Origin: a virus | IMG/VR virus record: IMGVR_UViG_3300012352_000399 | Coordinates: 1 to 15,235 of that record | Length of the DNA: 15,235 nucleotides | Strand: one strand, 5' to 3' | In this document: positions 1 to 15,235 of the stretch, in pieces | How positions within the stretch are numbered: position 1 is the first letter of the stretch | How the letters are laid out: each line of letters opens with the position of its first letter | Position numbers and translations under genes: made by a program | Notes under the pieces: model-generated | Told to the model about the DNA's origin: nothing | Databases searched by the model: none | What the model saw: the letters and a program-made list of their open reading frames with translations, nothing else

Positions 1-55
1 GTCATAACCAATATTCCATCTGGTCTATAGAATAGGTCTTTGGCATAGGGATATA
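1..55. repeat. 55-bp exact direct terminal repeat, copy 1 (identical to 15181..15235); circularisation overlap
   Basis: gtcataaccaatattccatctggtctatagaataggtctttggcatagggatata occurs at both window ends with no mismatch. 55 is a common assembler k-mer length, so this is probably an assembly overlap of a circular or concatemeric molecule. Confidence 0.95.
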
Positions 56-142
56 GTTTGTATTCTCCTGTGCCTGTGCTTATAAAGTCTCTTGGATCCA
101 CTAGTTCTGCCGTCCTTGCATTGTAGTATAAGTATACATGAA

Positions 143-172
143 CAAAGAAAAAAGCCCAATAGCTGGCGGGCT
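143..172 (-). terminator. Candidate intrinsic terminator closing the regulatory operon
   Basis: The minus strand reads AGCCCGCCAGCTATTGGGCT (AGCCC/GGGCT stem) followed by TTTTTCTTTG, 59 nt after the stop of the 107-aa ORF. The stem is short (5 bp plus G-U), so this is a weak to moderate call. Confidence 0.4.
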
Positions 173-230
173 ACTGAGCTTTAATCTTTACCTAGGGGTA
201 GGTTTTGTCATTTGGCAACGACAAATATAA

Positions 231-554
231 TTATAGCATTTTCTTCTGTACAAAGCTAGAGTTGAACTTCGTGTTTACTTTCTTTTCTTTCTTCACTGGA
301 GGATTAGGATCATAGAGATATACTGCTTCTCTCCAAGTCCAGAACTTATTCCTCTTCTTCTGAGCCATTTCGAATTCATCCATCCATAATAGAATCTCAG
401 CATCTAGTTGTTCTTGTGTTAGTTTAATCATATCTTCCATCTTGTGATTAGACCAAAAGGATTTAAGTAGTCCGTTTTCTTTTACTGTTTTACCTGTGGT
501 ATCTACCTTAGAATTATAGCTAACCCGCTTTTTTCCTGCGTCACTTCTTGCCAT
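231..554 (-). CDS. Hypothetical protein, 107 aa, last gene of the regulatory operon
   Basis: Co-oriented ORF with a 14-nt overlap on the upstream gene. It is Lys-rich at both ends with a W/F-rich centre (FWTWREAVYLYDPNPP). No motif recognised. Confidence 0.55.
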   Translation of the reverse strand: MARSDAGKKRVSYNSKVDTTGKTVKENGLLKSFWSNHKMEDMIKLTQEQLDAEILLWMDEFEMAQKKRNKFWTWREAVYLYDPNPPVKKEKKVNTKFNSSFVQKKML

Positions 555-933
555 TTAGCATTGCCTTTCGTCTGGCGTTATATGATCTGACTCTCCAACA
601 TGGTTTACAATATGTGTTCAATTTGTCAAAGGAGTTGGCTCTATGACCAAACTGGCTACGAGGCTTTTTAAGACCACAATCTTGGCAGACCTTAGAGTCT
701 ACATGGACTTTAGCATCAGAGGCCTTTAAAACCTCGTTGTAGGCCTTGTAGTAGGTACTGTAGCATTCTCTACACCATGCCTGTAGGCTATTGCCTACCT
801 TTTTGTTAAATTCTTGTGCTTCTTTAGTTGTGTCACACTTGCTGCAATATTTCACGATTCTTGTAATCTCCATATTCTTTAGTTTTAATCTTATGGCAAG
901 GTTTGCATAAGGTCTGTAGGTTATTTGGTTCAT
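541..933 (-). CDS. Cys-rich protein with two tandem zinc-ribbon modules (putative DNA-binding)
   Basis: Two copies of C-x2-C...F...C-x2-C are present: CSKCDTTKEAQEFNKKVGNSLQAWCRECY and CQDCGLKKPRSQFGHRANSFDKLNTYCKPCW. I recall this module type from the N-termini of many phage HNH/homing endonucleases. The start is uncertain: M1 at 933 overlaps the HNH gene by 101 nt, and M21 at 873 overlaps it by 41 nt. Confidence 0.6.
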   Translation of the reverse strand: MNQITYRPYANLAIRLKLKNMEITRIVKYCSKCDTTKEAQEFNKKVGNSLQAWCRECYSTYYKAYNEVLKASDAKVHVDSKVCQDCGLKKPRSQFGHRANSFDKLNTYCKPCWRVRSYNARRKAMLNGKK

Positions 934-1135
934 TATTACTTCTGTCCCCGTCGATATGATCTACATCTAATAGCTTCTTATCTAGTGGAACTGTAAGGCA
1001 TCTCTCACAATACCCCTTTTTAGCCTTCCGTGCCTGTCTACGGCAGTTTAAACAGCTAGACCTATACTGTCTAGTCCCTTTCTTGCTAATACCCTTTAAA
1101 GCGGCGTTTCTGCCGCATTTGCATTTAGGCCTCAT
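833..1135 (-). CDS. HNH endonuclease (zinc-finger HNH, packaging-associated type)
   Basis: A canonical motif is present: CERC...DVDHIDGDRSNNEPNNLQTLCKPCHKIKT (CxxC, DH, N, CxxCH). In the circular map it lies near terS/terL, as in cos phages that use an HNH partner for terminase. Confidence 0.85.
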   Translation of the reverse strand: MRPKCKCGRNAALKGISKKGTRQYRSSCLNCRRQARKAKKGYCERCLTVPLDKKLLDVDHIDGDRSNNEPNNLQTLCKPCHKIKTKEYGDYKNREILQQV

Positions 1136-1250
1136 TTGTCACCAACCATCCAACTGGGGCGGCGGCGGCGGTACACTCTTTACAGTGATCAAGGAAGCGA
1201 AGGTATTTCTTACAAGTGTTGCAAAAGTATATAGTTCCTTCTTTTACCAT
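1125..1250 (-). CDS. Unannotated 41-aa zinc-ribbon ORF (below the ORF-track size cut-off)
   Basis: Hand translation gives MVKEGTIYFCNTCKKYLRFLDHCKECTAAAAPVGWLVTNEA, with CxxC-x9-CxxC. Its ATG overlaps the stop of the upstream 118-aa gene (TCATGGTAA), and its stop overlaps the HNH start by 11 nt. It fills an otherwise unexplained 108-nt gap. Confidence 0.35.
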   Translation of the reverse strand: MVKEGTIYFCNTCKKYLRFLDHCKECTAAAAPVGWLVTNEA

Positions 1251-1600
1251 GACATTAACTCTTCTACTTGAATCAAAGAAAGATCAGTTGATTGTTTTGT
1301 ATTTATATTTGTATTTAATTTGTATTTAGGTGGTAATGTCATGCCGTAGGGTACGGCTTCAGGTACCGTAGGTTCGTAATGATTTGCCGCATCATAGTTT
1401 CTTGTCTGTTTTAGATAGCCAGCTTCTACTAATTCTTTCTTGGCAGTTCTGACTGTTCTTTCACATAATCCAGTTCCATCTGCTATTTGCTGATTAGTTG
1501 GTCTGGATGGATTGTATGAGGCAATTATCAATGCTACAATTCTAGCCTTGGTGCTTAGATTAGATTCTCTAATTAGGCGTAAGTACTGGAAGTAATCCAT
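1244..1600 (-). CDS. Winged helix-turn-helix protein (HTH_36 / DnaD-N-like; candidate replication initiator or transcription regulator)
   Basis: LSTKARIVALIIASYNPSRPTNQQIADGTGLCERTVRTAKKELVEAGYL is a typical wHTH segment. The gene has a strong SD (AAAGGAGAT) and is the first gene after a consensus promoter. Confidence 0.65.
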   Translation of the reverse strand: MDYFQYLRLIRESNLSTKARIVALIIASYNPSRPTNQQIADGTGLCERTVRTAKKELVEAGYLKQTRNYDAANHYEPTVPEAVPYGMTLPPKYKLNTNINTKQSTDLSLIQVEELMSW

Positions 1601-1625
1601 GTTATCTCCTTTCTGGTGAGATAAC
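1601..1625 (-). promoter_or_regulatory. Perfect 8-bp inverted repeat GTTATCTC-N9-GAGATAAC overlapping the RBS (operator and/or SD-sequestering hairpin)
   Basis: The minus strand reads GTTATCTCACCAGAAAGGAGATAAC followed directly by ATG. The right arm contains part of the AGGAG Shine-Dalgarno. The repeat starts about 4 nt after the -10 hexamer. Confidence 0.5.
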
Positions 1626-1628
1626 TAA

Positions 1629-1657
1629 ATTATAATGTATTATTTCTCTTATGTCAA
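1629..1657 (-). promoter_or_regulatory. Consensus sigma70-type promoter (TTGACA-17 nt-TATAAT)
   Basis: The minus strand reads TTGACA (1657..1652), then a 17-nt spacer TAAGAGAAATAATACAT, then TATAAT (1634..1629). It sits in the 57-nt gap between the 67-aa ORF stop and the wHTH gene. Both hexamers match consensus perfectly. Confidence 0.65.
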
Positions 1658-1861
1658 CTACTTGTCTTTGTTCATGAAATGCACATATATGTCATGCTGA
1701 CGCTGTTCAAGTCTATTTAACTGATCTTTCATAGATGAGCCTGAATTGGGGACTAATTCGGACAAATAGTGCTTTACTAACCATCTAACCATACCTATAA
1801 GTTGTACTTGTATTAATAGGATCCCGCCCACTATTGATAGAATCATCTGTATATTGCTCAT
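1658..1861 (-). CDS. Small membrane protein, holin-like candidate (67 aa)
   Basis: It has one N-terminal hydrophobic helix (ILSIVGGILLIQVQLIGMV) and a charged C-terminal tail. Its start shares an ATGA overlap with the upstream gene, and it is the last gene of the structural operon. No adjacent endolysin was recognised. Confidence 0.45.
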   Translation of the reverse strand: MSNIQMILSIVGGILLIQVQLIGMVRWLVKHYLSELVPNSGSSMKDQLNRLEQRQHDIYVHFMNKDK

Positions 1862-2574
1862 GGTCTAATTATCTTTCCATTCCTAGCTGCCGCTTGCTGA
1901 TAAGCTGAGTAACCTGGCATTCTATCTAATCCAGATGCAGATCCACCAAATGCTTTTGTCTTTCCTTTTCCAAATCTTTTAATAAGAAATTGCCTATTTT
2001 TTTCTCTGTTAAATCTATTGTCTGCAGTTGTTCCACCAGTTCTGTAACCGTTTCTAGCTGCCGCCGCTTGGTAATTAAAAAGTGCAGTTGCGGTATTCGA
2101 ATATACATTTCTTGGTGTTGCTAAAAATCTTCCAGAACCAAACATTAATCTATCTACAGCATTTTCCATAAACGATTGATGACAAGCATCACGAAGTTCA
2201 TCAAGCATTTCTGCAACTTCATCAATTATTAAGTTAATAGCATTGTAATATATATCGCCAAGCTCATCTTGCATAACATTGACGAACTCATCTGGATCAT
2301 ATTCTTCTTGTGTTAATTCACAATAATCTAGTGCCTTTGGAGAAAATTCATCTACTATAAGAGTTGTTTGTCCAGCATTACCAGCTTGATCTTCAGCCCA
2401 AGAAAGTATGTCATTGACTCCTTCTTCCCAGGATTGTTCATCAAATTGAGGAGCAAGGTCTAATGCATCTTCAGCACCAAAACCTCTTCTGCCTCTTACC
2501 CTTGAAAGATTTCTAAGACCATTAGCTCTGTATGAACTTCTCATGGCCCTTCTGAGAAGGAATCTAATTAACAC
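1858..2574 (-). CDS. Hypothetical virion-module protein, 238 aa, with segregated charge blocks
   Basis: It has an Arg-rich N-terminus, a strongly acidic centre (EDQAG...EEYDPDEF...DEVAEMLDELRD) and a basic Gly-rich C-terminus with a duplicated Q-AAARNG motif. The annotated start is GTG at 2574, overlapping the upstream stop by 1 nt. An alternative ATG lies at 2544. Confidence 0.55.
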   Translation of the reverse strand: MLIRFLLRRAMRSSYRANGLRNLSRVRGRRGFGAEDALDLAPQFDEQSWEEGVNDILSWAEDQAGNAGQTTLIVDEFSPKALDYCELTQEEYDPDEFVNVMQDELGDIYYNAINLIIDEVAEMLDELRDACHQSFMENAVDRLMFGSGRFLATPRNVYSNTATALFNYQAAAARNGYRTGGTTADNRFNREKNRQFLIKRFGKGKTKAFGGSASGLDRMPGYSAYQQAAARNGKIIRP

Positions 2575-2933
2575 TAAATATCACCAGATATTATTTTTGC
2601 TTTATATTTAAATCCTTCAACTATGCCAAGAGCATTTACAACTGGCTGTGTAGACTTGATTTCCCATGTGCCATCAACATAAATTTCATTTCCATTTCTA
2701 TCTAAAATGTTTGATAGATACCCAGCTTTTTGTAACTTGGAGTTAGTTAATACAACTATATCGCCAATAAATGTTGTGCTTAAAGCAAGTATTATCTGCT
2801 CAGGAACTTCAGTATAAACATTTTCTGTTACTGATCCGTCTGCAGATGTTACCTTTGTATACCCATAGTAGTCAGCAGTATAATTATATTTAGCTCTTCT
2901 AAGCGTATCAAACAACATTATATTTTCTTCCAA
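2574..2933 (-). CDS. Possible head-closure / head-tail joining protein (119 aa)
   Basis: Size, position directly after the connector gene, and a beta-rich C-terminus (GNEIYVDGTWEIKSTQPV) are compatible with SPP1 gp16-like head-closure proteins. The call rests on synteny and weak pattern only. Confidence 0.4.
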   Translation of the reverse strand: MEENIMLFDTLRRAKYNYTADYYGYTKVTSADGSVTENVYTEVPEQIILALSTTFIGDIVVLTNSKLQKAGYLSNILDRNGNEIYVDGTWEIKSTQPVVNALGIVEGFKYKAKIISGDI

Positions 2934-3307
2934 TCAACATTGTTTGGCCACTGGAATATCTTACCAGTTCTGTAGCTTCTTGATCTATTCCAAGATAAGC
3001 CGTTTGCAGCAATGATTGCTAGTGGTGACATAAATGGTGACATCATTCTAGTATCAAAGTTAACCATGGCATCTGTCTGCCCCTGGCTTGTTAAAGCTGC
3101 TTGCTTAAAAACAATATCCTCATTCTCAAGCATGTAGGCTGTTTGATAAGAAGTAATCTTATCTAGCAATATTAAATCGGATGGAGCTTCAATATCAATT
3201 TCATCTCTTCCAATATAGATTTCTACGATTGCTTGGGCTCTCATAATTAATGGGAGTGTTACATCGTATCCAGTATATTCTTTTACGCTATTAATTGTAC
3301 TAAACAT
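2918..3307 (-). CDS. Head-tail connector / adaptor (gp6-like, Phage_connect_1-type)
   Basis: The N-terminal pattern INSVKEYTGYDVTLPLIMRAQAIVEIYIGRDEI resembles the usual gp6-like signature (...aA...ie.y.gr). Size is about 130 aa, and the gene overlaps its neighbours. Confidence 0.55.
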   Translation of the reverse strand: MFSTINSVKEYTGYDVTLPLIMRAQAIVEIYIGRDEIDIEAPSDLILLDKITSYQTAYMLENEDIVFKQAALTSQGQTDAMVNFDTRMMSPFMSPLAIIAANGLSWNRSRSYRTGKIFQWPNNVDWKKI

Positions 3308-3642
3308 TATCTGAATCTCCTTCCTAGTTCACGCACTCTTATAGTGTGTGTTGTTGTAAAGTCTAACTTACCTGTCCCGCTCAATTTAAGCTGAAACACA
3401 TAGTCTCCAGGGTATTCAAAAAGGCTGCGGTCTGTTGGCCACTCAAACACAATTGTTCCAAGATCTTTGGCAGCCGTATTAAGAGTTGCACCTGTGAGGC
3501 TTATTTCTTCATTTCTTGATCCTAATAGAACTGCTTCAATTGTAGTATAGGCAGAGAGGTTAAAATCATTTCCATCCTGGTCCTTTACTTGAATCGAAAG
3601 AGGTCTTGCAGGAATTTGGTCTATCCAGTATTGACTAATCAT
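3307..3642 (-). CDS. Small beta-sandwich structural protein (Ig-like / BppU_N-like, tentative)
   Basis: LSIQVKDQDGNDFNLSAYTTIEAVLL...GTIVFEWP...GDYVFQLKL follows the alternating-strand pattern common in phage Ig-like fibre or baseplate accessory domains. Its start shares an ATGA overlap with the stop of the giant ORF. Confidence 0.45.
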   Translation of the reverse strand: MISQYWIDQIPARPLSIQVKDQDGNDFNLSAYTTIEAVLLGSRNEEISLTGATLNTAAKDLGTIVFEWPTDRSLFEYPGDYVFQLKLSGTGKLDFTTTHTIRVRELGRRFR

Positions 3643-6600
3643 TTGATTACGTCCTCTCTTATATATAGTATTGGGTCTACATGTATTATTTGTAGAACAA
3701 CTTGATCTTCTGAAGCAACATTGGATCTGCTATTTGCAAACATTCCTGCATTAGCTACCATTGTTGGTGCTGCAATTGTTGAGCCTGGCTTCACAATTGT
3801 AGCATTTGCTTCCATAGGTAGTACAAGTATCTTTGTTATTCCACTAGTAAAGTTTGTCTCAGGTAATGTTGCAGTTGCAACCATAGATTGAGCTGCAAAG
3901 TCATTAAACTTATCTACTATTTCTGTAGCATTTGGCATTTCTGCTGTTGCTGCAAAAGCCTGTGGTCTAACAACAGTTCCCTCAAGAAATTCTCTATTAG
4001 ATAACCAACGGAATCCTCTTGTAGGCATTGATGGCACTTCAAATGATACTGTTGGGTATTGCCATGAATATGTACTAGCAAAGAACACACTGCCTTGAGG
4101 TACAGATCTAAATGATAATCCGCCATTCTTATTTATTTTTCTTACCTTAACTGTTTCTTTTTGTACGCCAGCTTTATTAAAGTTAGTGTCTAATTCAAAA
4201 TCACCGCTTCTTTGTTGCAAAAGATGCATACCGTTTAATGACCAATATGGAGTTTCTGCTTCAACAAAATCTTGAGCAAGCAGTTCATCTCTTGTTTCTA
4301 AAGTAATGATTCCATTTTCATAAGCGTAATTTACCCAGTAAACACTTGTAAATTCAACTACACCACTTTCTAAACATTTGTTTATTTCTTCAGTAAAGTT
4401 TACATATATCTTTCCGCCAACTTGTGTTCCATCAAGAACATCACCTGGCTCAATAATAATAGACTGAGCATAATTTCTATAAGGATTTTCAATTAAATCC
4501 AATCCTCTACGAACAGTATTAGCAAAGGCTGTAATAATCTTTCCAGCTTTTACATTTTCAAATGGTGTAGCAAGATATCCAGATCTATTATTATTAGCTC
4601 GTGCACCAGTTGTTGAAATAAGAAACTCATCTCCAACAGCTAAAGCATCTTTGTGTTCATATTTTGCAAATTGTCTATCTGCCCCGCCCCAACGGTACTC
4701 ATCTGTAGATACCCAATATGCTGCTTGAGTTTTAACTAATGCTGGATAATCAGTGATATCTGGATGAGTATTAACAATTCTAGTTCTATTGTTCTTCCAT
4801 GTATCTTCCCATCCAAGAGGTTCATCGTATTCTGGTGGGACTGGAAGATCAGCAGCACCTTCAATGCCAAACATCTGTGTTGGTGAATAAGGATCGCTGT
4901 AATTACCTTGACCTACATTGTCATCCATGTCTGGAACTGTCTCAACACGATCTACAATCTTAAGATCAAGAGCAAGCTGAGCATTTGCAACCATTAAAGA
5001 TATACCAGTATCTACAGCTGCACGAAGACTCTTTACAAAGTCTTCAAATATCTTTGATTCTCTTAAATTAAAGTATGCGTCAACAACTTCAGCTCCAGTA
5101 AATGCATCCTTTTCGTTAGGATCGTTTGGATAGTTCTTGAACATAATCATGTCAAATTTAGATAAATCAATATCATTAATTAAATCAATATATCTTGGAG
5201 CATCTGTCAAAGGATCTCTAAATGTGCGACGCTTATTAACTAAAGCGTATGGAGCATTTGTTGTATTTTGAGACTGACTTACAAATTGTATAAAGTTAGT
5301 TTTTCCAATATTTTCAACTCCACCATAAGCTTCAACCTTAACAAGATCAGAAACCCACTTACCAGTAATATCTACTGGAAATACATCCCAGCCTTCAAAT
5401 TCTTGTGGAGGTGCTGTAAAGTAATCAAGAGTTGTAAGAGTATCTGGAGATTCATCACTTGTGTATGGACCAGTACCAAACGGTGTTCCAGTTTGCGGAG
5501 ATGATGTAGGCCAGAAGTAAAGCATTAATGCTCTTCCTCTATTTCCTGCAGCCTTTGATTCTTGTGCAATTTCTGCTGTTGCAGTAGCTGGCTCAGCATG
5601 AACTGGTTCATATTTAATAGATGCTGTGTAATGATCTGTTACTTCATCTGACTCAACAAAGAATGCTGCATCGTATGACCAAGCAGATGTTTCAAAGTCT
5701 GACTGCCATCTTGTATTTGAGTGGTTTGATCCAATAATGTATGGACGAATTCCAGCTCCTGATGCAAAATTGCTATCTGCAAAGAACTGAATGTCTAGCT
5801 GACCATCAATCCAGAACTGTACACGACCATCAAATCCGTACTGGATAATAATGTGGTGCCATGCTCCATCATCTATTCTCTTATTCCCATAAGCTGTAAC
5901 AAATGAGTATTTAGCAATACTTGTGTTATCTGGGTGAGCAAATATTCTAGCTTCGCCGATTCCCTGTGTAGCACGAGTTGCATACAACTTACCATCAATT
6001 AAACCAATTGAAGATGTTGCGCTTTGGTATCCAATAAAGCTTTGCTGGAATCCCTGAGCCATAACCTGATTGGCTTTTGTCGATTTAAATGTAAACTCAA
6101 GGCTGTATCCGTTATTTGAAACGTAATTGTTTTCAGGAATTGAGAATTGTATGTTTCTAAATCTAACTGCTTTTCTTTCGTAATCATCAAATGTTCCAAC
6201 CTCAAGAACAGGTGTTGGGGTAGCTGTTTGAAATGCATTTGTTGCAACTGCATATTGAGTATCAGTGCTTGTATCTGTTGGTGTATCTGTAACAATGCTA
6301 CGAGGCAAGTTATTAATAATCTTATTTGTATTTGCCCCGCCAATACTTTGTGTAACATCATCAAATAGCTTTAAGAATGCTGAGGCTGAAGATGTTCCAG
6401 CACTGCCAGCTAAGTTATCAGTCTTCCATCTTTCGCCATTAACTACAGAGTGCTGTAGGTATAGCTTCTGATACCAGATATCGTCTGTAATTAATTTGTA
6501 AGCAGGTGGGCTTACAAATATTGCTTGGACTGGAATTGATTGTGCAACAATTAAAGCGCCCAGGGTAGATGATATTGCTGGATCAACCATCTCTGCAGTA

Positions 6601-9215
6601 GCAATACCTGGGTTTGAATTAAAGTTGCCTGGTACAAATACTTCTGCTTCTGGCATCATTGCTGATGCATCCATATGTAGGACCTGGTTATTTTCTCCAA
6701 TATCCCATCCTGGATTTTCGCCTTGGGCATCTGCGGTCATAGGATCAGCAAGATTTTCTGTGTTCTTTGTTGCCTCATAGTTAGGATTTAAGAATAATGC
6801 ATCCACTAACATTGGCGGAATAAATGGAAATACGTTTGCAAATTCTGCAGATACAATCATTGCTGGTTCTGCAATTGTTGGACCAAATCCTGCTGCTATT
6901 GTTGGATCAACTGCTAAAGCAGATACTGTCCATTCTGTTTGATTCTGTATTGCTTGGTAAAGATCAAATACATCATTTGCACCCAATGCACCTGGGATTA
7001 ATGCAAATTCATCAATGTATGTATCTTTAGATGCTGTTCCAGTAGAATTGTATTTGGTTTCTGCAGAGACACCCCATGCTCCGAAGTCAGTTAAATTTAC
7101 TGCAGCAGTAGACATAGTTGCTACTTCTTTTCCATCAAGATAGAGTTTAAATGAACTTCCATCTTTTACACCAACTGCATGGTGCCATTTATTGTCACCA
7201 ACATTTATAGTTGTAGTAAGGGAATCAGTATCTGTTGGGCCAAATCCTTGATTTATTCTAGCTGTTAAATGTCCAGTGGAACCAGACATTGCGATTGTAA
7301 TACCAGCTCCAATAAATCCATACATACCAGCAGAAAATAATATTTGTTCAAATGATGTGTAGCCATTTGCTTTAAAGACTACAGATGCTGTTTGACGATT
7401 ATCTGCTGAGTATAATCCATCTACTCCATCCCAATCACCTTGTAAATATGTATCTGCATTTGTAAATCTATAAGCTTTGCCGTTTAAAGAAGCATTTCCA
7501 AATGTTATGGCTTCTCCATTTATGCCAGCAGAAAATGCACGGATAGAACCAAAGTTAGTAGGAGTTCCAGTTGTATCATCTAGTCGATACTCAAGGCTTG
7601 GTGCGTATGAATTAGTTAGATCATTAAATGCACTTTCAAATCTAACGCGAGGTTGAACCATTCCAGCAGCAGCTTGAATTGGAACAGCCGCAGCTGCCAT
7701 AATTGCAGCTCTTTCTGTAGATGTAATTGTGTTGTATCCAGTTACAAACATATGAGATACATAGGCATACTTAGTATTAGCACCAGTTTGACCAGTTAAT
7801 CCAAATACAGCAGTACCTACAGCTGGACTATTATTGTTACCAGGTGTTGCAGTACTGATTTCTGTTCCATTATCAATACTAATCTTAATTGTATTTCCTG
7901 AAGCAGATCTCCTTGCATGAACAAAGTGCCAATTGTTGTCGCACCAATTTGTCTGATTATTTGATACGCTACTAGCTGTATAAGTTGTACCATTATGGTT
8001 CATAAGGAACCTAATGTATCCATCAGGTGTAGCACCTATTTGGTAGTTATTGTCAGTAAATAATTCTTGATAGGTTATAAAGTTAGTATCTTTTGCACCA
8101 AATCCAGATTCTGCTTTAAACCAGAATCCAATAGAAAATTCATTGTCTGTAATTTCTGGTGAGTAAGGTTCATTTGTTCCAAATGCTAGCTGTACAATAT
8201 TGTTTGGTGCACCTCTATTGCCTTTAAGCTTTAAGCCACCAGATCCTTGAATACCAAGTTGTGGCCCAGTTGTTGTTTCATTATAAAATGCCCATGCTGT
8301 TTCAGCATCTCCGCCGCTTCCGTAGTTATGAATCTTCTTTACTTCATCAAACTTATACCATTGTTCTAGTGATCTGGTTGCTAAATAGTCATCAAGCATA
8401 ACTGGAGTATCAAAGTTGGATACCTGAATGTCTCCAATATCTGCAGTAGCTGTTGCAGGTGTTTCAATAATTACTATTTCAGTTGATATTGCTGGATCTA
8501 CTGCAAGGGCTGATGCTGTAGATACTTCAGCTGTTGTAGTTCTATCTGCAAACTCCAACATATGATTTGCTACAAATGTATCTACCTGAGCAGTAGTTCT
8601 TGCGCTTCCATTGTAAAATGCATAAAAGTCAATTGTTGCTTCTGAATAGGCAGATGGAGATGCACCGCTTGAATTAGTATATGAACCAAGGTTAACAAAT
8701 CCACTATAATTTAAATTACCAAGTGTGCTTTTAGTTCCGATAAGAACGCCATCTACATATAATCTAAAGCCAGCTGTTCCATTATGATAAGAAACTACTA
8801 TATGATGAAATTTACCATCACAAAGATTGACTGATCCAGTTATAGAGTTTCCACCATAACTTACTGTATTAAATGTTGCTCTGATATAACCATTTGATGT
8901 AATTTGTATTGAAGTTGTTTGTAAAGATGATAACAAATATACATCAGAAGCTGGAGCTGAACTTCTTCTAAATACTATTTCATGTTCAAAATTATTAATA
9001 CCATATGATGCACCCCATTGATGTAATACACGGCCATCTGATCCAAAGTCATAAGATGCATTACCAGTAAGAGAGTTTGGATTTTGTGTAACAGTGCCAA
9101 ATTGACTAGAAGAAACAGAAAGTCCAGAATAATTTGCTTTTTCAGTTGAAGATGAGTCTAAGTTTGTTGCAAGTGTAAAGTTTCCGTCTGCTTGGGCTAC
9201 TGTATATAATGACAT
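3639..9215 (-). CDS. Giant 1858-aa virion protein with four LamG/concanavalin-A-like lectin repeats and an unassigned C-terminal region (putative tail fibre/spike or adhesin)
   Basis: This is an uninterrupted 5577-nt ORF. The LamG (Laminin_G_3-type) core signature W/F-H-H...LY-DG recurs four times: DGKFHHIVVSYHNGTAGFRLYVDG (aa 133-156), NNWHFVHARRSASGNTIKISIDNG (427-450), DNKWHHAVGVKDGSSFKLYLDGK (674-696) and DDGAWHHIIIQYGFDGRVQFWIDGQ (1115-1139). No SD precedes the ATG. Confidence 0.9.
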   Translation of the reverse strand: MSLYTVAQADGNFTLATNLDSSSTEKANYSGLSVSSSQFGTVTQNPNSLTGNASYDFGSDGRVLHQWGASYGINNFEHEIVFRRSSAPASDVYLLSSLQTTSIQITSNGYIRATFNTVSYGGNSITGSVNLCDGKFHHIVVSYHNGTAGFRLYVDGVLIGTKSTLGNLNYSGFVNLGSYTNSSGASPSAYSEATIDFYAFYNGSARTTAQVDTFVANHMLEFADRTTTAEVSTASALAVDPAISTEIVIIETPATATADIGDIQVSNFDTPVMLDDYLATRSLEQWYKFDEVKKIHNYGSGGDAETAWAFYNETTTGPQLGIQGSGGLKLKGNRGAPNNIVQLAFGTNEPYSPEITDNEFSIGFWFKAESGFGAKDTNFITYQELFTDNNYQIGATPDGYIRFLMNHNGTTYTASSVSNNQTNWCDNNWHFVHARRSASGNTIKISIDNGTEISTATPGNNNSPAVGTAVFGLTGQTGANTKYAYVSHMFVTGYNTITSTERAAIMAAAAVPIQAAAGMVQPRVRFESAFNDLTNSYAPSLEYRLDDTTGTPTNFGSIRAFSAGINGEAITFGNASLNGKAYRFTNADTYLQGDWDGVDGLYSADNRQTASVVFKANGYTSFEQILFSAGMYGFIGAGITIAMSGSTGHLTARINQGFGPTDTDSLTTTINVGDNKWHHAVGVKDGSSFKLYLDGKEVATMSTAAVNLTDFGAWGVSAETKYNSTGTASKDTYIDEFALIPGALGANDVFDLYQAIQNQTEWTVSALAVDPTIAAGFGPTIAEPAMIVSAEFANVFPFIPPMLVDALFLNPNYEATKNTENLADPMTADAQGENPGWDIGENNQVLHMDASAMMPEAEVFVPGNFNSNPGIATAEMVDPAISSTLGALIVAQSIPVQAIFVSPPAYKLITDDIWYQKLYLQHSVVNGERWKTDNLAGSAGTSSASAFLKLFDDVTQSIGGANTNKIINNLPRSIVTDTPTDTSTDTQYAVATNAFQTATPTPVLEVGTFDDYERKAVRFRNIQFSIPENNYVSNNGYSLEFTFKSTKANQVMAQGFQQSFIGYQSATSSIGLIDGKLYATRATQGIGEARIFAHPDNTSIAKYSFVTAYGNKRIDDGAWHHIIIQYGFDGRVQFWIDGQLDIQFFADSNFASGAGIRPYIIGSNHSNTRWQSDFETSAWSYDAAFFVESDEVTDHYTASIKYEPVHAEPATATAEIAQESKAAGNRGRALMLYFWPTSSPQTGTPFGTGPYTSDESPDTLTTLDYFTAPPQEFEGWDVFPVDITGKWVSDLVKVEAYGGVENIGKTNFIQFVSQSQNTTNAPYALVNKRRTFRDPLTDAPRYIDLINDIDLSKFDMIMFKNYPNDPNEKDAFTGAEVVDAYFNLRESKIFEDFVKSLRAAVDTGISLMVANAQLALDLKIVDRVETVPDMDDNVGQGNYSDPYSPTQMFGIEGAADLPVPPEYDEPLGWEDTWKNNRTRIVNTHPDITDYPALVKTQAAYWVSTDEYRWGGADRQFAKYEHKDALAVGDEFLISTTGARANNNRSGYLATPFENVKAGKIITAFANTVRRGLDLIENPYRNYAQSIIIEPGDVLDGTQVGGKIYVNFTEEINKCLESGVVEFTSVYWVNYAYENGIITLETRDELLAQDFVEAETPYWSLNGMHLLQQRSGDFELDTNFNKAGVQKETVKVRKINKNGGLSFRSVPQGSVFFASTYSWQYPTVSFEVPSMPTRGFRWLSNREFLEGTVVRPQAFAATAEMPNATEIVDKFNDFAAQSMVATATLPETNFTSGITKILVLPMEANATIVKPGSTIAAPTMVANAGMFANSRSNVASEDQVVLQIIHVDPILYIREDVIK

Positions 9216-9246
9216 AAAAATAGGCTGCTGGCGTTATGCCGCAGCC
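9216..9246 (-). terminator. Intrinsic-terminator-like hairpin plus T-run immediately upstream of the giant ORF
   Basis: The minus strand reads GGCTGCGGC-ATAAC-GCC(A)GCAGCC followed by TATTTTT and then the giant-ORF ATG. The stem is 9 bp and GC-rich with one bulge and a 5-nt loop. The stop codon of the 66-aa ORF lies in the loop. Confidence 0.5.
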
Positions 9247-9434
9247 CGTACTCCAATTCTGAATGATTCTGGGTTGATTGTTGAAATGCTGTGTCCGCCT
9301 ATAGAAATGATTGGAGCAAAGGAGAGGTTGGAGACTACTGGAGTAAGATCACCAGAAAGAGACTCTACAGTAATTTGGACTACGACTAGTTCGCAACTTG
9401 CGATTAGTGCGCCAACCTCTACCTTTGCATCCAT
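9234..9434 (-). CDS. Small hypothetical protein, 66 aa (capsid-module ORF)
   Basis: It is co-oriented, fills the gap between the 143-aa gene and the giant ORF, and has AAGG upstream overlapping the previous stop. It shares the higher G+C of the capsid block. A plus-strand ORF also overlaps here, so coding status is unsure. Confidence 0.4.
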   Translation of the reverse strand: MDAKVEVGALIASCELVVVQITVESLSGDLTPVVSNLSFAPIISIGGHSISTINPESFRIGVRAAA

Positions 9435-9445
9435 GCGTAATTACC

Positions 9446-9877
9446 TTACGCTACAGTGATTCGAACAATACCAGTCGAATCCCATGTGATTGTGAAGTTA
9501 CCATTGGTTGAAGACTGGTCTGAACCGAAGTCTACGTATCCAATGAGAGCTGATGTGCTTGATGTGCCTGTTGAATCATATACAACTGCATAACGAGCTG
9601 TGATAGTTGATGAAGACCATGTAACATCTGCAGCGTCAAGAACGATTACGTTTGTGCCTGAATCGTATGTTGCTGTCTTAGATGCTAGTGTGATTCCACC
9701 AGCTGTGTAACCTGTACCTGTTACTTCGTATGTAGAAACATCGTTGAAGTAATCATGTGTATCTTGGTTAGGTGTGTAGGATGAAGTAAGTAGAGCAACC
9801 TTGATTGTGTCAGAGTCGAAATCTACTTCCTTGTTGAGTGCCTTAAGTAGGAAGTTACCGTATAGTTTAGAAGCCAT
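9446..9877 (-). CDS. Conserved-looking structural protein, 143 aa (capsid decoration, head fibre or other virion protein; function unassigned)
   Basis: It lies directly after the major capsid gene and has an AGGGGGA SD. The composition is beta-rich and Thr/Ser/Gly-rich (YEVTGTGYTAGGITLASKTATYDSGTNVIVLDAADVTW), typical of virion surface proteins. Confidence 0.6.
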   Translation of the reverse strand: MASKLYGNFLLKALNKEVDFDSDTIKVALLTSSYTPNQDTHDYFNDVSTYEVTGTGYTAGGITLASKTATYDSGTNVIVLDAADVTWSSSTITARYAVVYDSTGTSSTSALIGYVDFGSDQSSTNGNFTITWDSTGIVRITVA

Positions 9878-9891
9878 TAGTCATTTCCCCC

Positions 9892-10797
9892 TTACGCTGA
9901 AGTCTTGCGAACGATTGCGAACGCTTCAGGAGCCGCTACTGCGAATCCACGACGAACACGAGTCTTTAGCAAGACGCCATCCTTTGAAAAGTCTGCATCA
10001 CGAGAGATTGCAGATTCTACTGTGCTACGAACACCGTTGATCATCATTTGGCGGTTACCAACGATAAGCAATGGGTCTCCTGTTGGAGCTGATGTAGCTG
10101 CAGCTGAAGTTGCTGCACCGTATGAGATTACTAGTGGGTATCCGAATAATGATCCTGGACGAGCACCTAGTGGATCTGGAAGAACAAGGTTTCCACCTGT
10201 TGTTTCCATCTGACGAATGAGGTTAAGCATCTTTGGGTGAACGATAACAACTGTGTTAGCTGCATCGAAGTACTTTGACTCTTCTGCCTTGCCTAGAGCG
10301 TTAGAAATATCTGCGAACTCTAGATCTCCTGCAGTTGAAATGATGTTTGCACCTGAGTTGTACTGTGAAACTGAATAGTAAACAGAGTTGAACGGCTGTC
10401 CGTCATCTCCGTCGCCTACAGCTGTTACACCAAGGCATGCATTGTCATACTTACGAGCCCACTGTGAAGCCCATTCTCTCTTGTATGTGTTGAGTGTGTC
10501 AACGAGTGAATCGTTAACATCTTCCTCTGAAATGTTGAAAATCTGTGCGTACTTCTTAGCTGTAAGAACTACCTCATCCAGAGTTGTATCTGAATTAGGA
10601 ATATCTACGCCTTCTGCTACGATTGTTGGTGCATCTGATACGAAGCGTGGAACGCCCTTTGTACGAGATGACATATTCTCACGACGAGCAAATGCTTCTA
10701 CTACAGAGTTAGCTGTTGTTGCTTGAATAGCAACTGAGCCTTTTTCCTCTGGAATATAGCCATTACCTTCTGTGAGATCTGTGCGACCTGCGGCCAT
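9892..10797 (-). CDS. Major capsid protein, HK97 fold (Phage_capsid family)
   Basis: It is 301 aa with a strong SD (AAAGGAGATTAACATG) and follows the scaffold gene. The segment TLDEVVLTAKKYAQIFNISEEDVNDSLVD matches the characteristic HK97-family pattern (..L.a.K.a....is.El..Ds). Confidence 0.85.
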   Translation of the reverse strand: MAAGRTDLTEGNGYIPEEKGSVAIQATTANSVVEAFARRENMSSRTKGVPRFVSDAPTIVAEGVDIPNSDTTLDEVVLTAKKYAQIFNISEEDVNDSLVDTLNTYKREWASQWARKYDNACLGVTAVGDGDDGQPFNSVYYSVSQYNSGANIISTAGDLEFADISNALGKAEESKYFDAANTVVIVHPKMLNLIRQMETTGGNLVLPDPLGARPGSLFGYPLVISYGAATSAAATSAPTGDPLLIVGNRQMMINGVRSTVESAISRDADFSKDGVLLKTRVRRGFAVAAPEAFAIVRKTSA

Positions 10798-10820
10798 GTT
10801 AATCTCCTTTTAATTAGTTA

Positions 10821-10902
10821 ATTTGGGTTTTTGAACATATAATCGTCCGAATATATTAATCGCAACCCAAATGTCCATTTGGAGCTGCATAAGACAATTA
10901 TA
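10821..10902 (-). promoter_or_regulatory. Structured leader upstream of the capsid gene, with a perfect TATAAT hexamer and mutually exclusive hairpins
   Basis: On the minus strand, TATAAT (10902..10897) lies 10 nt after the scaffold stop, with only a poor -35. Downstream, CCAAAT-GGAC-ATTTGG forms a 6-bp hairpin, and ATTTGGGTT pairs with AACCCAAAT 34 nt further on (9 bp). The two structures share the ATTTGG segment. Confidence 0.3.
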
Positions 10903-10911
10903 CCGTACTTA

Positions 10912-11361
10912 TTATTTCTTTAAAACCATTTTTGCTTGCAAATCTGATGCAGATTGAGGAACTTCTAATGAAGCAGCTACTCCTGAGTCAGCTTTACCAG
11001 CTACAATGAATTTTGGATCGAATAATTCTGGGAAGTCTGTCTTTAATGTGCTGATTTGCTCATCAAGACCTGCAACCTCAAAATCTTCAGTTAAAGATAA
11101 TGCATCCATCTTAATATACTTATTTAGTTTATCTCCATGGGCAATACCTAATGATGCAAGATGTTTATTAACATGCTCCATCACTAACTTTGACTGGAAT
11201 TGGGAAATCTTGGAGACTGATTCATTTACCTGTGCCTCCAAGGCTTCCTTTTCCAATCTAAACTTCTTTGCCTCCGCCTTCGCTTTATCTAAAGCATCTA
11301 AGACGGCTTTAGGATCACGAATCTCGTCAGATGTACCTTCTACTTGATTCTGTTCTTCCAT
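10912..11361 (-). CDS. Scaffolding protein (149 aa, coiled-coil)
   Basis: It sits between the portal and capsid genes. It is acidic and Lys/Glu/Ala-rich with heptad-like character (DALDKAKAEAKKFRLEKEALEAQVNESVSKISQFQSKL). Confidence 0.7.
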   Translation of the reverse strand: MEEQNQVEGTSDEIRDPKAVLDALDKAKAEAKKFRLEKEALEAQVNESVSKISQFQSKLVMEHVNKHLASLGIAHGDKLNKYIKMDALSLTEDFEVAGLDEQISTLKTDFPELFDPKFIVAGKADSGVAASLEVPQSASDLQAKMVLKK

Positions 11362-11362
11362 T

Positions 11363-12769
11363 TTATTCTCCTGTATTGTTTTGCTCAGCGGCTACCTGTT
11401 GTAGTGCCAAGTTGTTTGTATTTAATCCAGTTCCACGCAAAGCAACCTCTGTTGAGTTTGCATTGTCTGTTGTATTTGCCATTGCTTCATCAGCAATAAT
11501 CTTTGCAATTTCTGGGTCATATCCAAGCTCAAGAAGGATCTGCTCCAAAGGAACTCCTACTGACTTCTTGCGAACTGCGATATCCCATTGGTCTAGAGAA
11601 TCGATTGATTCTGGAGACTTCCAATCAATATCTACATCAGCAACAATGCCTTCGATCTTAAGCATAAACTTAAATAGATCTCTCCATGTTGAACCAAGAG
11701 CAAGCTGGCGGTTAAGAACCTTCTTGAATAATGGTGCTTCAGCTACACGCAAAGCTTGTCCTGATGGAAGGTATGTTGTGCTTGAGAAGTAATGAACTGG
11801 AGTTGATGTAATTGCAGCCATGTCTGAAACAAACTCATTAACTGGGTTTGTAAATGTTGATGGGTCTGCTGCTGGGAATTGTCCAACAGATTGAACTCCT
11901 TGCAAGTACCAGAGTTGTCCTGGACCATTTTGCAATGCTCCAATGTTTTCTCTAGCTGTATCATCTTCTGAGAAGTCATCTATTTCAGATGAGCTTCCAC
12001 CATTTGATAATGCATAACGCTGTGGAGCACCCTGATAGTCTACTGTCATCATGTGAGTTGATATCAGCTTGTTGATAGCATCCTGTGGGCCAAATGCATC
12101 AGCATGCTCTGGTCTTCCGTATGGCTTATTTGTTCTGAAATGGAAAACTGGAATTTCATTCCAAGGATTAACCACAGTTTCAACCAAAGTAAGATTTGGC
12201 AGCCCATTTAGAGAATCAAGTTCACCTAGACCCTCATACTTTTCAATTCTATCTGTGTAATACATATTGATCTTGATAACTTTGCGGTCAGCGGCATCTG
12301 TAATCTGCCACATCTTTGTTGCAAATGACTTAACACGAGGGTTCTCCTGATCATATACAAGAGTAGTAGTCATTGGTGAGTTGTAATCTATTGCTAGATT
12401 CCCGTCCATATCTGGCCATACAATTGCATAGCAATCGCCATAAACAAGTGCATTTCTATGAATTTCGTTAATATCAAGCTTCAAATCTGTCTGTTCCCAG
12501 ATTTTATTAATATATGCGTCTCCTGCTGGGCTAGTTGTCTCAACTTGCTCAATTTCTAGACGATTGTGTACTGCATCTACTACAGTCTTGCTAAAATTGA
12601 ATCTAAACGGAGTAACTCCCGAAAATCTTGACTGTTCGTTTCTAAATAATCTGTACCAGCGTTGATGAGTAAATACTTCATCATTTGCGCCTTCGTAATA
12701 CGCTTCAGCGACCATATATCGATCTCTTTTGTTAATTATCTGGTCTAAAGCTAATTTAATATCTGACAT
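11363..12769 (-). CDS. Portal protein (SPP1 gp6-like)
   Basis: It is 468 aa, lies immediately after terL, and has a strong SD (AAGGAGATAAAATG). The N-terminal AEAYYEGANDEVF motif and overall layout are typical of gp6-like portals. Confidence 0.85.
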   Translation of the reverse strand: MSDIKLALDQIINKRDRYMVAEAYYEGANDEVFTHQRWYRLFRNEQSRFSGVTPFRFNFSKTVVDAVHNRLEIEQVETTSPAGDAYINKIWEQTDLKLDINEIHRNALVYGDCYAIVWPDMDGNLAIDYNSPMTTTLVYDQENPRVKSFATKMWQITDAADRKVIKINMYYTDRIEKYEGLGELDSLNGLPNLTLVETVVNPWNEIPVFHFRTNKPYGRPEHADAFGPQDAINKLISTHMMTVDYQGAPQRYALSNGGSSSEIDDFSEDDTARENIGALQNGPGQLWYLQGVQSVGQFPAADPSTFTNPVNEFVSDMAAITSTPVHYFSSTTYLPSGQALRVAEAPLFKKVLNRQLALGSTWRDLFKFMLKIEGIVADVDIDWKSPESIDSLDQWDIAVRKKSVGVPLEQILLELGYDPEIAKIIADEAMANTTDNANSTEVALRGTGLNTNNLALQQVAAEQNNTGE

Positions 12770-12770
12770 T

Positions 12771-14261
12771 TTATCTCCTTAAGTAATTTAATTGCTTTAC
12801 AAATACTTTTGGAGTACTGTTATCCAAGAAGTATAGAATTCCTGACACTACTGCGTCCAGTACGTCATCGTGGCTTACCTTTGGGAATGACCACATTTGT
12901 TCTTCTAGAGCTGGGAAGTGTTGTGTATGTCTAACTTTGCCTTGCTGATAGAAGTTCAAAGCTTTTCCTGCACGGATTTGCTTTGATACGGATTGTCGAA
13001 TTGATTTGTAGCGAACTGGTATATGTTTAAACACATCTTGCCACAAATCGCCTCCCTGGTTTGTTTCTACGTATATAATACCAGGATTGTATGTTTCAAC
13101 CAAGGCTGAAACTCTGTCTGCTAGTTCAGATGGAGATACTTTAAGTTGAAATGCATCTCTTACATAAATGTTTCCATCTTCACCTCTGCTCAATACAGCA
13201 ATACCTGTATAGTCAGAAACTTTATTCTTTGTAACTGCAGGGTCAATAGATATGATCGTATTGCCGTAGTCCTCTTGATTTTCAATAATTACATCTTCAT
13301 ATGTCCAGAAATTACCATCAAGGTTCACAGGTTTGTTCATATAGTTCTTTGCGAAGTCTCTGAGGTGTCTTTGGCTGTTCAACCAGTCTAGAGGCCACTT
13401 CTCAGGCCATACAGAGCGTTCTGAGCCATCTTCAGCTGTCATAATGGCTGGATAGTAGTGTACGGCCACATTCTGGTCTGTAATCCACTCCAGTGCCTTA
13501 TCACGCTGGCCCTCAGAATGCTTTCTAAACTCATCCATCATAGAGTTTGGCATGGTTGTAGTACCCACAATAATCATGCGGGCATATATATTCATTGGGG
13601 CAATGTCGTCAAATACTGTTCTACGCTGCTGTCCTGCTTGGTATTCGGAGTAGTTCTTTTCACCTTTTTCGATATCATCAAGAATAATGAGGTCAGGGCG
13701 TTGGCCAAATACCTTTTTACCCAGTGAGTTAGTATCAATACCATTAGCGTCGAAGATAAAATCATTTGATTGAATAATACGCCAAGCGTTTGCTGCAAGG
13801 GAACGCCCAGTTGAACCGACAATCTTAGGTGTGCATAGTTCTGGGTAATCTGCTTTGAGATATTCATTAGTTTCCAATTCATTTTTAAAAGTAAGTAAGT
13901 GCGTCTCAGCTTGAGAAGCAGCATCTGAAAAAGCAGCCACAAATTTAATGTGACCATGGGCGGCGGCCCACATAGGTAGAATCAAAAAGATCCAGGTTGA
14001 CTTGCCACATTCTCTAGGAGCAATAAATGCATCTCTATTTTGCTTAGGAGAAGTTGGCTTATTGATCCAAGTCTTTCCATATTCAGCCAAATCCCAGTGA
14101 AATTCCGAAAGAGTGAGTTCATCTTCCATATTCTTTAAGTGATGTGGCAAATAAGTAAGCGCAAAGAGCATTGGATCATATTTAGTAAGTTCCCGCCTAC
14201 CTTCTGAATATGCCATCAATTCTGGATTAATGTCTTCCATGTATTTTGTTATATCATACAT
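12771..14261 (-). CDS. terL: Terminase large subunit
   Basis: It is 496 aa with a Walker A-like APRECGKST (aa 81-89) and Walker B LIILDDIE. The C-terminal nuclease-like region contains conserved acidic residues (ISIDPA..., HDDVLDAV). Confidence 0.92.
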   Translation of the reverse strand: MYDITKYMEDINPELMAYSEGRRELTKYDPMLFALTYLPHHLKNMEDELTLSEFHWDLAEYGKTWINKPTSPKQNRDAFIAPRECGKSTWIFLILPMWAAAHGHIKFVAAFSDAASQAETHLLTFKNELETNEYLKADYPELCTPKIVGSTGRSLAANAWRIIQSNDFIFDANGIDTNSLGKKVFGQRPDLIILDDIEKGEKNYSEYQAGQQRRTVFDDIAPMNIYARMIIVGTTTMPNSMMDEFRKHSEGQRDKALEWITDQNVAVHYYPAIMTAEDGSERSVWPEKWPLDWLNSQRHLRDFAKNYMNKPVNLDGNFWTYEDVIIENQEDYGNTIISIDPAVTKNKVSDYTGIAVLSRGEDGNIYVRDAFQLKVSPSELADRVSALVETYNPGIIYVETNQGGDLWQDVFKHIPVRYKSIRQSVSKQIRAGKALNFYQQGKVRHTQHFPALEEQMWSFPKVSHDDVLDAVVSGILYFLDNSTPKVFVKQLNYLRR

Positions 14262-14358
14262 TTTTACTGTCCAAATTTATTCTCAGTGGCAAAATTTATA
14301 TTTTTAAATTTAAGTACATTTCGGGTGGTCTGCATGCAATTGTCGACATATCTACTTA

Positions 14359-14829
14359 TCAATTAATAACCTTTAATGATTGCTTAATAGACTCTGATCT
14401 CATCTTGGCTTCATTAAGCATATCTACGATTGCTAAGTCTGAGCCATCCTTTGATCTATTTTCATTGATATTAGTAGACTTACCTTCAATTAGATTGATT
14501 GTCTGTATAGCCTTATGTATAGCTGTAGATAACTTATTAATATCTTCTGCAAGTAGATCTTCTTCATATAGCTTCTCTATAGATCTATCTAATACTGCCT
14601 GTGCCGCCAATACTTTCTCTTTATCATTGTAGAATATAGCCAAATCCTTAGCCATTACCGCCAAAGAGTTAGCTGTTGGCATATCTATATTTCTCTGTGC
14701 ATAGAATCTCTTAGCTGTATGATAACTCTTAGGATATCCTAATGTTCTCATAGCTGGACCAATTCCCATTTCATTGGCCATTTCTATAAATTCGCTTACT
14801 TGTTCTTCTGTGAATACTGGATATCCCAT
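14359..14829 (-). CDS. terS: Terminase small subunit (putative)
   Basis: It is 156 aa and lies directly upstream of terL. It has an N-terminal HTH-like segment (EEQVSEFIEMANEMGIGPAMRTLGYPKSYHTAKRF), a coiled-coil-like remainder, and a TAGGAGT SD. Confidence 0.6.
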   Translation of the reverse strand: MGYPVFTEEQVSEFIEMANEMGIGPAMRTLGYPKSYHTAKRFYAQRNIDMPTANSLAVMAKDLAIFYNDKEKVLAAQAVLDRSIEKLYEEDLLAEDINKLSTAIHKAIQTINLIEGKSTNINENRSKDGSDLAIVDMLNEAKMRSESIKQSLKVIN

Positions 14830-14840
14830 GTTAAACTCCT

Positions 14841-14856
14841 ATTTTTATATATATAT
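14841..14856. repeat. AT-only tract with (TA)5 microsatellite
   Basis: atttttatatatatat sits just upstream of the terS SD and about 50-80 bp from the paired DnaA boxes. Confidence 0.7.
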
Positions 14857-14898
14857 CGCCATTTACGGAGGCGTTCCTGAATCGTAATACTAATATAT

Positions 14899-15075
14899 CT
14901 AAATCTCTGTGGATAAGTCTTTATTGCTTGTGGATAACTTCTTCTTCCATTTGGGATCTTGCTCCCATTTCTTTTTCTTTACTGATCTGGAAGCTACTTT
15001 ATCAAGGTTAGTTTCTCTTCTTATCCCATGTTTATTAGTATCTATTACTACTCTACTATTGGACTTTTGAGTCAT
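14899..15075 (-). CDS. Unannotated 58-aa highly basic ORF (below the ORF-track cut-off)
   Basis: Hand translation gives MTQKSNSRVVIDTNKHGIRRETNLDKVASRSVKKKKWEQDPKWKKKLSTSNKDLSTEI. AGGAG and GAGG elements precede the ATG. It is co-oriented with all other genes. Its 3' end contains both DnaA-box 9-mers, each read as Leu-Ser-Thr. Confidence 0.3.
   Translation of the reverse strand: MTQKSNSRVVIDTNKHGIRRETNLDKVASRSVKKKKWEQDPKWKKKLSTSNKDLSTEI
14908..14937 (-). promoter_or_regulatory. Two perfect DnaA-box 9-mers (TTATCCACA) in direct orientation, 21 bp centre to centre
   Basis: The plus strand shows TGTGGATAA at 14908..14916 and 14929..14937, which is TTATCCACA on the minus strand. I found no other exact copy in the window. 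Confidence 0.5.
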
Positions 15076-15185
15076 TCCGCCTCATCTCCTATTGTTCGGT
15101 CAAGGAATCGCCTCATTTGAGGACTTGCTTTGAAGGAGAAGCTGAACTCTTGTGTATCTGTCTCATTGAACATCTCTATTGTCAT
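15072..15185 (-). CDS. Possible 37-aa acidic ORF spanning the circularisation junction
   Basis: Hand translation gives MTIEMFNETDTQEFSFSFKASPQMRRFLDRTIGDEAE. Its TGA overlaps the ATG of the 58-aa ORF (GAATGAC). The SD is weak, so it could be non-coding. Confidence 0.2.
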   Translation of the reverse strand: MTIEMFNETDTQEFSFSFKASPQMRRFLDRTIGDEAE

Positions 15186-15235
15186 AACCAATATTCCATC
15201 TGGTCTATAGAATAGGTCTTTGGCATAGGGATATA
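15181..15235. repeat. 55-bp exact direct terminal repeat, copy 2 (identical to 1..55)
   Basis: Identical to 1..55 when compared base by base. Confidence 0.95.

Follow-up and report, generated by a model that had tools for sequence, protein, structure and literature searches.

A complete 15.2-kb genome from an abundant lineage of uncultured mini-phages, with a structural block homologous to that of the satellite virus MiniFlayer

The DNA analysed here (the window, 15,235 nt; IMG/VR virus record IMGVR_UViG_3300012352_000399, positions 1–15,235, uncultured virus) comprises the entire genome (15.2 kb) of an uncultured mini-phage, a 15,180-bp unit with 20 genes on one strand, and it is a new and distant, but abundant, member of a kind already known. 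We consider that it is best read, with a modest degree of confidence and by analogy, as a satellite virus of the MiniFlayer type, virulent and dependent on a helper. Experiments have shown that MiniFlayer (OQ357865), whose helper is the Streptomyces phage MindFlayer, is a satellite virus that does not integrate, depends on this helper and attaches to its neck by short fibres (deCarvalho et al. 2023, PMC10690885).

The ends of the window share an exact 55-nt overlap, the only long repeat present, and the closed unit that the sequence-only reading derived from it holds: the 15180/1 junction is crossed by an independent Logan assembly (L183, run ERR3489832) with 100.000% identity over 9,962 nt and no gaps, and it is spanned by the w18 ORF, which has been retained in 23 of 26 relatives. 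Overlaps of 114–123 nt, at different breakpoints, close three of the relatives into units of 14,793–15,059 bp, and contigs of 24–34 kb are head-to-tail concatemers repeating the same unit. The junction is not an artefact of a single contig. Completeness is also borne out, as 26 near-complete relatives and a divergent clade (L191) all have the same gene set, always at about 15 kb. The earlier description of the genome as circular stands only as far as the unit is closed, since a collapsed terminal repeat, or circular permutation of a linear genome, would give the same closed assembly. "Closed or terminally redundant unit", which does not imply a physical circle, is the better wording because MiniFlayer and Mulchroom are linear with direct terminal repeats (1.06 kb and 1.61 kb, respectively), both containing TerS. 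By analogy, what is packaged here is probably a linear molecule with TerS inside a terminal repeat of about 1 kb, and assemblers would collapse this repeat into a "circle".

The IMG/VR collection holds 361 TerL relatives, every near-complete one of which is a unit of about 15 kb with the same gene set, and there are more than 120 w06 variants, on contigs that are hardly ever longer than 17 kb. This is a very abundant and microdiverse lineage, and the window's relatives come from water-type metagenomes, as opposed to soil for MiniFlayer. No integrated copy was found in 185,579 species genomes, nor any nucleotide match to a deposited phage or plasmid. Host flanks and high nucleotide identity to a classified phage, which would speak against the sequence-only proposal of a poorly described miniature-phage lineage or a capsid-encoding satellite, were looked for and neither was found, host flanks being absent from all contigs, those of 24–34 kb included. 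Both parts of that proposal are compatible with the data, the nearest cultured relatives being the satellites MiniFlayer and Mulchroom. As the lineage is abundant and its only cultured relative, MiniFlayer, is a satellite that rides on the helper neck, such satellites may be common in nature.

All credible ORFs lie on the minus strand, as had been claimed, and 96.6% of the genome is coding (Table 1). To the 18 ORFs found first, two small conserved ones were added (w14b and w18b). The gene overlaps described earlier are all real: ATGA at w08/w09, w12/w13 and w18/w18b, ATGGTAA at w14/w14b, and longer ones at w10/w11, w16/w17 and w15/w16; w09/w10 overlap by TAATG.

Table 1. Features of the window, with the best supporting matches or observations
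Feature	Position	Strand	Support
Terminal overlap	1..55, identical copy 15181–15235	.	exact 55-nt match; closes 15,180-bp unit
Second promoter and leader	95..159	-	-35 inside terminator 3' arm; -10 TATACT 131–136; leader 95–121
Promoter (230–252) overlapping w17 stop, then ~85-nt three-hairpin element (140–222)	140..252	-	
w17, 107 aa	231..554	-	kept in 22/26 relatives
w16, double zinc-finger, endonuclease VII / Lar type, 130 aa	541..933	-	phrog_5558 1e-13; phrog_2633 1e-10
w15, HNH endonuclease, 100 aa	833..1135	-	PF01844 1e-6; phrog_144 4e-14
w14b, 41 aa	1125..1250	-	ATGGTAA overlap on w14 stop
w14, winged-helix protein (HTH_36), 118 aa	1244..1600	-	PF13730 8e-10
P1, perfect sigma-70 promoter TTGACA-17-TATAAT	1629..1657	-	12/12 match; 28 nt upstream of w14
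w13, 67 aa, one N-terminal transmembrane helix	1658..1861	-	hydropathy 2.27, residues 1–29; phrog_9869 2e-9
w12, hypervariable, 238 aa, GNxGQ motif	1858..2574	-	predicted all-alpha bundle, AF2 pLDDT 72.6, core >90
w11, 119 aa, homologue of MiniFlayer gp11, neck/connector position	2574..2933	-	hhalign 91%, 97 columns
w10, head-to-tail adaptor, 129 aa	2918..3307	-	46% to MiniFlayer gp10; 36% to Mulchroom adaptor
w09, 111 aa, homologue of MiniFlayer gp9 (annotated "tail fiber")	3307..3642	-	49%, 1e-32
w08, giant, 1,858 aa	3639..9215	-	PF13385 5e-31 (4 stretches); PF02210 4e-23
w07, 66 aa, positional equivalent of MiniFlayer gp7	9234..9434	-	kept in 18/26 relatives
w06, highly conserved, 143 aa	9446..9877	-	71% to MiniFlayer gp6; phrog_644 6e-46
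w05, HK97-fold major capsid protein, 301 aa	9892..10797	-	PF05065 (Phage_capsid) 1e-24; 44% to MiniFlayer MCP
w04, scaffolding protein, 149 aa	10912..11361	-	PF06810 3e-8; 35% to MiniFlayer scaffold
w03, portal, SPP1 gp6-like, 468 aa	11363..12769	-	PF05133 1e-24; phrog_104 9e-64
w02, large terminase subunit, 496 aa	12771..14261	-	PF17289 (Terminase_6C) 6e-14; phrog_38 8e-74
w01, small terminase subunit, 156 aa	14359..14829	-	33% to MiniFlayer TerS (4e-23); 28% to Mulchroom TerS
w18b, 58 aa, very basic, IDTNKHGIRRETNLD core	14899..15075	-	ATGA overlap with w18 stop
w18, 69 aa, spans junction	15072..15235, on to position 101 of unit	-	23/26 relatives

The genome encodes its own packaging and head machinery, and Pfam and PHROGs confirm the terminase, portal, scaffold and HK97 capsid genes already recognised in the sequence-only reading. 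In a TerL search that matched 404 phage records, MiniFlayer and Mulchroom were the top two, w02 being 46% identical to the TerL of MiniFlayer and 52–54% to that of Mulchroom. The portal is 41–43% identical to those of the two satellites (41% for MiniFlayer), and w01 lies in the same position as TerS in both. A MiniFlayer block of 11 consecutive genes is homologous to and collinear with the window, in identical order (TerS, TerL, portal, scaffold, MCP, gp6, gp7, giant protein, gp9, adaptor, gp11). Nine of the 11 are detectable by BLASTP, with gp7 and gp11 found only at profile level (hhalign), and amino acid identity is 26–49% except for gp6 (71%). Both genomes are small (17.4 kb for MiniFlayer) with all genes on one strand, both carry HNH and zinc-finger nucleases downstream, and both lack an integrase, primase, polymerase and tail tube. 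They differ in GC content (38% in the window, 47% in MiniFlayer), in the length of the giant protein (1,376 aa in MiniFlayer) and in the downstream third, where w12, w13, w17, w18/w18b and the HTH_36 protein are unrelated to MiniFlayer gp12–gp25 and homology is confined to the zinc-finger nucleases. A membrane protein common to MiniFlayer, Mulchroom and their helper is absent from the window, whose proteins gave no match in the first 100 kb of MindFlayer. These differences in the downstream third and the lack of genes in common with the helper count against the satellite reading, and structural homology does not by itself entail lifestyle.

Downstream of the capsid gene lie an attachment module, consisting of the "arm" w06, w07, the lectin-like w08 and w09, and a connector formed by the adaptor w10 with w11. 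The genome is thus only half "tailed", as it had been called, because an adaptor and fibre module are present yet no tail tube, tape measure or nozzle can be recognised. Proteins of the w06 type occur in 420 phage records, and in all five contexts inspected a larger minor-tail or lectin protein is encoded immediately downstream; we propose that w06 is an adaptor or "arm" anchoring a distal adhesin. In Caulobacter phage phiCbK, gp75 is 55% identical to w06 and directly upstream of gp76, a very large (2,799 aa) ConA/LamG lectin-like protein proposed to be a flagellum-binding head filament. The tail-wing proteins gp30, gp31 and gp33 of mycobacteriophage Bxb1 form a cassette of the same type, whose gp31 "arm" (~140 aa type) weakly matches w06. 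Unlike the window's module, these cassettes are accessory adhesins of large autonomous siphoviruses, and their large partner proteins show no detectable sequence similarity to w08 beyond the lectin fold class. The match of w07 to MiniFlayer gp7 is weak (hhalign E 5e-4 over 58 columns).

The w08 gene makes up 37% of the genome. Its product has at least five LamG/ConA-like jelly-roll domains in the N-terminal part (about aa 1–1200), and in the AF2 model (pLDDT 71) the LamG fold matches clostridial neurotoxin and laminin LG domains. The last 650 or so residues (nt 3642–5615) have no Pfam match. They are predicted to include an ordered domain (about aa 1230–1740), whose structural relatives in PDB or BFVD fall only within its own family, and, from about aa 1742, a tail modelled with low confidence. 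MiniFlayer gp8 aligns with the C-terminal half at 26% identity (6e-58). The w08 gene is the fastest-evolving one among the relatives (median identity 36%, versus 86% for TerL), and in concatemer contigs its alleles differ between adjacent units, as expected of a recognition protein; we propose that w08 is a lectin-like attachment fibre. Profile comparison by hhalign gave a probability of 99.95% for w09 with MiniFlayer gp9, and w09 has 83 clusters at 50% identity among 1.84 billion representatives. The adaptor w10 reached 99.95% with MiniFlayer gp10 and 98.8% with the Mulchroom adaptor, and w11 showed no similarity to the stopper of Mulchroom or of its helper.

The remaining genes include two small nucleases and a winged-helix DNA-binding protein. 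This last protein, w14, matches only the N-terminal DNA-binding part of phage replication-initiator PHROGs (e.g. phrog_270 4e-11, positions 34–104 of 383), suggesting a putative regulator or origin-binding domain that lacks the enzymatic part. At the w14b site the relatives carry a conserved 57–65-aa ORF sharing only a C-terminal P(V/I)GW..NE motif, and w16 matches the Mulchroom endonuclease VII (hhalign 95%). The w12 slot holds versions of 114–250 aa in relatives, all with the GNxGQ motif; the w12 model has no Foldseek match with E<1, and its predicted alpha-helical bundle is no lysin-like fold; we do not regard w12 as a lysin. The only holin-like candidate is w13, which, with its transmembrane helix, could belong to a lysis system that escaped recognition, a point that counts against the satellite reading. 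No family match was found for w17 in the profile libraries searched, and w18b has 47–84% identical ORFs in seven relatives; gene calls in relatives include it.

Near-consensus sigma-70 promoters are present in the genome. P1 has a counterpart (at least 11/12 match) at the same place in 18 relatives, and the layout of a promoter followed by a three-hairpin element is the same in all 22 relatives covering this gap. The element folds at -33.1 kcal/mol (z -7.0), has no Rfam match and ends in an intrinsic terminator (144–182), whose stem shows compensatory changes at seven of nine pairs; it is a candidate small RNA and/or terminator of the w14–w17 operon. The -10 element of the second promoter is conserved at the same position in every relative, and from its conserved leader the sequence runs into w18 and the operon for packaging and structure. 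Host RNA polymerase would transcribe a short early unit from P1 through w14–w17 to the terminator and, as another transcript, the long packaging and structural operon. The strength of these host-type promoters and the likeness of w14 to an initiator DNA-binding domain make host-driven replication conceivable and also count against the satellite reading.

A search of all proteins against Pfam, PHROGs, NCBIfam and PADLOC found no polymerase, primase, helicase, lysin or integrase. An integrase, lysin, polymerase or tail tube is not encoded by any additional gene in the 26 near-complete relatives or in L191, and neither these nor a primase occur among the near-complete TerL relatives in IMG/VR. 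Since polymerase, primase, helicase, lysin and a DNA-delivery tube are missing, we infer dependence on a co-infecting helper phage, which would supply replication and/or lysis and/or entry. The satellite's own terminase would package the genome into a small capsid (that of MiniFlayer is 42 nm for 17.4 kb), and in the virion fibres built on w06–w09 would take the place of a tail tube. This fibre module may attach to the virion of the helper, as happens in MiniFlayer, and in this way bring both into one cell. The missing activities could also be hidden in the roughly 550 ordered residues of w08 or in w07, w11, w12, w17, w18 and w18b.

The main rival, a possible but doubtful one, is an autonomous virulent miniature phage of the same stock as MiniFlayer but self-sufficient. 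In such a phage w14 would recruit the host replisome to copy the genome, lysis would come from w13 and other small, unrecognised proteins or else from one domain of w08, and the w06–w09 fibres with the C-terminal part of w08 would form a short podovirus-like tail binding the host directly. Host promoters kept across the family, the transmembrane protein w13 and an HTH_36 protein of replication-initiator type are consistent with this, but w14 is only a DNA-binding domain, and polymerase, primase, helicase and helicase loader are all missing. The ordered part of w08 that lacks relatives outside its family, and the ordinary use of w06-type proteins as tail or head-filament accessories in autonomous phages, also agree with a self-sufficient phage, yet a nozzle, tube or tape measure is missing. 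Four HMM libraries and structural comparison revealed no muralytic enzyme, and we know of no tailed phage that lyses its cell without one. The abundance and microdiversity of the lineage need no helper, and no gene is common to the window and the part of the known helper that was compared, its first 100 kb; on the other hand, the sole cultured genome of such architecture, MiniFlayer, cannot grow alone, and other very small "phages" of 11–17 kb recently proved to be satellites.

A temperate or integrative satellite like the cf-PICIs, Mulchroom or Ando, resident in the chromosome, hijacking helper tails and caught here as an excised circle, is very improbable and largely refuted. The Streptomyces satellites Mulchroom (OQ784832) and Ando (PMC13587820), with 13–15-kb genomes and their own small capsids, share homologous TerS, TerL, portal, scaffold, MCP and adaptor with the window (28–54% identity for Mulchroom), Mulchroom-like TerL genes sit inside Streptomyces chromosomes, and an excised element would give a closed circular assembly. 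However, Mulchroom and Ando are temperate (tyrosine integrase, Lsr2, regulators), lack the gp6–gp9 fibre module and attach helper-made siphovirus tails, the Mulchroom stopper resembling that of its helper, whereas the window has that module and no homologue of this stopper. Neither the window nor the 26 relatives have an integrase, excisionase, repressor or att-like repeat, none of the contigs shows host flanks, and the 185,579 species genomes contain no integrated copy. Capsid-forming PICIs are similar only in their way of working (own capsid, own terminase, no tail); they reside in chromosomes as islands that carry an integrase, regulators and a replication module, and their tailless capsids take helper tails, while the window shows no integration, lacks these modules and encodes its own fibres. 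Although assemblers commonly use a k-mer length of 55 nt, an assembly artefact or a larger-phage fragment closed by chance on this repeat is hardly credible and is refuted for practical purposes by the independent junction, the other breakpoints and constant ~15-kb gene set of the relatives, the size of the w06-variant contigs and the concatemers.

The helper-dependent reading also has a parallel in the Acinetobacter satellite Aci01-2-Phanie, a very small podovirus-like virulent particle that, like MiniFlayer, is reported to attach to its helper for simultaneous infection (PMC12822802). By comparison with the literature only, Phanie, the phages of ~11.6 kb cited as the smallest with tails (P4 and the Salmonella phage "Astrid"/astrithr) and the window all have genomes at or near the lower size limit of tailed phages.

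Mulchroom (OQ784832; 14.8 kb), a temperate Streptomyces satellite, and MiniFlayer (OQ357865; 17.4 kb), a Streptomyces satellite phage whose helper is MindFlayer, were the best two of 404 matches to the large terminase (TerL) of the window. Annotations and gene-by-gene BLASTP showed that the window is collinear with MiniFlayer over the structural block, and the adsorption module of gp6, gp7, the giant gp8, gp9, gp10 and gp11 is present, also collinear, between the major capsid protein (MCP) gene and the downstream genes. In hhalign comparisons w11 matched MiniFlayer gp11 with 91% probability, and w07 matched gp7 weakly (E 5e-4). The BLASTP and profile matches together indicate that 11 consecutive genes correspond, with near-identical lengths. 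MiniFlayer and the window each have their own TerS, TerL, portal, scaffold and HK97-fold capsid in the same order, and both lack an integrase or lysogeny module as well as a replicase, primase or helicase of their own. Based on these comparisons, we regard membership of the window in the MiniFlayer-type lineage as firmly established. Past the 11-gene block the two genomes have only zinc-finger nucleases in common. Genomes of the MiniFlayer type are linear, and their direct terminal repeats, of ~1 kb, contain TerS; the window contig shows a 55-nt assembly overlap, which is also how a collapsed repeat would appear. The codon usage of the MiniFlayer type is matched to the tRNA set of its helper; the window has no tRNA genes. 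No genes common to the window and the first 100 kb of MindFlayer were found. MiniFlayer gp19 and a Mulchroom membrane protein are 28-34% identical to the MindFlayer membrane protein gp32; the window has no such gene.

Features of the window and of the related loci compared with it
Feature	Sequence	Position	Strand	Description
w01	window			33% aa identity to MiniFlayer TerS
w02	window			46% aa identity to MiniFlayer TerL
w03	window			41% aa identity to MiniFlayer portal
w04	window			35% aa identity to MiniFlayer scaffold
w05	window			44% aa identity to MiniFlayer MCP
w06	window			71% aa identity to MiniFlayer gp6
w08, C-terminal half	window			26% aa identity to MiniFlayer gp8, E 6e-58
w09	window			49% aa identity to MiniFlayer gp9 'tail fiber'
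w10	window			46% aa identity to MiniFlayer gp10 adaptor
w12 slot	window	1858-2574		hypervariable sequence
P1	window	1629-1657	minus	perfect TTGACA-17-TATAAT, 28 nt upstream of w14
w14b	window	1125-1250	minus	41 aa here, 57-65 aa in relatives; conserved
w17-w18 gap	window	140-252	minus	five-element layout
gap element 1	window			promoter overlapping w17 stop codon
gap element 2	window			about 85-110 nt with small hairpins (window: ~85-nt three-hairpin element)
gap element 3	window			GC-rich intrinsic terminator
gap element 4	window			second -10, with its -35 inside the terminator's 3' arm
gap element 5	window			conserved leader into w18
w18b	window	14899-15075	minus	58 aa, very basic, IDTNKHGIRRETNLD core; conserved
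Giant gene at both contig ends	L044	1-2372, about 12,100-17,713		17.7-kb contig
Giant-gene alleles	L095	3528-8906, 18574-20684		head-to-tail concatemer
gp75-gp76	L181 (phiCbK)	759-9649		w06 homologue and ConA-lectin protein
gp32 and glycosyltransferase loci	L189 (MindFlayer)	14047-14946 and 18097-19065
TerL	L082 (Mulchroom)	661-2565		634 aa

The gene layout agrees with what had been read from the sequence alone. All credible ORFs lie on the minus strand, with 20 genes and 96.6% coding sequence; two of these genes, w14b and w18b, are small and easily overlooked. Most starts are preceded by AGGAG-type ribosome-binding sites; the ATGA and ATGGTAA overlaps reported earlier were seen again, along with TAATG and several longer overlaps. 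Pfam and PHROGs recovered the head module that the sequence-only reading had recognised, consisting of TerL, an SPP1-type portal, a scaffold and an HK97-type capsid, and the three markers by which Caudoviricetes are recognised, an HK97-fold MCP (PF05065), a portal (PF05133) and TerL (PF17289), are all present. A 156-aa protein upstream of TerL is the small terminase, by homology to satellite TerS proteins. Among the small proteins encoded downstream are an HNH endonuclease and one with a double zinc finger, of the endonuclease VII / Lar type. A candidate 'conserved non-coding motif' in the w18-TerS gap was rejected, as it is the coding core of w18b; some relatives have in this gap an extra small ORF of the KEYKxGxLHSGK type that the window lacks. 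The window gave no tRNA and no Rfam family at gathering or permissive thresholds.

Searches of the window with Pfam, PHROGs, NCBIfam and PADLOC found no polymerase, primase, helicase, helicase loader, integrase, repressor or endolysin, and no tail tube, tape measure or nozzle. By four HMM libraries, the only replication-type content is two small nucleases and w14, a DNA-binding protein of the HTH_36 family. The latter, a winged-helix protein of 118 aa, resembles phage replication initiators solely in their N-terminal, DNA-binding part. A search for a hidden lysin or replication enzyme, using Pfam at E≤1 on the C-terminus of w08 and the small proteins together with NCBIfam and PADLOC, returned only the HNH. 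Integrase, lysin, polymerase and tail-tube genes were likewise found in none of the 26 near-complete relatives (IMG/VR loci of at least 12 kb). The largest protein of no recognised function, w12, was modelled from a 29-sequence alignment. The model is a bundle of alpha helices whose core exceeds pLDDT 90, flanked by basic and glycine-rich tails that are disordered. It had no structural neighbours with E < 1, and as a predicted alpha-helical bundle without a structural match it was rejected as a lysin. Proteins in the w12 slot, which follows w11 (also seen in L014, L017, L018, L020, L029, L051, L052, L062 and L073) range from 114 to 250 aa and keep a GNxGQ...(L/I)(V/I) motif despite their variable length and sequence. 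The alternative ORFs in this slot were considered as swapped-in enzymes and rejected, since they are divergent homologues sharing the GNxGQ motif. Gene content also separates the window from other small phages and satellites. Phi29-like small podoviruses (Salasmaviridae and relatives) have a protein-primed family-B DNA polymerase and a terminal protein, whereas no polymerase was detected in the window. P4-like satellites have no capsid gene but carry a primase-helicase, an integrase and a capsid-size remodelling protein; the window, in contrast, encodes an MCP and a scaffold itself and lacks both primase and integrase.

The giant protein w08 (1,858 aa) takes up 37% of the genome and contains four Pfam-detectable LamG/ConA-like domains. 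When the C-terminal 859 aa were modelled with AlphaFold (pLDDT 71), a fifth such domain was predicted, similar to laminin LG domains and to the lectin-like domains with which clostridial neurotoxins bind their receptors. The ~550 ordered residues that follow it gave structural matches only within their own family. PDB sequence searches with w08, w09, w10 and w11 gave nothing significant. The 143-aa w06, at 9446-9877 of the window, belongs to a family present in 420 phage records. This family is 55-71% identical across the window, the Streptomyces satellite, Gordonia/Mycobacterium siphoviruses and phiCbK, and is far more conserved than the capsid proteins across those phages. In Gordonia, Rhodococcus and Mycobacterium phages the w06-type gene is found at the distal end of the tail-gene block, and in all five autonomous-phage contexts inspected it is directly upstream of a larger minor-tail/lectin-like protein; the gene that follows is a larger 'minor tail protein' in GMA1 and WIVsmall and a larger hypothetical protein in REQ3 and Sixama. 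The w06 protein weakly resembles the 'tail wing arm' gp31 of Bxb1, which connects a base protein with the distal 'brush'. In phiCbK, gp75 (55% identical to w06) is located within the head module and is followed by gp76, a 2,799-aa ConA-lectin protein that has been proposed as the flagellum-binding head filament (Gill et al.). The presence of a w06-type gene beside a large adhesin in the contexts inspected indicates that unrelated phages repeatedly combine a small, conserved adaptor with a lectin-like adhesin of very large size, and the position of gp75 directly upstream of gp76 suggests that gp75 is the anchor of the head filament and that w06-type genes are general markers of adhesin cassettes. 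We infer that w06-w09 would build a long lectin-type fibre, for which the candidate ligands are a host surface glycan or the helper virion. The short fibres of MiniFlayer bind the neck of its helper (PMC10690885). MindFlayer encodes a glycosyltransferase adjoining its structural genes, so a glycan ligand on the helper is conceivable; that the fibre binds a glycan on the helper virion is speculation.

MiniFlayer depends on a specific helper phage for its propagation (PMC10690885). Because the properties that define a satellite are behavioural, sequence evidence cannot decide the lifestyle of the window, and we hold it somewhat probable that the window represents a virulent, MiniFlayer-type satellite virus. 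Such a virus would package its own DNA into its own small capsid, its virion would bear fibres in place of a tail, and a co-infecting phage would supply some of the functions needed to replicate, to lyse the cell and to enter it. By gripping the helper, the fibres may ensure that both enter together. A second, less probable reading is that of an autonomous miniature phage, which would use the host replisome through w14 and would achieve lysis and DNA delivery by unrecognised proteins. The only lysis-like feature that it could call on is w13, a 67-aa protein with a single N-terminal transmembrane helix. If this reading were correct, the window would be among the smallest terminase-packaging phages, and one without any known lysin. 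An integrative satellite, of the capsid-forming PICI (cf-PICI) or Mulchroom type, is essentially excluded: there is no integrase, no integrated copy was found in species genomes and no host flanks were found on contigs. The Mulchroom type also has a connector fitted to helper tails, with a stopper related to that of the helper, whereas w11 of the window matches MiniFlayer gp11 and not the Mulchroom/MindFlayer stopper.

A further alternative, that the 15-kb unit is an artefact of assembly, is essentially excluded by an independent contig, by concatemers and by a constant gene set. The first and last 55 nt of the window (G+C 38.4%) are identical, and a scan of the window for internal repeats, iterons and att-like repeats found only these terminal 55 nt repeated at length; the window therefore closes into a unit of 15,180 bp. 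The independent contig (L183; run ERR3489832) matches the window at 100.000% identity over 9,962 nt with 0 gaps and crosses the 15180/1 junction, as does a contig 90% identical to the window (L182; SRR25160503). The junction-spanning 69-aa ORF w18 is kept in 23/26 relatives, and three relatives self-close by overlaps of 114-123 nt at other breakpoints, giving units of 14,793, 14,912 and 15,059 bp. Contigs of 24-34 kb are head-to-tail copies of the ~15-kb unit, with host genes at neither end. The closed, complete unit proposed from the sequence alone is thus borne out in assembled data. Of the findings that would have spoken against it, two did not turn up: the longer contigs carry no host flanks, and no nucleotide match exists in 50,697 phage records, nor in 72,556 plasmids. 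The earlier finding is real, and its interpretation was essentially right. The 55-nt assembly overlap is compatible with either a circle or a linear genome, as a collapsed terminal repeat would look identical. The idea that the oversized contigs (17.7-34 kb) represent a host-flanked or larger genome was rejected, as they are concatemers or are cut inside a longer giant gene. Both ends of the 17.7-kb L044 lie inside the giant gene; provided that this contig represents a single unit, its giant protein would have roughly 2,600 aa. In the concatemers L095, L098 and L067 successive units have differing giant-gene alleles, with w08 of 1,792 vs 1,928 aa in adjacent units of L095. Such contigs may be true concatemers or chimeras assembled from strains that co-exist, and under both readings they reveal strong microdiversity focused on w08. 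Within the family, differences in genome size appear to be due to the length of the giant gene.

The P1 promoter of w14, a perfect-consensus sigma-70 promoter, is matched at 11/12 or more positions in 18 relatives. Its conservation is unusually strong, given that proteins of the same genomes differ by 15-60%. The w17-w18 gap is covered by 22 relatives, and all of them repeat its layout. In the terminator stem, 7/9 pairs have compensatory changes, and the element of the window folds at -33.1 kcal/mol (z = -7.0). A UUGCCAA-type loop motif was found in 18/23 sequences, as compared to about 5 in shuffles; it recurs atop stems of differing sequence. No complementary target of this motif was found in the window genome, and the gap element has no Rfam match. 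The element is a candidate family-specific small RNA or attenuator, and the promoter-to-terminator stretch could yield the small RNA. An early unit, w14-w17, would be closed by the terminator, and the packaging and structural operon would be transcribed from a separate promoter. All promoters are of the host type, which implies that the element depends on host RNA polymerase.

A total of 361 relatives of the TerL are present in IMG/VR, of which the closest are 96-97% identical (L001-L003, 96%; L102, 97%) and many are on ~15-kb contigs. One collinear gene set is found in 26/26 loci of at least 12 kb, with a median identity among relatives of 86% for TerL, 87% for w06, 75% for w09 and only 36% for the giant w08. 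More than 120 variants of w06 are listed at 91% identity or higher in the protein database, nearly all on contigs of 17 kb or less, and clustering at 50% identity gives 83 clusters for the gp9/w09 family in a set of 1.84 billion representatives. A more distant relative, L191 (w09 38% and portal 55% identical), is a 15.1-kb contig with unchanged gene order and a giant gene of 1,812 aa; the fragment L109 (G+C 46%) is nearer to MiniFlayer. GenBank and UniProt entries of relatives are named 'uncultured Caudovirales phage UFOVP...', a series that we take to be contigs from a freshwater virome study. A literature search found no paper that describes an aquatic MiniFlayer-like lineage or links such contigs to MiniFlayer.

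Phages of Actinomycetota supply most of the nearest homologues of w06 and of the head and packaging proteins, which is a tentative lead to a host in this phylum. The G+C content of Streptomyces is typically about 70%, and since MiniFlayer, at 47%, is far below this, the 38% of the window is uninformative on the host. The only close match in the genome scan was an 11,008-nt stand-alone contig in a Nitrososphaeria archaeon MAG (L086; RHCX01000049.1), whose TerL is 78% identical; we do not read it as a host signal, since low G+C and coverage most likely caused the contig to be mis-binned.

To our knowledge, MiniFlayer (2023), a single soil isolate, is the sole described virulent bacterial satellite virus that has its own capsid and rides on a helper. 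What is new is that the window is a distant, abundant environmental member of this recently described and so far singular type. The 11-gene architecture of MiniFlayer defines a much larger lineage of several clades, all about 15 kb, whose members appear in the databases solely as contigs with the anonymous label 'uncultured Caudovirales'. Should the lifestyle be conserved, pairs of satellite and helper would make up a sizeable part of aquatic viromes that has been overlooked, and virus-host models would be miscounting 15-kb 'complete phages' as independent predators. A more specific proposal, which we offer tentatively and consider rather unlikely in its entirety, is that the window is one genome of a globally abundant, microdiverse group of aquatic virulent satellites that hitch-hike on helpers by a giant, fast-evolving multi-lectin fibre, possibly binding helper-virion glycans, and that switch from early to late expression by the family-specific small RNA/terminator. 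If true, the lifestyle of MiniFlayer would be a common strategy in natural waters. The lineage provides a compact, alignable system in which to study a minimal packaged dsDNA virion, the diversification of giant lectin fibres and helper dependence from sequence.

The window TerL aligns to residues 3-253 and 393-634 of the Mulchroom TerL, leaving an insertion of about 140 aa in the latter that may be intein-like. A Streptomyces chromosomal locus (L094) has a TerL match similar in length to that of Mulchroom.

Follow-up and report, generated by a model that had tools for sequence, protein, structure and literature searches.

A 15-kb freshwater relative of the satellite phage MiniFlayer carries a candidate initiator gene with embedded repeats and no recognizable replication or muralytic enzymes

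The window analyzed here is the whole of IMG/VR virus record IMGVR_UViG_3300012352_000399, a 15,235-nucleotide stretch with a GC content of 38% from freshwater metagenomes. Its 55-nt ends are identical, which gives a unit of 15,180 bp. Because of these identical ends, the DTR class of the record in IMG/VR, and the many relatives at 14 to 15.5 kb, we consider the 15,180-bp genome complete. The 55-nt overlap is also the assembler k-mer size, and a 1-kb DTR like that of MiniFlayer would stay hidden behind it, as might be expected if the record were an incomplete or chimeric assembly with the missing functions on unassembled DNA. However, closure at 14 to 15.5 kb with one circular gene order recurs in many independent contigs of different samples, the length of a 17.7-kb contig simply reflects more than one unit, and the coding density of the genome is 97%, so that an assembly artifact is extremely unlikely.

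The family comprises 128 IMG/VR contigs, and we found the same gene set in approximately 20 near-complete relatives. Between g14 (the membrane-protein gene) and terS, all 20 related IMG/VR contigs have an interval of 2.1 to 2.6 kb that contains the same small genes. The genome has no tRNA, and no GenBank phage matched it at the DNA level. A single TerL scan of genome contigs found no integrated close relatives; it did find Streptomyces genomes with integrated, distant Mulchroom-like elements, and a Nitrososphaeria metagenome-assembled genome that includes an 11-kb contig, probably by misbinning. Contigs of 24 and 34 kb also carry g13 homologues. The features discussed below are as follows (window coordinates).

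1..101, minus strand: 5' part of a junction-spanning 69-aa gene, seen on the rotated circle
151..182, minus strand: intrinsic terminator closing the early operon (13-pair stem plus T-run)
231..554, minus strand: 107-aa basic protein with no assigned function or family match; last early-operon gene
541..873, minus strand: double zinc-ribbon protein (2 x CxxC-N20-CxxC) without catalytic HNH residues
833..1135, minus strand: predicted 100-aa zinc-ribbon HNH endonuclease (Pfam HNH, phrog_144)
1125..1250, minus strand: 41-aa zinc ribbon (CxxC...CxxC) with weak Zn-ribbon Pfam matches
1244..1600, minus strand: 118-aa winged-helix (wHTH) protein (HTH_36), candidate origin-binding initiator (N-domain only)
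1296..1327, minus strand: candidate iterons/origin within the wHTH gene, AAATACAAA as three direct repeats spaced 11 and 12 bp
1602..1624, minus strand: inverted repeat TTATCTC-N9-GAGATAA over the wHTH ribosome-binding site, read from the sequence
1629..1657, minus strand: early promoter TTGACA-17-TATAAT, the sole 12/12 sigma-70 match in the window
1658..1861, minus strand: 67-aa single-pass membrane protein, last late-block gene; holin-like candidate without a partner lysin
1858..2574, minus strand: 238-aa variable helical protein, neither a recognizable lysin nor a replication protein
3642..5573, minus strand: C-terminal 644 residues (1215 to 1858) of the giant 1858-aa protein, a ThuA-like/GATase1-like domain without the catalytic triad
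14908..14937, minus strand: pair of perfect DnaA boxes (TTATCCACA) upstream of terS, spaced 21 bp apart; no other perfect box occurs in the window
15072..15180, minus strand: 3' part of the 69-aa gene, which reads from window position 101 to 1 and then from 15180 to 15072

Positions 231 to 1657 form one early operon, from promoter to terminator, which was missed in the first-pass annotation; the wHTH gene is the first in it. The open reading frames (ORFs) listed there for the early genes and the 67-aa protein all exist on the minus strand, and their assignments match the profile results (HTH_36, HNH, and zinc ribbons). Host RNA polymerase would read the operon from the consensus sigma-70 promoter, whose TTGACA -35 element upstream of the wHTH gene is kept in almost all relatives examined. 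The arms of the inverted repeat co-vary among relatives, and its loop (...agaaag) and the Shine-Dalgarno position are fixed. At the other end, the terminator is the best terminator-like site in the window, and a hairpin with a T-run occupies the same place in relatives.

The predicted HNH endonuclease has an intact CxxC...DH...N...CxxCH motif and scores of 1.2e-6 and 28.9 bits in Pfam (cutoff, 21.4) and 3.6e-14 against phrog_144; its gene is found in 19 of 20 relatives. The double zinc-ribbon gene, listed as 541 to 933 but more likely spanning 541 to 873, is present in 20 of 20. Its product matches phrog_5558 (Lar-like, 1.4e-13) and the N-terminal parts of "endonuclease VII"/HNH PHROGs, and its motif and PHROGs are common to MiniFlayer gp14 and gp16 and Mulchroom gp13. 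By tblastn, the 41-aa zinc ribbon was detected in 8 of 20 relatives, the others having a 59- to 65-aa ORF there. Zinc-ribbon HNH endonucleases of the HK97 gp74 type adjoin cos/terminase genes (PMC3592412). Like these, the window protein is small and combines an HNH motif with a zinc ribbon at its N terminus; the genome encodes an HK97-type head, and on the circle the HNH gene is upstream of terS by approximately 1 kb. In contrast, three small genes and the terminator lie between HNH and terS here, and MiniFlayer has DTR rather than cos ends. The HNH and the two zinc-ribbon proteins are near-core DNA-handling accessories that may act in packaging or end formation or in counter-defense.

No replication enzyme, integrase, or endolysin had been recognized in the first-pass annotation, and our searches of all ORFs against Pfam, PHROGs, and NCBIfam bear this out. 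With every ORF searched in this way and with two structure models and PDB searches, we found no polymerase, primase, helicase, recombinase, integrase, or muralytic domain; the profile searches identified neither a lysin nor a replication enzyme among the unknown ORFs or within the giant protein. AF2 models were made for the C terminus of the giant protein and for the 238-aa protein, the remaining ORFs were covered by sequence profiles, and the middle of the giant protein (LamG region) was judged by sequence alone. The absence of these enzymes is a trait common to the whole family, not one of a single genome.

The model of the giant C terminus (pLDDT 71) gave VIA Z scores of 9.4 to the ThuA-like structure 1t0b and 9.2 to IFT52-N/STM3548, with only E 0.02 in Foldseek, and no Cys or His is invariant among 28 homologues; the full-length protein had no PDB sequence match. 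On the basis of this ThuA-like/GATase1-like fold without an invariant Cys or His, we rejected a lysin or other enzyme in the giant protein. The 238-aa protein, modeled from 32 sequences (pLDDT 72), is an all-helical bundle for which we found no PDB or BFVD structural match outside its own family and no usable match in the ESM Atlas. Its homologues are restricted to its own phage family, where they range from 103 to 283 aa, and in many relatives unrelated ORFs take its place; with no outside match to this bundle, we rejected the 238-aa ORF as a lysin as well. The 107-aa protein had no family match in Pfam, PHROGs, or NCBIfam and no usable match in the ESM Atlas; its gene is found in 19 of 20 relatives, and homologues occur only on contigs of its own family, the longest of about 15 to 16 kb. 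The 238-aa and 107-aa proteins both look unlike enzymes.

On the rotated circle, we also observed that a conserved 69-aa gene crosses the assembly junction, which corrects the first-pass gene list. This gene is 43 to 97% identical over 31 loci and occurs in 20 of 20 relatives that span the interval; its product has no PHROG match, and a conserved -10-like GTATA(A/C)TTAG and a leader lie upstream.

Several conserved ORFs are thus without a family or fold match, and the sequence-only examination of the middle of the giant protein leaves room for enzymes that are present but unrecognizable, such as a new lysin, primase, or helicase loader among the orphans (238, 107, 69, and 58 aa) or in part of the giant protein. 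We consider this very unlikely, since the 238-aa protein is all-helical, variable in length, and often swapped for unrelated ORFs, the remaining orphans are strongly basic proteins of fewer than 110 aa, no Cys or His is invariant in the giant C-terminal domain, and MiniFlayer, which has the same layout, is experimentally helper dependent.

For exit from the cell, a holin-like candidate is the 67-aa protein, which has the only clear transmembrane segment of the genome (residues ~7 to 25, KD19 2.27). This protein matches phrog_9869 (2e-9), which has no function on record there, and its gene is conserved across 33 loci. Its only database homologue comes from an uncultured phage of 39 kb, where a 732-aa protein and unknown ORFs flank it and no recognizable lysin adjoins. 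One part of a holin-endolysin cassette, the transmembrane protein, is present, but no ORF has a muralytic family or fold. Exit would use the lysis genes of a helper, with the 67-aa membrane protein acting at most as a holin-like aid.

The 118-aa wHTH protein has the profile matches of a replication initiator. It matches Pfam HTH_36 (8e-10) and RepL (0.003), the PHROG replication-initiation families phrog_270 (4e-11), 678, 428, 186, and 345, and the "replication initiation O-like" families 678, 345, and 391. All of its orthologues (118 to 217 aa) have HTH_36, and one passes RP-C; the window protein is the shortest in the family. Among 57 distant longer library matches to the domain profile, we found Pfam DnaD_N in 33, RP-C in 21, RepL in 15, and Phage_rep_O in 7. 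Pfam RepA_N (PF06970) was not matched by the window protein or 10 orthologues, DnaD_N occurs only in distant relatives, and the window protein itself does not match Phage_rep_O. No fused or longer wHTH forms were returned, which is weak evidence because only the 381- to 2000-aa range was covered. We found no C-terminal domain that would recruit a helicase loader, the protein ending 14 residues past the repeats, and no P-like or DnaC-like gene in the genome.

Inside this gene lie three clustered copies of AAATACAAA, of five observed in the window against 0.48 expected. Copy 1 is in another reading frame than copies 2 and 3, so the repeat exists at the DNA level. In 14 of 15 wHTH orthologues, we found two to five repeats with 11- to 12-bp spacing at the same position and with clade-specific units, the unit differing by wHTH clade (AAATACAAA, TAAATACACA, AATAATGAA, TAACAATGA, and AGATACTTTAAA). 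MiniFlayer gp13, which has a weakly wHTH-like N terminus (hhalign probability of only 33% against the window protein), likewise contains a 22-bp array (3.8 copies) and a 12-bp array (3.8 copies) inside the gene. In most relatives, the iterons are followed by a conserved hairpin with the loop TCTAACGA; this hairpin was not found in the window, where the segment folds no better than shuffled sequences.

Ordinary regulators also carry HTH_36-type domains. The wHTH protein could be a transcription regulator (an autorepressor or late-gene switch) and the 12-nt repeats a low-complexity protein linker, with replication starting elsewhere or using helper machinery for copying that depends on recombination or is coupled to packaging. 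A PDB profile search with the wHTH protein, which returned only generic wHTH repressors (GntR/MarR-like), the palindrome overlapping the ribosome-binding site of its own gene, and the Asn/Thr/Glu-rich peptides encoded by the repeats are all consistent with a regulator. However, the spacing in the window, as in relatives L067, L010, and L042, is 11 and then 12 bp, or the reverse, so that the copies lie in different frames and encode different peptides, and the copies are identical at synonymous sites. In addition, the repeat unit changes with the wHTH clade, the PHROG and Pfam neighbors are replication initiators (phrog_270/678/428, RP-C, RepL, DnaD_N, and Phage_rep_O), and the associated hairpin of Mulchroom sits in noncoding DNA. 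We therefore regard a purely regulatory role as improbable.

With an array of candidate iterons inside its initiator-like gene, the operon would be a minimal replicon. The first-pass description of only a small DNA-binding/nuclease operon stands as far as the missing enzymes go, but it passes over this putative replicon. The three AAATACAAA repeats in its own gene are the most likely binding sites of the 118-aa wHTH protein. Phage lambda offers a similar layout, as lambda O has a winged-helix N-domain and gene O contains the ori-lambda direct repeats. Lambda O shares with the window protein an origin-binding type of winged-helix N-domain, direct repeats inside the gene, and an AT-rich stretch, but it has a C-terminal domain and a P-like helicase loader, whereas the 118-aa protein has neither; its origin has four 19-bp iterons instead of 9-bp repeats at 11- to 12-bp spacing, and of the 57 distant relatives just 7 matched Phage_rep_O.

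A precedent for replication with borrowed enzymes is PLE, a Vibrio cholerae satellite that has a RepA initiator and an iteron origin and requires the replisome of its helper, ICP1 (PMC7145576). Like PLE, the element has an initiator and iterons (here candidates) but no helicase, primase, or polymerase, and the DnaD-N/RepA_N structural type of the PLE RepA N-domain recurs as DnaD_N in 33 of 57 distant relatives of the window protein. PLE RepA belongs, with pSK41 RepA, to the RepA_N family, which the window protein does not match; PLE also has a noncoding origin, is integrative, and has no capsid genes, and its need for a helper is established, whereas for the window we infer it.

We also noted two perfect DnaA boxes near terS that had been overlooked in the first-pass annotation. 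One to four DnaA boxes at this position are restricted to the subclade of the window (8 loci), with none in more distant relatives; in this subclade, the two boxes may help.

The earlier conclusion that replication must be almost wholly host driven does not follow, because the element could use the replisome of a helper, as PLE does (PMC7145576). Since repeat arrays also occur in relatives and in MiniFlayer gp13, the element most likely supplies only origin recognition and borrows the replisome. Helicase, primase, and polymerase would come from elsewhere, most likely from a co-infecting helper, as for PLE RepA with ICP1, and otherwise from the host. Features of the window that count against this reading are that its wHTH protein, the shortest of the family, has no C-terminal recruitment domain and that the iteron-associated hairpin is missing.

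The best cultured relative of the genome, and the best match among 50,697 phage records, is MiniFlayer (OQ357865), a Streptomyces satellite phage whose helper is MindFlayer (deCarvalho et al. 2023, PMC10690885); satellites of this type propagate only with a helper, and their virions attach to its neck. By tblastn, TerS, TerL, portal, scaffold, and HK97 major capsid protein (MCP) matched MiniFlayer at 33 to 46% over their full lengths (TerL, 46%; portal, 41%; MCP, 44%), and identities in the connector region were 71% for gp6, 49% for gp9, and 46% for gp10. MiniFlayer gp8 is 26% identical to the giant C terminus, and a match of gp8 over 888 aa gave 25%. From terS to the connector genes (gp6 to gp10, including the giant fiber), the genes come in the same order. 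Thus, the two genomes share a homologous head and packaging module and a gp6-gp10 block, the lack of polymerase, primase, integrase, and a lysogeny module, zinc-ribbon proteins of the same PHROGs, and tandem repeat arrays within the gene that occupies the wHTH position. MiniFlayer differs in its GC content (47% versus 38%) and source (a soil Streptomyces host versus freshwater metagenomes), in its length (17.4 versus 15.2 kb), and in having the 368-aa gp13 without a Pfam or PHROG match where the window has a 118-aa protein with a clear HTH_36. Its distal genes gp17 to gp25 have no counterpart here, whereas the canonical HNH gene and the DnaA boxes are features of the window genome; MiniFlayer ends in a DTR of ~1 kb, whereas only the 55-nt assembly overlap is visible here.

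Because the genome is homologous and syntenic with MiniFlayer, which was published as being without replicase, primase, and integrase and depends on MindFlayer (PMC10690885), dependence on a helper phage appears to be the likeliest of the options offered in the first-pass annotation (novel small proteins, a helper phage, or host functions). The clear homology and synteny with an experimentally described satellite back that suggestion. The gene content, the homology, and the repeats with their conservation are what the sequences show, and we infer repeat binding, an origin function, and helper dependence. Taken together, the data indicate that the genome is probably a freshwater, low-GC satellite of the MiniFlayer type, with its own head, connector, and giant fiber, whose replication functions are limited to origin recognition and which borrows its replisome from a helper.

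Initiator-only replicons are normal for plasmids, and one that is combined with perfect DnaA boxes and a consensus promoter of the host type fits host-driven autonomous replication equally well. The element could instead be an autonomous miniature virulent phage that is copied like an iteron plasmid by the wHTH protein with host DnaA, DnaB, primase, and Pol III and is released by the 67-aa protein, alone or with an unrecognized partner, with no helper. Besides the host-type promoter and the two boxes beside an AT tract, this reading is consistent with the sufficiency of an initiator plus iterons as a replicon in many plasmids, with the element's own terminase, portal, capsid, connector, and giant fiber, and with the abundance of the family (128 contigs). 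However, the DnaA boxes are missing from most of the family, the 118-aa wHTH protein is without a helicase-recruiting domain, and profile and structure searches recognized no gene for a tail tube, nozzle, ejection, or muralytic function. Furthermore, MiniFlayer, the only studied close relative, was not separable from its helper by purification, and its attachment to the host by itself was never observed (PMC10690885). We judge an autonomous phage to be a serious but unlikely alternative to the helper-dependent satellite. Equally, it is doubtful that the family consists not of satellites but of the smallest self-sufficient HK97-type tailed phages. Such phages, at ~15 kb, would replicate in the manner of an iteron plasmid with an initiator of ~120 aa, aided in some clades by host DnaA, and would exit by one small membrane protein with no muralytic enzyme.

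To our knowledge, capsid-building phage satellites without replication genes are known from two soil isolates only. With the family described here, the MiniFlayer type gains a large freshwater, low-GC branch of more than 100 IMG/VR contigs with a fixed ~15-kb gene set. The absence of the enzymes themselves has already been published for the family; what we add is the iteron-initiator layout, in which an initiator gene with its own iterons is a possible mode by which such satellites start replication. MiniFlayer gp13, published as hypothetical in a genome "without replication genes," shows the same layout, which makes this mode testable in a cultured system.

To ask of the genome what it encodes beyond virion and packaging genes, every ORF of the window was scanned with Pfam, PHROGs and NCBIfam. 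Across all ORFs, none of the three collections yielded a family for a polymerase, primase, helicase or recombinase, nor for an integrase, repressor module or muralytic enzyme, which confirms the first-pass annotation that replication enzymes, integrase, repressor and endolysin are not recognizable. The same scans assigned the 118-aa protein to HTH_36 and the 100-aa protein to HNH, matched the 41-aa and 130/110-aa proteins to zinc ribbons, and gave no family for the 107-, 67-, 238-, 58- and 69-aa proteins. The same 55 nt stand at both ends of the 15,235-base window, which IMG/VR classes as a DTR genome, 100% complete, so the unit is 15,180 bp. Every credible gene is on the minus strand, and coding density is 97%; no tRNA is present in the window, and no GenBank phage matches it at the DNA level.

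Gene order in the window, as read along the minus strand.
101 to 1 joined to 15180 to 15072, minus: conserved 69-aa gene, crossing the assembly junction
Between the 69-aa gene and TerS, minus: basic ORF, 58 aa
Next, minus: TerS, 156 aa, 33% identical to MiniFlayer gp1
Next after TerS, minus: TerL, then SPP1-type portal, scaffold and HK97 capsid
After the capsid, minus: 143-aa phrog_644 protein (9446-9877), then 66-aa ORF
After the 66-aa ORF, minus: LamG protein, 1858 aa
Next, minus: ORFs of 111, 129 and 119 aa, matching MiniFlayer gp9 ("tail fiber"), gp10 ("head-to-tail adaptor") and the gp11 position
After the 119-aa ORF, minus: 238-aa ORF, then 67-aa membrane protein, followed by the small-gene block (early operon)

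Linearization of the circle splits the 69-aa gene, whose product contains LYPYAKD..Y.PDG as a motif, shows 43-97% identity in 31 relatives and matches nothing in PHROGs. Upstream of it, immediately after the early-operon terminator, are a conserved -10-like GTATA(A/C)TTAG and a conserved leader. Identity of the 143-aa protein to MiniFlayer gp6 is 71%, and to proteins of Gordonia phages and of Caulobacter phiCbK-like phages it is 55-61%, a conservation far above that of capsid, portal and terminase (41-46%); in some phages its homologue carries the annotation minor tail protein.

The two largest unknowns were also examined for an enzyme, and none was recognized. A model of residues 1215-1858 of the giant protein (pLDDT 71, from a 28-sequence alignment) has a ThuA-like/class-I-glutamine-amidotransferase-like domain fold, for which VIA gives Z 9.4 against 1t0b and Z 9.2 against both IFT52-N and STM3548, and Foldseek an E value of only 0.02. 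No Cys or His is invariant in that alignment, so the usual triad is missing from this region, and the whole giant protein has no sequence match in the PDB. The 238-aa protein is modeled as an all-helical bundle (32 sequences, pLDDT 72) with no match in the PDB or BFVD outside its own family; its homologues, like those of the 107-aa protein, are confined to this phage family. Two listed homologues of the 238-aa ORF, P0005 and P0029, come from contigs that exceed one genome unit in length (34,387 and 24,220 bp); these may be concatemers, or the copies may sit within other DNA.

A portal search found 128 IMG/VR contigs, many of them 14-15.5 kb long, and about 20 near-complete relatives agree in gene set and order; a 17.7-kb contig simply holds more than one unit. 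The interval from the membrane-protein gene to terS measures 2.1-2.6 kb in the 20 loci that span both, and its gene content was counted as tblastn matches among these loci.

Genes of the interval, by tblastn in the 20 spanning loci.
Double zinc ribbon: 20/20
69-aa gene: 20/20
HNH: 19/20
107-aa protein: 19/20
41-aa zinc ribbon: 8/20

The first position of the interval is taken by an HTH_36 protein, which tblastn detected in 13 loci and Pfam, at this position, in three of the remainder (L032, L051, and L082). The interval leaves no space for more enzymes, and their absence is a family trait rather than an assembly gap.

Five genes lie between the window's only 12/12 sigma-70 promoter (1657-1629) and its best terminator (182-151), and the first of them encodes the 118-aa winged-helix (wHTH) protein; a TTGACA -35 element is kept upstream of this gene in relatives. 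An inverted repeat at 1602-1624 covers the wHTH Shine-Dalgarno sequence and looks like a translational control element or operator. It has a counterpart upstream of wHTH in relatives, across which the arms co-vary and the loop (...agaaag) and Shine-Dalgarno position are fixed. In PHROGs, the hits of the wHTH protein are to the origin-binding N-terminal region of replication initiators from phages (phrog_270 at 4e-11, as well as 678, 428, 345, 391, and the DnaD-like 186), and one orthologue scores above the Pfam RP-C cut-off. Searching 1.84 billion representatives with the domain profile gave 9,374 proteins; 57 longer, more distant matches carry DnaD_N (33), RP-C (21), RepL (15), and Phage_rep_O (7) by Pfam, and the same 57 also show generic wHTH families. 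From these sequence features we infer that the small-gene block (231-1657) may be a replicon, which the first-pass annotation had missed; its reading of a host- or helper-dependent element is otherwise partly supported. Lineages exchange the initiator module (L006, L010, and L015 versus L035, L066, and L067): in relatives with 93-95% identical portals, wHTH is only 36-40% identical to that of the window, and in relatives with 68-78% identical portals, wHTH identity is 65-79% and the iteron unit is shared.

Within the wHTH gene, AAATACAAA occurs three times at 1296-1327, with steps of 11 and 12 bp, and the whole window holds five copies versus 0.48 expected. Because of the 11-bp step the copies differ in peptide, with copy 1 encoding K-Y-K and copies 2 and 3 encoding N-T-N and N-T-K; since copy 1 is thus in another frame than copies 2 and 3, it is the DNA of the repeat that is conserved and not the encoded peptide. 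At the same position in the gene, 14 of the 15 orthologues examined have two to five repeats with a period of 11-12 bp, and the unit differs by wHTH clade (AAATACAAA, TAAATACACA, AATAATGAA, TAACAATGA, AGATACTTTAAA, or AAAAGATAA). This gene with internal repeats copies the layout of lambda O/ori, and we infer that wHTH binds the repeats and that they function as an origin. After the array, and still inside the wHTH gene, most relatives have a hairpin whose loop, TCTAACGA, is invariant and whose 6-9-bp stems co-vary (for example, L006:12255-12282, L066:2263-2290, and L073:10981-11008), with compensatory changes in 8 of 9 stem pairs and a score reached by 0 of 500 shuffles. It recurs with a 9-bp stem in the 1-kb non-coding gap of Mulchroom (L084:9837-9864) and is lacking from the window and from MiniFlayer; it might be an origin, priming or packaging signal. 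Two perfect TTATCCACA DnaA boxes lie 21 bp apart upstream of terS (14908-14937), and such arrays are limited to the window's subclade.

Among 50,697 phage records, Satellite phage MiniFlayer and Streptomyces phage Mulchroom match best. MiniFlayer is syntenic with the window from terS through the connector genes, with identities of 46% for TerL, 41% for portal, 44% for MCP, 71% for gp6, 49% for gp9, and 46% for gp10, and 25% over 888 aa between gp8 and the giant protein. In contrast, Mulchroom shares the head module alone and carries an integrase. Both are reported to lack primase and replicase genes, and MiniFlayer, which also lacks an integrase, is reported to attach at the neck of its helper MindFlayer, from which its purification did not succeed (PMC10690885). 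As for the integrated copies that had been suggested as a check, a scan of genome contigs with TerL found no close relative integrated; it found Mulchroom-like elements in Streptomyces chromosomes, with tyrosine integrase, Lsr2, and HATPase. One adjoins glnA in a Streptomyces sp. NPDC102462 contig (L093, 3558-16466) and encodes, besides these three, homologues of the 143-, 111-, and 129-aa proteins; it has no giant gene, and its TerL match falls into two segments about 430 nt apart. An 11-kb family member (L085, RHCX01000049.1; TerL 78%), with its membrane-protein gene between terS and terL, was placed in the MAG of a Nitrososphaeria archaeon, probably by a binning error, since the family has DnaA boxes and actinophage affinities.

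The zinc-ribbon HNH, of a class commonly near terminase genes (PMC3592412), is near-core in this family. MiniFlayer gp14 and gp16 and Mulchroom gp13 share a motif and PHROGs with the window's double zinc ribbon (541-873) and carry the annotation "HNH" or "endonuclease VII," but the aligned part lacks the catalytic HNH motif. The shared motif is CxxC-N20-CxxC, present in the proteins at L083:13020-13298 (gp14, "HNH endonuclease"), L083:13435-13704 (gp16), and L084:10035-10511 ("endonuclease VII"), and in motif and PHROGs these go with the double zinc ribbon rather than with the canonical HNH of the window.

We propose that, on entry, host RNA polymerase would transcribe the early operon and that the wHTH protein would bind its own intragenic repeats, thereby marking the origin; helicase, primase, and polymerase would then be supplied by a co-infecting helper or by the host. 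An autonomous lifestyle, without a helper phage, is compatible with the consensus host promoter and DnaA boxes, and initiator-only replicons suffice for plasmids, so we keep it as a less probable alternative. The genome gives no explanation for cell exit, its sole transmembrane protein having no lysin partner, which fits reliance on a helper. A precedent for the proposed helper-supplied replication is the initiator PLE RepA, by which the PLE origin is fired solely during ICP1 infection (PMC7145576). In MiniFlayer, gp13, annotated as hypothetical, occupies the same position as the wHTH gene and contains tandem arrays (22 bp x 3.8 and 12 bp x 3.8; L083 12335-12467), its N terminus aligning weakly to the wHTH profile (probability 33%). 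Because this array layout is the same as in wHTH genes, gp13 is, on sequence grounds, a candidate initiator and origin in a genome reported to have no replication genes.

Follow-up and report, generated by a model that had tools for sequence, protein, structure and literature searches.

Genome Unit and Gene Order

The window, a 15,235-nt stretch of viral DNA, begins and ends with an exact overlap of 55 nt (positions 1–55 = 15181–15235), the signature of a circular assembly, and represents a genome unit of 15,180 nt with a G + C content of 38%. As the original prediction had it, a single ORF of 1858 aa fills about 37% of this genome, the exact share being 36.7%. Stop codons make up approximately 6.6% of random codons at 38% G + C, and the probability of a 1858-codon open frame computed from the composition is approximately 1e-55; the ORF is therefore not a product of chance. 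A chimeric or frameshifted assembly, which the original prediction had named as a possible refutation, was ruled out by 67 colinear full-length homologues with 31–72% identity. The ORF and its neighbors are as follows:

9446..9877, minus strand: 143-aa protein (phrog_644), 71% identity to MiniFlayer gp6, part of the proposed adsorption module
9234..9434, minus strand: 66-aa protein, at the MiniFlayer gp7 position by synteny only, conserved in relatives
9219..9247, minus strand: conserved hairpin followed by UAUUUUU, directly before the giant ATG (dG -17.8 kcal/mol, z -4.0)
3639..9215, minus strand: giant ORF, ATG start, 5577 nt, 1858 aa plus stop, homologue of MiniFlayer gp8
3307..3642, minus strand: 111-aa protein, 49% identity to MiniFlayer gp9 (annotated "tail fiber")
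2918..3307, minus strand: 129-aa protein, 46% identity to MiniFlayer gp10 (annotated head-to-tail adaptor)

The gene order of TerS, TerL, portal, scaffold, capsid, 143-aa, 66-aa, giant, 111-aa, and 129-aa proteins is that of MiniFlayer gp1–gp10, and the neighbor genes share 33–71% identity with their counterparts. The start of the 111-aa gene overlaps the giant stop codon (ATGA), and the upstream 66-aa gene has its stop codon in the loop of the hairpin. This hairpin is kept in 22 of 22 relatives and also precedes MiniFlayer gp8, where the stem sequence is different.

Outside the structural block, only a 118-aa HTH_36/RepL-like protein, an HNH protein, and an endonuclease VII-like protein were recognized with Pfam, PHROGs, and NCBIfam. 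The HTH_36 protein, whose RepL similarity is weak, is conserved, and a 67-aa protein has one membrane-spanning helix. No replicase, primase, or integrase was detected in the genome with PHROGs, Pfam, and NCBIfam, the sensitivity of which is limited for small ORFs, and the three HMM libraries revealed no lysin, DNA polymerase, helicase, tail-tube, or nozzle gene. Several small ORFs carry no annotation. Like a MiniFlayer-type satellite, the genome of approximately 15 kb encodes its own packaging and capsid proteins.

Domain Organization of the Giant Protein

According to Pfam analysis of the whole protein, Laminin_G_3 (E value, 5.4e-31) and Laminin_G_2 (E value, 4.1e-23) each matched four stretches. 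From the N-terminus to the C-terminus, the protein is divided as follows:

8541..9215, minus strand: LamG domain 1 (aa 1–225), Laminin_G_3 at aa 82–211, 49 bits, cut-off 27.6
8406..8540, minus strand: linker 1 (aa 226–270), two PMTASA-type motifs, STASALAVDP and TPATATADIG
7686..8405, minus strand: LamG domain 2 (aa 271–510), Laminin_G_2 at aa 397–472, 31 bits, cut-off 22.9
7611..7685, minus strand: linker 2 (aa 511–535), one motif, PIQAAAGMVQP
6942..7610, minus strand: LamG domain 3 (aa 536–758), Laminin_G_3 at aa ~605–749, 47 bits, cut-off 27.6
6471..6941, minus strand: PMTASA-repeat region (aa 759–915), approximately seven motif units of 17–24 aa each
6393..6470, minus strand: short helix and onset of a poorly conserved, indel-rich spacer (aa 916–941), from conservation and AlphaFold2
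5589..6392, minus strand: LamG/ConA-like domain 4 (aa 942–1209), from AlphaFold2, Foldseek, and Laminin_G_3
5547..5588, minus strand: single motif EPATATAEIA directly ahead of the C-terminal module; gp8 equivalent APMVGSGSMP
3981..5546, minus strand: conserved C-terminal module (aa 1224–1745, ~520 aa), an alpha/beta subdomain and a beta-rich subdomain
3711..3980, minus strand: C-terminal tail (aa 1746–1835), four PMTASA-type motifs, predicted disordered
3642..3710, minus strand: C-terminal peptide (aa 1836–1858, ...EDQVVLQIIHVDPILYIREDVIK), conservation 0.83

The presence of four LamG/ConA-like domains was confirmed, three of them above the Pfam thresholds and the fourth through its structure model. 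The four modules had been predicted from sequence signatures, and the proposed positions fit all of them, except that domain 4 begins approximately 60 aa earlier than had been given. The jelly-roll fold was modeled for domain 4, and domains 1–3 were placed by sequence profiles and PDB profile matches. In domain 1, the family profile matches PDB entries 4qvs_A and 5hon_A over positions 13–211; the fold begins at the first residues, with no separate N-terminal anchor domain. Domain 2 has neurexin LNS matches at profile positions 366–476. For domain 4, the Pfam segment scan gave Laminin_G_3 at aa ~1024–1171 (22 bits; E value, 1.9e-4), which is below the cut-off by itself. AlphaFold2 modeled aa 942–1209 as a beta-sandwich with pLDDT 80–97, and Foldseek returned 190 matches with E ≤ 1e-3, including 4isr_C (E value, 5.5e-8; probability, 1.00), which represents the lectin-like jelly-roll subdomain of botulinum-toxin receptor-binding domains, and 5hon_A, LamG-like domain 4 of arabinanase AbnA. 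All four domains thus have HMM or fold matches to LamG/ConA-like lectin modules (PF13385, PF02210; botulinum-toxin Hc N-subdomain; AbnA domain 4, PDB 5hon). BLASTP of the protein against itself gave no internal match, indicating that the domains are not recent duplicates. Binding-site residues could not be assigned in the LamG domains. LamG and CBM96 are mostly carbohydrate-binding folds.

PMTASA-type motifs flank each globular domain. Approximately 15 copies were found by eye, and a loose regular expression with a context score counted 10, compared to 1.2 ± 1.1 in shuffled sequences; the same count in MiniFlayer gp8, where the motif takes the form PMTGSG, was 15 compared to 1.6 ± 1.2. Conservation in the PMTASA-repeat region (0.63–0.75) is among the highest in the protein, and the region is predicted to be disordered as a monomer (pLDDT 31–45). 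Two DNA repeats within it, at 6567–6587 and 6891–6911, code for VDP(A/T)I.

The C-terminal module was modeled mostly at pLDDT 75–95, and its homologues comprise 306 cluster representatives in an exhaustive HMMER search. The profile alignment has 36 invariant columns, including many Asp, Asn, Arg, and Glu; there is no invariant Cys or His, and the module is therefore not an active amidotransferase. It had no match in Pfam, PHROG, NCBIfam, or PDB sequences. Foldseek of aa 1191–1858 against PDB and BFVD retrieved only family members, every other match having an E value of at least 0.058. The first subdomain weakly resembles class-I glutamine amidotransferase-like folds (best match 8hx9_B; E value, 0.058; probability, 0.66), with further weak matches to 3r74, 3fij, 1oi4, and GH42 domains (all TM-scores ≤ 0.14), and may at most be a non-catalytic amidotransferase look-alike.

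A nozzle or tail tubular protein found no support, as the module gave no significant Foldseek match to a nozzle, knob, or tube; neither did a tailspike or depolymerase, with no beta-helix, glycoside-hydrolase, or lyase match in Pfam, PDB, or Foldseek. The suggestion that a nozzle or depolymerase function had been merged into the giant protein was thus not supported by the 520-aa module, which showed no nozzle, tail-tube, beta-helix, or hydrolase match. In the family as a whole, conservation is highest in the C-terminal peptide, which is recognizable in gp8 as GEQVILVLHNIDAILTIEEGT.

Relationship to MiniFlayer and Other Satellites

MiniFlayer is the sole studied relative of this 15-kb mini-phage, and among 50,697 phage records only MiniFlayer has a homologue of the giant protein. 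This homologue, gp8 (WDS61315.1, 1376 aa; OQ357865; deCarvalho et al. 2023, PMC10690885), shares 25.6% identity over aa 1007–1854 (BLASTP E value, 3e-58), a stretch comprising LamG domain 4, the C-terminal module, and the C-terminal tail. The two proteins occupy the same slot between the capsid/gp6/gp7 and the gp9/adaptor genes, share the terminal peptide, begin with LamG, and have similar short repeats around each domain and a hairpin before the start codon. The window protein exceeds gp8 by 482 aa and has four LamG domains, whereas gp8 has LamG at the N-terminus and ahead of the C-terminal module. Relatives of gp8 length carry CBM96 between the LamG domains, and gp8 aa ~300–445 looks similar by eye. 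The genomes differ in G + C content (38% compared to 46.7%) and in unit size, which is 15.2 kb in the window and 17.4 kb in MiniFlayer including a 1-kb terminal repeat; the window assembly closes as a circle through its 55-nt overlap, and assembly of this kind would collapse any terminal repeat.

MiniFlayer is a proven helper-dependent satellite that lacks an integrase and a replicase and has never been seen on cells by itself (PMC10690885). It has a 42-nm head, and its short fibers grip the neck of the helper MindFlayer (PMC10690885). The gp6–gp9 block, consisting of the "tail fiber" and three hypothetical proteins, is missing from MulchRoom, the sister that borrows tails. It was proposed to be the adsorption module of MiniFlayer, gp8 being annotated as hypothetical and the fibers observed by electron microscopy being tied to no gene (PMC10690885).

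The tail-borrowing capsid-forming satellites (MulchRoom OQ784832, Ando, and cf-PICIs) have related terminase, portal, scaffold, capsid, and adaptor genes, with TerL and capsid protein identities of 54 and 40%, respectively, for MulchRoom, and their genomes are also small and without a replicase. Unlike the window, they have none of the 143-aa, giant, and 111-aa genes, in place of which MulchRoom carries an integrase module. MulchRoom particles have a long siphovirus-like tail of the same length as that of the helper, which the authors suggest to be helper-encoded (PMC10690885).

Distribution and Divergence of the Family

Clustering at 50% identity divides the giant-protein family into approximately 300 groups. 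This lineage is abundant, with unit genomes that assemble into complete circles, always measure 14.8–15.2 kb with 35–40% G + C, and never have bacterial flanks. The original prediction had asked whether homologues are always found in genomes of this size (about 15 kb), and the answer is positive. No relatives were found in 185,579 species genomes. Among 30 diverse family members, LamG was present in 27, CBM96 in 10, and an enzyme-type match in one.

No other structural gene of the genome comes near the giant gene in divergence and mosaicism. In genomes whose capsid protein is 87–98% identical to that of the window, the N-terminal part of the giant protein is 29–62% and the C-terminal part 35–79% identical. 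Mean identities of its three parts are 35, 40, and 45%, compared to 72% for the capsid protein, 74% for the portal, and 87% for TerL. The divergence of the N-terminal part does not track that of the capsid protein (rho 0.08), and that of the C-terminal part tracks it partially (rho 0.53).

Proposed Role and Alternative Explanations

We consider it about an even chance that the ORF encodes the adsorption (fiber) protein of a MiniFlayer-type mini-phage, with a C-terminal anchor, distal LamG domains, and, by homology, the neck of the helper as ligand. An adhesin or fiber role, as originally predicted, fits the position in the structural block, the homology to the MiniFlayer adsorption module, the domains, all of the binding type (LamG; in relatives also CBM96), and the hypervariable mosaic evolution that is typical of receptor-binding proteins. 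The particle would have its own terminase, portal, scaffold, capsid, and adaptor genes and do without replication, lysis, and tail-tube genes. The giant protein, as a putative virion component, would be held to the portal-vertex complex by the C-terminal module and the last ~20 residues, the PMTASA repeats, in units of 17–24 aa, would form extended and probably oligomeric linkers, and the four LamG/ConA-like domains toward the free N-terminal end would bind a ligand, either glycan or protein, and determine specificity. Homology with MiniFlayer suggests that this ligand is most likely the neck of the helper phage, whereby satellite and helper would reach the same cell; the alternative would be a host surface glycan.

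This orientation is suggested by the LamG start at the N-terminus and by the most conserved peptide at the C-terminus, a conservation that comes from non-independent genomes. Phage fibers are normally anchored N-terminally, and C-terminal anchoring would be unusual. The fibers and tailspikes of podoviruses (T7 gp17, P22 gp9, and phi29 gp12) are trimers with a conserved N-terminal anchor and variable C-terminal binding or enzymatic domains. Like them, the giant gene is the largest, most variable, mosaic structural gene, encodes ligand-binding domains, and adjoins adaptor genes; unlike them, its product is conserved in the C-terminal part and is itself LamG at the N-terminus. No beta-helix, triple-beta-spiral, or intramolecular-chaperone domain was detected by Pfam or by Foldseek of the C-terminal part.

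Several observations count against the fiber reading. The virion status of the gp8 family is a proposal, and the C-terminal part does not co-vary with the 111-, 129-, and 119-aa proteins (rho 0.02–0.15). The lack of a recognizable fold relative for the C-terminal module leaves room for an enzymatic role, and carbohydrate-binding LamG and CBM96 are no less suited to a ligand on the host cell wall than to a helper neck. Helper dependence is argued from absent genes, while some small ORFs have no annotation.

That one gene takes up so much of the genome had been read as a minimal phage merging its tail functions. The relatedness to MiniFlayer and the absent genes (no replicase, integrase, lysin, or tail-tube gene could be detected) favor instead a helper-dependent head with an attachment device, and the share is then best taken as a mark of such a particle. 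The competing view is that the protein is the adsorption fiber of an autonomous minimal podovirus, which needs no helper, recruits host enzymes through the HTH/RepL-like protein, and directs the LamG array to a host envelope polysaccharide. The carbohydrate-binding folds, the conserved HTH_36 protein, the 67-aa membrane protein as a possible holin, and the abundance of a lineage assembling as complete circles agree with it. It is nevertheless rather unlikely, given that the three HMM libraries detected none of the lysis, replication, and tail genes named above and that the sole characterized relative, with the same gene order, depends on a helper.

An enzymatic C-terminal module, such as one that degrades glycans or modifies cell walls and is targeted to its substrate by the LamG domains as in a depolymerase-type spike, is improbable. 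Its many invariant polar and charged residues and the weak likeness to amidotransferase folds, which include a non-catalytic GH42 beta-galactosidase domain, would suit this, but all Foldseek matches were weak in both E value and TM-score, the Pfam, NCBIfam, and PDB-sequence searches were empty, a beta-helix is absent, and the lack of invariant Cys and His excludes an active amidotransferase. We give still less credence to a polyprotein in which a host or helper protease cuts at PMTASA/PMTGSG motifs to free the LamG and C-terminal module proteins. The motifs do flank each globular domain, are strongly over-represented, are kept from this lineage to MiniFlayer, and lie in segments predicted to be disordered and hence accessible; however, no protease gene was detected in the genome, tandem arrays of up to seven motifs at 17–24 aa spacing suit a structural repeat better than cleavage sites, and motif conservation is limited to small residues and hydrophobic positions.

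Implications

The largest "hypothetical" gene of MiniFlayer is placed in a large conserved family that always occurs in head-plus-fiber mini-genomes of approximately 15 kb. The giant gene behaves as a specificity determinant and is thus a concrete candidate for the attachment protein of the satellite, with a domain map of LamG beads, PMTASA repeat, C-terminal module, and terminal peptide. To date, homology to known satellites has failed to reveal such elements in metagenomes, and the C-terminal module provides a sequence marker for finding them. MiniFlayer is reportedly one of only two satellites seen on a helper virion, the other being Phanie. More tentatively, and with the odds against it, the family may be a widespread helper-riding satellite lineage of low-GC hosts, so far known from metagenomes only (~300 clusters, genomes near 15.1 kb), with a new type of fiber in which a C-terminal anchor of novel fold, a PMTASA shaft, and exchangeable LamG/CBM beads grip the helper virion instead of the cell. 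If so, virion-to-virion hitch-hiking would be a common strategy rather than a Streptomyces curiosity, and if the lineage is helper-dependent, virulent satellites would be far more common and more widely spread than the Streptomyces isolates suggest.

Genomic features and relationship to satellite phages

Bases 1–55 of the window are an exact copy of bases 15,181–15,235, indicating a circularly assembled contig with a unit of 15,180 nt. This 55-nt exact terminal overlap reflects the circular closure made by the assembler, in which real ends, such as a terminal repeat across the small terminase gene like that of the Streptomyces satellite phage MiniFlayer (OQ357865), are invisible. All credible genes were located on the minus strand and are listed below.

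Predicted genes of the window, with amino acid identity to the MiniFlayer counterpart where compared
156 aa, minus strand, small terminase (TerS) homologue, 33%
496 aa, minus strand, large terminase (TerL), 46%
468 aa, minus strand, portal, 41%
149 aa, minus strand, scaffold, 35%
301 aa, minus strand, HK97-type capsid protein, 44%
143 aa, 9446–9877, minus strand, phrog_644, 71% (gp6)
66 aa, minus strand, without match, preceding the giant ORF
1858 aa, 3639–9215, minus strand, giant ORF, ATG start, 36.7% of the unit, 25.6% over aa 1007–1854 (gp8; E value, 3e-58)
111 aa, minus strand, small protein after the giant ORF, 49% (gp9, "tail fiber")
129 aa, within 2574–3307, minus strand, small protein after the giant ORF, 46% (gp10, adaptor)
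119 aa, within 2574–3307, minus strand, small protein after the giant ORF
238 aa, 1858–2574, minus strand, variable accessory gene
67 aa, minus strand, one membrane-spanning helix
118 aa, minus strand, HTH_36/RepL-like
100 aa, minus strand, HNH
130 aa, minus strand, endonuclease VII-like

The chance of a stop-free run as long as the giant ORF at 38% GC, computed from composition, is approximately 1e-55. Mis-assembly of the ORF was excluded because 67 colinear full-length homologues of 1780–1960 aa exist, which share 31–72% identity with the giant protein. The G + C content of the capsid-gene region (9000–10800) is 0.43–0.45, compared with 0.35–0.40 elsewhere in the genome. No polymerase, primase, helicase, integrase, lysin, tail-tube, or nozzle genes were detected in the window by PHROGs, Pfam, and NCBIfam analysis, and both tRNA and Rfam scans of it were empty. 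The HTH_36 gene is directly preceded by a perfect sigma-70 consensus (TTGACA, 17 nt, TATAAT; 1629–1657, minus strand), and the last small gene is followed by a terminator-like hairpin of 13 bp (151–182, minus strand); together, this putative promoter and terminator outline a candidate separate transcription unit of non-structural genes. The 238-aa gene is present in only some relatives (42% identity in the type represented by contig L003), and its slot is occupied by unrelated genes of 114–129 aa in the related loci L007 and L008, indicating a variable accessory slot.

The closest isolates were two Streptomyces satellites, MiniFlayer and its sister MulchRoom (OQ784832), whose TerL shares 53–54% identity with that of the window. 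The order of MiniFlayer gp1–gp10 is identical to the gene order of the window. The block of one tail fiber and three hypothetical proteins (gp6–gp9) that MulchRoom lacks, proposed as the MiniFlayer adsorption module (PMC10690885), is present in full in the window; gp8, the largest MiniFlayer gene, is one of the hypothetical proteins of this block. Compared with gp8, the giant protein is a distant, expanded homologue with four LamG domains and another flavor of linker motif, in a low-GC lineage. Among 50,697 phage records, relatives of the giant protein or the 111-aa protein were found only in MiniFlayer. MiniFlayer has no integrase or replicases, and its 42-nm head carries short fibers that grip the neck of MindFlayer, its helper siphovirus. 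As many as 80% of helpers bear a MiniFlayer, which has never been observed alone on cells (PMC10690885). MulchRoom has an integrase module instead, and its particles possess a long siphovirus-like tail of the same length as that of the helper, which the authors suggested to be helper-encoded (PMC10690885).

Domain architecture of the giant protein

The original prediction of one giant ORF with four LamG domains was confirmed. Pfam analysis of the whole protein identified Laminin_G_3 (E value, 5.4e-31) and Laminin_G_2 (E value, 4.1e-23), each in four stretches. When segments were scanned, LamG domains 1–3 exceeded the curated cut-offs, and domain 4 alone was sub-threshold (22 bits; E value, 1.9e-4). 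In an AlphaFold2 model of aa 740–1225, however, aa 942–1209 formed a confident beta-sandwich, which matched the lectin-like jelly roll in the binding domains of clostridial neurotoxins (E value, 5.5e-8) and the LamG-like domain 4 of AbnA in Foldseek searches. That the LamG units arose by recent internal duplication was considered and rejected, as self-BLASTP gave no match and DNA-level repeats are confined to linker codons. Judged from sequence, the four domains diverged long ago and are not recent repeats.

Architecture of the giant protein
aa 1–225, LamG1
aa 226–270, two short motifs
aa 271–510, LamG2
aa 511–535, one motif
aa 536–758, LamG3
aa 759–915, approximately seven motifs, conservation among the highest in the protein, pLDDT ~33 in the monomer model
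aa 916–941, helix and start of a variable spacer
aa 942–1209, LamG4
aa 1210–1223, one motif
aa 1224–1745, C-terminal module (C-module) of alpha/beta and beta-rich subdomains, pLDDT mostly 75–95
aa 1746–1835, four motifs, disordered
aa 1836–1858, terminal peptide, the most conserved stretch

The linker motif, which flanks every globular domain (linkers including 3711–3980, 6471–6941, and 8406–8540), has the form P-M-T-A-S-A-x-hydrophobic..P in the window protein and P-M-T-G-S-G in gp8. It occurs at equivalent places in both proteins, with tandem copies 17–24 aa apart. With a loose pattern and a context score, 10 copies were counted in the window protein and 15 in gp8, compared with 1.2–1.6 in shuffled sequences; approximately 15 copies could be recognized by eye in the window protein. 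Several motif-bearing stretches rank among the best conserved of the protein although they are predicted to be disordered, and a role as shaft repeat, docking peptide, or processing site is conceivable. PMTGSG and LPMTATA recall the sortase signals LPXTG and LPXTA, but variation at the Thr (PMIGSG, PMEGSG, and PMVANA) led to rejection of this reading. Direct DNA repeats within the ORF (6567–6587, 6891–6911, and 8481–8501; also 3746–3781 and 6845–6880) coincide with linker-motif codons (VDPAIS/VDPTIA) and might serve intragenic recombination and the shuffling of domains.

The C-module showed no significant similarity in Pfam, NCBIfam, and PDB sequence and profile searches or in Foldseek searches against PDB and BFVD. 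In the best Foldseek matches, its first subdomain weakly resembled glutamine-amidotransferase-like folds (all E values ≥ 0.058), and BFVD returned only family members.

Distribution of the family

When the C-terminal part was used as query in an exhaustive HMMER search, 306 cluster representatives reached E ≤ 1e-3, and 186 of these also reached E ≤ 1e-30; the 306 form two length classes of approximately 1600–1990 aa (window-like) and 1310–1450 aa (gp8-like). The best 150 of the 306 were full-length proteins of 1300–2000 aa with the C-module at the C-terminus, or fragments of such proteins. Searching 5.8 billion proteins with a profile for C-modules outside this context yielded nothing beyond fragments of family members. 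Among the N-terminal parts of 30 diverse members, LamG was found in 27 and CBM96 in 10, and an enzyme-type match in only one.

IMG/VR contained 78 loci with a G + C content of 34.7–39.8%, seven of which had terminal overlaps giving units of 14,770–15,190 nt. The longest contigs of the full-length homologues cluster at 14.4–16.7 kb, in agreement with the expectation that they sit in genomes of approximately 15 kb. Longer contigs (18–29 kb) were head-to-tail concatemers of ~14.8-kb units without bacterial genes. Host integration was rejected on this basis, as contigs beyond one unit lack bacterial flanks. No relatives were found in 185,579 bacterial and archaeal (GTDB) species genomes. The JGI contigs L003–L006, within this size range, contain two non-identical ~14.8-kb units differing in accessory genes and are either co-occurring strains assembled through each other or real concatemers. 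A public member is CAB4149444.1, [quoted passage not shown] Among the papers searched, none describes this metagenomic lineage or characterizes gp8, and the family of the giant protein is not known to have been characterized.

Divergence of the giant gene and its neighbors

Mean amino acid identity over 39 genomes
Giant protein, N-part, 35%
Giant protein, middle, 40%
Giant protein, C-part, 45%
Capsid protein, 72%
Portal, 74%
TerL, 87%
143-aa protein, 88%

In genomes with a capsid protein 87–98% identical to that of the window, identity was 29–62% in the giant N-part and 35–79% in the C-part. The relative L026 shares 94% identity in TerL, 93% in the portal, and 98% in the capsid protein, but 31% in the giant N-part. 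Independent single-domain swaps were also observed: LamG1 of the related protein P0047 is 54% identical with a remainder of ~30%, and that of P0023 is 18% identical with a C-module of 72–79%. The N-part did not track the capsid protein (rho 0.08) and the C-part tracked it partially (rho 0.53), values that are indications only as the genomes are related. In sequence comparisons, divergence and swapping of this kind are a classic hallmark of receptor-binding proteins. Co-variation of the C-part with the 111-, 129-, and 119-aa proteins, which would hint at physical contact, was not detected (rho 0.02–0.15), which is weak evidence either way given the non-independent genomes.

For the adaptor-like 129- and 119-aa genes, separate allele classes were apparent, with identities of about 61% and 55% in one and 89% and 83% in the other; the alleles of the two genes are linked (rho 0.69) but uncoupled from the head genes. 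Conservation of the 143-aa protein greatly exceeds that of the capsid protein: relatives with only 44–58% identity in the capsid protein still share 81–97% in the 143-aa protein. It is 60% identical to that of Gordonia phage BlueNGold. In total, 234 phage records contain it, among them phiCbK-like Caulobacter phages and mycobacteriophages, but MulchRoom lacks it.

Hairpin upstream of the giant ORF

The 18-nt gap 5′ of the giant ATG holds a hairpin (9219–9247, minus strand; dG −17.8 kcal/mol; z −4.0) followed by UAUUUUU, with the stop codon of the 66-aa gene in its loop. No Shine–Dalgarno sequence was found before the ATG. All 22 relatives examined retain the hairpin, and MiniFlayer also has one before gp8 (approximately 5835–5866 of its locus), with another stem sequence. 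It probably lowers fiber expression relative to the head proteins or couples translation of the 66-aa gene and the giant ORF; it may be an attenuator or a translational-coupling element.

Proposed role of the giant protein

The giant protein is most likely the adsorption fiber of the particle. The proposal that it might also serve as nozzle or depolymerase was not borne out, as it does not show the features of tailspikes, depolymerases, or nozzles. An enzymatic C-module appears improbable: conserved acidic residues are its sole support, and the module has no invariant Cys or His. Even less plausible is a polyprotein cut at the motifs, given that the genome has no protease gene and that tandem motif arrays fit a structural repeat better.

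The same fiber could also belong to an autonomous minimal podovirus binding a host glycan, which would leave the role of the protein unchanged and alter only the lifestyle. This is conceivable but rather unlikely, since lysis, replication, and tail genes are missing and the relative is a satellite.

As an adsorption fiber, the giant protein would be anchored at the portal vertex by the conserved C-module and the terminal peptide. The PMTASA repeats, unfoldable in monomer prediction, would form a shaft of extended, probably oligomeric segments, and target binding and specificity would reside in the LamG beads at the free N-terminus. Such a protein would work like a podovirus tail fiber, but with the opposite end conserved. 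Homology with MiniFlayer, together with the missing genes, suggests that this lineage may depend on a helper. The homology also favors the neck of a helper virion as the most likely target, with a host glycan as the main alternative; binding to the neck would bring both genomes into the same cell.

Follow-up and report, generated by a model that had tools for sequence, protein, structure and literature searches.

Why does a small viral genome carry two perfect copies of the DnaA-box consensus, TTATCCACA, just upstream of its packaging genes, and what might bind them? An earlier note on this DNA had read them as a candidate origin that recruits host DnaA, in a genome lacking replication enzymes and possessing a winged helix-turn-helix (wHTH) protein. 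The gene content agrees: in the window, that is, the whole 15,235-nt stretch analyzed here, no helicase, primase, or polymerase gene was found, and one gene encodes a wHTH protein of the HTH_36 type (Table 1). The two ends of the window share a 55-bp overlap, and the window is therefore a complete circular assembly of 15,180 bp. All genes lie on the minus strand and the cumulative GC skew falls almost monotonically; with every gene on one strand, the skew is uninformative for the origin. On the circle, the boxes are preceded by genes for the wHTH protein, an HNH nuclease, a Zn-finger protein, and p107, then by an intrinsic terminator (~420 nt upstream of the boxes), p69, and p58; they are followed by TerS, TerL, portal, scaffold, major capsid protein, an 1858-aa protein, and small genes. 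TerS, which has no Pfam or PHROG match of its own, was assigned from its position and from 33% identity to MiniFlayer gp1, an annotated terminase small subunit. The homologs of p58 are 40–84% identical and share a conserved N-terminal HGIRRE motif, followed by a variable C-terminal tail. No known RNA families were detected in the window.

Table 1. Positions of the features around the two boxes and in the wHTH region (numbering of the window)
Feature	Position	Strand	Remarks
Distal DnaA box TTATCCACA, putative	14929..14937	minus	9/9 consensus match
Proximal DnaA box TTATCCACA, putative	14908..14916	minus	9/9 consensus match
AT-rich spacer GAGATTTAGATATATTAGTATTA	14885..14907	minus	Holds the p58 stop codon (14899-14901)
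Conserved GC-rich block CGATTCAGGAACGCCTCCGTAAATGGCG	14857..14884	minus	Candidate terminal-repeat boundary or terminase site
(A/T)17 tract including (TA)5	14840..14856	minus	Leader adjoining the terS Shine-Dalgarno sequence AGGAG (14836-14840)
TerS, 156 aa	14359..14829	minus	First gene of the packaging/structural operon, directly upstream of TerL
p58, Lys-rich 58-aa ORF	14899..15075	minus	Variable 3' tail overlaps the boxes
wHTH protein (HTH_36), 118 aa	1244..1600	minus	PF13730, 8e-10; phrog_270, 4e-11; phrog_678, 2e-8
Candidate iterons T(G/A)CGG(C/T)A	1391-1385, 1370-1364, 1348-1342	minus	21 and 22 bp apart
AT-rich 11-12-nt tandem repeats TAAATACAAAT x3	1291..1328	minus	Found with TRF; candidate DNA-unwinding element
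Sigma-70-type promoter TTGACA-17-TATAAT	1629..1657	minus	12/12 consensus; drives the wHTH/HNH/Zn-finger/p107 operon
Intrinsic terminator	151..182	minus	13-bp stem and T-run; closes the wHTH operon

Among cultured phages, the Streptomyces satellites MiniFlayer and Mulchroom are the nearest relatives (TerL, 46–53%; capsid protein, 39–44%). The gene order of MiniFlayer is the same as that of the window throughout, and nucleotide similarity to cultured phages is confined to short matches in TerL. Both satellites have been described as lacking replicases and having direct terminal repeats (PMC10690885).

The two boxes are where the earlier note had placed them, on the gene strand and in the same orientation, with a start-to-start spacing of 21 bp and hence a 12-bp gap; neither strand of the window contains a third exact copy. 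When the genome is modeled as a first-order Markov chain, the expected number of exact copies is 0.19 per genome (both strands), against the 2 observed, which bears out the note's judgment that two perfect 9-mers are improbable by chance, and the expectation for same-orientation pairs no more than 40 nt apart is 3.8e-5. Repetition of a 9-mer is commonplace in this genome (16 exact repeats of any 9-mer within 40 nt, versus 3.7 expected); thus, the significance of the boxes lies in the identity of the 9-mer and its recurrence in relatives rather than in the repetition. With 9/9 positions matching the DnaA-box consensus, the boxes are most naturally read as DnaA-type binding sites and, from their sequence and conservation, very probably constitute a DnaA-binding cis-element. 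Their flank TTATCCACAG is presumably the same as that of the E. coli boxes R1 and R4. No inverted repeat was found around positions 14840–14960. A 23-nt likeness that the region of the proximal box bears to positions 14681–14703 within terS was judged to be due to chance or to coding.

Both boxes also lie in frame at the 3' end of the 58-aa ORF, each reading Leu-Ser-Thr (L-S-T), and the earlier note had accordingly offered a peptide repeat in p58 as an alternative; a duplication arising by chance would likewise leave the boxes with no function as DNA. We compared 95 loci: 80 from IMG/VR found with TerS, 6 contigs with an identical TerS, 8 metagenome contigs, and the window. Across these loci, which span ~1.46 million strand-positions, the gene strand carries 79 exact boxes in the 300 nt upstream of terS and 2 at all other positions, and the opposite strand has none. 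A check of reading frames in 17 arrangements revealed that 16 of the 36 exact boxes do not encode L-S-T, 6 of them being in other frames and 10 lying past the p58 stop codon. Where the boxes do fall inside the ORF, frame 0 predominates (20 of 26), which, like the shared frame of the two copies in the window, is what a peptide repeat would lead one to expect. However, the flanking codons vary across relatives while the 9-mer is invariant, and in one relative (L258) the boxes persist beside a different upstream gene. Relatives thus keep the nucleotides and not the peptide or the frame, and the boxes are a selected DNA element rather than an L-S-T repeat; the reading without a DNA function is effectively refuted. 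This comparison of boxes with ORF had been named in the note as a test that its own proposal would fail if the peptide alone were conserved, and the outcome is the opposite.

The box-bearing loci number 35 of the 95 (~37%) and comprise 28 distinct arrangements, each with 1–4 exact copies, all co-oriented. One-mismatch variants, ATATCCACA and TCATCCACA, accompany the exact boxes in relatives. Most of the 28 arrangements have the proximal box, exact or with one mismatch, at −84 to −88 relative to the terS ATG, whereas the homologs of the distal box range from −97 to −160 and vary in number and spacing. The spacings in relatives are 19–22 bp (25 cases), 12 bp (7 cases), and 33 bp (1 case). The 12-nt-spaced pairs leave a 3-bp gap and occur in 7 related arrangements, in contrast to the 12-bp gap of the window pair; at the proximal end, many relatives have a strong box separated by 3 bp from a weaker one. 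Genomes with one and the same TerS protein can have either a 2-box or a 3-box arrangement. The common orientation and phasing could merely reflect growth of the array by tandem duplication of 12 or 21 nt. At the same locus, another relative (L012) has eight 20–21-bp iterons followed by ~35 nt of pure AT, which marks the site as a hotspot for phased protein-binding arrays. The upstream zone of the remaining 60 loci contains no exact box; the boxes are therefore not the essential origin of this family, and the array looks like an accessory, optional cis-element rather than a core origin.

Which protein would bind the array? Covariation of the boxes with the alleles of neighboring genes was considered and rejected: box presence is independent of the wHTH allele (31–83% identity to the window), the TerS allele (77–96%), and p58. 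Because the boxes track none of these alleles, and because no protein resembling DnaA domain IV is encoded in the window, an invariant host factor fits best, and the perfect consensus makes the host initiator DnaA the most likely ligand. It is quite unlikely that the binder is instead a protein other than host DnaA, such as a DnaA domain IV-like protein of a phage or helper, a helper initiator, or TerS, so that the array would be a handle for a helper or a packaging repeat. Some phages, namely, pelagiphages of the HTVC010P type, do encode DnaA domain IV (PMC8477408), and the nearest cultured relatives of the window are helper-dependent satellites; the different iteron array of L012 at this locus looks as if lineages served different partners. 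The boxes in relatives also extend to a motif of ~15 nt, AG-TTATCCACA-GATA, whose moderately conserved flanks exceed the conservation that a bare 9-bp site would lead one to expect and make a different protein with a longer site conceivable. Against such a binder, the window itself encodes no DnaA_C-like protein, TerS cannot need the boxes since it is 77–96% identical in box-bearing and box-less genomes, and coincidence would hardly explain why the universal DnaA consensus is matched at 9/9 positions in 28 arrangements. In a search for hosts, species genomes scanned with TerL yielded one archaeal MAG contig, which is probably mis-binned, together with distant elements integrated in Streptomyces; box arrays were absent from all of these. 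Arrays of the host-type box (TTGTCCACA), sought as a test of covariation, were likewise absent from MiniFlayer, Mulchroom, and the Streptomyces elements.

The DNA between the boxes and terS bears on whether the array could open a duplex. The AT-only tract that the earlier note had paired with the boxes does lie 52 bp from the proximal box, as described; its length is 17 rather than 16 nt, and it is the second longest AT-only run of the genome. As an unwinding element it was rejected: the tract is part of the terS leader, it has no instability at the 50–100-nt scale, and the conserved GC-rich block intervenes between it and the boxes. In relatives, this leader stretch remains AT-rich and varies in sequence. 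The spacer adjoining the proximal box is a different matter, being among the least stable 1% of the 30-mers of the genome and containing a 3-nt-periodic TA pattern (ATA TTA GTA TTA) that resembles DnaA-trios. The pattern begins 11 nt past the proximal box, and its four consecutive NTA triplets have a probability of 0.0034 in an AT-rich background; its strand was assigned from our own reading of the E. coli oriC sequence.

These features would suit a host-DnaA-dependent origin, secondary or helper-independent, in which the boxes recruit DnaA; the protein would oligomerize onto the spacer at 14885–14907 rather than the (TA)5 tract, open it, and load the host helicase. Besides the trio-like triplets and the lack of helicase, primase, and polymerase genes, four points favor this reading: (i) read as TTATCCACA, every box points to the AT-rich stretch beside it, as at the junctions of boxes and DNA-unwinding element (DUE) in oriC, and in B. 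subtilis boxes 6 and 7 are orientation-dependent (PMC6669920); (ii) the strong box, 3-bp gap, and weaker box of many relatives form the layout of the basal unwinding system (PMC8287927); (iii) the upstream boxes are helically phased; and (iv) the iterons and AT run of L012 form an origin-like layout at the same site. Yet 60 of the 95 relatives are box-less, and the window has two boxes only, 21 bp apart, with no tandem pair. The trio-like pattern is missing in about half of the box-bearing arrangements and occurs in box-less relatives too, and the AT-rich stretch by the boxes is only ~20 nt long, with no stability minimum at 50–100 nt. A better origin candidate lies inside the wHTH gene, and box arrays in other viral contigs are found beside terminase genes much more frequently than beside replication genes (both described below). 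We consider a secondary or helper-independent origin at the boxes unlikely. As in the oriC basal unwinding system (Richardson 2016; Pelliciari 2021, PMC8287927), co-oriented consensus boxes point at an AT-rich stretch, relatives have the strong and weaker boxes with a 3-bp gap, and a short 3-nt-periodic pattern begins within 16 nt. By contrast, the boxes of the window are 21 bp apart, a GC clamp is lacking, the trio-like pattern is inconsistent across relatives, and the AT stretch has little length; moreover, the family can dispense with the array, and its genomes have an origin candidate of the iteron type elsewhere.

That candidate is contained in the gene for the wHTH protein, the domain of which matches the N-terminal domains of phage replication-initiator families (phrog_270 and phrog_678). 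In sequence, the protein resembles the N-terminal origin-binding domain of O-like or DnaD-like phage initiators. Three candidate iterons in the gene are joined by an inverted copy at 1357–1351, within the interval 1342–1391, and the T(G/A)CGG(C/T)A motif set is common to wHTH alleles like that of the window. Other wHTH alleles bear other iterons, for example, four copies of CCTATGGTC or four copies of GACACACAGTC with a 21-nt period. The least stable 30-mer of the genome (1300–1329) falls on the AT-rich tandem repeats, which also lie within the least stable 100-mer (1228–1327). In all 39 of the 39 distinct alleles listed, TRF detected an AT-rich repeat with an 11–12-nt period directly after the wHTH domain. 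In phage lambda, the O gene contains its origin internally, and iterons that vary by allele group are the pattern expected of an initiator and its own sites, as in lambda O. The core replicon is therefore more likely, as judged from these repeats, a lambda-type module within the wHTH gene that comprises the iterons (1342–1391) and the AT-rich repeats (1291–1328). The module lies 1.55 kb from the boxes on the circle, with five genes and a terminator between them, and no box with one mismatch or fewer was found near the iterons. Of the origin proposed in the earlier note, a selected DNA element matching the DnaA consensus thus stands, whereas its role as core origin does not, given the 60 box-less loci and the module in the wHTH gene.

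Auxiliary DnaA boxes are located within ~100 bp of the iterons in P1 oriR, pSC101, RK2, and F. The genome analyzed here is similar to these replicons in combining a small winged-helix initiator, iterons, an AT-rich region, and DnaA boxes, and differs from them in the distance and the intervening genes just described. MiniFlayer gp13 resembles neither the wHTH protein nor any family in Pfam or PHROG; its gene contains four 22-bp dyad iterons and 12-nt repeats in the same layout. The recurrence in gp13 of the layout of the wHTH gene suggests that MiniFlayer-like satellites, regarded as having no replication genes, carry their own initiator and origin. The origin module inside the wHTH gene may thus matter more than the boxes.

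A further alternative starts from the ends of the genome. The GC-rich block contains a motif, CAG(G/A)AACG...CGTAA(A/T)G, that is kept in both box-bearing and box-less relatives. The annotated left ends of the direct terminal repeats (DTRs) of Mulchroom (13179) and MiniFlayer (16393) align, in a short and weak alignment, to positions ~14878–14886 of the window. By homology, the physical end of the element is predicted to lie there, 22–30 bp downstream of the proximal box. Contig starts near terS show no pile-up at a single base, and the long contigs checked for ends are concatemer-like assemblies without host flanks. The array could then be a terminus-associated DnaA site of the T5 injection-stop type at the inner edge of the terminal repeat, where largely membrane-associated DnaA would bind as the DNA enters or as concatemers are processed, and would pause it or hold it in place; in another version, DnaA would be an IHF-like architectural cofactor for terminase at a nearby cut site. 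T5-like phages keep 3-bp-spaced DnaA-box pairs near the inner end of the terminal repeat, away from origins (bioRxiv 10.1101/866236). The 12-nt pairs in 7 of the arrangements here, the alignment of both annotated DTR starts just past the proximal box, and the arrays that flank terminase genes in unrelated contigs all agree with such a site. The T5 role is itself only a hypothesis, however, and a two-step entry would have no obvious use here since the predicted repeat carries terS and terL rather than pre-early genes. Box-less relatives package their DNA without the array, and the contig starts near terS do not converge on one base. On balance, we regard an injection-stop or terminase-cofactor site as improbable.

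Structural comparison with the T5 iss region (Heusterspreute 1987; Davison, bioRxiv 10.1101/866236), the role of which is hypothetical, revealed that both regions (i) contain TTATCCACA boxes and one-mismatch variants that are conserved in the family; (ii) have pairs with a 3-bp gap, although here in the relatives and not in the window; and (iii) are located off-origin by a terminal-repeat boundary, which is predicted in the present case. The two regions differ in that T5 has 8 boxes in long inverted repeats within a 10-kb repeat, whereas the family studied here has 1–4 exact boxes plus variants, which share one orientation, are mostly spaced by two turns, and lack flanking inverted repeats. 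The array here is apparently just outside a predicted repeat of ~1 kb, and only ~37% of the relatives have it. Clusters of DnaA boxes outside origins are thus already known on phage DNA, as in T5, and an array at the head of the packaging genes is a variant of them.

Our preferred reading, which we hold tentatively and which falls short of an even chance, is that the boxes form an accessory, clade-specific, copy-number-variable array of high-affinity docking sites for DnaA, located in the region that controls packaging and late genes and serving in regulation or DNA architecture. The array is situated at the junction of the small p69 and p58 genes with the packaging/late operon, ~25 bp upstream of the conserved GC-rich block. 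DnaA would bind the co-oriented boxes on one face of the helix, as the two-turn phasing and, in many relatives, the proximal pair with a 3-bp gap would allow. Its occupancy would modulate transcription from p58 into terS or, alternatively, the access of terminase to the nearby ATTGATATAT and the terminus block. As genome copies accumulate, the limited pool of DnaA would be titrated and occupancy would drop, and this fall may couple late expression or packaging to replication and to the status of the host initiator.

Each part of this proposed docking array has partial counterparts in known systems. DnaA acts as a transcription factor at box clusters such as the dnaA promoter, the B. subtilis clusters, and lambda pR. 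The array is similar to DnaA-regulated promoters in having several consensus boxes upstream of the first gene of an operon, and differs in that no target promoter was found here: the stretch from the boxes to terS shows no sigma-70-like promoter, and a transcription-factor role would thus be one without an identified target promoter. The E. coli locus datA, where DnaA is titrated or inactivated, comprises ~5 boxes and an IHF site over ~1 kb. It is likewise a cluster of high-affinity boxes outside the origin, and such a cluster on a multicopy genome would soak up DnaA. Unlike in datA, the position and orientation of the boxes here are strictly fixed by terS, which would be needless for a pure sink. 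In lambda cosB, with its IHF site, host-factor sites similarly adjoin the recognition and cut region of terminase just upstream of the small terminase gene, although the host factor here would be DnaA and not IHF. We know of no role of DnaA in packaging.

If DnaA does bind, a tiny virus or satellite without replisome genes would be wired to the master initiator of its host at the control region for packaging. Small and easily synthesized, genomes of this kind offer a testbed for the role of non-origin DnaA boxes in phages. Box clusters by terminase genes occur in several groups of unrelated contigs, and in phage T5 they are an old unexplained feature. A scan of viral contigs for two boxes spaced 19–22 bp apart returned at least 120 loci, and the family of the window supplies one among the matches listed. 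Also among the matches listed, ~100 of 119 arrays are intergenic, with up to 13 boxes. Terminase families are among the commonest annotations of the ORFs flanking the first 75 arrays, and replication proteins are rare; at least 14 of these 75, all at unrelated loci, adjoin TerL or TerS. It is conceivable, although we think it unlikely, that DnaA-box arrays at the head of packaging modules or at terminal-repeat boundaries make up a widespread and unrecognized class of cis-elements that read or exploit the host initiator. Within such a class, one possibility is a copy-number timer that holds back late or packaging functions until replication has made enough genomes to titrate DnaA, and another is a DnaA-primed initiation site that duplicates the terminal repeat; the array of the MiniFlayer-like lineage would then be a recently acquired, swappable module. 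A second, unrelated TerS family has 4–8 boxes within 300 nt upstream of terS.

The ends of the window overlap by 55 bp, and the assembly is thus circular and complete, with a length of 15,180 bp. The window is a member of a large clade from aquatic environments with 216 relatives in IMG/VR, the contigs of which are approximately 15 kb in length. This clade is akin to MiniFlayer and Mulchroom, two satellite phages of Streptomyces, and has the same gene order as MiniFlayer. Two contigs, L218 (34.4 kb) and L219 (24.2 kb), exceed one genome unit and are concatemer-like; the giant Laminin_G_3-domain protein is located on both sides of the small-terminase gene terS, in different lengths (1792 and 1928 aa), and no host flanks were found in either contig.

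The gene for the winged-helix protein (wHTH) is part of an operon of four or five genes, whose members are wHTH, a 41-aa Zn-ribbon protein, HNH, a Zn-finger endonuclease VII-like protein, and p107. The perfect promoter at one boundary of this operon implies that the host of the window would use canonical sigma-70 promoters. Inside the wHTH gene, iterons are followed by AT-rich repeats (see the table), a layout that represents a candidate lambda-type origin architecture. Comparison of the wHTH alleles of relatives revealed that (i) the AT-rich repeat was present in 39 of the 39 distinct alleles in the tandem-repeat listing (TRF); and (ii) the iteron sequences varied from one allele group to another. 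In many alleles, a hairpin is located immediately 3' of the AT-rich repeats, as exemplified by the related loci L014, L019, L053, and L221. Its stem covaries (gattctaacgaatc, tcttctaacgaaga, and ggttctaacgaacc), whereas TTCTAACGAA is conserved. This hairpin, which the window lacks at the corresponding site, may serve as a signal for priming or for single-strand initiation.

Coordinates of the sequence features in the window and in the compared loci
Sequence	Feature	Coordinates	Strand	Position or remark
Window	Promoter, perfect TTGACA-17-TATAAT	1629-1657	(-)	One boundary of the wHTH operon
Window	Intrinsic terminator, 13-bp stem	151-182	(-)	Other boundary of the wHTH operon
Window	Three iterons T(G/A)CGG(C/T)A, 21-22 bp spacing, plus one inverted copy; then AT-rich repeats	1291-1391	(-)	Inside the wHTH gene (1244-1600)
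Window	AT-rich repeats TAAATACAAAT, three copies	Within 1291-1391, 3' of the iterons	(-)	Coincide with the least stable DNA of the genome
Window	GATATTGATATAT(C)TATA element (ATTGATATA)	14885-14904
Window	terS-terL gap, 97 nt	14262-14358
Window	AT-only run, 23 nt	14291-14313
MiniFlayer (L081, OQ357865)	Four 22-bp dyad-symmetric iterons (GTCTGTCC..GGACAGT), then 12-nt AT-richer repeats	12335-12467		Within gp13
L211, Streptomyces integrated relative	Iterons, then AT-richer repeats	5773-5883		Layout as in MiniFlayer gp13
L012, related locus	Region with eight tandem dyad-symmetric iterons of 20-21 bp (ATAACAAATAGTTATAGATAT)	372-556		Exact site of the DnaA boxes in the clade of the window

The MiniFlayer module is situated within the gene of a 368-aa hypothetical protein, gp13, which had no match in Pfam or PHROG. 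Because the layout of iterons and repeats occurs in both MiniFlayer gp13 and the integrated Streptomyces relative, the sequences suggest that the "replicase-less" satellites carry their own initiator and origin module. In L012, which is the same contig as L221, the eight iterons give way to a pure A/T stretch of approximately 35 nt, beyond which lies the conserved terminus-like block; an iteron array of this type was found in just one contig across IMG/VR.

In related loci, the GATATTGATATAT(C)TATA element is located between the last DnaA box and the terminus-like block, is present in 2-3 copies spaced 15-22 bp apart in some relatives, and is conserved with or without DnaA boxes. This element is a better candidate for a conserved TerS recognition site than the DnaA boxes. 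In relatives that lack the boxes, the stretch from the terminus-like block to the Shine-Dalgarno sequence of terS, at -15 to -60 relative to the ATG, contains other repeats and palindromes, as in L010, L029, L052, L053, and L062. These repeats include ATATGTCGACAA (which contains the palindrome TGTCGACA), GTCTCATATGAGAC, GTCCAATATATGGAC, and TGACAATATATGTCA; no co-variation of TGTCGACA with the wHTH allele was found across related loci.

Among the matches listed, arrays of phased consensus DnaA boxes are a common feature of unrelated viral contigs (L083-L202); these arrays are chiefly intergenic, contain up to 13 boxes, and are often adjoined by terminase genes, and 13 of the adjoining proteins are members of the Pfam family GP88. 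One TerS family, phrog_51 (L100, L123, L129, and L132), has 4-8 boxes in both orientations in the approximately 300 nt directly upstream of terS, including box pairs with 2 bp between them.

The sole ORF in the terS-terL gap, of 32 aa, is doubtful. The AT-only run in this gap exceeds all others in the genome in length.
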